The position numbers and the translations under genes are program-made. This document shows positions 1 through 64,000 of a stretch of 64,000 nucleotides of DNA, in pieces; positions within the stretch are counted from its first letter, which is position 1, and every line of letters begins with the position of its first letter. Source of the DNA: Ginglymostoma cirratum. Taxonomy: Eukaryota. Where the stretch lies: NCBI GenBank assembly GCA_024137785.1, contig JAHRHZ010000059.1, positions 2,396,952 through 2,460,951 of the forward strand. Direction: 5' to 3'. The notes below the pieces were generated by a model, which was not told where the DNA came from, did no database searches, and worked only from the letters and a program-made list of their open reading frames with translations.

Positions 1-858
1 GCCATCTGCAATCAGACCCCACCACCAAAGACATTTTTCCCTCCCCACCCTTATCTGCCTTCCGGAGGGACCACTCCCTCCACGACTCCCTTGTCCGCTC
101 CACACTCCCCTCCAGCCCCACCACACCCGGCACTTTTCCTTGTAACCGCAGGAAGTGCTACACCTGCCCCCACACCTCCTCCCTCACCCCAATCCCAGGC
201 CCCAAGAAGACTTTCCACATCAGGCAGAGGTTCACCTGCACATCTGCCAATGTGGTATACTGCGTCCGCTGTACCCGTTGTGGCTTCCTCTACATCGGGG
301 AAACCAAGCAGAGGCTTGGGGACCGCTTTGCAGAACACCTGCGCTCAGTTCGCAACAAACAACTGCACCTCCCAGTCGCGAACCATTTCAACTCCCCCTC
401 CCATTCCTCAGATGACATGTCCATCCTGGGCCTCCTGCANNNNNNNNNNNNNNNNNNNNNNNNNNNNNNNNNNNNNNNNNNNNNNNNNNNNNNNNNNNNN
501 NNNNNNNNNNNNNNNNNNNNNNNNNNNNNNNNNNNNNNNTCCCGCCCCCTTGACCTGTCCGTCCTCCCTGGACTGACCTATCTCCTGCCTACCCCCCTAC
601 CTACACTCACCTTTACTGGCTCCATCCCCGCCTCTTCGACTTGTCTGCCTCCTCTCCACCTATCCTCTCCTCTATCCATCCCTCCCCCTCTCTCCCTATT
701 TATTTCAGAACCCTCTTCCCCTCCCCCATTTCTGATGAAGGGTTTAGGCCCGAAACGTCAAGTTTTCCTGCTCCTATGATGCTGCTTGACCTGCTGTGTT
801 CATCCAGCCCCATGCTTTTTATCTTGGATTCTCCAGCATCTGCAGTACCTTTTATCTC
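1..858 (+). mobile_element. Neptune-type Penelope-like retroelement (family A), 3' part: GIY-YIG region, pyrimidine-rich 3' UTR and terminal repeat with tail
   Basis: Translates to VYCVRCTRCGFLYIGETKQRLGDRFAEH (GIY-YIG); near-identical by eye to 19514-20474; interrupted by N gap 440-539. Confidence 0.9.
732..759 (+). ncRNA. Minimal hammerhead-ribozyme-like motif in PLE terminus
   Basis: CTGATGA-A-GGGTTTAGGCCC-GAAA-CGTC: CUGANGA box, stem II hairpin, GAAA box, GUC triplet; stem I is weak. Confidence 0.6.
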
Positions 859-1324
859 TGGATGTTATCATTTCCTGGTCACAAAGGTGGTGTCATTGGG
901 AATTTAAGAATTTAGGGAGCTTAAGAACTCCAGTTCTGGTATGGATGACCATGTTTACTAAGGCAAAGAGGGAATGCTAAAGGTAGTTGAATAACTGATT
1001 AGACCACATTTAGAATATTTTGACTTTGGGCAATAGTGTGAAATGGGTGATCATCAGATCAGTCAACTTCTTTATATTATCATTGGAAGTCAAAACTATT
1101 TTCAGTTCAGGTGCTTTGCTTTGGGAAAGATGTCAAGGCCTGGGTGCAGATGAGAATCTGTCATTCCGAAATCATGAAGGGAGACTAGTGATGTTGGGAT
1201 ATTTTTTATTATGAAAGCAAGTAAGGGTTAAGAGTAGAACTAATTGGCCTATTCAGGATAATAAACAGTTTTGGTAAGGTTAATAAAGTAAAAATACTTT
1301 CATTAATCAGTGAATTTGTTTTCG

Positions 1325-2130
1325 TGACAGGAAGCCAGTGTCCAGCGAGGTTCCACAAGAATCTGTATAGAGGCTCTTGCTGTTTTTGGTTTATACAAAT
1401 GATTTAGACTTGAACAAGGGAGGGTTGGTTAGTAAGATCATGGATGATATAAAAAGTGTTGGGGTGATAATTAGTGACGAGGATAACCTTAGATCACAGA
1501 AGGATATAGATGAGCTGGTCAGATGGGCTGATCTGTAGCAAATGGAATTCAATCTAGATAAGTGTCAGGTGATGCACTTGGGCATGACAGACAAGGCAAG
1601 GAAATACACGATGAACAGAAGGACCCTGTGAAGTCCTGAAGATCAGAGGGATCCTGGTGTGTATGTCTACCTGTCTCTTTAGGTAGCAGGATAGGTGGAT
1701 AAAGTGGTTAAGAAGCCTTATGGTATACTTGCCTTTATTAGTCAAGCCATAAAGTTTAAGAGTGGGAATATTATGCAGGAACTGTATAAGATGTTGGTTA
1801 GGCCACAGCTAGAATATTGCGTACAGTTCTGGAAACCACATTATAGGAGGGATGTGATAGCACTGGAGAGGGTACAGAGGAGATTTACCAGGAAGTTACC
1901 TGGGCTGGAAAGGTTAAGTTATGAAGAGAGATTGGACAGACTGGGGATGCTTTCCTTGGAGCAGTGGAAACTGAGAGGATATACGATTGAGATGTATAAA
2001 ATCATGAAGGACGTTGATAAGGAAGACAGGAAGGAACATTTCCCCTTGCTGGGGAGTTTAATGAACAGAAGGCATAGACTTAAGCAAAAAGCAGTAAGTT
2101 TAGAGTGGATGTAAGGAAAAAAGTTTTTTC
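1325..2130 (+). mobile_element. CR1 LINE, RT C-terminal fragment
   Basis: LYKMLVRPQLEYCVQFWKPHYRRDVIALERVQRRFTR is typical CR1 ORF2 C-terminus. Confidence 0.9.
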
Positions 2131-2149
2131 ACTCAGATGTCTTTTTCTT

Positions 2150-2730
2150 TCTAGATGGAATGGGTTTGGAAGATGCTGTCTAAGGATCTTTGGTGAATTT
2201 CTGCAGTGCACCTTATAGATAGTACAGATTGCTGCTACTGAGTATCATTATGGAGTGACTGAATGCTCGGGGATGTGATGCCAATCAAGCGAGCTCTTTT
2301 GTATCGGATGGTGTCAAGCTTCTTGAGCATTTATTGGAGCTGCACTCAGCGATGCAAGTAGAGGCTGTTCCAGCACAGTTATTATTTATGTTTTGTAGAT
2401 GGTTGACAGGGGAGTTACTCACTGCAATACTCCTAGCCTCTGACCTGTTCTTGTAGCCTAATCTAGTTCAGTTTCTGGTCAATGGCAACACCGAGGATAT
2501 TGATAGTGGCAAATTCAGTGATGGTATCGCTTTTGAAATGTCAAGGTGCAGTGGTTAGATAGCCTTATTGGAGATGGTTATTGCTTGGCATTTATGTGGT
2601 GTGAATGTTACTTGTCCAGGTCTTGATGAATTTGGACATGGATTGCTTCAGTACCTGAGGAATTGCAAATGTTGCTGACCATTGTGCAATCATTGATGAA
2701 CGGCCCACTTCTAACCTTATGATGGAATGG
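2150..2730 (-). mobile_element. CR1-group LINE, second family, fragment
   Basis: Similar by eye to 5190-5560 and 56035-56460. Confidence 0.65.
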
Positions 2731-2869
2731 AGGTACTAATTTTTACTGGTATATACTAAATGGGCTGAATGGCCATTTTCCATATTATAGGCCTCAATGA
2801 CTCTATGACAAGTGTCAGACTATCCTTAAGAGAAAGGAGAGACAGGTTAGGAGAAGTTCATCTTTGGAA

Positions 2870-4925
2870 CACATGGCAAGGTATTTGATAAGGTACCACA
2901 CGTACACTACTAAATAAGATAGGAGCACATGGTATTGAGGATAATTTACTATCATGCATAGAAGATTGGCTAACTAATAGAAGACTATTAGAATTACCTC
3001 AGCTGATACAATTGGATTAAGCAGAGCATTTTCAGTATGGCAACCTCGATGGAGAGCCACAGAGATTGTTGCTGGGGCCACAATTATTTATATTATATAT
3101 TAAGAACTTGAGTGAGGAAGCGAACGGCCTGTTGTCAAAGTGCAGGTAATACAAAAGTAGGCGGGGAGGCAAATAGAGAGGATGACACAAAGAGATATGG
3201 ACCGGTTAGGTGAGTGGGTAAAATCTTCTCTCATGGAATATAAAGTGGGAAAATGTGAGGTTGTACACATCGGCAGGAAGACAAAAGAGCTGAATGTTGC
3301 TCAAACGGAGGAAGATTTCAGAAGGCCACAGCACTGAGGGATTTGAGGGTACTTGTGCATAAATCACACAGAAGCTATCATTCATATCAGCTGGTAATAG
3401 GAAAGGCAAGTGGATTGATCCTTTTTACTTTGAAGGGAATGGAGTACAAAAATTGTCAGAATCATAGAGTTGTATAGCACAGAAACAGACCCTTCAATCC
3501 AACTCATCCATGCTGACCAGATTTCCTAAGTTAATCAAGCCCCATTTGCTAGCATTTGACTCATATCCCTCTAAATGCTTCCTATCATGTATCCATCCAG
3601 ATGCCTTTTAAAAGTTGTAATTCTACCAGCCTCCACCACTTCCACTGGCAGCTCATTCCACACATACATCACCATCTGTGTGAAAAAGTTGCTCCTTCAG
3701 TCCCTTTTAAATCTTTCTCCTCTCACCTTAGACCTACGCCCTCTAGTTATGGACTCCCCTACCTTGGGAAAAAGACCTTGGTTATTCACCTTATCCATGC
3801 CCCTCATGATTTTATAAACCTCTATAAGGTCACCCTTTAATCTCCATTGCACCAGGGAAAAATAGCCCCAGCCTATTCAGCCTCTCCTCATAACTCAAAC
3901 TCTCCAACCCTGCAACATCTTTGTAAATCTTTTCTGAACCCTTTCAGGTTTAACAACATCTCTCCTACAGCAAGGGGACGAGAATTAAACACAGTACTCT
4001 AAAAGTGGCCTAAGCAATATTCTATACAGCTAAAACAGACATTCCAACTCCTATATTCAATCCACTGACAATAAAGGCAAGTGTACCAAATCCCTTCTTC
4101 ACTATCCTGGCTACCTGCGACTCCATCTTCAAGAAACTATGAACCTGCACCCCAAGGCCTCTGTTCGGTAACACTCCCTAGGACCCTACCGTTAAGTGTA
4201 TAAGTTCTGCCCTGATTTGCCTTACCAAAATGCAACACCTCACATTTATCTAGATTAAACTCCATCTGCTGCTCCTCGGCCCTTTGGCCCATCTGATCAA
4301 GGGCCCATTGTACCCTGAGATAATCCTCTATTGTGAAGTTTTGCCGAAAATATGCAAAGCTCTAATCAAATCACACTGAGAGTACTGTGAGCAATTTTGA
4401 TCCCCTTATCTAAGACAAGATATACTGGCATTGGAAGGAGTCAAGAGAATCTTCATTAGGTTGATCCCAGGTATGGAGATTTTTTTTTATGAGGAGAGGT
4501 TAAGTAGGTTGGGTCTGTACTCATTGGAATTTAGATAGAATTGGGAGACAACCTTATTGAAAAGTATAAGATTCATTGACGGCTTCATGTAATAGATGTT
4601 AAGAGGTGTTTTTCCCCTTGTGGGTGAGATATGGGAATATCAGAATATGGGATCACTGAATTTAGACAGAGACAAGGAGAAATTTCTTCTCTCAGAGGTC
4701 AGTGAATCTATGGAATTCTTAATGGCAAAGGCAGTAGAGGCTCAGTTATTGTGTATATTCAAGTCTGAAATCAACAATATTTTTAATCAGCAATGGAATC
4801 AAAAGTTAAGGGGAAAAGGAAGGAAAGAGGAGTTGAGGATTATTAAATCAGCATGTTCCCTCATTGAATGGCAGGACAGACACAATGGGCCAAATAGCCT
4901 ACTTCTGCTTTTACATCTTATGGTC
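2870..4925 (+). mobile_element. CR1 LINE RT fragment split by a nested opposite-strand CR1
   Basis: CR1-like FDKVPH region at 2884 and 3' tail at ~4885-4925; sequence resumes after the insert at ~4335. Confidence 0.75.
3457..4329 (-). mobile_element. CR1 LINE 3' fragment nested in another CR1
   Basis: Reverse-complement CR1 tail (agaatcatagagttgtatagcacagaaacagaccctt) and RT C-terminus; ATTGT at both junctions. Confidence 0.8.
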
Positions 4926-4934
4926 ACACATTTG

Positions 4935-5570
4935 TTTTCTTTTATTCATTCAAGGTATGTGAGCATCGCAGGTTGCTCATCCCTAGTTGCCCTTGAGAAG
5001 GTGGTGGTGGGCTGCCTTTTCTAAAATGCTGTGGTGTACCCCCATAATGATGTAAAGGAGGGAGTTCCAGGATTCTGATCCAGCGACACTGAGAGAACAA
5101 TGATACTTTTCCAAATCAGGTTGGTGAGTGGCTTGGAGGGTAACTTGAAGGTGATGGTGATCCCATTTATTTGTTGCTCTTGTCCTTCTAGATGGTGGCT
5201 GTGGGTTTGGAAGATGTTGTCTAAGGAAAGTTGGTGAATTTCTGCTGTACATTCTGTAAATGGTACGCATTGCTGAGATTGTGCTTGGTGGTAAAGGGAG
5301 TTAATATTTGTGGATGTGGTGACAACTAAGTGGTTGCTTTATTCTGGATGGTGTAAAGCTTCTTGAGTGTTGCAAAGCTGACAATTGGAGAGGATTCTAT
5401 CTCATTCTTGACCTGAGCCTTGAATTTGGTGGACAGGCTTTGGGGAGTCAGGTGGTGAGTTACAAACTGCAGTATTCCTAGCCTTTGACCCGCTCTTGCA
5501 GCTATTGTATTTGTGTGACTTGTCCACTTCAATTTCTGGTCAATAGTAGCCCCCAGAATGTTGTTGGCCC
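4935..5570 (-). mobile_element. CR1-group LINE, second family, 3' end
   Basis: Minus-strand WTSHTNTIAARAGQRLGILQ..HHLTPQSLSTKFKAQV; tail ending ...gaatgaataaa. Confidence 0.75.
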
Positions 5571-6231
5571 CAAAAGAAATGGGTTGTGGATAGAAAAGTC
5601 ACAACAACTTTAAAAAATAAGGGAGATAAATATTTGAAGAATTGAAATTGGCAGACTACAAGCAGGGGGATGGGACTAGGCTGGCAACCAGTGCAGGCTG
5701 AATAGGTTTAATGGGCCTCCCGCTGTGGTACCAAATTCTAAACAATTATATTTTCTCATACATTCTGTTAGTGTGCAGCAATCCACAACTCCCCACTGAA
5801 CATGTTTAGAGAAGATCCAGTTGTTTTTCTCATCTTATCACCTCTTGCCTTCTCTTTGATATTTCTGTGAGCCATCCACATTACACTGGATAAGAGAATG
5901 GCAGGCTGCTCACTAAAATTCTTTAAACTGTGGTGGAACTTTGATCCCGCATTACTCAGTGCCTAGCATCACATCTACCTCATTCTCTAACTGTACTAGC
6001 TGAAAGCAGTCTTGTTGCCGAGGTTGATTTTCCAGCCAAAAGAATCTCTCTTGGCATGAAGTGCAATTGGATTTGTGTTATTGATCTCTGATTGGATAAA
6101 CAGTAATAGAAAATCACCCCTAAAGCAGAAGCAAGGTCTAGAGATGGCAATATCTGTTCTAAATTCTCATTAATTTTCCCTCTGCAAAAGACAAAAACAT
6201 ATATGGTTCTCTTTGGGAAGAATCCCCAATT

Positions 6232-7035
6232 AGAGTCGTAGAATTTTACAGTCTTGAAAAGAGGCTTTTCAGCCCATTGTGTCCATACTTGACATCAAAC
6301 ATACATCCATTCTTATGCTATTTTCACAGCAGCTGGCACATAGCCTTGTATGCTATGGCATTTCAAGTGTTTAACTAAACACTTTTTTTAATGTTTTGAA
6401 GGTTTCCACCTTTGCCACACTTTTAGGCAGTGAGGCCCAGATACACAAAACCCTCTGGGTGACATTTTTTCCCTCAAATCCCTTCTAAACGCTTTGCTTC
6501 TTACCTTAAAATTGTGTCCACTGGTTATCGAGTCCTCTACTAAGGGAAAGATTTCTCCTCAATTACCCTGTCTATGCTCCTCATAACTTTGTCTACTTCA
6601 ATCAGTTGCCCCCTCAGCATTTGCTGCTCCAAGGAAAACAACCCCAGCCTATCTATTTTCCCTTCATCACTGAATTATTCCAGACAAGCAAACATTCTGG
6701 TGAATCTTTTCTGCACTGTCTCCTGTGCAACCACATCTTTCTAATAGTGTGAAAACCGGAACTGCACACAGTACTCCAGCTGTGTCCGAAGCAACATTAT
6801 AAACAGCTCCATCGCAACTTCCTTGCTTTTGTATTCAATGCCTTGACTAATAAATGCAAGTATCCTGCATGCCTTCTGAACTAGCTTATCAGACTGCCCT
6901 GTTGCCTACAATGATCTGTTGACATATGCACCAAGGTCCCTTTGATTCTCTATACATCCAAGGCTGCTACCATTCAGCATGTCTCGTCTTGTTAGTTCTC
7001 CCAAAATGCATCACCTCTCACTTTTCAGGATTAAA
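6232..7035 (-). mobile_element. CR1 LINE 3' fragment
   Basis: Reverse-complement CR1 tail and LEYCVQF motif (gaactgcacacagtactccagc). Confidence 0.8.
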
Positions 7036-7198
7036 TTTGTTTCTTAGCTAAGTTGAACCATTTAGGGTGCCTTCTCTCACAGGATTGTGGTGGATGTTGG
7101 TTACACAGTTCCTTTTACTGGGGAGTCTAAACTGTAGATCATTCTAGGAGATGATTTGTTTGCATCACCAGGGCTTGATAAGCAAAGTATTTGGTTTT

Positions 7199-8073
7199 TA
7201 AGGTTTTTGAGTAGTTTTGTAGCTCGGGTTGTGGATGTTATGGTTGATTGGCTCACTGAGCTGCTTCGTTGTTTCAACAGCAACCACCCTAACACTCACA
7301 AATGAAGTTGCATGAAAACTCTATTTAAACGGGCAGCAACACACTGCAGCAACACAGAACTACGTCAAAAAGAAGCGTACCTCCTCCAAGTATTCAAGGA
7401 TAACAGATACCAGCAAAATTGGGTCAAAAGATGCCTATTACACGAAAAAAACCAGGAACTGCACGCCCCGACACACTCATCACGCTACCTTACATCAGGA
7501 ACACATCTGAACTGACCACGAGACTCCTATGACTACTGGGCACCAGAGTAGCACACTAACCTACATCAACCACATGCCAACTGCTAACCCGAACCAAAGA
7601 CCCTCTACCCACTATGGACAGGACCAACATAATATACAAGATTCCCTGCAAAGACTGCAACAAACATTACATTGGACAGACAGGAAGAAAATTAGCCACA
7701 AGAGAACACGAACATCAAATAGCAACAAAAAGACATGACCAATACACACTCATCTCCATCCACATGGATAAGGAAAACCACCAGTTTGATTGGGACAACA
7801 CCGGGATCCTGGGACAGCCAAACACGGACAAGCACAGGAATTCCTTGAGGCCTGGGTCTCCACAAGGAAAGCCATCAATAAACACATAGAGCTAGACCCT
7901 ATATATACACTCCACTGTGAAGGAAAACCGGAAGTGAAGTAACCCAACTCAATGGACACCAGAGTTTAAATAACAGGTGGAAAATACAACAGCGCTTCAT
8001 TGGAGGCTGCACTCTTGCTTTTACCCAGCAGGGTAATGAAACGTCTGGGGAACAATGAGACAACCTACCACAA
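7199..8073 (+). mobile_element. Poseidon-type Penelope-like element, 5'-truncated, with inverted 5' terminal arm
   Basis: KTLFKRAATHCS (RT thumb) and NIIYKIPCKDCNKHYIGQTGR (GIY-YIG), frameshifted; 7199-7275 is an inverted terminus; TSD 7183-7198 / 8074-8089 (14/16). Confidence 0.85.
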
Positions 8074-8944
8074 CAAAGTACTTGGCTTTGTCCTGTCAGA
8101 TTTAAACATTTCCAGATTTACAAACAGAGGGCATTGCAGTGACATGATAGCATTATTGATCATACGTGTCTTGAATTTTTCACTCTGCTGGCAGGAAAAC
8201 CAGTAATAAAGAATGAATTGCATTGAGAACTTTGCATCACAACAAATTTAATACATGCCACAATACAAATGTATCTCCAGTGAACAAAACTTTGTTGTTA
8301 TAGTACCAAGTGTCTTGCCAGTCTGAAAACCGTAGCATAAGGAGTTAAGCCTGACTGTGTGATATGCTAATGAAACAGTGTACATCATTACTGAAAATGT
8401 CACAAGATCTTGCTTTCTCCTGCGGCTTTGTGACAAGATGAAGCCACAGTAAGACGTTTCTCAAATAAAGTTAATGTTTATCTTTCCTCAGTGGACTCTG
8501 GAAATACTCTTTAGAAGCACAATGAGACCAAGAATAACAGACAAAACTACTCATGTGATTAATAACTTGCCTTTCAGACATTTCCTTTTGAGATAATGAT
8601 TACAGCGCACAGTATAGCTGTATAAAACAAACTGCATGAGACAAATTGAATACATCAGATCTGAAGAAAAGCAACATATTTGTAAATGTACATTCATGCT
8701 CATTTAATGCTACAGTAGTGAGAGGGAAGAGAGATTATTTTGGACCATTCATTTGTGGAGCACAGGTCTGAATAGTTTTAAGTAAGATTTAGTTACTTTG
8801 TTCTAGCTAGCTTCACTTGTATTGTTATTTGTTCACCAACTTTTTACAGCTTTCTAATCTTTACACATGTTTCACAATATATTAAAGTTACTCTTCCCAT
8901 TTTCTACCAGGCTAATAGGATTGTCATCAAATTATTAATTATAA

Positions 8945-9361
8945 GAATTCCTACAGTGTGGAAACAAGCCCTTTGGCCCAACAGGTCCCACCAACCCTTG
9001 GAACATCCCACCCAGACCCATCCCTTTATAACCCACCTAAGCTACACATTCCTACAGTGTGGAAACAAGCCCTTTGGCCCAACAGGTCCCACCAACTCTT
9101 GGAACATCCCACCCAGACCCATCCCTTTATAACTCACCTAAGCTACACATTCCTGAACACTACAGACAATTTAACATGGCCAATCTGCCTAACCTGCACA
9201 TCTTTGGACTGTGGGAGGAAACTGGAGCACCCAGAGGAAAACCAGACAGACACAGGGAGAATGTGCAAACTCCACACAGATAGTCACCTGGGGATGGAAT
9301 TGAACCCAGGTCCCTGGTGCTGTGAGGCAGCAGTGCTAACCGCTGGAGCACTGTGCCACCC
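8945..9361 (-). mobile_element. HE1-type tRNA-derived V-SINE with 101-bp tandem duplication of its 3' part
   Basis: A/B-box head, V-domain (tgtgtggagtttgcacattctccc), CR1-type tail; repeat units 8947-9047 and 9048-9148. Confidence 0.88.
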
Positions 9362-9764
9362 ACTGGTAATTGTCTATTATCATCGAGAAATACCCACACA
9401 CTATCTTGTTATGTCCATAAACACACAAAGTGTTAGCGTATACCATTTGTTTGTGACATTATTGAGATAAACCAAAACTAAGTGTGTCTGCTTTCCTTAA
9501 AAATAATACTTTCTGAATATTCTTCAATTTAAAAGGTGCCCTTTTAAATATTTAACAACAGCAGATTCAGATGTTTGGCATTTGAGCATTTAACATGATG
9601 TCATTTTGCCCAAGAGGCCCAGACATGTGCAAAAGAACAGTGAGAGGGAGCAGCCACATGTCAGAAGCCAATTATTGAAGGGTTGAACATTCAACAGCAA
9701 CACAGATCAAATATCCAACTACAGGGAATTCCTCTTCACAGCCAACTCATTAACCTGTTAAAAC

Positions 9765-10170
9765 TTGGCTCAGTGATAGCACTTTGTCCCTCAGTTAGAT
9801 TGTTTTAAGTTTAAACCTCAGAATTAAAGTAGATTTCTATGCTGATATATAGATTAGCTTTGATGGAATGCTGCATTGTCAGATGTATTTCCTTTTGGAT
9901 GAAGTGTTTAATGAAGGCCCTACTGCTGATCACTTGAATATAAAATATCTCTGGAGATGTTTTAATAAAGCAGATGGTGTTTCTCAGTGTCCTGATTCAT
10001 ATGCCCCACTAACACAGCAAAACAGTTTAACTTTACCTTCATGAAACTGCTTTATGTGCAACCTTGTGTAGGAGATGACTGACACTTTTTCAATGATAAC
10101 TGCACTGGCTGCACTTTGGAAAGTAACTCATTGGGTATAAAGAATTCAATCCTTCTGAGGATTTATGTGT
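9765..10170 (+). mobile_element. Old Deu-domain SINE (SacSINE1-like)
   Basis: tRNA-like head ggctcagtgatagcact; degenerate Deu core (tgctgcattgtcagatg...ttttggatgaagtgtttaatgaaggccc). Confidence 0.55.
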
Positions 10171-10629
10171 CTATGAGAAAGAACAGGATAGTAATAGGAA
10201 AAAGGGAAAAGAAAGATCATTTCTGTTTTCCCACTTCAACATTATGTTACTCTGATAAACATGTAGAGATAGATGTTTTCACCTATTCTTTTTCTCAAAA
10301 TTTGTGTCGTAGTACATACTGTTTTGTGTGGGAATTTTTCTGTGCTTATTCCAACATGATATGGCATTACATCAGCTTTAAATAGTTTTTTTATTAACGT
10401 GATGTGTTTGCCGTTCGTTCCTGTGAGAACACTCCACCCATGGGCAGATTTACTTCCAGCAGACAGTAACAGGATCAACATGGAGTTATGGTTGAACTGA
10501 TGAATAAACCTGAAATCTTAGCTTTGTTTCTCTCCGTAGATGCTTCGAGAACAACCTAGCATTTTCAACAGTTTGTGTTTTTATTTCACATTTCCAACAT
10601 CCATAGCACAGTAATTTGATTTTGTTGTA

Positions 10630-11085
10630 GAAAAAAAGAGACTTTTCAAGTTGTCACAAAGTGCTTTACAGCTAATGAATTTCAATTGTACTATGTTCAC
10701 TGTTGTGATGTTGGAAACATGTGAGCCAATTTGTACACAGCAAGCTTCCACAATCCTCAACATGATAATAACCAATTAAACTGAATTTTGCATAATTCGA
10801 TACTTTTTAAAGTACTGTGATTTAATAATGTAAATTTGAGGTATATATATTGATCATGACTTTGGGGATAATGCCCTGCTCTTCTATGAAATAGTGCCAT
10901 AGAGTCTTTTTTGTAGATGCACCTGAGACAGCAGATGGGATCATCATTTAATGTCAACAAAAAAAATGGTGCTACTATCCCTCGGTACTACTACACTGTC
11001 ATCCTAAATGTTTGTGCTCTAGAGTGATGCTAAGAACCCAAATCCTGTTGAATCCAAGATGAAAGTACTACCAACTGAACTGCTC
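10630..11085 (-). mobile_element. Old Deu-domain SINE
   Basis: Reverse complement of Deu core (tgccctgctcttctatgaaatagtgccat). Confidence 0.55.
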
Positions 11086-11309
11086 CGATATTTTTAGAAA
11101 AGCTACATTTGTTTTACTAGTGTTCTTTGAACACTATCACAGGAGAGTGCTCTTGGAATAGTCACTGTTGGTAGATGTATCTTATCAATTTTGCATACTT
11201 AAACAACGGCTAAATCAGAATTAAATAAGATCATGGTGATATGGCTCAGAAAAACAGTGTCACTGAAAATGAAATGAGTAAAATTCAGGAATAGAAAATT
11301 CTGAAATAT

Positions 11310-11452
11310 AAACTTTAAAATATTGGAAATACTGAGCAGGTCAGGCAGCCTCTGTGAAAAGGAACAGGGTTAACTAATTCTGATGACAGGTCTTCAACCT
11401 GAAATGATTCCGTGTAATTCTTCCTAAAAATTCTGTCTGACTCCCTGAATAC
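11310..11452. mobile_element. Old PLE-terminus mini-element with hammerhead-like core
   Basis: CTGATGA-C-AGGT-CTTCA-ACCT-GAAA at 11380-11404; left arm resembles family B (gaaatactgagcaggtcaggcagc). Confidence 0.5.
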
Positions 11453-11731
11453 AGATTTGAAGATTAACCAAAATGAGGTAATGAGAGTCACATTTCAAAC
11501 TGATTGTAAATCCATGTCAATTGAGCAGATCTTACCTTGTCTCTGAAGCCCTTCAATGCTATCAAAGAATCAATGTAGGCATTTAACTAGGAGTTGTGGA
11601 AGATACAATTCCACAGGTACAGAACAGCTTCAGGTCTCCGCTTAAAGCAGTAATAGCTGGAAGTCAGAACTTTCCTTTATGCAATGGCCCCATTGTCAAA
11701 GAGATTCTTAACAAGCTAGGTGTTGACGCAG

Positions 11732-11893
11732 AGATAGTAGGAACTGGCGATGCAGGAGAATTTGAGATAACAAGGTGTAAAGCTGGATGAACACAGCAGG
11801 CCAAGCAGCATCAGGAGAGCAGGACATCGGCTTTCCTGCTCCTCTGATGCTGCGTGGCCTGCTGTGTTCATCCAGCTCTACACCTTGTTATCT
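11732..11893. mobile_element. Fold-back PLE-terminus mini-element, family A
   Basis: Inverted arms of the family A terminus; TSD taggtgttgacgcag 11717-11731 / taggtattgatgcag 11894-11908. Confidence 0.85.
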
Positions 11894-11949
11894 TAGGTAT
11901 TGATGCAGCTCAGCAGGTCTTCAGTCAGCTCTAGCAGCCTTCAAAGTTT

Positions 11950-12984
11950 ACGTAATGATGAAGGCTAAGACCAACAAGTGCAGAGAGTCTGGACAGCAAG
12001 GGATATACAGGATTGGATTGGAAAGATAAAGACGTTTATGGTCGATACCAAAGGCTAAAACAGTGGACATTCTAGAGGAGTACAGAAAGTGCAGGGGTTT
12101 GCTTAAACAATGAATTAGGAGAGTGAAGAGGGAACATGAAAAATACTGGCAGGTCATATTCTCGATAATCCAAAAGCATTTTCTTTGAATATAAATAGCG
12201 TGCAAAGATATGGAGAAAAAGCAGAAGATTGGCACTGGGTAATGATGCTCTTTGAAGTGCCAGTGCAGGCATGATAAGTCAAATGGCCTCCTTCTGCACC
12301 TTAACAATTCTGTGATGAGTGACCAAAGTGGCAATCTGTATGTTGAGCCAAAAAACGTAGCTGGGGTTTTAAATGTGTGCTTAGCATTTATATCCACTGT
12401 AGAGAGGGTGTTGTAAGTATGGAAATCAGAGAGTGACACTTTGATATGTTTGAATAGATTAGCTTTGAGAGAGAGGAGGTTTTAGTGGACTTGAAAGTGG
12501 ACAAACCTCTAGGCCCAGCTGCTGTAGGAAGCAAGGATTACAGGTGCTCTGACAGCAATTTTCAATTCCTTTCTCTCAACAGCAGGGGTGCCAGAGGAGT
12601 ACAGGACAGATAATGTGCTACCATTATTCAAGAAGGTGGAAGGAATAAACCAGGAAACTACATGCCACTGCATCTAATATCAGTGGAAGGGAAAATATTG
12701 TTAAAAAAAATTTGAGTGGCAGAATGAATCTCCACTTGGAGGGGCAAAGACTGATCAAGAGTAGCCAGCATGGTTTTGTAATGTGGAGATCATGTCTTAT
12801 AAATTTGATTCAATTTTTGGAGGACTAGGTACGTAGTTGTGGATAGTATAGTTGATGCAGTCTATATTGGCTTCTGCAAGGCTTTTGACCAGATCCTATG
12901 TCATACAATGGTTACAATGGTTAAAATGCTAAGAGCCCATGGAATCAGGCTTTTTGGCAGATAGGCTTAGTGGTAAGAAGAAGA
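11950..12984 (+). mobile_element. CR1 LINE, upstream-RT part (left piece of an inversion-split element)
   Basis: Degenerate CR1 motifs PLFKK, PGNY.P..L.SV.GK, QHGF and KAFD. Confidence 0.8.
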
Positions 12985-13109
12985 AGTGCAACAATGCCCA
13001 CTCATTTCAATTGAATATTTATTCATTCATTGCCTACATGTCCTGCAGAGTTTGAAACATTGGAATGAATTGATAAAAACTATTTGTTAGGCACTTATTT
13101 TCCTCTAGT

Positions 13110-13305
13110 GGTGTTGGTTATCTCATTTGGTTGGATGATTAATATGTGGTGCAGAAAAAGTACCTAGGAATACAGGTTGGATCTTTGTATCAACTATATT
13201 TCACAGAGGCCTACCCACTTACCTTACCATATGCTTCCTCAAGCTAAACATAACCTGTTGCCTCTCCTTAATAGGAAGAAATGCTGTGATCCTTGTGGAC
13301 TATGA
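13110..13305 (+). mobile_element. Old tRNA-derived SINE, related to 44030-44227 and 49838-50030
   Basis: Degenerate head ggttatctcatttggttggatg and end ...ggactatg. Confidence 0.4.
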
Positions 13306-13524
13306 TTCCATTCCATACCATTTTCTCCCTAATCTGTAATTCATTTTCCTTCATTCTTATACATCATGAACATTAATTGAAACACTTGGCACGACTCTTC
13401 CATTCGCTAGGTGATATATTGTTAACTGTAACACACTGTTCTTATGGGAATTGACATTTTAATTTTTTTATTTGCATATCACATTTATTCATTTGATGAC
13501 TGACATGATATGTATCATCAAGTC

Positions 13525-14927
13525 ATAACTTTTTCTACAGGACAGAAAGAGGCCCTTTATTCCATTATATCCCTGTTGATCATCAAGCAATCCTATTTCC
13601 CAACTCTTGACCCATAGTCTTGTACGCTATGGTCAAACGTTCATCTAAATTGTTTTAAAATGTCTTGAGAGTTCCTGCCTCTACCACTCTTTTAGGCAGT
13701 GAGTTCCAAATACCTACAATTCTCTGGGTGAAAAGGTTTCACCTCAAATTCCCTCTAAACTTCCTGTTTTTTACCTTAAAACTGTGCCCCCTCTTTATTG
13801 ATCCATCTACTAAGGGGAACAAAATTCTTCCTATCTACTCTGTCTATTCCCCTCAGAACTTTGTACATTTCAATCAGTTCCCCATTCAGCCTTCTCTGCT
13901 TCAAGAAAAACAACCCCAGCCTATCTAGTCTCCTTTCATAGCTAAATCATTCCATCCCAGGCAACATCTTGGTGAATCTCGTCTGCATACTCTCTAATGC
14001 AATCATATCTTTCTGTCGTGTGGTGGCCAGAACTGCGCACACTATTCTAGCTGTGGCCTATCTAAGGATACATACAGCCCATCACAACCTTCTTGTTATT
14101 GTATTCAGTGACTTGACTAATAAAAGTTTTTCATATGCCTTCTTAATCACCTTATCTACCTGACCTGCTTCAAGAATCTGTAAATATGCATCACAAGGTT
14201 CCTCTGACCGTCTGAGCTTCCCAGGGTCCTACCATACATTATGTATTCCCATGTCTTCTTAGTCATCCAAAAATCCATCACCATACACTTTTCAGTTTGC
14301 TGTTGTTCAGCCCATCTGACTAGCCCTTCTATATCATCTTCTAGTCTAAGGCTTCTCCATTTACCATACCATCAATTTTCATGCCATCTGAGAACTTATT
14401 GATTATGCATATCTGAACCCTTAACATACACAACAAACAGCAAGGGCCCCAGCATCAAATCCTGTGATACAGCACTGGAAATAGGCTTCAGGTCACAAAA
14501 GCAACCTTTGACGATTCCCCTCTTCTCCTTACCACTAAGCCAATTTTAGGGTCCTATCTGCCAAAAAGCCTGATTCCATGGGCTCCTAGCATTTTAACCA
14601 TTGTATGACATAGGATCTGATCAAAAGCCTTGCAGAAGCCAATATAGACTGCATCAACTATACTATCCACAACTACGTACCTAGTCCTCCAAAAATTGAA
14701 TCAAATTTATAAGACATGATCTCCACATTACAAAACCATACTGGCTACTCTTGATCAGTCTTTGCCTCTCCAAGTGGAGATTCATTCTGCCACTCAAATC
14801 TTTTTTAACAATATTTTCCCTTCCACTGATATTAGATGCAGTGGCATGTAGTTTCCTGGTTTATTCCTTCTACCTTCTTGAATAATGATAGCACATTATC
14901 TGTCCTGTACTCCTCTGGCACCCCTGC
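13525..14927 (-). mobile_element. CR1 LINE RT to 3' tail (inverted right piece of the same element)
   Basis: Minus strand continues the element from the duplicated segment through LE.CAQFWP to the tail at ~13530. Confidence 0.8.
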
Positions 14928-15117
14928 AGTGGGCATTGCTGCATTTTGTGGCCTAAATTGGAATTTTATAGAAGTAGAATCTTCACTTCCATCAATTATA
15001 ATTATTTTTCATGTTGGTTTTATAAACCTGACTTTGAAAATGGATTCAATTATTGACCACTTGTAACAAAACATGTAGTCACTTTACCTTTCTATGCTTT
15101 CTCCATTGTAGGTTGGA

Positions 15118-15384
15118 ATGAGGTCCCGGAGCAGTGGAGAATCTCCGTCTCATGGACGCGCATCCAGGGATAACAACCATGAAGGTGAGGAAAGCACTTC
15201 TATGGGCAGTAAAAAGAAGAAGAAAACCCATCGTCAAAATGATGGAGAAAAGGTAATGGGTGTATCAGGTCCTGTAAAGAAACAACAGAAACCATTTGAA
15301 GAAAATGAGCGACAAAAGAAGTTACTGGAGCTCTCCAAAGATGACCTCCTGCGTCTGCTCAGCATAATGGAAGGAGAAATTGAG
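15118..15384 (+). CDS. FILIP1: Filamin A-interacting protein 1, first coding exon (partial CDS, 89 codons)
   Basis: MRSRSSGES...KKKKK...LELSKDDLLRLLSIMEGEIE matches the vertebrate FILIP1 N-terminus (MRSR..GES, poly-K, ELSKEDL..LLSIMEGELQ); polypyrimidine tract and AG at 15110-15111, exon starts 15112; phase-0 donor GAG|GTGAGT at 15385. Paralog FILIP1L is less likely. Confidence 0.88.
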
Positions 15385-16337
15385 GTGAGTTTCATGTAGC
15401 AATGTATTAACATAAACAAGTTTACTTTGTAGGCCACAAACTGCTGTCCAATTGAGAGCCAGAAGACTGGAGCAGATAGTGACATCCCGTTGAGTTGCTA
15501 ATCTTAACATTGCTCATACTTTAAATTCGGAGAGAACATTGCCAGCTGAACATGACCACACACTTTCTAACAGAAACCCACAAGTTCCCTTGGATAGGAT
15601 GAGTGTTATGGGTTGGATGTCTAGAAGAGCAGAGGAAGGAAACGATTTAGGAAGAAAGTAAAGGACAGACTTGGCTTTAGAAACAAATTACAATCAACTC
15701 AAAGTCCCATTAAAATTATGAGACATGTAATACTGTACTTAAAGTAAGCCTTGGCCAGAAGAACAGATGACACTCAGCAGTCCCTGACAGATTCATAGTT
15801 ACGAAAGTGGTTTTATTGCAATACAATATGAAAGAGATTGATTGCAAAAGCACTCAGAAAGTGTTGGCAGATTCTTAATGAAAGTATTAAAGACAACAAA
15901 TTTCCATCATCTGCAGGATCTAAGATCCAAGGAAACCAATCAACAGTCCAAGAATTTTTTGTCAGTACTAAGCCTTATACGATGATAAAGAAGAAATATG
16001 CACTTATGCAGCAACTTACACATCCTCAGGCCATGCAATATGCTTGACAGTTATTTTTGAGGTGTGGTCTTTGTTTTCAGTTGACAAGCGTGACAGTTTG
16101 TACACAGTCAGGTTCCATTACCATGACAGTGATGAATTACTACTGCACTTATTTGGATGTGATTGGTTAAGTGATATTCATAGTCTGGAAAAGGCTCTGC
16201 TCATCTTCAAATGCCATGATGAGGTCTTTTATATTTGTCTGAATTGGCTGGTGGCAACTTGGTTTCACAGCTCAAAAAACAGTGCAGCACACCCAGCAGT
16301 ATACGAATAATAATCAAAAATCATGTGCTCGTGTACT

Positions 16338-16468
16338 GAGATAGTTGGAACTGCTGATGCTGGAGAATCTGAGATAACAAGGTGTAGAGCTGGATGAACA
16401 CAGCAGGCCAAGCAGCATCAGAGGAGCAGGAAAGCTGACGTTTCGGGTCTAGACCATTCTTTAGAAAA
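16338..16468 (-). mobile_element. Single-arm PLE-terminus mini-element, family A
   Basis: Reverse complement of the family A terminus with tail; hammerhead box mutated; no clear TSD. Confidence 0.8.
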
Positions 16469-17749
16469 TGCAGTTTTCGTTCACAAACCCTGAAGTAGTT
16501 TGTGAATCCGTATTGCTTCCAGACTGGAACTTTATTACTCAATTTTTCATTGAATTCCATTGAATCTATATTGTGACGTGTCCATCAGTTTTATACATGA
16601 CAATATTAGCCTTGCATTGACTGGTATAAAGCCTTGTTAACAGTACAGTGACTCTGTATATTTCAGTAGTAACTAGCACATACACATTACTCTGTTCTAC
16701 TCTCATAATGATCTTTTGAATGGAAATACTTCATGAAAATGAGTTCAAACTTTTGAATACTTTTGGATTGTTTTCTCAGCAGAAAGAACAGAACAGGGTT
16801 GCACATGAAGCCCAGTGGCAAGCGGTAGTCCATTAGGTATGAGCAGTTACGCATTACAAAAAATAGTGCAGACAGGATGCAGGGGACATTTAGTTGTGTG
16901 GGGTGGAGGCACTACCATTTTCTCATCTCTGCTTAAATCCATTGTGGCTGTCAAGTGGGCAATTAATGCCCAGCCTAGCATCTGATTTCCAAGCCAGCAG
17001 CTGGGGAAACTATCAGGCAATGAGTTCAAAAGCAAATCCCTTCAGGTTTATTAGATCAATTTTGGGTCAGGATATGACTATTTGAGGGATGCAGAATCTG
17101 GAAAAGGGAGGGGCATTGAGCATTATCCCTCTCCTTTTCTCCCTTTCAAATGAGCACCCCCTCTTCAGCCAGCAACCTTCATCCTATTCTCACTCAGTTA
17201 TGGCCTGGCTCCTTTGTCAAACCAGTCCTTTGGTTAGTGTAAACAGCTGCCATTCTTGGTGGTGTAGAAAGCAATGGAAAACTACCACTGGGGTAGAATT
17301 TCTTCCGCTCGAGTTCTAAACCTCAGCAAAGCCCCAATGCTGACCAGTTAAGCACCAGCTGGACTTTTAATTCCAACGGGTTTTCCCAACAGAGGCACCA
17401 TGGGGGAGGCTCCTATAGTTCTCTGGTTGGTGGGCAAGACTCCTCATTGTAATCATTAACCAATCCATGATAAATTTGACTGTGGTTACTTGTACCCACT
17501 TCGCACTACGGTATTCAGCTCCTTCCCTGCATCCTTTTTTAAATTTGCTCATAGGATTTTGGACATCATTGGCTGAGCCAGTGTATCCCCAATTGCCCAG
17601 ATAGAGCAACTGAGATTCAACCACATTGCTATGGCACCAAAATCTCATGGCACTGATCATACACACCCCACATCCACCAACATTGGCACCTGACATGTGC
17701 TAACCTCTAAGAACCCTCATGGCACATCTCCAATCTACTTAAAGGCAAT

Positions 17750-20560
17750 AAAAACTGAAAGAACTGCAGATGCTGTAAATCAGTATCAAAAACAGAAATT
17801 GCTGGAAAATCTCAGCAGGTCTGGCAGTATCTGTGGAGAAAAATCAGATTTAATGTTTTGGCTTCAGTGACCTTTGTTCAGAACTGATGGTTGCTAGGAA
17901 AAAATTGTCTTTGTCTTTTTCTATGGAAGATAGTGTGGGGGTTGGTGATAAGGAGTAAACTATAGGCGAAGATAGAGCACAAAGAGAGAGAACAGTTGGA
18001 TAGGCATAGGAGTCGATAATGATCAGCCGAGAGAATGAATAGCTACTAATGGGAACTATTAGTGGTTAACAATGATATCAGAGATAACCTCAACACAAGC
18101 CCTCCTCCTGGACACCACCCCAAGGCCTCCTACCTTCCCTCGATCTCTTCATCTCCAACTGCTGTCGAGACATCAATTGCCTCAACCTCTCTACCCCTCT
18201 CAAACACTCCAACCTCTCCACCGCAGAACGTGCAGCCCTCCGCTCCAATCCCAACCTCACCAGAAAACCCGCGGACAAGGGAGGGGCAGTCGTAGTATGG
18301 CGCACTGACTTCTAAATCGCTGAGGCCAGGCGCCAACTCTCTGACACCTCCTCCTACCGCCCCCTGGATCATGACCCCACCCCCGAGCACCAAACCATCA
18401 TCTCCCAAACCATCCACAACCTTATCACCTCAGGTGACCTCCCACCCACCGCCTCCAACCTCATCGTTCCCCAACCCCGCACTGCCCGCTTCTATCTCCT
18501 TCCCAAAATCCACAAACCTGAATGCCCTGGTGGACTCATTGTCTCCGCCTGCTCCTGCCCCACCGAACTCATCTCCACCTACCTAGACTCCATTTTCACC
18601 TCCTTGGTCCAGGAACTCCCTACCTACGTCCGTGACACCACCCACGCCCTCCACCTCCTCCAGAACTTCCAATTCCCCGGTCTCCAACACCTCATTTTTA
18701 CTACGGACGTCCAGTCCCTATACACCTGTATTCCCCATGCAGATGGCCTAAAGGCCCTCCGCTTCTTCCTGTCCCGCAGAACTGACCAATCCCCCACCAC
18801 CGACACCCTCATCCGTTTAGCCAAACTCATCCTCACCCTCAACAACTTCTCTTTCAATTCCTCCCACTTCCTACAGACAAAGGGGGTGGCCATGGGTACC
18901 CGCATGGGCCCAAGCTATGCCTGCCTCTTTGTAGGTTAAGTGGAACAATCCCTCTTCCATACCTACACTGGCCCTAAACCACACCTCTTCCTCTGTTACA
19001 TTGATGACTGTCTCGGCGCCGTCTCGTGCTCCCACGTGGAGCTCGAACAGTTCATCCACTTCACCAACACCTTCCACCCCAACATGAAGTTCACCTGGAC
19101 CATCTCCAACACTTCTCTCTTCTTCCTGGACCTCTCTGTCTCCATCTCGGGCAACCGCCTAGAAACCGATGTCCATTTCAAGCCCACTGACTCCCACAGC
19201 TACCTGGAATACACCTCCTCCCACCCACCTTTCTGCAAAAATGCCATCCCCAATTCCCAATTCCTTCGCCTCTGCCGCATCTTCTCCCAGGATGAGACAT
19301 TCTACTCCCGTACATCTCAGATGTCCTCATTCTTCAAGGACCGCAACATCCCCCCCACAGTGGTCGAGAACGCCTTCGACCGTGTCTCCCGCATTTCCCG
19401 TAACTCATCCCTCACACCCCGTCCCCGCAATAATAACCAAAAAAGAATCCCCCTCATCCTCACGTACCACCCCACCAACCTCCGGATCCAACGCATCATT
19501 CTCCAACACTTCTGCCATCTGCAATCTGACCCCACCACCAAAGGCATTTTTCCCTCCCCACCCTTATCTGCTTTCCAGAGGGACCACTCCCTCCGCGACT
19601 CCCTTGTCCGCTCCACACTCCCCTCCAGCCCCACCACACCCTCCACTTTTCCCTGCAACCGCAGGAAGTGCTATACCTGCCCCCATACCTCCTCCCTCAC
19701 CCCAATCCCAGGCCCCAAGAAGACTTTCCACATCAGGCAGATGTTCACCTGCACATCTGCCAATGTGGTATACTGCATCCGCTGTACCCGTTGTGGCTTC
19801 CTCTACATCGGGGAAACCAAGCGGAGGCTTGGGGACCGCTTTGCAGAACACCTGCGCTCAGTTCGCAACAAACAACTGCACCTCCCAGTCGCGAACCATT
19901 TCAACTCCCCCTCCCATTCCTCAGATGACATGTCCATCCTTGGCCTCCTGCAATGCCACTGTGATGCCACCCGAAGGCTGCAGGAACAGCAAATCATATT
20001 CAGCCTGGGAACCCTGCAGCCCAATGGTATCAATGTGGATTTCACAAGCTTCAAAATCACCCCTCCCCTAACCGCATCCCAAAACCAGCCCAGCTCGTCC
20101 CCGCCTCCCTAACCTGTCCTTCCTCTCACCTATCCCCTCCTCCCACCTCAAGCCCCACCCCCATCTCCTATCTACTATCCTCATCCCGCCCCCTTACCTG
20201 TCCATCCTCCCTGGACTGACCTATCTCCTCCCCACCCCCCCACTTACACTCACCTTTTCTGGCTCCATCCCCGCCTCTTTGACTTGTCTGCCTCCTCTCC
20301 ACCTATCCTCTCCTCTATCCATCCTCTATCCGCCTCCCCCTCTCTCCCTATTTATTTCAGAACCCTCTTCCCCTCCCCCATTTCTGATGAAGGGTCTAGG
20401 CCCAAAACGTCAAGCTTTCCTGCTCCTATGATGCTGCTTGGCCTGCTGTGTTCATCCAGCCCCACACCTTGTTATAGTGGTTAACAATGAGTTGTGTGTA
20501 ATAGCAGACCATGTAATAACAAGACCTGGTGTTTGGGGGCACAGTAAGTGAAGGGCAGAC
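17750..20560 (-). mobile_element. Older PLE family B terminus and 3' UTR (17750-18075 plus 20475-20560), split by the family A insertion
   Basis: gaaagaactgcagatgctgtaaatcag...gctggaaaatctcagcaggtctggcag matches family B arms; purine-rich UTR; target duplicated on both sides of the insert. Confidence 0.65.
18076..20474 (+). mobile_element. Neptune-type Penelope-like retrotransposon, 5'-truncated, RT plus GIY-YIG, two premature stops
   Basis: One frame: KPADKGGAVVVW, FYLLPKIHK, TDVQSLYT, KGVAMGTRMGPSYA, YIDD, Cys linker CNRRKCYTC, GIY-YIG VYCIRC..LYIGET; TAA at 18313-18315 and 18937-18939; ORF ends 20112; perfect 16-bp TSD 18060-18075 / 20475-20490. Confidence 0.93.
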
Positions 20561-20661
20561 TCCAAAGTCAGACCAGGGACATGGAAATAGTTAGTTGGCC
20601 AACTTGGGGCATTCAGAGTCAGGATATTCTCTAGGAGCCAAATTTCAGACAGCCTATTGCC

Positions 20662-20795
20662 TGAGAGATAATAGGTAGTGCAGATGCTGTAGAATCCGAG
20701 ATAACAAGGTGTGGAGCTGGATGAACACAGCAAGCCAAGCAGCATCATGGGAGCAGGAAAGCTTGACGTTTCGGGCCTCGACCCTTCATCAGAAA
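20662..20795 (-). mobile_element. Single-arm family A mini-element with intact hammerhead-like core (20765-20792)
   Basis: Minus strand CTGATGA-A-GGGTCGAGGCCC-GAAA-CGTC followed by family A terminus and tail. Confidence 0.8.
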
Positions 20796-22312
20796 TCTTG
20801 CTGTATTCACTCTTTCTGCCCTGTGGTGGGGGGTGGGGGTGGGGGGAATGCTGATTTTCCTCTTGAGCCGAGAGAGGTAAATTATTAGGTGAAATAGAAG
20901 TTAGTGGTGCCACAGTTATTTTTGTTGCAGGTGGGGAGGTGTCCAAGGCAAGTAAGTAGGTAGTCCAGTGATGTCATGGGTTCGGGTGGGTGACTATGAG
21001 TGAGAGAATATCTTGCAGGTAACAGTGAGAGTGGTAGGAGCTGTGTACAATAGCAGAGATAACTTGAGTATGAGGGATCAGAGGGATGATGGTGGCACTC
21101 TGCTTGGGCAGAGTGGAAAAGGTTATTGATTTTTTTTTCTTACATTACTTTTGCATTCTTCCAGATGGCTGGGACTGCACCTACCCGAGTGGCAACCTTA
21201 GGGCAGATTGGCATGGTCTGGCATTATGACCTCCATTGCTAGTCCTGGAGGATGACAATGTCCTGTGTCTATACTGCCCTGCGCAGCAGGACTGCTGGGT
21301 CCCTGGCTACACAGTGGGTTGCCATTTTCCCCTACCTACCATGTCTAGGGCGAATATCAGGAACTATAATGGGCATCTCTGGATTGACAGTTCTTTTCCA
21401 GGTGCAAAATATGCCATTAAAGGTGGCATAGGTGCAAAGAATCCTGGTGAATTGTGGAATATGCAATTAGGGGTCGGTTGTTTTGGGAGCAGTACATGGT
21501 GAGATGCAGCTAGAATTGGATGTGGGGACAACACGGGGTATGGTATAGGTAGTTAATGAGGCAAGATTTGTTAGATATGACAGGAAATTCACAAGGCCTC
21601 GTGGTGGAAAATAAACTCCAACAAAATTGACGCAACTCAGATTTAGCCAAAAAAAAGTCAGATTCAGTCCATTGATTGTCATATTCTGCCTGTTTGGTGC
21701 ACCTGAAGATATAATTTCTGTCAACAAGCCACAGTATACAGGCAGAACATTCGGGGATATGTGAACTAAATGAGCTGCGACCCATAGGATGCTCTCCACA
21801 TTACCGTAGATCAAACAGTTGGCCAAATGAATAGCTTAGACCATTAAATCACTTATCCTAAATTATAAGATTGAATCAAAATAAGATTTTCATGTTGCCA
21901 TGTTACACCTCAGAGCTACATATTTGGATGCAGGGCTATCATCAAGCAGAGGTAATGTTCAGAAGCCGATTGAGACCAATATTTCCAGGCCGCCATCAAT
22001 CCAAATTTTGAGATGCACGATGTAGTTCCTAAAATAAAAACCAGGAAGGATAAAGGTAGTATGTGATCAGCAGGCAGATGTGAAACTATCTCAACTACAC
22101 ATGGGGCACAAGGTTATCAGCAGAGGTTTTCAAAGTATGCAATGAGTCTTTATGAAGTCAGGGCACCAAATGGCGCAAAAATGAGGAGGAACAGAAACCA
22201 TTTCAGGGATCTGATTTATTTATTTATTATCACATGTATCTTATCACAAAATACAGTGAAAAGTGTTGTATAGTATCACCACTCTCTAGTTCAATCTTAA
22301 AACACAGGAACT

Positions 22313-22634
22313 GGGGCGGAACAGTGGCTCAATGGTTAGCACTGCTGCCTCACAGCGTCAGGGACCTGTGTTCAATTCCAGCCTCGGGCGACTGTCTGTG
22401 TGGAGTTTGCACATTCTCCCCGTGTCTGCGTGGGTTTCCTCTGGGTGCTCCTGTTTCCTCCCACAGTCCAAAGATGTGCAGGCTAGGTGGATTGGCCATG
22501 CTAAATTGCACGTAGTGTCCAGGGAGGTGTAAATTAGGTGGGTTATGGGGAATGGGTCTGGATGAGACACTCTGAGGGTTGGTGCAGACTGGTTTGGCCA
22601 AAGGACCTGTTTCCACACTGTAGGGGTGCTATGA
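22313..22634 (+). mobile_element. HE1-type V-SINE, full length
   Basis: A box (tggctcaatggttagc), B box (gttcaattcc), V domain, CR1-type tail. Confidence 0.9.
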
Positions 22635-23089
22635 TAACTATGAAAATAAACAAAGACATAGAGTATAAAGGCAGAAAAATGAAGAAAGTGTCCAACTTTA
22701 CAGTACTTCTTGTTAGGTGCTATGCCATGGACAATGGATCTGGTGGACAGGCATGAGTCCCCTTCGCCGTGCTGCTGCCACTGGAACAAAAGTCACCACT
22801 CTTTAGTGTCAGTTCACATCCACCGATGTAACCAGTGTCATCTCGGTTACACCATTGATTACAAAACCAGAATAAAAATTGCAGAACTAAAGGAAACAAA
22901 GCCAAAAAGAATGAGAAACACCCAGATATTAAAGTCTTATTTCCGTGCAGGCACCCAGGCCAAGCCACGGCCTGGAGTCTCAGGAGGAGCTGGGTGCTTG
23001 CTGCAGCTGATGCTGCCACTGTAACTGGATCCTGGAACATGCTCGGGTAGGGCCTGATCACAGCCTCCGGTCTTCAGGTCCTGTAACAT

Positions 23090-23445
23090 TCTTTTTTTTT
23101 CTTTATTCATTCACGGGATGAAGGCATCACCGACTAGGCCAGCTTTTATTGCCCATCCCTAATTGCCCAAAGGGTAGTTATGAGTCAACCACATTGCTGT
23201 GGGTCTGGAGTCACATGTAGGCAAAACCAGGTAAGGATGGCAGTTTCCTTCCCTAAAGGACATTAGTGAACCAGATGGTTTTTTCCAACAATTGTCAGTG
23301 GATTCGCAGTCATCATTAGACTCTTAATTCCAGATATTTATTGAATTCAAATTCCACCATCTGCCATGGTGGGATTCGAATCAGAATACCACCTAGGTCT
23401 CTGGATTAACAGTTCAGTGATAATACCACTAGGCTATTGCCTCCC
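23090..23445 (-). mobile_element. tRNA-derived SINE sharing its 3' tail with the second LINE family
   Basis: Minus head gggaggcaatagcctagtggta...ttcgaatccc; tail ggcaattagggatgggcaataaa; related copies 37375-37603 and 57275-57490. Confidence 0.75.
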
Positions 23446-24198
23446 CAAACATGCTTGGGCAGGGCCTGTCACCAATGTCTTGCGGAAGCAAAAGAATTTA
23501 AACAAAAGGGAAAGAAAAAAAATTGCAAAAGGAGAAAGAAAAAGGGTAAAGGAGAAAGGAAAGCAGACAGAAGCGAAGCTAAGGGATTTGAACGTAGTGC
23601 TGCTACTCTACCGCTATTTTGTTGCCATTTGGAAGTGTACAATATGCTGTTGTGCACAGGCAATGCAAAACAGCACAACCAGATGACAGTGTGATGGAAC
23701 TCATGGAAAACAATCAACACACTGGCGACACATCTGCAAGCCAAGAATAGCCATGGCAGAATCCACACTTCCATAACAAGATCTGGTAGAGCTGGCAACT
23801 GCTGAAATGATGTATAGAATCTTAGATGTCTGCACTCAGATTTAGCAAAGCCTACCTCTGCATAATTCTTTTTTAATTGCCCAATGTTTATTTGTTTTCA
23901 CTTGTACCATATAAGTGCTATCTTTGAGAATATAGGGGTGAATGTTGCACATTTGGAGTGATGTTCCTTTAAGAATGTAACATGCAGTTGAGCCAAATAC
24001 CTCAGTCTCTTCACTGTAGCATTCAAGCCACAGGCTGTCTGGAGATTACTTTGCATAGCTTGTATATTTTCACTTTATGTAAACCCACAAGATATGTTCA
24101 TGAGAAGCCATGATAACACAAGAATATTATTACATTCGTGGTTTGCTAGGAACTCCTGTTAACTGACTGGAAGCAAATTGCGATCATTGTGTATAATG

Positions 24199-24202
<4 letters not shown>

Positions 24203-24265
<63 letters not shown>
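24203..24265 (+). repeat. (TG)31 microsatellite
   Basis: Perfect TG dinucleotide run. Confidence 0.98.
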
Positions 24266-24266
<1 letters not shown>

Positions 24267-24971
24267 ATATTGTATATGTACACCCTTCTGTGTGTTTGTA
24301 TTTGTAAGTAGTGCCATTAATACGCATTCTTACAGAAAAAGGGGCAATGTGTAATTCTACTGTATAGGTGTTTTTGGAGACAAGATATCTCTGTGGCAGC
24401 TTATAAGATTATAATTAACATTTTACTCCTACAGGAGGTAAATAAGGTGTTGGTTGTCCAGCTGATTTGACTTCTGTGAAGGGTCTGGAAGAGCTACTGC
24501 TAAGTCCAGCTGTCTTTGTTGGGCTGTTTAAAATGTATTTAATGACAGTTTTAAAACAAATAAATTGAAGAGGGGCTTATAAATTGGTTCTTAATCTATA
24601 TGTGACATTTTGCAGGAGCCTTATTTACAGTGCTTTAAAATGTCTGCTCCATGCTTCTATCGGTCTACCTCAGGTCAGTCTCAATTTCTAATTAATGCAC
24701 CCAGCCTTAACTGATCACACACAGGAAATTGGCATTAAGGAAAAATGCTGAGAAACAGAACAAACAGACAAATGACCTCCTGCGTCATAAAGACTTTATG
24801 ATTCACAGATAGCAGATACCAGGCAGACACAAACACTACACTTTCCTAACAGCACTGATGGTGTACCTACAGCACATGAACTTCATTGGTTTAAGAAGAC
24901 AGCTCTCCATTACCTCCTTAAGGGTGATAAGGGATGGACAACAAATACTGGCCTTGTAAGCAATGTCGACT

Positions 24972-37655: not shown

Positions 37656-38929
37656 TGGATCGCAGGCAGCATGCTTGAATGCAGAGGGAACAACAAAGGT
37701 GACGGGGGCAACACAACCTAAAAGAGGGGGAAGTTTAGCACACTGGAGGACTTGGAATACTTTAGGAGAGAGAGTTATCAACAGTTATGACCTCAATAGA
37801 GTGATAATGCAGCACTATGGTTGGAATGACTAGGTAACAGAGGCAGGACTCAGGGGAGTAATGATTGAAGAAAACACCGTACTTCAAAGAGATATATGGG
37901 AACATGTGGAAGCTCAGTACTGATAGAGCAACAGTGAGGAAGAGAAGAAAATAGATGTTCAGAGAAGCCCCTTGATTACCTGGCTGAGCCTGTGATTTAA
38001 TGCGCCAAGAAGTCTGTATTGCCTCCCATATGTCATCAAATTATAAATGCGCAATGGGAATGGAAAATGGAATCGACCACACCTGATCTTTACAGAATAA
38101 ATAAATATTTTGTTTGAGGGAGTGGGCTCTAATTGTGAGCAATGTGAGACTCTTTCAAGGATAATTGCATTTATCAAGCATTTACTAGAGGCTGAAGTCA
38201 ACTGCAATCATGATACCCTGCTTGTGAAACGCATGCAATGTCCAATTGTGAGGGATACAAATCCTGGTCATGCACAATCTTGACCATGTCCTTTTTTAAA
38301 TTGATCACAGTCATCTCTGTGAGGCAGAAGCAATCACAGATGACCTTATAAGTGACACTTGTGAGCCACAGTTCACAAAGATAATCTCATAGGCTGCAAA
38401 AGGGCAAGGAGCTTATTTTCTCTCACCTTGAACTGTAAGTATTTGTGAACATTCTCTAACATGAAATGTTGCCCTTCTTGGGTGATATGCAGAGACAAGG
38501 TAGCAGTGATTGTACAGCACTAACAATCTCCTACTGCGTTTGCTGTACATAGCTTGTGCTGCATTCATCAGAATAAGGTCACTCTGTCAAAGGTCCATGT
38601 ACAGGCATTCCATGGGCCTCCTTGTCAGAGTCCTTCATGCCCCACTGTATGGAGGACATGCTAAATGGGAATTTATAGGTGATGTGAATGAAGACTGGTC
38701 ATATCTCTGAAGACCTATTCTGCTTCTATGTCGCTCTGAAGGTGCAGAGAGATGAAGGAGAACAGATTTGCTATCCAGCTCAGGACCTGCACCAACCTCC
38801 AGGAGCTGTCAAAGACCTCCACATGAAGAAATTAAAGTTGAAGGTACCCTCAGGATGCAGAGGTGATACAGGAAGTCTTTCATCCATAATGGCATTTTCT
38901 CCAGATTAGCCAGGCACAGTGTTGCCACA

Positions 38930-39660
38930 GACTGAGGATGTCCAGAACACGGACAAAGAACTATGTCAGCTGCTGGAGCAGGACCTGTGACCCGAAGGAG
39001 TGGGTGGTCGTCCCGTCTCAGGGACTGTCAATGTGAAAGCTGCACTAAACATTTATGCAACTGACTCCCTCTAAGGATCCAAGGAGAATCTTTGTGGGAT
39101 CTCTTAATCCTCAGCCCATAGAAGTATCAAGGCTGTTACTAATGCAATTGGTAGTAGATCGCACTACTTCATCTCGTTTCCCAGTGATGAGGTCAGTGCA
39201 TCAGCTCAGGGAGTGGACTTTGTCAATGTAGCTGGCTTCCCCCACATGCAGAGTGCCATAGACTGTACACAACACATTGAGAGCATCATATCATAATGTG
39301 GCTGGCTTCACCTACAGAAAACAGCTTCCATTCCATCAATGTTCTGTCATCTATGATTATCAGTACCACATCTTCCAGATGCCCTGGGAGCTGCCATAAT
39401 GCGTACATACTTCAGCACTCTCAAGTTCCTGCTTCATTTGAAGGGTCATATGCATTATGTTTACTGGTAGACTAGGGCTACCCTCTGAGACCATGGCTGA
39501 TTCAATTCCACAATTCCCTGACCAAGACTGAGTGGAGATACAATGCAGCCATTCTTCAACCATGACGGAGCAGACGAGACATCTGCTGGGGAAGGAGGGA
39601 GCTTACAGAGTGTGCTGTATAATCCTATCATGCTGTGCTCTGCATAATGAGAACAGACAA
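38930..39660 (+). mobile_element. Decayed PIF/Harbinger DDE transposase
   Basis: Ordered motifs AALNIYAT, AGFPHMQSAIDCT (39231-39269), FHSINV, PGSCHNAYIL, LLVD*GYPLRPWL, RYNAA, CCALHN; stops and frameshifts. Confidence 0.85.
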
Positions 39661-40116
39661 AGAGAGGACATGATAGATGCTGAAGAGCTATGAAAGCAGC
39701 AGGAGTCTTCTGAGGGTGAAGGCAAAGAAATTTAGGATGGAGAACATCACCATCAGCACAATAGAGCAGTACAGCACCAGGCAGAACAAACCAGACAGGG
39801 ACTAATTGACACCCAGTTTCAATAGATAGTGCAGTGATCATTCATTGACTGTAGATTTGTTGTTTCTTGAATGGCAAGTAGTCTCTGTCAGTTCCCAGAT
39901 GTAAATGCAGTTCTTTGTGCTAGAGTAGGGGGAAGAGTAGTAAACCCTTAGGTAGGCTTCTAAAATGAGAAGGTGCTAAGGACATGTAGCCTATACACCT
40001 TGATTCTTACAGCTGCAGTTACAATGACTGTTGAGTGCTGCATTAATAATACGTCGCTACAGGTTAATGTACACTCGACAAAATGTGTGAACGAAAAAAA
40101 GACAGGATCAATTTTG

Positions 40117-40299
40117 TAGAGCTGGATGAACAAAGCAGGCCAAGCAGCATCAGGGGAGCAGGAAAGGTGATGTTTCAGGCCTAGACCCTTCCCGAAACAT
40201 CAGCTTTCCTGCTCCTCTGATGCTGCTTGGCCTGCTGTGTTCATCCAGCTCTATACCTTGTTATCTCAGATTCTCCAGCATCTGCAGTTCCTACTATCT
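40117..40299. mobile_element. Fold-back mini-element, family A
   Basis: Inverted arms joined inside the hammerhead region; perfect 14-bp TSD caggatcaattttg 40103-40116 / 40300-40313. Confidence 0.9.
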
Positions 40300-41099
40300 C
40301 AGGATCAATTTTGCAGTTTTAAAACAGATACTGGACAACAAAGAAATGTCCAATTTAAAATGGGTGGATAGCAGTAATTAGCTATCTGACTGGTTTACAA
40401 AAAAGGAGCAAGCTCTAAGAAACTGTTGGACATTCTGGAGAAAGGGTGCTGCAAAATTAATGTGCAGAGAAAAAACAGAAATATAATATTTTGTCCGTAT
40501 GAATGGTTTGTTTTGTTTGTTTATTATTTTTATTATGATGTTGATTTGTTGAAAATGAAAAAATGGAATCTGATATGGTATGTAGGGATATCTGAGATCT
40601 AATAGAATGATGCTTAGGTGATGGACTTAGTAACTAAGGGCTAATTTAGTATAAAGTGGTTGTGTAAAAATGGGGAGCAAGAAATGGGAGTGGTGAGGGG
40701 GGTGCGGGTGCTGGGTGGTTTATGCAATGTGCTTTACCAAAATAAGGCTACCACTAAAAGTCTGCATGTGGATTCTGTTCTAACTACCATGCATCTTCTG
40801 GAATATGACAAAGCTGAGCACCTTTTAAAAGTTTGATTTTCAGAGGTATTTGGATAAGCTTGCACATACATTATGGAAAGTAAATATGCAGGTGTAGCAA
40901 GCAGTTAAGAAGGCAAATGGAGTGTTAGCCATCATTGCAAAGTGGTTGGAGTGTTAGCATGAAAGGTGAAATTTGGCTTAGTAGCACACATTTTCCTTGC
41001 ATAGTCTCTCAACAGCATTTTGTGTCTACAATCCTACAAATTCCTCATCCTCAACTACTTGTTCAATTTGCTGTAAAAATTATTAAAGAAATTAGCTTC

Positions 41100-42330
41100 T
41101 CTAAACTTTTCAGGTAGAGCTCCAGATTCTAACAATTTTGTCAGAAAAAAAATCTCTGTACTTCCCCTCTAGCTATGTTAGAACATAGAACATAGAACAT
41201 TAGAGCGCAGTACAGGCCCTTCGGCCCTCGATGTTGTGCCGACCTGTAAAACCATGTTGCAATTGACTTTGAATCAATGATGTCTATTTATTTCCTCATT
41301 CATCCGAGCTTATAATTTTTCTCTATCCTATTCTATCGAAACCTTGAATCTTTCATTCAGTCACCTCTTAACCTTCTGTGATTTAAGAACATCACTGATG
41401 TTCCTCATCTCTGGATCCCTCCTCTGTACATTTTCTAAGGCCTCTGTGTCTTTGCTGAAGTATAGTGTTCTGAATTATCCACAGACTCCATTTGAGCCCT
41501 ACCAATGATTTTTAAAATGATTTTATTTTATTCTATTCCTGTATTTATAAACTCAAATAACCCCCATGCATTTTTAACGATGAAGGTTTTGTATTTGTAA
41601 ACACCAATGTCTTCCACTCATCTACACGTCATTATTTCTCGACTACTTTCTTTCCAAATTAGGCCTCCTAAAGCATATCACCCCACTTCCCTACATCCAA
41701 CTCTACCTGCCATGTCTGTTCCCATTCCACCATTCTGTCCAAATGATCCTAAATCCTATAACTAAGCTTTTCACTATTTGCTGCATTGCCGAGTTTCATG
41801 TCATACATACACTTTGTAATGCTGCTGATTTCACTGAAATCTTAGCCATTTAAAAATGTTGCTACAGATTATGGAATGAAAACTGACACTTGGGGAGAAG
41901 CTGTGTAAGACACCTCTCTGCCAGAAAAATATCCATCTATCAATACCTTTACCTTCCTACCACTGGGCCAATTTTGAATCCATACCTCTAAATTCCATCA
42001 GGTTCAATTTTCTTATAAATTCTAAATTCCAAAAATATGTACAAAATCTACCAACTGTCAGGATCAACCTTCTCTGCACCACCATAAAGAATTCAATGAA
42101 GCTGGACAGATCTTTTACAAACCAATTTTCTTTGATTGAATGATGCTATTCTAAATGAATGTTCACATTACCTCAGGTGTTACTGTATTTTTTTTCCAAA
42201 ATCTTATTGAAACAGTAAAAAATATTGATACCCTGTTAAATGAAGTTTCCCTAATATTGAAATATGCTATCGTTCACTCATGGCGTTTTGCTGTTCAGTT
42301 TGATGTTTCTGGTCATTTCACATGGTCACC
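41100..42330 (-). mobile_element. Old CR1 LINE with a young 70-bp CR1 tail inserted at ~41180-41250
   Basis: Degenerate CR1 reverse-strand motifs; insert agaacatagaacatagaac...aggcccttcggccctcgatgttg matches the tail at 29221-29280. Confidence 0.6.
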
Positions 42331-43612
42331 ACATAAGGAAAGAATTCCTCTATCTTGTGTTTGCAGTGAGTTCTGATTCTCTGCAAATGGCAAGAACAGA
42401 TCTTACTGTCTATGTGCTGTGACTGGACTGTATTTGAAATTGACTTTTTTGCCTATAACTCTGTAAATAATCATCACTCATTTTAACCCATTTCGAGGAT
42501 GTCACTGGCACTTGACTGCATCATGCAGAGAAGGCGTAATAGTCAGTGATTTCTTCAGAGCTTTACCGAGTTTCATCAAGTTCACAAAGGATCAGGAGGA
42601 GTTTCAGGGCAATGTCTGATATACAAATTGGTCCTTCTTTAGAAACATTACACAACTTCATTTTAAACACTTCTGAAGTTCTTGTCAATATGACATGTTA
42701 CCACTGAGTTGGGCTAAGAAAGATGAAGTGGGAAAGACCAATTAAGGACATCACCAAAATAGCAAAGCGTAGGAGAGAATGATTGGCTATTGTTAATCTT
42801 GTAGAGAATAGAGGAAAGAAGCCAATGGGTTTCACAACCTTGAGACTCCAGATAATTATTAATTAAAGTAGAAGCCTATGCAACAAGTCTTGATCCAACA
42901 CAGTTGGGTTTCAGGAAGCAAGAACAGCTTGCAGGCTAATGTATTTGGTGTTAAGGGTGAACAATATTGGACAAGCGATGAATACATTGCTGAAATAAAT
43001 GTAGTAAAAGATTGAGAGGTGGTCCAGAGGTGAGGGAAGAAACAGCCATCAAGCAACAACTATTTTTGCTGTCTTTTACTCAGAAGTATGAATGAGGTGT
43101 TGCAAGAATCTCCCAAGACATTTTAGCTGTTTGCAGTTTACCACATGCTGTGCTTTTCCCATAATAACAGCTTGTACATGGGCTTAAATGGTGTCTGCGA
43201 ATTCTTCGGGCAATTTAATAAAATTGTGTGATATGGTGAAAAATTGTACTGTCATTGTTTTCATAATTGGATTTAATTTACAACCTTTAAAATGAAATCT
43301 TTCATTCAATCTCACTTTTTTTAGTTTAAATTGCACCCCCTCCCCCAACTGGATTTGAATTGTGAAACCTCCAAGGGGTATGGGTTTTCTAAATGGCTTC
43401 TTGCTGCTCCCTAAACAGCAACATCGATGATGGAATGATGTCATCAACATCAAAGGCATAGGAACTTTGTGGAAAAACAGATGTTTCTCCCTGAGCAATA
43501 AAACTGGTCTTTGACCTTAACTTTATGGGATTTAGCATCACTCCATTTCAGTATAAATTCTGCACACAAATCTGGTTATAGAAAAATGTACAACAATGTG
43601 TTTCCTGTTAAC

Positions 43613-43791
43613 CAACAAAATCAGAACATGCTGGAGAAACTCAGCAGATCTGGCAGCGTCTATGAGGAGGGAAACAGAGTTAACGATTTGAGCCCTGTGG
43701 CTCTTCTTCAGAATATTGGTCTCAAAACATTAGTTCTGTTTTCTCTCTGTTTTTGTTTCAAATTTCTAGCATCCACAGTTCTTTGTTTCAT
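43613..43791. mobile_element. Older fold-back mini-element, family B-like
   Basis: Minus core CTGAAGA-A-GAGCC-ACAG-GGCTC at 43690-43711; probable TSD tttcctgttaac 43601-43612 / tttgctgttaac 43792-43803. Confidence 0.7.
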
Positions 43792-44029
43792 TTTGCTGTT
43801 AACTTGTTTGTTGAGCCAGATTTTTGAATTCATCTTTGATATCAAATCATTGTTTTATTGATAAAACAAGAGCAACTTTCAAGCAATCTGACCCCTCTCC
43901 TATCCCCTTCCCACCCTCCAAATGCATTTCTTGTTTGTTGCAACAACTGACTCAACTTAGTTCCTCAAGTAGTGAATCACAGACTAGGCAAGCTGAGCAG
44001 GAACTTTCTTCTGAAATTTAAATGTTGCT

Positions 44030-44227
44030 ATAGCCGCAAAGGGCTGTTCTCTCCTTAGACAAGGACAACTGATGGAGAGTTCACCCTGGGGGTTGCTACT
44101 CTGCAGCTGAGGTGTGATGTTGAGAAAGTAGGACCTTCATGGTAACCTTAGCTAGTGCAGAAATTGAACCCATGCTGTTGGCATCGCTTTGCATCACCAA
44201 CCAGCTGTCCAGCCAACTGAGCTAACC
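44030..44227 (-). mobile_element. tRNA-derived SINE
   Basis: Minus head ggttagctcagttggctgg...gggttcaatt; homologous to 49838-50030. Confidence 0.65.
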
Positions 44228-45906
44228 TTTCCTTTGCTCACCAACATTGAGAGCCTGCCCACCTCCCTCAATTGAATTGGCAACTCAATCCATACCAATT
44301 ATAGGTATGAAAATCCCAATGAGTGCCTGCTCTCCCGCCTCTATCCCCTGCCCCACTACAGATTCAGGATCTGGAAACAGTCTTGGTTTGTGTTTCCCAC
44401 TACTATAAGGATACTCCAATTGTTGAGATAATAAACAAATCGTTGAGCTATCATCACAAGTTTTCTCATGGTTTATTTGGCAAGGCACTGCCTAAGAAGA
44501 TATTGTACAATATAGCTCTGCCTAGTCATCGATCTGTATTGAGTTTGCTAATCTCAATCAAAGCAGCAGTTCCAGAGCTACGACTGGTCTCAGGCAGGAC
44601 TTGCACTTCCGAAAGTTATTGAAAGACTCCTATTGGAAAAATTAAGTGTACATGTACTTTGAGTAACAATGGATTTCCTCGACTATGATTGCCTCTGTAT
44701 GGTGCAAGAGCCTGCTGAAACCATTGCCAACCTACATGAGTGAGGATTGGCAATTGATATTCCTATTGGAACATGCTTTTGTATGAAAACATCTTTCAAG
44801 AGGTGACAGGAATCAGAGTGAGGGGGAGAGAAAAGAGACAGCAAATAGGAAAGTGTTTGCTTATTTTCTCAATGCAAAGACATGATGGAAACCAACTGCT
44901 AACCCCACCAATTCTATCTCCAACATTAATCCTGAGCATTTCTGGATTTCTGTGCATGCAATATATCTGAAAATTTCCACAATTGTTGAGAAGAAGCAGA
45001 AAATGCCAACAGATAATTTGATAATACAGTGCTCATATCATGAAAATTAGCCTGTCACATTTTTGGCCAACTTGCTGACAAAGCAAGCAGTACAATTGAC
45101 TTAGTGTAAGCAGAGTTTATTGTGATTCCTCACCAGACAGGTTTACTCGCTACTCCTTCCAGAATACCACACTGCTGGGGTTAATGTTCAGAGACTTGCA
45201 TCATCTTATGGTTTGGTTCAAGTCCAACATGCAAATAATTAATTACATTAGCTGCTTAACTTCGCTGTTCTGTGAAAAGTGACATCATCCCATGGAGTGT
45301 TTTGGCAACAGAGCAGAAAAAACTTTCATGGGCAGGAAATTTATTAAAAAAAGACAAATGTCTCTGAATGCTTAACTAGCCCATGTGGAACGCACAAAAC
45401 CATTTATAGTCAAGCAGAGATTAAATCATATTAGAAAGTTGTGAAGAAGATGTCACTTGGAGGGAGTATTTATCAAGGTGACAGATAACTGCACTAGAGA
45501 CTGGAATAAATGTCTCCACTTCCCAATTAATAACCATCTCATAGATTACCAGGTCAGGAATGGGGCAACTCAAATATAATACAAAGCTGCCCTACTTTTA
45601 TAGCAATCTCAGCCCTAATATTATTAGATCAATTAGACTATTATGATGTTTTATTTTTTCTTAGTTTCTGTCCTCATTGGCTATCAGAGTGCAGAGAACA
45701 AATGCCCATTCCAAATTGGCTGATGCTCAGATTTGTGACTTGGATGAAATAACAACTGGAAACAGAGTGTATTCTGCACCTGACCAATCTGTAATGGACT
45801 GGCTTCATCCACAGACTGAGTCAGCCTAATTGAAATATTCAGGATGTGCGCTATTATGAGGCACCCATTAAATGGGCTGGTAGCACAATTGTTTAAAAAT
45901 GATTTC

Positions 45907-46017
45907 AGAGATAGTAGGAACTGCAGATGCTGGAGAATATGAGATAACAAGGTGTAGAGCTGGATGAACACAGCAGGCCAAGCAGCATCAGAGGAGCTGG
46001 AAAGCTGACGTTTCGGG
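45907..46017 (-). mobile_element. Family A PLE terminus running into an assembly gap
   Basis: Same arm as 16338-16468; N gap 46018-46417 starts at stem II. Confidence 0.85.
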
Positions 46018-46439
46018 NNNNNNNNNNNNNNNNNNNNNNNNNNNNNNNNNNNNNNNNNNNNNNNNNNNNNNNNNNNNNNNNNNNNNNNNNNNNNNNNNNN
46101 NNNNNNNNNNNNNNNNNNNNNNNNNNNNNNNNNNNNNNNNNNNNNNNNNNNNNNNNNNNNNNNNNNNNNNNNNNNNNNNNNNNNNNNNNNNNNNNNNNNN
46201 NNNNNNNNNNNNNNNNNNNNNNNNNNNNNNNNNNNNNNNNNNNNNNNNNNNNNNNNNNNNNNNNNNNNNNNNNNNNNNNNNNNNNNNNNNNNNNNNNNNN
46301 NNNNNNNNNNNNNNNNNNNNNNNNNNNNNNNNNNNNNNNNNNNNNNNNNNNNNNNNNNNNNNNNNNNNNNNNNNNNNNNNNNNNNNNNNNNNNNNNNNNN
46401 NNNNNNNNNNNNNNNNNTTCGCAGGAATCAGTCTGGTAA

Positions 46440-48100
46440 GTCTTCATTGCACACCCTCCATATCCAGAACTTCATCCTCTAATTGGTATGCCAAAGCTGC
46501 ACAGAATTCTCCAAGTCTGTTAACACCAAGGCACTGTATATTCACAGTAAGACATCCCTGCTTCTGTACTCAAATCCTCTTGCTGAGAAGGCTAACATAG
46601 TATTTGCCTTCTTCACCACTTGCTGTACCAACATACTTATTTTCAGACATTGGTGTACAAGGACATTCAGGTCTCATTGCACTTGCCCTTTTCCCAATCT
46701 ATTGTCTTTCAAATAATAATCCACCTTCCTGTTTTTTGCTACCAAAGTGGATAACCTCACATTTATCCAGATTGTACCTCATCTGCCATGCATTTGTCCA
46801 CTGACTCAACTTGTCCAAATCGCACTGAAGCATCTCTGCATCCTCCTTACATTTTCTTCACCCTCCCACCTAGCTTTGTGTTGTCTGCAAACTTGGAGAT
46901 TTATGTTTAGTTCCTTCATTGAAATCATAAATATATATTGTGAATAGCTAGGGTACAAGCAGTAAACCCTACAACACTCTGCTGATCACTGGCTGTCTCT
47001 CAGAAAACGAACTGTTTGTTCCTTTTTGTTTCTTGTCTGGCAGCCATGTTCTCTATCCATGTCAGTACACAACCCCCAATTCCATACACGTTAATTTTAC
47101 ATGCTAAGCTCTCTTGTGGGAACTAATTGAACACCTTTTGAAAGTCCATGTAAACCATATCTGCTGCATCCCTGATCAATTATCCTCAAAAAATTCCAAT
47201 AGATCTGTCAAGCATGGTTTTTTTTGTCATCCATGCTAACTGTCCAATACTGTCACTACTTTCCAAGTGCTCTGCTATAACATCTTTTATAATGGACTCT
47301 AGCACTTTTCCTACTACTGATGCAAGGCCTATAATTCCCCATTTCCTCTCTGTCTCTTTTTAAAAAAATAATTAGATTACATTAGCTAACTTCCAATCCA
47401 AAGGAACTGTTTGAGAGTCTAAAGAATCTTGAAAGATGATTGCCAATGCATCTGCTGAACTACTTTGTGATATTGATTGTCAAGCCCTGGGGATTTTTCA
47501 GCCTTTAATCACATAAATTTTCCCAACACCATTTTCCCACTAATACTGACTTCCTTCTGCTTGTCTCTCGCACCAGACCATGCATTCCACATCATTTATG
47601 GGATGATATGTGAGTCCTCTTTTGTGACAACAAAACCAAAACATGTAATTAATTTGTTCTCAATTATAACCTTCCCTGTTTCTGGTTGTAAGGGACTTAC
47701 ATTTGGCTTGACTAATCTTGTTCTCTTCACATACCTATTTACATTCAGTTTTTATATTCTTTGTAAACTTACTCCTGTACTCTATGTTTCCCTTGGTATC
47801 TCTAAGCTCTACATATATGGATTCCAATTTGGCTAATATCATTCCTCCCTACTGTGTTTATGTCCTTATTAGCTAATAATGCTACCCCATCTCCTTTTCA
47901 TCTTTGTCTGGCCATGCCAAAAATGGAATACCTCTGAGTGTCCAGTCCCCTCCCCAGTTACCCTGCAGCCAAATCACTGGAATCCCAACAGTATTGTATC
48001 CCATTGTATCTATTTGCATGACTAATTCATCCACATTATTGTGAATGCTCTGCACATTAAGGTACAATGCTCTAAGTCTTGTCTTCTTAATACGTTTAGT
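46440..48100 (-). mobile_element. CR1 LINE with internal deletions (endonuclease start plus RT fragments)
   Basis: Minus-strand LRALYLNVQSIHNNVDEL..YNTVGI (AP endonuclease start); RT-region similarity at 46440-47300. Confidence 0.75.
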
Positions 48101-48458
48101 CTTGTCCACATCATTTAGCATTGTGGCTTGAATTCTCTGCCGGTCGCTTTCCGTTTTTCTGATTCTGTCTTTTGTTATTGTCCTTGTTTCTCTCTCTTCT
48201 GTGTCCTTGTATAGAGGTGAAAAGTACATCGGTGTAATACAAGATAATGTTAGATCCTCTATTTTTTGCTCAAGGACACAGGAAACCCACAATAGCTGAA
48301 AGAGAAATATGATAGCTGACAGACCCCCAAATGTCAGCCCTCTCACCACTTCTGTGGAAGAATCTCTCCAAATCTTCAGAGATGATGTCAGTGATATAAC
48401 ATAGGAAGTGGACTAGGAGTTCAATTGCGACTGTGGGCTTAAAAGAAATTCTAGCCTT

Positions 48459-48743
48459 AAAAACCAAAAGAACTGCGAATGTTGTAAATCAGGAACAAAA
48501 ACAAAAATTGCAGGAAAAGCTCAGCTTCCTCAGTTCTGAGGAAGGGTCACCGGACCAGAAGTGTTAACTTTGATTTTTTTCTTCACAGATGCCACCAGAC
48601 CTGCTGAGCTTTTCCTGCAAATTCTGTCTTTTCTCCTGATTTACAGGATCCACAGTTGTTTTTGGTTTTTAGGGTTTTCAAAGGCCGCAGTTGCAATTGA
48701 GCTCCTAGTCAGTTCTGAGGAAGGTCATCGGATTCGAAAGGTT
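48459..48743. mobile_element. Complex family B mini-element with two hammerhead-like cores and captured flank
   Basis: Cores at 48536-48565 and 48715-48743; probable TSD 48446-48458 / 48744-48756 (11/13). Confidence 0.72.
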
Positions 48744-49179
48744 AAATTCTAATCTTGGCCAATTGTGCTGAAACAAGAGGAGGGAGGTCTTGTAGATGGA
48801 TCAGAATGTATCAGAGCCAGATTTTCAGGGGTTTGATTTTAAAAGAAAGATGTTTATAGAGCAACAAATGTTTCAGCAAGGACTAGACACTGTAGAAGCC
48901 AACAGGCTGTAGAAATGGCATTTCTAAATCATACATGGAAGGTTTTGTACACTGCAACTTTAAACCATCTTCACCTGGAGTTGAATTGCCATAACAGAAT
49001 CTCCAAGATTATTTTGTGTTATTCCATAGACATTTAGAGGTCTGGAGTTTGATGTTTGAAAGAACTTGATATCTGGTTATAGACAACATAAACAAGAGCT
49101 AAGTGAACTTATTTTTGCCCTTCAGATTAGTGGCTCACTTGATAAATCTATCGCAGTAGTTCCCATTCTAGATGTCATT

Positions 49180-49757
49180 GGTCAAAGCATTGAGTAAACA
49201 AGTTAGTACATCATTTTGCAGCTGTACAGGACATGGATAAGGCATACTCCATACAGTTCTGGTCATCCTGTTATAGAAAAGGCATTATTAAAGTGCGAAG
49301 TGTGGAAAAATTACTTACAAGAATGTTACCAAGACTGAAGGGTTTGAGTTATAAGGAGAGGGTGGGTAGGCTAAGACTTTTTCCTCTGGAGCATAAGAGG
49401 CTGAGGGTGACCTTATAAAGATTGAAAAAATCATGACGCGCATTGTTAAAGTGAACAGAAAAGGTCTTTTTCCCTATGGTAGGGGAGTTCAAAACAAGAG
49501 TGCATAATTTAAGGTGAGGGGGGAAAGACTTAAAAGGGACCTAAGAGGCAACTTTTGCACACAGAGGGTGGTGTGTGTATGGAACGTACTGCCGGAGGAA
49601 GTGGTGGATGCAGGTACAATTACAACATTTAAAAGACATTTGGACAGGTACATAAATAGGAAAGGTTTAGATGGATATGGGTCAGATGTAGGCAACTGGG
49701 ACTAGTTTAATTTGGGAAAACAAATTGGTCTATCTCTGTGCTGTATGATTCTATGAC
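49180..49757 (+). mobile_element. CR1 LINE 3' end
   Basis: QFWSSCYRK, DLRGNFCTQRVVCVWNVLP; tail tgtatgattctatgactc. Confidence 0.88.
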
Positions 49758-49837
49758 TCCTTGTCATTGAAACTGTAAAATTAACCAGTGTGGACTGCAG
49801 TACTGAAACCAAACTGCAAGGTATTCCAGCTTGGGTA

Positions 49838-50030
49838 TGGTTAGCACAGTTGGCTGAATGACGGGTTTGTGATACTAACAGAAACAACGTGCGTTCAATT
49901 CCCTCACTAGATCAAATCATCATAAAGACTTTGCCTGCTTAGCCTCACGCCTTGTCTAAGGCATGGTAATGCTCAGATTTAACTCATTATCAGTCTCACT
50001 CTAATAAGAGGGCAACATCTGGGACTACAC
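49838..50030 (+). mobile_element. tRNA-derived SINE
   Basis: tggttagcacagttggctg...gttcaattccc; homologous to 44030-44227. Confidence 0.6.
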
Positions 50031-50189
50031 CACGTTTAGAAGCACCATTTTTAGAAATCTAGATGATGATATTATTGTGGGAGACAGGGATTGAATTTGT
50101 ATTCTTGACCAGGTGTGGTAGTCAAGAGATGATCTCCTCTATACACATAACCTCTACTTCCCATATCCTACCTTATACCAAGTTCCCTT

Positions 50190-50515
50190 CACTGCAGTAA
50201 CTCACCAAGGCTCCTTTAATAGCACTTTTCAAATTCGCGACATCTACTATTTAGATGGATGTGGGTAGCAAATGCATATGAACACCAACGCCTGCAACAC
50301 CTTGAAGCCATACACAACCCTAACCTGGAAATGTACAGATGTTCTTTCACTGTCACTGGGTCAAATTCCTGAAACATCCTTACTAACAGCATCTAGGTGT
50401 AGCTACATCATTTGGACGTCAGGAAGGCAAATCTTCATCGCCTTTTGAGAGGCAATTAGGGATGGGCACCAAATGCTGACCTAGCCAGTGATGCCCACAC
50501 CCCATGAAAGAATAA
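50190..50515 (+). mobile_element. Second-family LINE 3' end
   Basis: ggcaattagggatgggcaccaaatgctgacctagccagtgatgcccacac tail. Confidence 0.7.
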
Positions 50516-51297
50516 CTATTCTTTAACTGTTCTTAAAATGTTTATGGTGACCCACCTTATTTAACTACTTCAGTGCAGGTAGCTCTTTCATGTTATTAGG
50601 TAGGAGTTTCCAAAATTTTAAAACAGCAATGATAAAGGAATGGCAATATATTTACAAGTCAGAATGGTACATGTCTTCTAGGTGGTGATCACAGGCTGGA
50701 TATTACTGTTGAAGAGCCTTGACAAGTCCTCAAAATGCGTCTTATAGATGGTATATATTGCAATTACTGTGCACGGGTGTTGGAGAGAGTGAAATGTTTA
50801 AGATATTCAAGCTGGCAGTGTAACATCCTCTTCCTCCATTACTCCTTGATTTCATGATTTAATGTGTGAATATAACGTAAATGTCCAACTACAAAAGTTC
50901 CAAGCTGAAGCACGTGGACCTTGGAAGGAAATGACTTCCCTGTAGCAAATAACAAACTGGCTGGTGGCAAAATAGTGTTCAACAGAAAATAAAGATAAAA
51001 ATTGCAATTGAAATGATTTAGAAATAAACATCTAATTATGCATATTATTTCCTCCTGTTCTAGAGTGTTGTGCAACCTTGAGCATTGCATTTTTTTGTGG
51101 CTGTGAATTTGATTCAGTTAAATGATGTATGAGCAAAACCATTTGTACAATTCTCCGTCATCAGGCTAATAAAAATAACAGAACTAAGATTTATAATTGT
51201 CATTTCCACCTTATTTACATTGAACTGCTAAAAAACACACAGGTCAATCCCCAAATAATCAGCAATAACTGTAGGAAAAGGGATGGATGTGAACATT

Positions 51298-51420
51298 GAG
51301 TCACAGAGTTGTACGGCACGGAAACAGACCCTTCAGTCCAACTCGTCCATGCTGACCAGATATCCTAAATTAATCCAGTCTCATTTGCCAGCATTGGGCC
51401 CATATCCCTCTAAGGCCTTC
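51298..51420 (-). mobile_element. CR1 3' tail
   Basis: Homologous to 3460-3580. Confidence 0.75.
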
Positions 51421-51474
51421 CCATGGTGGTGATCGATTCTCCACTGCTGCTCTCTGCACAATGTCTAGTGTATG

Positions 51475-51790
51475 CTAAGTGCTGTATTGAAGGAAAATGA
51501 TATTGTCAAAGGTGGCATCTTTACAAAGGAAAGTTAAAGCAAGATCTGTTTGACATCTCTGCTGGACGTAAAAGATCTATGTTGGCATTTCACAGGCGTA
51601 TGGGAGGGTTTCTCACCAATAGTTATTCCTCAATCAAAATAAAGAGATCTGGACGTCATCACATTGCTCCACTAAAATTGATTCCTGCCTTTCCTATATT
51701 ACAGCAGTGACTACGGTTGCGGAAGTACAAAAATTGGCTGTAGGGCATTTTGCAACTTTAAAGGCTATATGAATACATATTTTTTCTTAT
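51475..51790 (+). mobile_element. Old Deu-domain SINE
   Basis: tggacgtaaaagatct and ggtggcatcttt Deu-like motifs. Confidence 0.5.
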
Positions 51791-53069
51791 ACACTGTCTG
51801 GGGATTCATTAATGTTTTTGTACACTGGGCAGATCTTCACATTCCGATTGACTTCGAAAGATGGCAATGTTAAATTTACTTATTGGGTGGATCAGAGCAT
51901 TTTTCCTGGGAAATTAGCAATTAATCTCTTTGTTTATCCTGAAGCAAGAATGCTTGATCATTTGGGAAAATATGACAAGATCAGCAGAAACGAGAATCTT
52001 GATGTTAAGGAGAAAATGTCAGATTCTCCAATCAGGCTTTGAATGGTGAGATTAGAATCTCACTAGTGAGTGATGTGAGACATATTTGCAAGCAATTGCA
52101 TGCGATTGGTACTTAGTCTCACTTCATTTATTTGCATTATACTTTTCTCCCACCTGCCAGATATAACCTAGATGATGACAATTCCTATTGTAAAAGTAGG
52201 TAATCGACAACTCCAGCTCACTACTTTTCCCCCTTGAGCCTCCATCTTGGACAGGAGTCCCCAACACCTCAGGACATGCTGCATGGGTAGCGGCTGCTCA
52301 TACCCTACTATCCACAGATTTTGGCATCAGACACATACTGACCTCTTTGCATGATCATGACACATCTCCAAAGTAGCAATCACCTTCCACGGTTCCATGA
52401 CTTGTGCAATGTACAGGAGCTGCTTATTTCAGATCTTTGTCTATAAAATATCCACATCATTATCCTACATGCAATGCTCCCTTTCTTGGGTACTGTGGGG
52501 GTTTGGGAAGTTGACAGGAAGATTCTCATTACTGATGCCACATGGGCAATGTTTGACTGAGTAGGCGTCAGAAGGCTGGAGCAGCAGACAACTGAATGAG
52601 GACATTGATGTGCAAGGTACATGTCAGATATATCCCACTGGCCTCCTTGCAGGGGCCTCCTTGCCCCAATGCTTGGAGAATGCTTTTTAAATGTTATTTG
52701 TATGTGCTGCAACTACTGAATCATTATACTAGGAGGAGATGCTTCGCTTCTGGTATTGACCAAATAGACTCATTGGAGCCATTCTCAATGGATCCAGGCA
52801 TAGAAGCTGTGGGCATCTCTGTGGCTGTAGCTTCATGATCTACTACATGAATGGATGAAAAGTACACGTTCCTGGAAGCCCAGGGCCAACATTAACCTCC
52901 AGCAAATATGGATCCATCTCCTATGGGGAGCTTACAGCCTCAGATGCTGCCATGATGCGGTGAAGATGCAGAAAAGCTGTCATTATTTGTCTTCCATGGA
53001 ATACCGTGTGGATGAGACAGGGGAAGTGGTATAATACTCGGCCAGGGGTGTCAGTCAGAACAATATGTG

Positions 53070-53372
53070 ATCTTCCTTCAGGCAGAAGTTACAGAAGCTT
53101 GAACACTCACACACACACACACATACACCAAAACAGGTTCAACAACAGCTTCTTCCCTGCTGTTATTAGACTACTGAATGGACCTCTCTACTTTCAAATC
53201 TACCGTTGACCTTGCTTTTATGCACTTCCTGTGCAGTTGTAACCTTGTATGCATCATTCTGTCTAAGCAAACTGTGATCAGTATGTCCTTGTTTGCTATG
53301 ATCTGCCTGTACTGCTGGCAACACAAAACATTTCACTGTACTTATGTACATATGATAACAATAAATTCAATT
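53070..53372 (+). mobile_element. Rex1/Babar-like LINE 3' end
   Basis: LPSGRSYRSL...RFNNSFFPAVIRLLN C-terminus; tail tttcactgtac...acaataaattcaatt. Confidence 0.7.
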
Positions 53373-54525
53373 CTTTCCAGCATTTCTGCAATGCAACACC
53401 TTCTTCCACTGAGGCCAATGAGGGACATAGGATGATCCCTTGACATCAGGTTTCTATACAGATTATGTCTGTGGCTTCACACCAATACTGTACAGAAGGC
53501 CATTTGATCTGTGGAACCACTGTTGCAAACAAACAAAAAGCACATTGAGGCTATGAGGTGGATAATGTGGATTGAAGAGAGCCAAAGAATAGAGTAAGAA
53601 GATAACGGTGTTCTTCAGATAGAATAATAGAATAGATACAGTACAGCAATCATGGCAAAAACAATGCAGGCGGGACTTCTTTGTGAATATCTTTCAACTG
53701 AGTTGTGTGAAGTCAGCTTTCACAGACTGCAAGGTGGAGGTGGAGGGCCTGTACACTTTTGGAGTGTCCTGAGAGGAGACTTTGGAAGGGGAGGTCCTGG
53801 ATGCACTTCCTCCTCCACATGGGTGCCTGGTGCCATGACTGTATCTCCTTGTGAGGAAGGGGCACCTGGAGTGATGTCAAGATCCCTCAGCCCTCTGCCA
53901 CCTTACCATTTTTACTGAGTACTAAAGGCTAGAGCTAGAAGACTCTGTGCTCATACCCAACAGACACTGAGTATATTGGACCTAGAGCTCCATGGCAACC
54001 ACTTACCTATCCTGGAGGTAGCCAGACTGCAGCATGGACATTCTTGTGAATCTTGGATAACCTCAAATTAGAGACCTGCATTCCTCTTTTATGAAATCTG
54101 CTTATTATGCAGCTTTCAGATGGTGGGAAAAACACAGAACAAATAGATTGGGAGCACTAATGTTTATGCAAGGGGAGGAGAATAAAAGGAGTTCCGGAAC
54201 AATTTTCTGACAATCTGAACGGCAGGAGCAAAAGGAACATGCGAAAAGAGAGAAATGGTGTAAAACCAGCTTTACAAGGAATTAACTTATGCAAAGAAAG
54301 AAGTTAAGAGCTAAAATGTTTACTACAATTTGTCAGGTGCTGGATGCATTTATTCAAATGATATTAGCCCAACAAGGTTAAGCACTTAAGAAAGACGTTA
54401 ATGTTGAACTTTTAACTATATTTCCTTATTTTTCTATTATTTTGCACCTAAGATTTTGTACCTAGGTATTCTTGTACCTAAGATGTTGCTGGGAATGACG
54501 ACATTGCACACTTTTTGCTGTACTC

Positions 54526-54835
54526 CGGCACGGTGGCTCAGTGGTTAGCACTGCAGCCTCACAGCGCCAGGGACCTGGGTTTGATTCCAGCCTCAGGTGG
54601 CTGTCTGTGTAGAGTTTGCACATTCTCCCCGTGTCTGCGTGGGGTTTCCTCCGGGTGCTCAGGTTTCCTCCCACTGTCCAAAGATGTGCAGGCTAGGTGG
54701 ATTGGCCATGCTAAATTGCCCATAGTGTTCAGGGGTGTGTGGGTTATAGGGGGATGGGTCAGGTGGGATGGTGCAAGGGTCAGTGTGGACTTGTTGGGCC
54801 GAAGGGCCTGTTTCCACACTGTAGGGATTCTAATG
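54526..54835 (+). mobile_element. HE1-type V-SINE, full length, young
   Basis: cggcacggtggctcagtggttagc head, V domain, tail gggccgaagggcctgtttccacactgtagggattct. Confidence 0.92.
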
Positions 54836-55759
54836 AAAAAAATTCCTGTATCCCTGTACTTAAGTACAGGTGACAATAAAATCTAATTCTAATTCTAACT
54901 GTTTGAACCAGATGAGTCACACCAGTGACTAGATGAGTTTCACTGTTTGTCCTACTCAGTAAAAGCACATTGGTCTGCTTATTTGATGTGAAATGTATTT
55001 CTTTTAGTATTATTCTTTTAGTTCTTTTAAGTGTTAAAATATACTCTATATCTAAAGGTGAAGGTAATTGGCAGTGAAATTAATTAATCTCCAACATATT
55101 TGTTGGCCTTTATAATTTTTACTTCACTAAAAGTTAAATCTGCAAGGCATCAGCCTTTATTAGCTTCTTTAAAAATGCTGCATGTGGTAGTTCTAATTGA
55201 ATTACTTTGCCATGAAGTCATATTTCACTGCCCTCTGGAGAAACCAAAATCACAAAAATACTTTCTCAGGTTGAAAATGAAGATATGCACAGGACTGTTC
55301 TGTGCTAAGATTTGTCAATATATTACTTCAGAGAAGTGAGGAAATATTGCAAACATTTTACAAACTGGAATTACACCACTTACATTAACTTTTAGATTAT
55401 GCCTGCCAAAGAAACAACACTGTCACCGAGCAAAGCACTCCTATAATCATTTGTCTTATGAACCCTAATGTTGAAAGGTTAATACCACAGCAAGTTGTAT
55501 TTATACAATTTTAATTTAAGTATATCTACATGCTCTTCACAGAAAGAATAAAGTCAACATGGAACATAGGAGGAAGTGAATGAGAAAGAGATCTTAACAT
55601 TAGACTGGTAATGTTAATGTTAGAATAGTTTACAAAATGTAACATTAGTTCCATATTACTAAATAACACACAATGCAAAATTTGAATTGAAAATTCCTCT
55701 TTCTGTGGTCTTACTTTCATTTTCCATTTCTCTTAATTTAAATTCTCCCTTTGTGCTTA

Positions 55760-57930
55760 TTTTTATTCACTCATGGGATGTGGCTGTTATTGGCTGGGCC
55801 AACATTTATTGGTCATCCGTAGCTGCCCTTGAGAAGATGATAGTGAACTGCCTTCTGAACTACTGCAGTCCACGAGCTGTAGGTGGATGCACAATGCCAT
55901 ACAGGAGTGAATTCTAGGATTTTAATACAGTTACATTGAAGAAACAGCAGTAAATATCCAAATCAGGTTAGTGAGTAGCTTGAAGGGGAACTTGCAGGTG
56001 GTGAAGTTCTCGTTCATCTCCTGCCCTTATCCTTCTAGATGAAAATGGTCGTGGGTTTGGAAGGTGCTGTCTCAGGAACCATGGGAATTCCCGCAATGAA
56101 GTTTGTAGATGGTACACACTGCTCCTACTATACATCAATAGCAGAATGGGTGAAAGTTTGTGGGAGTGGTGCCAAACAAGTGGGTTACTTTTCCCTAAAT
56201 AGTGTCAGGTTTCTTTTGCATTTTTAGAGCTGCACTTATCCAGGCAGGTGGAGAGTATTCCTTCATATTCCTGACTTGTGCCGTCTAGATGGTAGATAGG
56301 CTTTGGAGAACGAGGAGGTAAGCTACTCATTTCAGAATTCCTAGCCTCTGACCTGCATTTTTAGCCACTATCTTGTGTGGTGAGTCCAGTTCAGATTCTG
56401 GTCAATGATAATGGATGTTGAGAGTGAGGGAATTCAGTTATGGGAATGACATGGAATCTCAAGGGGCAATCCCTAATCCCTTAGAGTAATCCCCACTTGC
56501 TCAGAGGATACTTAAGAATCAACGACATTGCTTTGTGTATGGAGAGATAGTGGGAACTGCTGATGCTGAAGAATCTGAGATAACAAGGTGTAGAGTTGGA
56601 TGAACACAGCAGGCCAAGCAGCATCAGGGGAGCAGGAAAGCTGACGTTTCGGGTCAAGACCCTTCTTCAGANNNNNNNNNNNNNNNNNNNNNNNNNNNNN
56701 NNNNNNNNNNNNNNNNNNNNNNNNNNNNNNNNNNNNNNNNNNNNNNNNNNNNNNNNNNNNNNNNNNNNNNNNNNNNNNNNNNNNNNNNNNNNNNNNNNNN
56801 NNNNNNNNNNNNNNNNNNNNNNNNNNNNNNNNNNNNNNNNNNNNNNNNNNNNNNNNNNNNNNNNNNNNNNNNNNNNNNNNNNNNNNNNNNNNNNNNNNNN
56901 NNNNNNNNNNNNNNNNNNNNNNNNNNNNNNNNNNNNNNNNNNNNNNNNNNNNNNNNNNNNNNNNNNNNNNNNNNNNNNNNNNNNNNNNNNNNNNNNNNNN
57001 NNNNNNNNNNNNNNNNNNNNNNNNNNNNNNNNNNNNNNNNNNNNNNNNNNNNNNNNNNNNNNNNNNNNNNNTGGATGAACACAGCAGGCCAAGCAGCATC
57101 AGGGGAGCAGGAAAGCTGACGTTTCGGGTCAAGACCCTTCTTCAGATAAGGGTCACTTTTCTGAAGAAGGGTCCAGACCCGAAACGTCAGCTTTCCTGCT
57201 CCTCTGATGCTGCTTGGCCTGCTGTGTCCATCCAGCTCTACACCTTGTTATCTCTGTGTATGGAGTTGTGTGTAGGTTAGACTAGGTAAGGATGGTAATT
57301 TCCTTCCCCTGGGACATTAGTTTCATTGTCAAAAATCGACAATAGTTTCATGGTTGCCATTAGGCTAGCTTTAAATTCCTGATTGTTATCAAGTTCAGAT
57401 TTCACCAACTGGCATCGTCGGTTTCATGCCTTCAGAACAATATCTTGGGTCTCTAGATTGCTAGTTCAGCAAGTTCACCTCTGCCACTATTTATCTTGAA
57501 GGAGTTGGTAATTGCCTGATACTTGGGTGGCATGGATGTTACTTGCCGCTTGTCAGCTCAAGACTGGATATTATCCAAATCTTGTTGCATTTGAACATGG
57601 ACTGCTTCAGTGTTTGAGAAGTCATAAATGGTTCTGAATATTGTGTAATCATCGATGAAAACCGCTACCTCTAATCTTATGATGGAGGGAAGATCAACGA
57701 TGAAGCAGCTGAAGATGGTTGGACCGAGGACACTACTCTGAGGATCTCCTGCAAAGACAAATGACCTTCAACAACCACAACCATCTTCCCATGTGCAAAG
57801 TATGACTCCAACCAGCAGAGAAATTTTCCCCCAGTTATCATTGGCTCCAATTTTGTGAAAGGTCCTTGATGTCATATTTGATCAAATTCAGCCTAGACAT
57901 CCATAGCAGTCATTCTTACCGCCCTCCCCG
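55760..57930 (-). mobile_element. Second-family LINE (55760-56465 and 57500-57930) interrupted by SINE and PLE mini-element
   Basis: Tail at 55760-55830; body similar to 2150-2730 and 4935-5570. Confidence 0.7.
56545..57254. mobile_element. Fold-back family A mini-element spanning a gap, intact cores on both strands
   Basis: Cores 56643-56670(-), 57118-57145(-), 57161-57188(+); TSD tgtgtatggag 56534-56544 / 57255-57265. Confidence 0.85.
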
Positions 57931-60264
57931 AGTTTGATTTAAATTTTGTCTACATAGTTCTTGTTTTTTTATAAACTAATTTTATTCATATGTTCAAAGC
58001 CTTTTACTCATAATAAAATTTAACTTAAACCATATTCTGACATTTTAAAAGACTTATTGAATTAATCAAATTATTTGTCTAAAATAATCTGCACTTTCAA
58101 ACATCTATATACTTACATGATGACATGGGACAGAATGTTCCATGAAAGTGTTCGGATCAGAGTCACTTACAGTCTTGGTCCTTCAAGAATGCTTTATTAT
58201 ATTCATGACTCTGTTGTGATTCCACTTTGAGGTGACTGCGCATCTTTCTATGTGTCTCAGCAGTGCTGATCTTTCATATAAGGATGCCAATTCTAGAGCT
58301 GTTGGCCCTGTCTTCGGTCTGGCAGTGTCAGAATCCTGTCTTGATCAAAGAGCTAGAATGCAGTCAATTAAGAGACCACCTCCTGTGAAATAGTTCAATG
58401 GGTCTGTCTTCTAATAAGTGCAGGCTTAGGACCCTCTCTTGGCCCTAAAACTGTGATTCTAAAAGTTGTGGGAAAATTCTGCCTATTTTCTCTAGCCCCT
58501 AAATCATCCTCCTATTACTGGAAAATGGGGTCTGAGATGTATGCTCACACTTCTGATTGGAAGTGTGCTGGACAGCAGTGTATGCACATAACAACTGCTA
58601 GGAGCATGCAGAGCTGCCAAATTGGGATATCAGTCATTGTGCAATTTACTGATTTCACTCAAACATTTCAATTTCTGATAACCACTCTACAACCATACCC
58701 TCCCTTGCACAGCTGAATATATTAAACAGCATATACCTCCACCAGTGCAATTTAAGGTGATTATTAAACATTCACAAGTTAGTTGCTGGTTTACTTCTTT
58801 CTGGTTGTTGGTGCAATTGTGCATGTTTTGCTAAGCATTTCCATACTTCCCAAACTTTGAGGACTCTGCCTGGCAAAGTCTAGCTGGTTCCGAGGTATTA
58901 TATTTTTGATTCCATTTGCTTCCAGATATGAATGGCCTGATAAGCCTTCATTTTGGAATCAAGCATGGCTGGAAGAATGAAAAGAGCCCAAACAAAGCAG
59001 AACATGCTGCTAGAAGAGGAGCAGGATTCGGAGACAGGTTCACAGCAGGTTTTATATTCACCGAGAATGTTAAGAGCTTTAATTCTCTTAGCTCAACTTC
59101 GGCAATGACTGACAGTTCAGAACTTGGTGCTTCATTAATGTGATAATGACGGAAATCTGCAAAATTCTGCAGCCACCAATAGAACCTCAACCATGCAGGA
59201 ATACATTGATTTTAGTTGTCAATGTTATCCTGGATCTTTGTTTTTGTGATTCTAACTCCTTCTAATGCTGCTGGAGGCATCAGCAACATATCACATTTTG
59301 CAGTACTTTACTATCTGAGGGAATGCACTGAGGCTTTATAGAGACATAACCTCGCGTCATTCCCACTTGCCAGAGACAAGCAGACAGAATGAGCCTGAGG
59401 GTTTGGAAATGTTGCTGGCTTCCCAAAAGCGCAGGGTAACATTTAACTGCATCCCATCACTTTTCAGCAGCCTCTTATGAACTTGGCTGTTTTTGTGAGT
59501 TCCAGTTCCTCTGGATGCTACTCTGGATACTCCAATACTATGCAACTAGTATTTGAACACAGTCCGTCTAATCAGAAATAACAACTCTTTTATCATGTGA
59601 CAGGCCTCTGCATTCAAAACATAATGACTAGTCAAATGCTGGTTGTTGAGTTGTTAACTCATCACATGGCTCATCACTGTATTAAACACGCAGTAGGAGA
59701 TGTGCAAAGACAGCCATGCTTCCTCACGGAATGTTATAGGTTGCACCCATCAGCATTCTCAAGCAATTCTCGGACTGCCCTGGAGAAATGCTGCAGGAGT
59801 GGTTCTCAAATTTTCTATATTATGGACCAGACCAAACCTCCTCAAAATATATTAAGCAGATAATTTAGACCCTAACTTTTTCTCATTTTAAAGGTAGGTG
59901 CAATTTGTTGCATTCCAGATACAATTTGATTGGTCAAACTACTCGACTTAGGCAAAACACACTTTGGTCATAGACAATTGATAAATTGCAACAAAAGAAA
60001 AAATAAAGCAAAGAAATGGCTTAGCTGTAATTCTATCAAAATGCTTAACAATGTAATAGGTATGTAACTATTACCAATTAACTGTTCCAATATTGTAACA
60101 TCCCATATGCACACCCTTGACAAAGGTAAATTCAGAAAAACAGAATGTCTCACATGCAACTTGGGCAGCAGGAACCGAACCCCCAGCAGAAACTGCTGAA
60201 AGTTAAAACAAAATTTTTGTTCTGTCGGAGCTTGACCACACCCATTCAGGCTGCTTCTATTCAT

Positions 60265-60449
60265 AGATCATAGAATGCCTACAGTGTGGAAACAGGCCCT
60301 TCAGCCCAGCAAGTCCACACCAACCCTCGGAGCATCTCACCCAGACCCATCCTCCTATAACCCATTAAATCCACGCATCCCTGAACACTATGGGCAATTT
60401 AGCATGGACAATCCACCAAGCCTGCACATCTGTGGACTGTGGGAGGAAA
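60265..60449 (-). mobile_element. HE1-type SINE, 5'-truncated
   Basis: Reverse complement of 54665-54830. Confidence 0.85.
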
Positions 60450-60589
60450 TTGTCACAACCTTTAAAAAAAACCCAAGGCCTCACAAGCTGTTTACTCCAG
60501 TGGCTCTGTATAGACTGCTTTTAAAGCAATAGGATCGTCACATCTACCAGTAAGCTTCATGCTCTACAACCTGCCCATTGTGAGGGAAG

Positions 60590-60725
60590 AAATCTGTGGT
60601 CACACGTTGATTCACATTGAAGGAATGGAATCCCTTTAAGTTTAAAGAATTCTTTGGATGCCTCACTGCACACAGTGTTGAGTCTACACTCACATTGTGA
60701 GGTTCACAGAACCCTGGGCCTTGGC
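60590..60725 (-). mobile_element. PIF/Harbinger transposase remnant
   Basis: Minus-strand NLKGFHSFNV followed by frameshifted CDH (cf. NRKGFHSLNVQ.VCD). Confidence 0.55.
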
Positions 60726-61494
60726 CACTGATCTCACCATAATGTAGATGATTCTGCAGTTGGAGACTACACCAAAATGCATGCTAGTTGCCCTTTAAGT
60801 GGTCAGTTTGGATAGTGGATGTGATGAAAAGGAAGGGATGGGGGGTCAGTGTCTGTATTTGCAGTCTGTTAAGAGGCTGGGAGTACTGTTGTCCAGCTAG
60901 GGCTGAGATGGAGATGACCTGAGTGATGAAGTCTTCGAGGTTTTGAGAGAGCATGGAATTCTTAGGGCTGGAGATCATGATAAATGCTTACCTGTAGGTA
61001 ACAAACAAAATTCTGGCTTCCTCAGGAAAACCAAAGGTGCAGCAGTAGCCAGGAACAAGCATTGGTTCCCATTTTTACACTTGCAAACACTCCAACACCG
61101 GCTTCATATGAGGTGAAAGGATATCACCAAGATGGCATCCCACACACTTCCTGCTAGAAGTGTACATGAGAATCTTACACCCATCTTTATGTAGCCACAT
61201 AGAACCTATAAACAGATACTGTATGGTTCAACCTATCCTGTAATACATATTTATTTAAAACATAAAAATAACTTTTTTAAGCATAATACAAAATTTCCTC
61301 AAACATAATTCTTCCTTCTTTAAAATGTGCTTTTAACTTTTTCCCACTGTGTTGTTCAATCAATAAAAGTAAATGATAAATAAAAAGTGACATTTTGTTC
61401 AGCAAAGAAACTGGACCAAAGCCTACTCTCCTTATGATTTATAAACGAGTAATGGCTTCTAGGCATTTTCTTTGCATATCAAGAGATGTTATTA

Positions 61495-61577
61495 CACTCC
61501 CCTGGAGCAGGTGGAACTTGAACCTGGGTCAGCTAGCCCAGAGGTAGGGATACTACCACTGCATCTCAATAGCCCTA
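61495..61577 (-). mobile_element. tRNA-like SINE head
   Basis: Minus gcagtggtagt (A-box-like) and ggttcaagttcc (B-box-like). Confidence 0.5.
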
Positions 61578-64000
61578 GTCAATGGTTTCAATAATTGCTG
61601 TCACCTTGTAACTTTGTGGTGGACTAATAGTGAGATATCCGGGAGCAGTTCTATGGGGTACCTGGCAGAATCTACTTGCCAGGCTTTTTCACAGGAGTTT
61701 AAACATCAAAAGGTAAAGAAGACACAGTGTTGAAATTTCTTCTGCAGGGTGACAGCATGTTGGTTTCGACTCATGATATGCCATAATAAAGTTCCGGGTC
61801 TCAAGGTTGCAGAAAAGGAAGTGGCATTGAGGAGCTAGAAGTTAACTCTTATTGACCTGTTATAACACACTAAGACTCAATTTTGACTCTGATAAATATC
61901 TAAAAATTTTCCTGGTAGCTACCTAAAACATCCTTAGATATATAAACATGAGTTGTAATAGCATGCTTTGGTCCCCTCAGAAATTGGGCTGAAATGAGGG
62001 GATAAACATTAGCTTTCATGGTTGTTATAATGCTCTCTCCTCATCATCACCTCCCCACCCATTATCACTTTCACACGTCTTCCTTTCATGTTTCTGTTGA
62101 TGAAGCAAGAATCCTAATGTTTGCTGATATAAATGCACAAACTATGTTTGAAGACATAATGGAGGTGACAAGTCAAAAATTTCCCTTTTGTGATGCCTGA
62201 GGCTCAATTTCAGGTCAGCCTCTTAGTTGGAATTTGCACATAAACCAATGCTGGGCTTGAAAATAGGCTGAGATAAATTTCCACTTCGAGATGTTTCTCG
62301 ACAGGAGATAAAGACATTCACCCTAAACTGTCCATGTACCTCTCAACGGACGTACTCAAGACTATGGTCCTTGCTGGAGATAGAGACTAATATTTAGGTG
62401 GTGATGGGAGTTGGAATGGTGTAGGTTCGTGTGGGGATAAACAAGGAAATCTAAAGAGACAGAATGGAAAATTAATCGGAAGGTTTAGGAAATGAGGATC
62501 ACCATTTGCAAATCCATGCTTAAAGGATAAAAGTGACTATTAGTTGTGCCATTGTTTGGACATGACTCCATATCAAATTCTTATCTCCACCCTGTTAACG
62601 GATGCTTAATCCATTAATAGCTCTGATAAAATAGCAGTGAGAGAAATTCTTCTGAGCACATTGTGCTGATATGACAAGGTGGCTGGGAATAATTTCCACC
62701 CTGACATAACGTGTATAATTTAGGCACAATAAGAATTTTGGTGATATTCGTGGGCCTTGTGGTTCCATGATTTTTAAGTGAAGTAATTCCATGTAAATTT
62801 TATAAGTACAAAATACAGCTCACAGTCAAAAGTAGAGTGGTTCACTGAAAAACAAATTTATGAATGACACGTTTCTGATCTCATTCAATTATTTATTTTT
62901 CAGTACATCACAACTCCCTTTCATTGTTCTTTTATACAAATGATCAGAGAGAAGGATAGAAGGGTGGGGCTCAGTGAACAAGGAATGCAGTGACACTACT
63001 TCAGGTTTTTCAACCATTTCAGACCATGTGAAGACATTTCCTTTTCCCAGTGATCTCATTTCAGTGTTGCATCTAATTGACACAGGATTTCATATTTCAG
63101 TGACCACATAGATTCCATGCGCATTGAAACAGTTGAAGAAGAAGCATCTTTGCCTGGCCTTGTGTAAGCTAGATTGAGAACTAACTCTTTAACTGAGTTG
63201 TTGTATAATTAAAAATCTAGAACAAGAAAGTTGTGCAGAACCTCCATTTTTAAGATTTGGTTTATGAGACAGCAAGAAAATAGAAGCAACAAATCAAATC
63301 AATAGATGGAAATAAGAAGCATGTTGTATGATAACGCAAATACATCACCACTCTCAATTCTGTAACACATATCAGCTGGATTTTTAATTAGGGTGCAGGC
63401 ACACAATGAAAATTGCAATCTCGGATAGTGTCACTAGAACACTAAACACTACAAAGTAAAGGCATAAACAGGGAGCCAGCAATTTGGACATCTCCGATTG
63501 ACACCTTGCTGAGCTCATTAACAATCTTTGGGGCAGCAGTTTGAGAAGCAATGGAATACGAAGGGTATGGGATATGTTACTTTATTGCTGTCATGAGCAC
63601 AGTGTGAAGCTGGGTGGGCTCATGAATGCATGTTGAACAGTTCAAAGAAAGGGGAGATTTAACCTGGACAAGTTGCACAGAGTTTGCCAACATTGGTAAT
63701 GAGGGTTTTGCGTTTTAAGCAATGACTTGTTGGGCTCATGAAAGGATGTGAAAATGCTGGCATCACTTACGTATCAGGTGAGTGGACAAAGCTGTGGTCA
63801 ACCAACAAGGATGAGCTGAAGGAATTGAGACAGGAGAAAACTGTGAGGAGGAGCTTCAGCTGATGTAGTTTCATTATCTTGTTGGCTAAGACGTATTGCT
63901 GTTAGATAAAAGAAAGCTTCTCGTAACTGAAATGTTTCAATATAAGAAAATATTGCATTTTACTGAATTGTACTGAATGTTACTGTTTTTTTCCTGCTTA

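Follow-up and report, generated by a model that had tools for sequence, protein, structure and literature searches.

Minimal type I hammerhead ribozymes are a published feature of Penelope-like retroelements (PLEs). Those described have a core of CUGANGA and GAAA..UH, an extra base before the G10.1-C11.1 pair, a short stem I and a palindromic 15.2-16.2, and most are single dispersed copies, with close pairs on opposite strands. EN+ PLEs of the Neptune and Penelope/Poseidon clades show 5' truncation, inverted pLTR copies, a one-sided tail, target duplications and a putative TATA box plus initiator in the pLTR (PMC8557442, PMC3846280). For Poseidon of Anolis carolinensis, two internal RT starts 30-40 nt apart, extension of both strands and uncut RNA as the main template have been reported (Frangieh 2024, PMC11167929). 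Non-LTR retrozymes also carry a type I hammerhead of PLE origin, and were present in one chondrichthyan tested (PMC7229834; bioRxiv 10.64898/2026.07.22.740005). The cellular role of PLE hammerheads is described as still open (PMC8557442).

The motifs analysed here, in a 64,000-nt stretch of Ginglymostoma cirratum DNA (the window) and across the genome, resemble these PLEs and hammerheads in the points listed, with the promoter predicted and the uncut template likely. They are minimal type I hammerheads ending PLEs, so the class is already known; the new lead is an excess of copies that start at the predicted cut site. No shark term occurs in two supplement files of the published PLE hammerhead description. 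We consider it very probable, as a joint claim, that the motifs are minimal type I hammerheads at PLE terminal repeats, that they are predicted to cut only as dimers, and that the window copies are likely inert passengers rather than regulators of FILIP1. The features of the window are as follows.

1-858, plus strand: 3' part of a family A PLE, with GIY-YIG region, C-rich 3' UTR, hammerhead and long tail
697-705, plus strand: TATA-like box TATTTATTT, 31 nt ahead of an initiator-like A at 728; predicted promoter
732-759, plus strand: intact family A1 core of a minimal hammerhead, with the cut predicted at 759/760
740-743/748-751, 728-731/760-763 and 755-758, plus strand: stem II, stem I and ACGU of that core
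7201-8055, both strands: family C (Poseidon-like) insertion, with GIY-YIG remnant 7560-7889 (plus), dead core 8012-8045 (plus) and inverted tail 7201-7269 (minus)
11380-11410, plus strand: very decayed B/D-type core behind an inverted arm; stem III palindrome lost
11729-11893, both strands: head-to-head family A pair without cores
15118-15387, plus strand: first coding exon of FILIP1; acceptor at 15110-15111
16335-16467, minus strand: short family A copy with a decayed core at 16437-16464 (G5 changed to A)
17748-18075, minus strand: old copy of family B that includes the upstream repeat; its core, 17852-17881, is decayed
18076-20474, plus strand: 5'-truncated family A PLE with RT, CX4CX2C linker and GIY-YIG; one stop, 18937-18939
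20384-20411, plus strand: dead core ending that element (G12 to A)
20664-20796, minus strand: short family A copy running from the front edge of the hammerhead to the long tail; its intact core (20765-20792) lies antisense to FILIP1
31477-31692, both strands: head-to-head pair of family B copies; C3 is missing from the plus core (31559-31588) through truncation
35447-35663, both strands: head-to-head pair of family A copies; the plus core (35535-35562) is dead, with G12 changed to A; hairpin predicted at -100 kcal/mol
35874-36010, both strands: family B fragments in opposite orientations
40115-40300, both strands: head-to-head family A pair, both cores truncated
43614-43713, minus strand: family B-like copy with GAGCC/GGCTC stem; dead core 43682-43711 (G12 and A15.1 changed)
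45906-46017, minus strand: family A tail entering a 400-N run
48458-48748: family B cluster; dead cores 48536-48565 (A15.1 changed) and 48715-48743 (stem III palindrome lost)
56544-57254, both strands: one head-to-head insertion with an 11-bp target duplication; cores 56643-56670 and 57118-57145 in the minus arm, 57161-57188 in the plus arm

The pattern CTGANGA-N12-24-GAAACGTY, run on the window and on shuffled versions of it, gave 6 matches in the window and none in 100 shuffles. Genome-wide, the exact core pattern matched 140,433 times (reversed control, 901), or once per 31 kb; published counts are about 9,000 in Xenopus and 4,000 in coelacanth, obtained with different descriptors. With more than 100,000 cores in five families, the genome holds a natural set of compensatory variants, a stem III swap included. 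An Rfam scan gave no hammerhead match up to E 5, its sole matches being microRNA-like hairpins that arise from inverted pairs.

All five cores that the sequence-only reading called intact (732-759, 20765-20792(-), 56643-56670(-), 57118-57145(-) and 57161-57188) are exact, and CUGANGA, GAAA and UH are present at these five sites, which amount to four distinct ones. The surroundings of 56643-56670 and 57118-57145 are identical at 75/75 nt and flank a 400-N run; both belong to a single insertion that has a single 11-bp target duplication, so these two cores are probably one arm represented twice. The sites called degenerate (11380, 20384, 31567, 35535, 43690(-), 48536 and 48715) lack the full set of core letters, each having lost a core feature. 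The decayed core at 16437-16464 (minus) and the sixth pattern match, at 8453-8491 (minus), had been overlooked.

Stem II is closed by G10.1-C11.1, with one extra base ahead of this pair. It has 4 bp and a 4-nt loop in family A and 5 bp only in family B; across shark families A, B, D and E it is 4-5 bp long, compared to 7-8 in Schistosoma. Stem I had been named for family B, and proved to be an open helix of 3-4 bp in all five families; it covaries between families and is weakest, and interrupted, in subfamily A2. The palindromic stem III remnant is ACGU in families A-D, as first described, while family E has AGCU (about two thirds of the first 100 matches listed, counted by eye).

Covariation between families was found in all three stems. 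The anchored pairs of stems I, II and III form in all five family consensuses (35/35), as did only 1 of 120 re-dealings; since A, B and D share tail sequence, the families are not fully independent and this result is at best 1 in 120. A program count on four families gave 91.7% paired positions, with none of 500 shuffles as good and slid controls at 13-41%; it used alignment A2, which leaves out E, and alignment A1 was not counted because MAFFT misregistered that family. Inside the families, no two-sided change was seen in any of them. The hairpin variants first offered as covariation are mostly decay: GAGCC/GGCTC occurs once among all loci examined and AGGT/ACCT alters a conserved first pair, and since both sit in dead cores they are weak evidence. 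The family C copy 8012-8045, which holds TTACCC/GGGTAA (8021-8036), reads CTCTTGC where CTGATGA is expected.

The assignment to PLEs was borne out by anatomy, by the covariation between families and by coding sequence; cleavage and dimerization are predictions. RT and GIY-YIG coding sequence lies directly upstream of the hammerhead in families A, B and C (three of five), in the EN+ order of RT followed by C-terminal GIY-YIG. ORF remnants precede 2/26 cores in B and 13/21 in C, and a search upstream of family D and E cores found no linked ORF. Family A has a CX4CX2C linker between RT and EN at the level of the motif, matching the Neptune-type CX2-5CxxC linker, and family C does not, a tentative assignment to clade made by motif rather than by tree (PMC8557442, PMC3846280). 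Copies have a pLTR, an optional tail of 30-40 bp and inverted forms. The element at 1-858 has an inverted left arm and a 14-bp target duplication about 5.2 kb before the window, and that at 18076-20474, inserted into a family B copy, has a 16-bp target duplication (18060-18075 and 20475-20490). Compared to the EN+ PLE insertions described in PMC8557442 and PMC3846280, the shark stands out by its extreme share of stubs ending at the hammerhead. Window copies are single or head-to-head, whereas retrozymes form head-to-tail tandem arrays (PMC7229834; bioRxiv 10.64898/2026.07.22.740005).

Short copies start mostly at the front edge of the hammerhead. Of 80 random 10-kb stretches drawn, 32 were wholly N and were left out. 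In an unselected sample, 5' ends fell at -8..0 for 37/116 A, 33/79 B, 10/16 D, 4/9 C and 2/10 E copies; genome-wide, 9,612 copies start at -3, compared to 96-249 at three controls. A TATA-like box lies 29-31 nt upstream of this edge in A, B and D, and is in the expected place in 54/62 A and 6/9 B copies that retain the sequence ahead of it. In C, the strict TATA pattern is as common in copies with upstream sequence (5/18) as in copies that have lost it (5/17); D and E have 4 copies each. Starts behind such a box suggest that the template is likely an uncut RNA beginning there. Copy L157, in which the start of the ORF is complete, also begins at this edge. Its first in-frame ATG, and so that of family A, comes about 170 nt after the start, while the Anolis Poseidon ORF is reported to start at stem II (PMC11167929). 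A 3' splice site at the edge was considered and rejected: B and D have AG there, yet their truncated copies share no upstream exon. Nor was an extra cap-derived G seen at 5' junctions, G at -5 occurring in 17% of A.

Copies that begin exactly at the predicted cut site outnumber those at two control positions about twofold and those at a third fivefold, and are about 20-fold rarer than front-edge starts. Of 30 such loci read by eye, 7 are indel copies and 23 truncations; among the truncations, two come from a single locus and one more has the same junction as that locus. Set against this weak genomic excess, no cut-site ends are reported for Anolis (PMC11167929).

The start counts, resolved by position, single out one candidate position for the start and one for the cut. 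As a fossil map of RNA ends, the large peak would mark a TATA/initiator start with the hammerhead as a capped leader, and the smaller peak at GUC/A would mark RNAs already cut by the ribozyme in the germ line. We offer this tentatively, as a reading that could well fail; if true, it would be evidence of PLE hammerhead cleavage in vivo, uncapping a few percent of templates. A preference in joining or nicking is a rather unlikely source of the same pattern. An endonuclease acting at ATTT, or cDNA joined to AT-rich targets via a T run, would then create the front-edge pile-up, and the cut-site excess would come from microhomology at AA or from RT pausing at stem I. The Anolis PLE endonuclease prefers 5'-ATT-3' (PMC11167929), many truncated A copies have an extra T at the junction, and the cut-site signal is faint both in the unselected sample (starts within 2 nt of the cut in 2/116 A and 2/79 B copies) and among listed starts read by eye (7/51 at +28..+30, 4.5 expected). 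However, B and D use the same edge although it reads AGTT or AGCT there, the TATA-like box keeps its spacing in three families, and the counts for starts at AAA (+21) and at a T-rich position (+31) are only about half that for +28.

It is improbable that the main template is a unit-length circular RNA which the hammerhead has cut and ligated (the model of PMC4209133), or that the stubs are an independent retrozyme or SINE family. Intact cores with downstream tails would also be expected from a circle, and 55/131 A cores keep the upstream repeat, but a circle has no end at -4, where ends pile up; in addition, the stubs carry the same subfamily variants as long copies, and short window copies are not arranged in tandem. 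We give little credence to a motif conserved as a protein-binding or promoter element that no longer cuts. In its favour, hammerhead mutants had no effect on insertion in vitro and RNA-seq is reported to have had no ends at the cut in Anolis (PMC11167929), and Naiad PLEs thrive without a hammerhead (PMC8557442). Yet all catalytic core letters are common to five families while the stems covary, stem III palindrome included, and in the presence of protein the Anolis motif was cleaved, a C3/G8 exchange giving rescue (PMC11167929).

Under the preferred reading of an uncut template, transcription would start at an initiator-like A that precedes CUGA by four bases and follows the TATA-like box in the upstream repeat by about 30 nt, so that the RNA would open with the hammerhead as its first 32-36 nt. 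DNA would be nicked by the PLE protein, which would then prime cDNA synthesis within the tail, at either of two positions (about +93 or +129). The copies fall into two 3' end classes, or tail lengths, in agreement with the pair of internal RT starts in Anolis Poseidon (PMC11167929), which we count in favour of this scheme. Priming in the 5' tail would give stubs of 97-133 bp that stop at the RNA 5' end, priming in the 3' tail long copies, and priming on both strands head-to-head pairs. Most templates would stay uncut. Selection on master elements would have kept the ribozyme fold, so that cleavage probably takes place somewhere in the cycle, likely aided by protein and a second hammerhead. For isolated family A cores, misfolding is predicted (-9.3 compared to -3.4 kcal/mol for the hammerhead fold), and an ACGU duplex would add only -1.7 kcal/mol in a cofolding model that cannot represent a double hammerhead.

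The sequence-only reading had also placed plus-strand copies in the FILIP1 pre-mRNA. FILIP1 was confirmed: 15388-64000 is intron, and the following exon lies about 65 nt beyond the end of the window; its upstream non-coding exon was not located. With one exact core per 31 kb genome-wide, presence in this intron is expected, and the suggested action on FILIP1 found no support. Cutting of its pre-mRNA is unlikely, and that intronic copies thereby tune splicing or level is very improbable. The proven intron does hold one intact plus-strand core (57161-57188), and an upstream intron may contain another (732). However, the former has only 2 contiguous bp of stem I and is predicted to lie inside the long -102 kcal/mol hairpin of the 56544-57254 insertion, while the remaining plus cores of the intron are dead and offer no intact same-strand partner. 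Most copies in the intron are broken or predicted to be folded shut.

Inserted copies would then decay, and inverted ones would form double-stranded RNA, likely A-to-I edited. A poly(A) RNA run showed no pile-up of read ends anywhere, though fragmentation of the library would mask one. In family reads of RNA, from another individual than the genome, A>G changes typical of editing were found at 33 places; they reached 15-25% at 8 upstream sites (0/180 DNA letters) and 6-9% at 4 core adenosines (0/231 DNA letters).

The exact core pattern (CTGANGA-N12-24-GAAACGTY) has six matches in the window, compared to none in 100 shuffles. The five intact cores reported by the sequence-only reading were confirmed in place (732-759, 20765-20792(-), 56643-56670(-), 57118-57145(-), and 57161-57188). 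That reading had treated 56643 and 57118 as separate cores, which our data make unlikely: they belong to stretches that match at 75/75 nt on the two sides of a 400-N run, and a single insertion, flanked by an 11-bp duplication, contains both. Since a 25-mer is repeated across the run in 13/25 such N runs among the loci examined, the two are likely one arm counted twice. Every degenerate site has lost a core feature, and an Rfam scan of the window did not find a hammerhead; the window copies are mostly dead. The sixth match, 8453-8491(-), has an A/T-rich, imperfect stem II and is not assigned to a family.

The motifs are real and were correctly named as PLE hammerheads, a class already known. 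These motifs were defined in PMC4209133, where the activity reported for dimers was low. Retrozymes are described in one chondrichthyan (bioRxiv 10.64898/2026.07.22.740005), and related work is known (PMC8557442, PMC7229834, PMC6765202, PMC6155905). A literature search, with Repbase and subscription journals outside its scope, found no paper on shark PLE hammerheads or on copy truncation at the cut site. The shark members appear new, and the supplements of the bioRxiv study may list these families. Their interest rests on testable start-site and cut-site signals.

Carrier elements and host-gene exons are located as follows.

1-858, end of another family A element copy
7560-7889, GIY-YIG remnant, more distantly related (31% identity across 68 aa), with a family C core at its end
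15118-15387 (+), first coding exon of FILIP1, with an acceptor directly before it
18076-20474, 5'-truncated family A element with RT, CX4CX2C linker, and GIY-YIG; one stop; 16-bp target duplication
starting ~65 nt beyond the window end, next FILIP1 exon

For the element at 18076-20474, 61 relatives were found; most of them carry an RT domain, and many carry GIY-YIG. Among the other families, 2/26 family B and 13/21 family C cores have an ORF remnant upstream; single ORF hits near D and E cores were rejected as part of neighbouring family A copies. The window corresponds to G000:C59:2396952-2460951 of a 4.36-Gb genome, in which the exact pattern has 140,433 matches, some of them gap duplicates, compared to 901 for a reversed control. 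Longer-stem and non-CG pattern searches added families C and D (9,653 versus 1,544 in the control) and family E (4,071 versus 94). Nested PLE insertions occupy 17748-20796: an older copy of family B has one family A element and one stub (a short 5'-truncated copy) inside it or next to it. Seven 5'-junction bases (18081-18087) are the reverse complement of the end of the tail (the sequence 3' of the core), a minimal remnant of second-strand priming. L251, L252, and L254, copies elsewhere in this genome, have the same head-to-head junction, common to two loci 660 kb apart. The window also contains an inverted repeat at 12579-14930 (341 bp, 98% complementary, arms 1,670 bp apart). Other ORF remnants, of LINE type, and a family of short dispersed repeats have no relation to the hammerheads (1695-2114, 29300-29812, 8944-9361, 22314-22546, 54526-54752, 60272-60452).

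Covariation was assessed at stem II pairs 2-4, stem I pairs 1-3, and 15.2-16.2, in an alignment anchored on the core with no structure fitted. In the five family consensuses, 35/35 tested pairs form; when 3' halves were re-dealt among families, 1/120 arrangements reached 35, and full mismatches gave ≤19. When 36 copies of families A-D were aligned with MAFFT, 91.7% of cells are paired, both sides have changed in 7/9 pairs, and the score, which the tool warns is inflated by relatedness, was reached by 0/500 shuffles, with slid controls at 13-41%. Measures counting pairs or types in this alignment did not exceed the shuffles (104/500 and 184/500). Family E has AGCU where the other families have ACGU, a swap that would be the change predicted by a dimer stem III. 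No two-sided changes were found within any of the five families, so variation among copies of one family is decay. The covariation proposed earlier holds between families and fails within them. As A, B, and D have tail sequence in common, the families are only partly independent.

Copy ends were compared in an unselected sample of 737 kb, with position 0 at C3. The sample joins 274 kb that surround and include the window to those 48 of 80 random 10-kb stretches that were not wholly N. The 3' ends fall into two classes, ~+90-97 and +127-133, matching two internal RT starts described for Anolis Poseidon (PMC11167929). The 5' ends cluster at -8..0, where they fall in 37/116 A, 33/79 B, 10/16 D, 4/9 C, and 2/10 E copies. 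L157, a copy at another locus, retains the ORF start; it too begins at the core, with an inverted stub next to it. Close head-to-head pairs number 22 among 134 tail-bearing A copies. A TATA-like box is present at -35 in 54/62 family A copies keeping upstream sequence, compared to 3/102 truncated copies, and at -33 in 6/9 such family B copies, compared to 0/48. Evidence for the box is thin in D and E, and in C it does not discriminate. An initiator-like A lies 29-31 nt downstream of the box, at -4, where we infer that the RNA starts. A putative TATA and initiator have been seen in the pLTR of rotifer PLEs (PMC3846280), whereas the promoter of Drosophila Penelope is internal (PMC2377424).

Starts at the predicted cut (+27/+28) were compared with starts elsewhere in subfamily A1. 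Using patterns in which the three bases ahead of the start in question had to differ from the consensus, we counted 9,612 A1 starts genome-wide at -3, 249 at +21, 96 at +26, and 230 at +31, compared to 640 at +28, the first base after the cut. Of 30 loci from the +28 set classed by eye, 23 are truncations and seven are intact cores with small indels. Adjusting for indel copies leaves ~490 (369-576), or 2.3, 5.1, and 1.9 times the controls at +21, +26, and +31, whose counts carry no indel correction. This excess may be a trace of ribozyme cutting. It may also come from sequence bias, the comparison covering three control positions in one family. Against cutting, only 2/116 A and 2/79 B copies in the unselected sample start no more than 2 nt from the cut, and by eye 7/51 listed starts fall at +28..+30 (4.5 expected), both sets being too small to reveal a 1% feature. 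Whichever the source, front-edge starts (those at the 5' margin of the hammerhead) outnumber cut-site starts ~20 to 1, so the usual template was likely uncut RNA, as in the in vitro result for Anolis Poseidon (PMC11167929). In two copies with cut-site starts, L259 and L269, the upstream sequence comes, on the same strand, from the 5' UTR or ORF start of the element, a hint of template jumps.

Family RNA was found in an unstranded poly(A) run from a different individual under the same species name, in which 48,974 of 12.9 million records fall on 545-900, with many copies contributing. No pile-up of read ends was seen in these poly(A) reads on 545-900. A>G changes occur at 33 places (545-860 contains 44 A). 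Eight upstream sites are changed in 15-25% of reads, compared to 0/180 letters in unselected genomic copies, and four core adenosines in 6-9%, compared to 0/231 genomic letters. This pattern fits A-to-I editing of double-stranded RNA, which is known for lizard Penelope RNA (PMC5625713).

Isolated family A cores are predicted to misfold. In subfamily A2 (e.g. L014:1500(+)), stem II and its loop can form a perfect 12-nt palindrome, and the post-cut bases are complementary to CUGA, with an inactive monomer fold predicted to be favoured. Family C leaders (e.g. L041:1929(+), L046) carry TCATCAG/TCATCGG ~8 nt before the core, which is complementary to CUGAUGA and could sequester it; these motifs showed no covariation with N7.

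The plus-strand copies had been placed in FILIP1 pre-mRNA. A downstream host-gene exon matches FILIP1 of Stegostoma (98%) and Chiloscyllium (94%), which points to a carpet shark as the source. Because the first coding exon ends at 15387 and the next begins past the window end, 15388-64000 is a FILIP1 intron, and there the placement stands. Bases before 15111 would be in the pre-mRNA only if a non-coding exon lay upstream, beyond the window edge; the acceptor suggests such an exon. Within the proven intron, a single plus-strand core is intact, 57161. Its stem I has 2 contiguous bp, and full pairing of the core with its inverted arm is predicted (-102.4 kcal/mol, z -18.5). The genome-wide density is one exact core per 31 kb, at which several are expected in 64 kb; a FILIP1 role for the hammerhead copies is unlikely. 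A family A inverted pair (L005) also adjoins an exon of a second FILIP1-family gene (G000:C61:5950582-6071595).

Follow-up and report, generated by a model that had tools for sequence, protein, structure and literature searches.

The window analysed here, 64,000 nt of Ginglymostoma cirratum DNA (GCA_024137785.1, JAHRHZ010000059.1, 2,396,952-2,460,951, forward strand), contains a series of short insertions that consist of two inverted copies of the terminus of a Penelope-like element (PLE), most of them flanked by a target-site duplication (TSD). What generates them? An initial annotation had regarded them as a separate non-autonomous, retrozyme-like system mobilised by a PLE reverse transcriptase (RT) and GIY-YIG endonuclease (EN) or, alternatively, as extreme 5' truncations accompanied by inversion. 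All seven insertions listed there, each with its own direct repeat, were found again, and an eighth pair was recognised (signed numbers are positions in the element):

11732..11893, two-armed insertion of family A, subfamily A2, with a tailed left arm (-57..+37) and a right arm covering -67..+3; 15-bp TSD (11717-11731/11894-11908, 2 mismatches)
31475..31697, two-armed insertion of family B, tailed on the right; 11-bp TSD, weak (31464-31474/31698-31708, 2 mismatches, score 5)
35449..35661, two-armed insertion of family A2 with a left arm covering -80..0 and a tailed right arm covering -93..+37; 13-bp TSD (35436-35448/35662-35674, 1 mismatch)
35876..36009, inverted pair of family B whose arms (-86..+2 and -13..+36) overlap little; exact 13-bp TSD (35863-35875/36010-36022)
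40117..40299, two-armed insertion of family A2 with a left arm covering -85..-9 and a tailed right arm covering -73..+36; 14-17-bp TSD (40103-40119/40300-40316, 17 bp with 1 mismatch, reduced to 14 bp when its three final bases are counted as element sequence)
43613..43791, inverted pair of family B, older, with an internal deletion in its right arm; 12-bp TSD (43601-43612/43792-43803, 1 mismatch)
48458..48671, eighth pair, family B, overlooked in the initial annotation; both arms tailed; TSD not found
56545..57254, two-armed insertion of family A2, tailed on the left; spans the N gap 56672-57071; 14-bp TSD (56531-56544/57252-57265, 1 mismatch)

The direct repeats, first put at 11-15 bp, are indeed present and of variable length, the actual range being 11-17 bp and the repeat of 31475-31697 being weak; six of the seven units have a TSD score of at least 9, a value reached by none of the 400 mismatched flank pairs of the census control. 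The insertion at 56545-57254 is real but shorter than its coordinates imply, since the same left arm is found on both sides of the N gap (100% over 75 nt) and this duplication reduces the true unit to ~235 bp. Likewise, hairpins of 60-110 bp had been ascribed to the insertions, and the other four folded units do reach -110 to -164 kcal/mol, whereas 35876-36009 (-28.8 kcal/mol) and 43613-43791 (-47.5 kcal/mol) are nearly devoid of such structures because their arms share little sequence. The supposed location within a host intron was not confirmed, neither RNA reads on unique sequence nor a GT..AG joint being found in 26000-45900.

The window also contains a coding element with which the arms can be compared, together with isolated pieces of both families:

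1..861, strand +, 3' portion of another long A1 copy, tail included, interrupted by an N gap
16338..16467, strand -, single unit of family A2 covering -93..+36; TSD not found
17747..18072, strand -, family B arm (-278..+38) hit by the insertion of the RT element
18076..20474, strand +, 5'-truncated PLE of subfamily A1; RT 18316-18939, stop, 18940-20112; GIY-YIG; exact 16-bp TSD
20381..20411, strand +, minimal hammerhead motif within the pLTR, comprising CUGAUGA, a single bulged A, stem II and GAAAC-GUC; one core change
20664..20796, strand -, single family A1 unit, -95..+37, preceded by a G; no TSD found
45907..46017, strand -, family A2 arm with tail, entering an N gap

In the protein of the 18076-20474 partner the GIY-YIG domain is recognised by a Pfam match (E 1e-4, 22.8 bits) and the RT by its motifs, the Pfam search of this protein having given no RT match; long copies of family B (L133, L146) match the same protein at 49-57%. 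The cysteine pair between GIY and YIG (CCHH motif) reads VVYCIRCTRCGFLYIG in A and LVYCIGCSQCGLLYIG in B, while the RT-EN linker CX2-5CxxC (CX4CxxC in A) reads CNRRKCYTC in A and CNRQRCNTC in B. Judged by the linker motif, each family has its own RT/GIY-YIG partner of the Neptune/Nematis type. Presence of the linker rules out the Penelope/Poseidon clade, and a literature search on Penelope/Poseidon in sharks gave no match.

The family A arms had been equated with the 3' end of the 18076-20474 element; they are related to it, but belong to a sister subfamily (A2, 87-93% alike to A1) that has long copies of its own (L017, L021). The 3' pLTR of the partner carries the minimal hammerhead, whose core, bulge and stem II are also found by motif in L021 and L133; Rfam detected no hammerhead family in the window at the gathering score, nor in 20300-20500 at E 10. 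The arms halt just 5' of the motif at 20381..20411, so that the earlier statement that they join in or near the hammerhead is correct as far as its 5' edge, which they usually reach or approach, and incorrect for the cut site. On a hand count, joints at which copying would have jumped between RNA ends cluster at and just after the predicted cleavage position, a hint of self-cleavage. The partner lacks the tail at its 3' end, has at its start an inverted stub of 13 nt matching the tail end and obeys the one-tail rule of the pairs described below. Furthermore, the same inverted arm is present in 13 of 29 long coding copies, and in family A the tail corresponds to the first bases past the 5' pLTR in the ORF-start copies L164, L174 and L190. 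The arms are of the same kind as the 3' end of RT-coding elements. The attribution of the insertions to a hammerhead-bearing PLE RT/GIY-YIG machinery was well founded; as to their class, the units are almost certainly the smallest products of EN+ Penelope-like retrotransposons and not a separate mobile element.

The two families were surveyed in a census of 1.28 Mb comprising 69 pairs (46 of family A and 23 of family B), from which a spurious pair spanning 5 kb of Ns (L086) and arms beside gaps had been left out before counting, as were the duplicated L120 pairs from the variant tests. Pairs occur at ~45-54 per Mb in the stretches read, measure 101 to 1939 bp and, in 10 of 47 A pairs, contain an N gap; the TSD is 11-17 bp long with a mode of 14-15, its score being at least 10 in 33 of 47 A pairs and in 6 of the 23 older B pairs. 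Inverted ends, small size and high number are features of DNA MITEs moved by a transposase, an origin that the initial annotation had already rejected and that is hardly conceivable here: instead of a fixed TSD length and symmetric terminal inverted repeats, the census shows TSDs and units of variable length and asymmetric ends, and the arms are identical in kind to the terminus of the coding copies.

A dedicated non-autonomous hairpin RNA, derived from a retrozyme-like or SINE-like master and copied as a unit by the PLE protein, could account for the abundance of the pairs and for the fold-back joints that occur in poly(A) RNA. Identical arm junctions do recur at different loci, the exact junction of 40117..40299 being found 28 times in the genome, and in the census repeated junction pairs slightly exceed in family A the number expected from the marginals (4 vs 1.6, P 0.07), which for B is 1 vs 0.85, so that collisions are overall near expectation. 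However, in 20 copies of the recurring junction examined by eye the tail lies on one arm in 13, on the other in 5, on both in 1 and on neither in 1. Moreover, the spread of lengths, the position of the hammerheads on opposite strands, unlike those of retrozymes, and the coincidence of the outer ends with the two start points of single units all speak against a master hairpin, which we regard as very improbable. The layout is continuous across lengths up to kilobases, coding copies included; since the junctions vary and the recurring one swaps its tail side, there is no dedicated mini-element, and the notion of a separate retro-system is not supported.

Exactly one arm bears the tail in 36 of the 37 classifiable A pairs (9 of the 46, gap-limited or ambiguous, being set aside) and in 15 of 17 family B pairs (of 23), whereas single units with and without tail number 52 and 51. 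The arms of one insertion have 57 shared lineage variants at 2100 sites vs 0.85%, a level attained in none of 2000 permutations. Of 190 comparisons at polymorphic sites, 19 show a difference between the arms, where independent templates would give 84 and the background is 5.7%. Both arms belong to the same subfamily in 36 of 37 gap-free pairs, and their lengths are matched (3 long-long, 25 short-short, 1 mixed; P 0.001). The shared variants could instead mean that one lineage was active at a time, or reflect later gene conversion; in ~5-6 of 17 copies with the recurring junction, judged by eye, the arms differ at site -59.

Shared variants, matched lengths and a single tail are also predicted by self-priming, whereby a cDNA or antisense RNA folds back into a hairpin, the endonuclease trims one tail and the tip is unevenly deleted later. 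This mechanism was put forward for Adineta PLEs (PMC3846280), with the tail suggested as a product of endonuclease resolution (PMC8557442), and it agrees with the 1-12 nt overlaps seen at 18 of 34 gap-free junctions, but less well with the fillers present at 13 of the 34. In addition, the untailed short arm extends further 5' than the tailed one in 14 of 29 pairs, the excess reaching ~90 nt and long pairs being included (-672/-761, -924/-997), so that a hairpin copied from the tailed arm would require a later deletion. The same +3 end is found without any partner arm in 51 of 111 single family A units, and the anole PLE protein extends both strands from internal sites in vitro (PMC11167929). 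Self-priming is thus considered unlikely.

The 5' ends of the arms are far from random. In family A, 61 of 168 fall within six positions (hereafter the wall), compared with 1 in the adjoining six on the upstream side, 23 in the six on the downstream side and 3 at the hammerhead cut site, which is thereby dismissed as the arms' 5' end; in family B, 58 of 137 are at the wall, spread over -103..-97, and 1 is upstream. At least one arm reaches the wall in 14 of 29 pairs and none does in 15 of 29, while 9 of 30 ORF-start copies begin there; in 17 of the 30, an ORF piece ending at +309..+1618 is directly followed by a new unit starting from the wall, with an untemplated G at 11 of these 17 joints. 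Of 15 clean starts at the A of CCATTTC, 13 have a G in front, vs 36 of 81 other 5' ends (P 0.004), these controls having a high G background of 44%; over a wider four-base window (30/85) G is not above control, before C+ATTT (12/34) it is not above background, and in family B there is no clear G signal. Two other causes of the wall were rejected, namely a splice acceptor (in A there is no AG at that point, and the B ends are spread) and BLAST stopping in a C-rich tract (0 of 61 upstream flanks are C-rich, their identity to the body being at most 9 of 20). Extreme 5' truncation with inversion came close, yet the arms are not random truncations: their fixed stop point and ORF-side tail fit copying of the 5' end of an mRNA, and in L1 an extra G has been interpreted as the mRNA cap (PMC11702581).

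The wall might also arise if both ends were primed on a long or tandem RNA with no start at that point, and synthesis stalled at the hammerhead edge or the C-rich tract upstream. In both families a long pyrimidine tract indeed begins at the wall, which also coincides with hammerhead helix I, and G is frequent at the control ends. A stall should nevertheless leak upstream, contrary to the distribution just given, would leave the G before the exact starts unaccounted for and does not explain why jumps leave from the wall point; it is accordingly held to be quite improbable. The only usable RNA library (run X19; poly(A), unstranded, ~24% read) lists no pile of molecule starts on the pLTR region, which counts against a start at the wall and agrees with a stall. 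Its depth per mate direction is 6,000-10,000-fold on pLTR and tail vs ~300 on the ORF start, and the loose ends of its reads into other sequence indicate that these are mostly passengers in host transcripts; run X20 yielded 14 and 3 reads.

The explanation that we prefer, and that is rather likely, is that a protein dimer starts synthesis on both target strands from a single mRNA, at two internal sites close to its capped 5' end, and then copies to run-off. The units are one-off insertion products of two endonuclease-bearing PLE families, both target strands having probably been cut 11-17 bp apart. The mRNA would begin, capped, with the A of CCATTTC, four bases 5' of the hammerhead core, and would be primed on one strand at ~+37 and on the other at ~+3; both cDNAs would proceed to the cap, yielding 97- and 131-nt run-off copies reminiscent of retroviral strong-stop DNA. 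End joining would then link the two new 3' ends in head-to-head orientation, with trimming, overlaps of 1-12 nt or filler sequence at the joint. Extension of only one end would give a single unit, a jump of the enzyme from the cap to another RNA end would give partial tandems and short arrays, and long two-armed copies would stem from the second pLTR-ORF junction of tandem transcripts. The stubs are missing the ORF stretch further downstream on which the anole protein depends, and so would be dead ends. The anole PLE protein, a predicted dimer, does cut and extend both strands in vitro, with two internal starts bounding the tail (PMC11167929); by analogy this may count less here, since those data come from a Poseidon element and the shark elements appear to be of the Neptune/Nematis type. 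Also, D. virilis Penelope has its start site 46 nt upstream of an intron of 75 nt that ends at the hammerhead, and therefore farther from the core than the start proposed here, against which it counts. A further point against the model is that, of the 111 single family A units, 18 have an adjacent TSD by the strict search and 33 by a wider one with no null of its own.

More tentatively, the process may be generalised as a PLE strong-stop in which a dimer makes two cDNAs 34 nt apart near the cap, which run off and either join or jump, jumps on a hammerhead-cut fragment producing retrozyme-like arrays. If this is true, one rule would cover the one-sided tail, the inverted arm, the partial tandems and the birth of such arrays.

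As objects, the units are ordinary, representing the described PLE layout at its shortest. Nevertheless the PLE cycle has been called still undefined (PMC8557442), and the units are a large natural record of it, in which one tail per pair, shared variants and a G-marked wall make the origin of tails, inverted arms and partial tandems directly testable. For annotation, pairs at the density found here would be mistaken for MITEs, and such hairpins disrupt short-read assemblies, as the N gaps within A pairs illustrate.

Insertions of EN+ PLEs are described as having an inverted 5'-truncated pLTR, an optional 30-40 bp tail and a TSD (PMC3846280; PMC8557442). The complex insertions of these elements, including Pen2a_Av of Adineta, have in common with the shark units head-to-head inverted termini, a tail at one end, a variable TSD, partial tandems and a hammerhead in the pLTR (PMC3846280; PMC8557442); the shark units differ in being mostly ORF-less and ~100-300 bp long, with TSDs of 11-17 bp vs 8-10 bp in Adineta, in their number (~50 pairs per Mb) and in 5' ends that halt at a fixed base. 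Poseidon PAc of Anolis carolinensis shares two internal RT starts bounding the tail, cutting and extension of both strands, a predicted dimer and a pLTR hammerhead, but belongs to another clade, the CX2-5CxxC linker being absent; the sections of that paper considered here assume a multi-copy tandem mRNA and do not discuss inverted pairs, the restriction of the tail to one arm, a cap wall or jumps (PMC11167929). The minimal hammerheads of metazoan PLEs have the same minimal core, bulged base and palindromic helix III, and in Schistosoma opposite-strand hammerhead pairs lie 100-700 bp apart, single motifs being ascribed to truncated PLEs (PMC4209133). The sections of that study considered here contain no analysis of TSDs, tails or junctions and propose circular templates arising from self-cleavage, whereas the shark 5' ends show no accumulation at the cut site.

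Non-LTR retrozymes are likewise ORF-less, PLE-derived and hammerhead-bearing (bioRxiv 10.64898/2026.07.22.740005). A 35-bp array in L281 has the retrozyme form described there and is a candidate result of repeated jumps on a hammerhead-released fragment. Retrozymes, however, are same-strand tandem repeats, and the fold-backs, which have two opposite-strand arms and no repeat unit, were not assigned to them, the head-to-tail same-strand hammerhead units being absent. Assignment to a master-copy non-autonomous element was rejected as well, there being no single common junction, end orientation or length. Finally, L1 twin priming resembles the shark case in that both target ends are primed on one RNA, the TSD is full, the inner joint is end-joined and an extra G marks the complete 5' end; yet L1 arms cover different parts of the RNA (PMC11702581), whereas those of most shark pairs overlap on the same pLTR stretch, with starts 34 nt apart, a difference that sets the shark insertions apart from twin priming of the L1 type.

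The seven insertions described in the window by the initial annotation, each made of two inverted pieces (arms) of a PLE terminal repeat (pLTR), were all found together with their flanking direct repeats; the flank-repeat score attained by six of the seven was matched by none of 400 mismatched flank pairs. The units are real and of a known kind. The hairpins ascribed to them do not extend to two family-B units, which contain little true hairpin, and the unit interrupted by an N gap (56545-57254) is present but has a true length of ~235 bp instead of the span assigned to it. The window also holds several single units (one arm without inverted partner) and an eighth pair at 48458-48671, a family-B pair lacking a TSD and having the ORF-side extension termed tail on both arms, an exception to the rule of one tail per pair. 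Elsewhere in the window, a 341-nt inverted repeat (12579-12919 / 14590-14930; copies 98% complementary and 1.67 kb apart), whose sequence by eye we take to resemble a CR1-type LINE, may reflect inversion, recent inverted duplication or misassembly, and a LINE RT fragment at 29300-29812, with an open frame of 170 aa, attracts many RNA reads from other copies.

Positions are numbered from the last pLTR T (x = 0; window 20474 in the RT element and 35624 in the bait arm), negative values lying upstream in the element and positive ones in the tail, so that the A of CCATTTC is -94 in subfamily A2 and -95 in A1, and the predicted hammerhead cut falls after C -63 (A2). Family-A arms correspond to the RT element at 18076-20474 over its final 60-95 nt; their proposed derivation from its 3' end holds as a match of 87-93%, but the source is a sister subfamily, which has long copies of its own. 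The RT element, which has one stop, encodes RT motifs together with a CX4CxxC linker and a GIY-YIG domain and, since in the accessible part of PMC8557442 a linker of this type is a mark of Neptune or Nematis and not of Poseidon, it is assigned to one of the former two. It is nested in a family-B arm (window 17747-18072 and 20475 onward), its exact 16-bp TSD being family-B sequence. Family B has a separate coding partner, 2 of 30 loci continuing into RT/GIY-YIG sequence. The extra 34-37 nt on one arm represent the stretch that in loci L164, L174 and L190 follows the 5' pLTR and enters the ORF, and are the PLE "tail"; in L286 an inverted segment lies inside it. A minimal hammerhead motif is present in the pLTRs of both families, and an Rfam search returned no match to it. 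At L067:3165-3952 and L263:9024-9405 a family-A piece adjoins a family-B piece, through either nested insertion or a between-family jump.

The census covered the window and 160 ten-kb stretches (1,276,438 non-N bases) chosen non-randomly, 40 flanking the window and later ones lying beside readable ones. It yielded 205 A and 145 B arms. Family A comprised 47 pairs, of which one is false, and 111 units standing alone; the corresponding numbers for family B were 23 and 99. Pair density was 54 per Mb overall and 45 per Mb away from the window; the window thus exceeds the average two- to threefold, but is not exceptional. TSDs were 11-17 bp long and 65% AT, and gap-free A pairs measured 101-1939 bp. 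A 400-base N gap lies inside 10 of the 47 family-A pairs (e.g., L031, L038, L085, L101, L105); hairpins break the assembly, so that the most perfect pairs are under-sampled in counts and junction data. In L223:5480-5759, L223:7484-7735 and L233:4019-4301 the arms are separated by 50-90 nt of non-element DNA.

The short units form a continuum with long coding copies. Among 29 long copies retrieved with the 5' part of the RT element, 13 (12 of 27 tabulated rows plus L178) have an inverted terminal arm, ~37 to >1,150 nt long, joined to their 5' end; the RT element itself has at its start an inverted stub of 13 nt that corresponds to the tail end, and its 3' end is devoid of tail. Such a layout is typical for PLEs according to excerpts of PMC3846280 and PMC8557442, and hammerhead pairs on opposite strands, 100-700 bp apart, are already recorded in the accessible text of PMC4209133.

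Junction-pair collisions numbered 4 in family A (1.6 expected, P 0.07) and 1 in family B (0.85 expected). When identical junctions were sought at different loci, as suggested earlier, the one in 40117-40299 was found, base for base, 28 times in the genome, without a fixed tail side. In the 20 copies scored for it (the window copy and 19 of 27 others, with ambiguous script calls settled by eye), the tail is on the -73 arm in 13, on the -85 arm in five, on both in one and on neither in one. Since one copied hairpin would retain its tail side, this junction must have formed repeatedly; a master-copy element is rejected and the dedicated non-autonomous retro-system once envisaged finds no support. 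Tested for membership, the units did not fall among MITEs or products of L1-type twin priming, nor the two-armed ones among retrozymes; they behave as, and belong to, EN+ PLE insertions.

The arms have a fixed 5' stop (wall) just before the hammerhead core. Of 168 informative A arms, 61 start at -97..-92, one in the six positions upstream and 23 in the six downstream, only three starting at the hammerhead cut; 58 of 137 B arms start at -103..-97, with one upstream. In the flanks, the sequence upstream of the wall is not element. The sequences at the wall, CCATTTC (family A) and TCAGTTC (family B), agree with the initiator consensus YYANWYY. Among 30 copies selected for the presence of the ORF start, nine have the wall as their 5' end (one of these adjoins a gap). 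In 17, an ORF piece ending at +309..+1618 (the bait forces stops beyond ~+290) gives way directly to a fresh unit starting from the wall; this piece ends in A in 12 of the 17, and in 11 the junction contains a G given by neither template. Composite insertions among L192-L220 run from the 5' pLTR through the tail into the ORF start and continue, after a G, with a second short unit; landing sites recur at +312 (L193, L197) and at +404 (L202, L220), the latter two looking independent because they differ at lineage sites. A G stands before ATTT(T) in 24 of 34 instances (background 25%); it also precedes 13 of 15 clean starts at A, compared with 36 of the 81 5' ends elsewhere (P 0.004). This signal is weakened by the G-richness of the ends elsewhere and by the lack of enrichment over a wider window (30/85) and before starts at C (12/34). 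In family B, no G pattern stood out clearly. Excerpts of PMC11702581 interpret an extra G in L1 as cap, and those of PMC2377424 place an internal promoter within the pLTR of D. virilis Penelope. We therefore infer, with moderate confidence, that the wall is a capped mRNA start, short arms being run-off copies.

Genome-wide, a pLTR piece directly followed by a new wall unit was matched 89 times with landing at about -72..-44, 43 times at -48..-20 and 29 times at -20..+8, and never in the controls. Of these 89 landings, a manual count puts 37 at the four positions on or just after the predicted cut; ~13 lie within the C run at -71/-72, so that microhomology may account for part of the pattern. 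One locus contains an array:

G000:C87:27749900-27750500, minus strand: array L281, five 35-nt units, then one complete tailed unit

The 35-nt units run from the wall and stop at, or 1-2 bases past, the predicted cut, and a TSD-like repeat flanks the array on either side. The array has the form of a retrozyme array as described in the accessible part of bioRxiv 10.64898/2026.07.22.740005 and resembles the outcome of template jumps made repeatedly on the 5' fragment of the ribozyme, a hint that the hammerhead-cleaved 5' fragment may be a jump acceptor.

In one poly(A) run, coverage of pLTR and tail is deep and includes both fold-back joints and loose ends; RNA starts form no pile. The same run has neither reads on unique sequence nor a splice joint at 26000-45900, leaving the alleged host-intron location unsupported. 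Search listings and freely available texts yielded no PLE account of a single tail per pair, of a cap wall or of wall jumps. The mechanistic reading of the units is testable, with about even odds.

The two arms of a pair appear coupled. Among A pairs that could be classified, 36 of 37 have a tail on exactly one arm, as do 15 of 17 B pairs, whereas single A units split 52 vs 51. Variants are common to both arms of an insertion at 57 of 2100 sites, three times the value for permuted same-subfamily arms and reached in none of 2000 permutations; arms differ in 19 of 190 polymorphic-site comparisons (84 expected), and long arms partner long arms (P 0.001). On the other hand, discordance (10%) exceeds the background of 5.7%, and the arms differ at -59 in about 5-6 of 17 copies of the 40117-40299 junction, both counting against coupling; likeness could also arise from co-activity in time or gene conversion. 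Copying of the tailed strand into a hairpin is argued against by the relative reach of the arms: of 29 pairs, the untailed arm extends farther in the 5' direction in 14 and the tailed arm in nine, the two being equal in six. Self-priming of PLEs is a proposal found in excerpts of PMC3846280. Coupling of the shark arms fits the chemistry of the anole PLE protein which, in the accessible part of PMC11167929, is a predicted dimer, cuts and extends both strands in vitro and uses two internal start sites that bound the tail.
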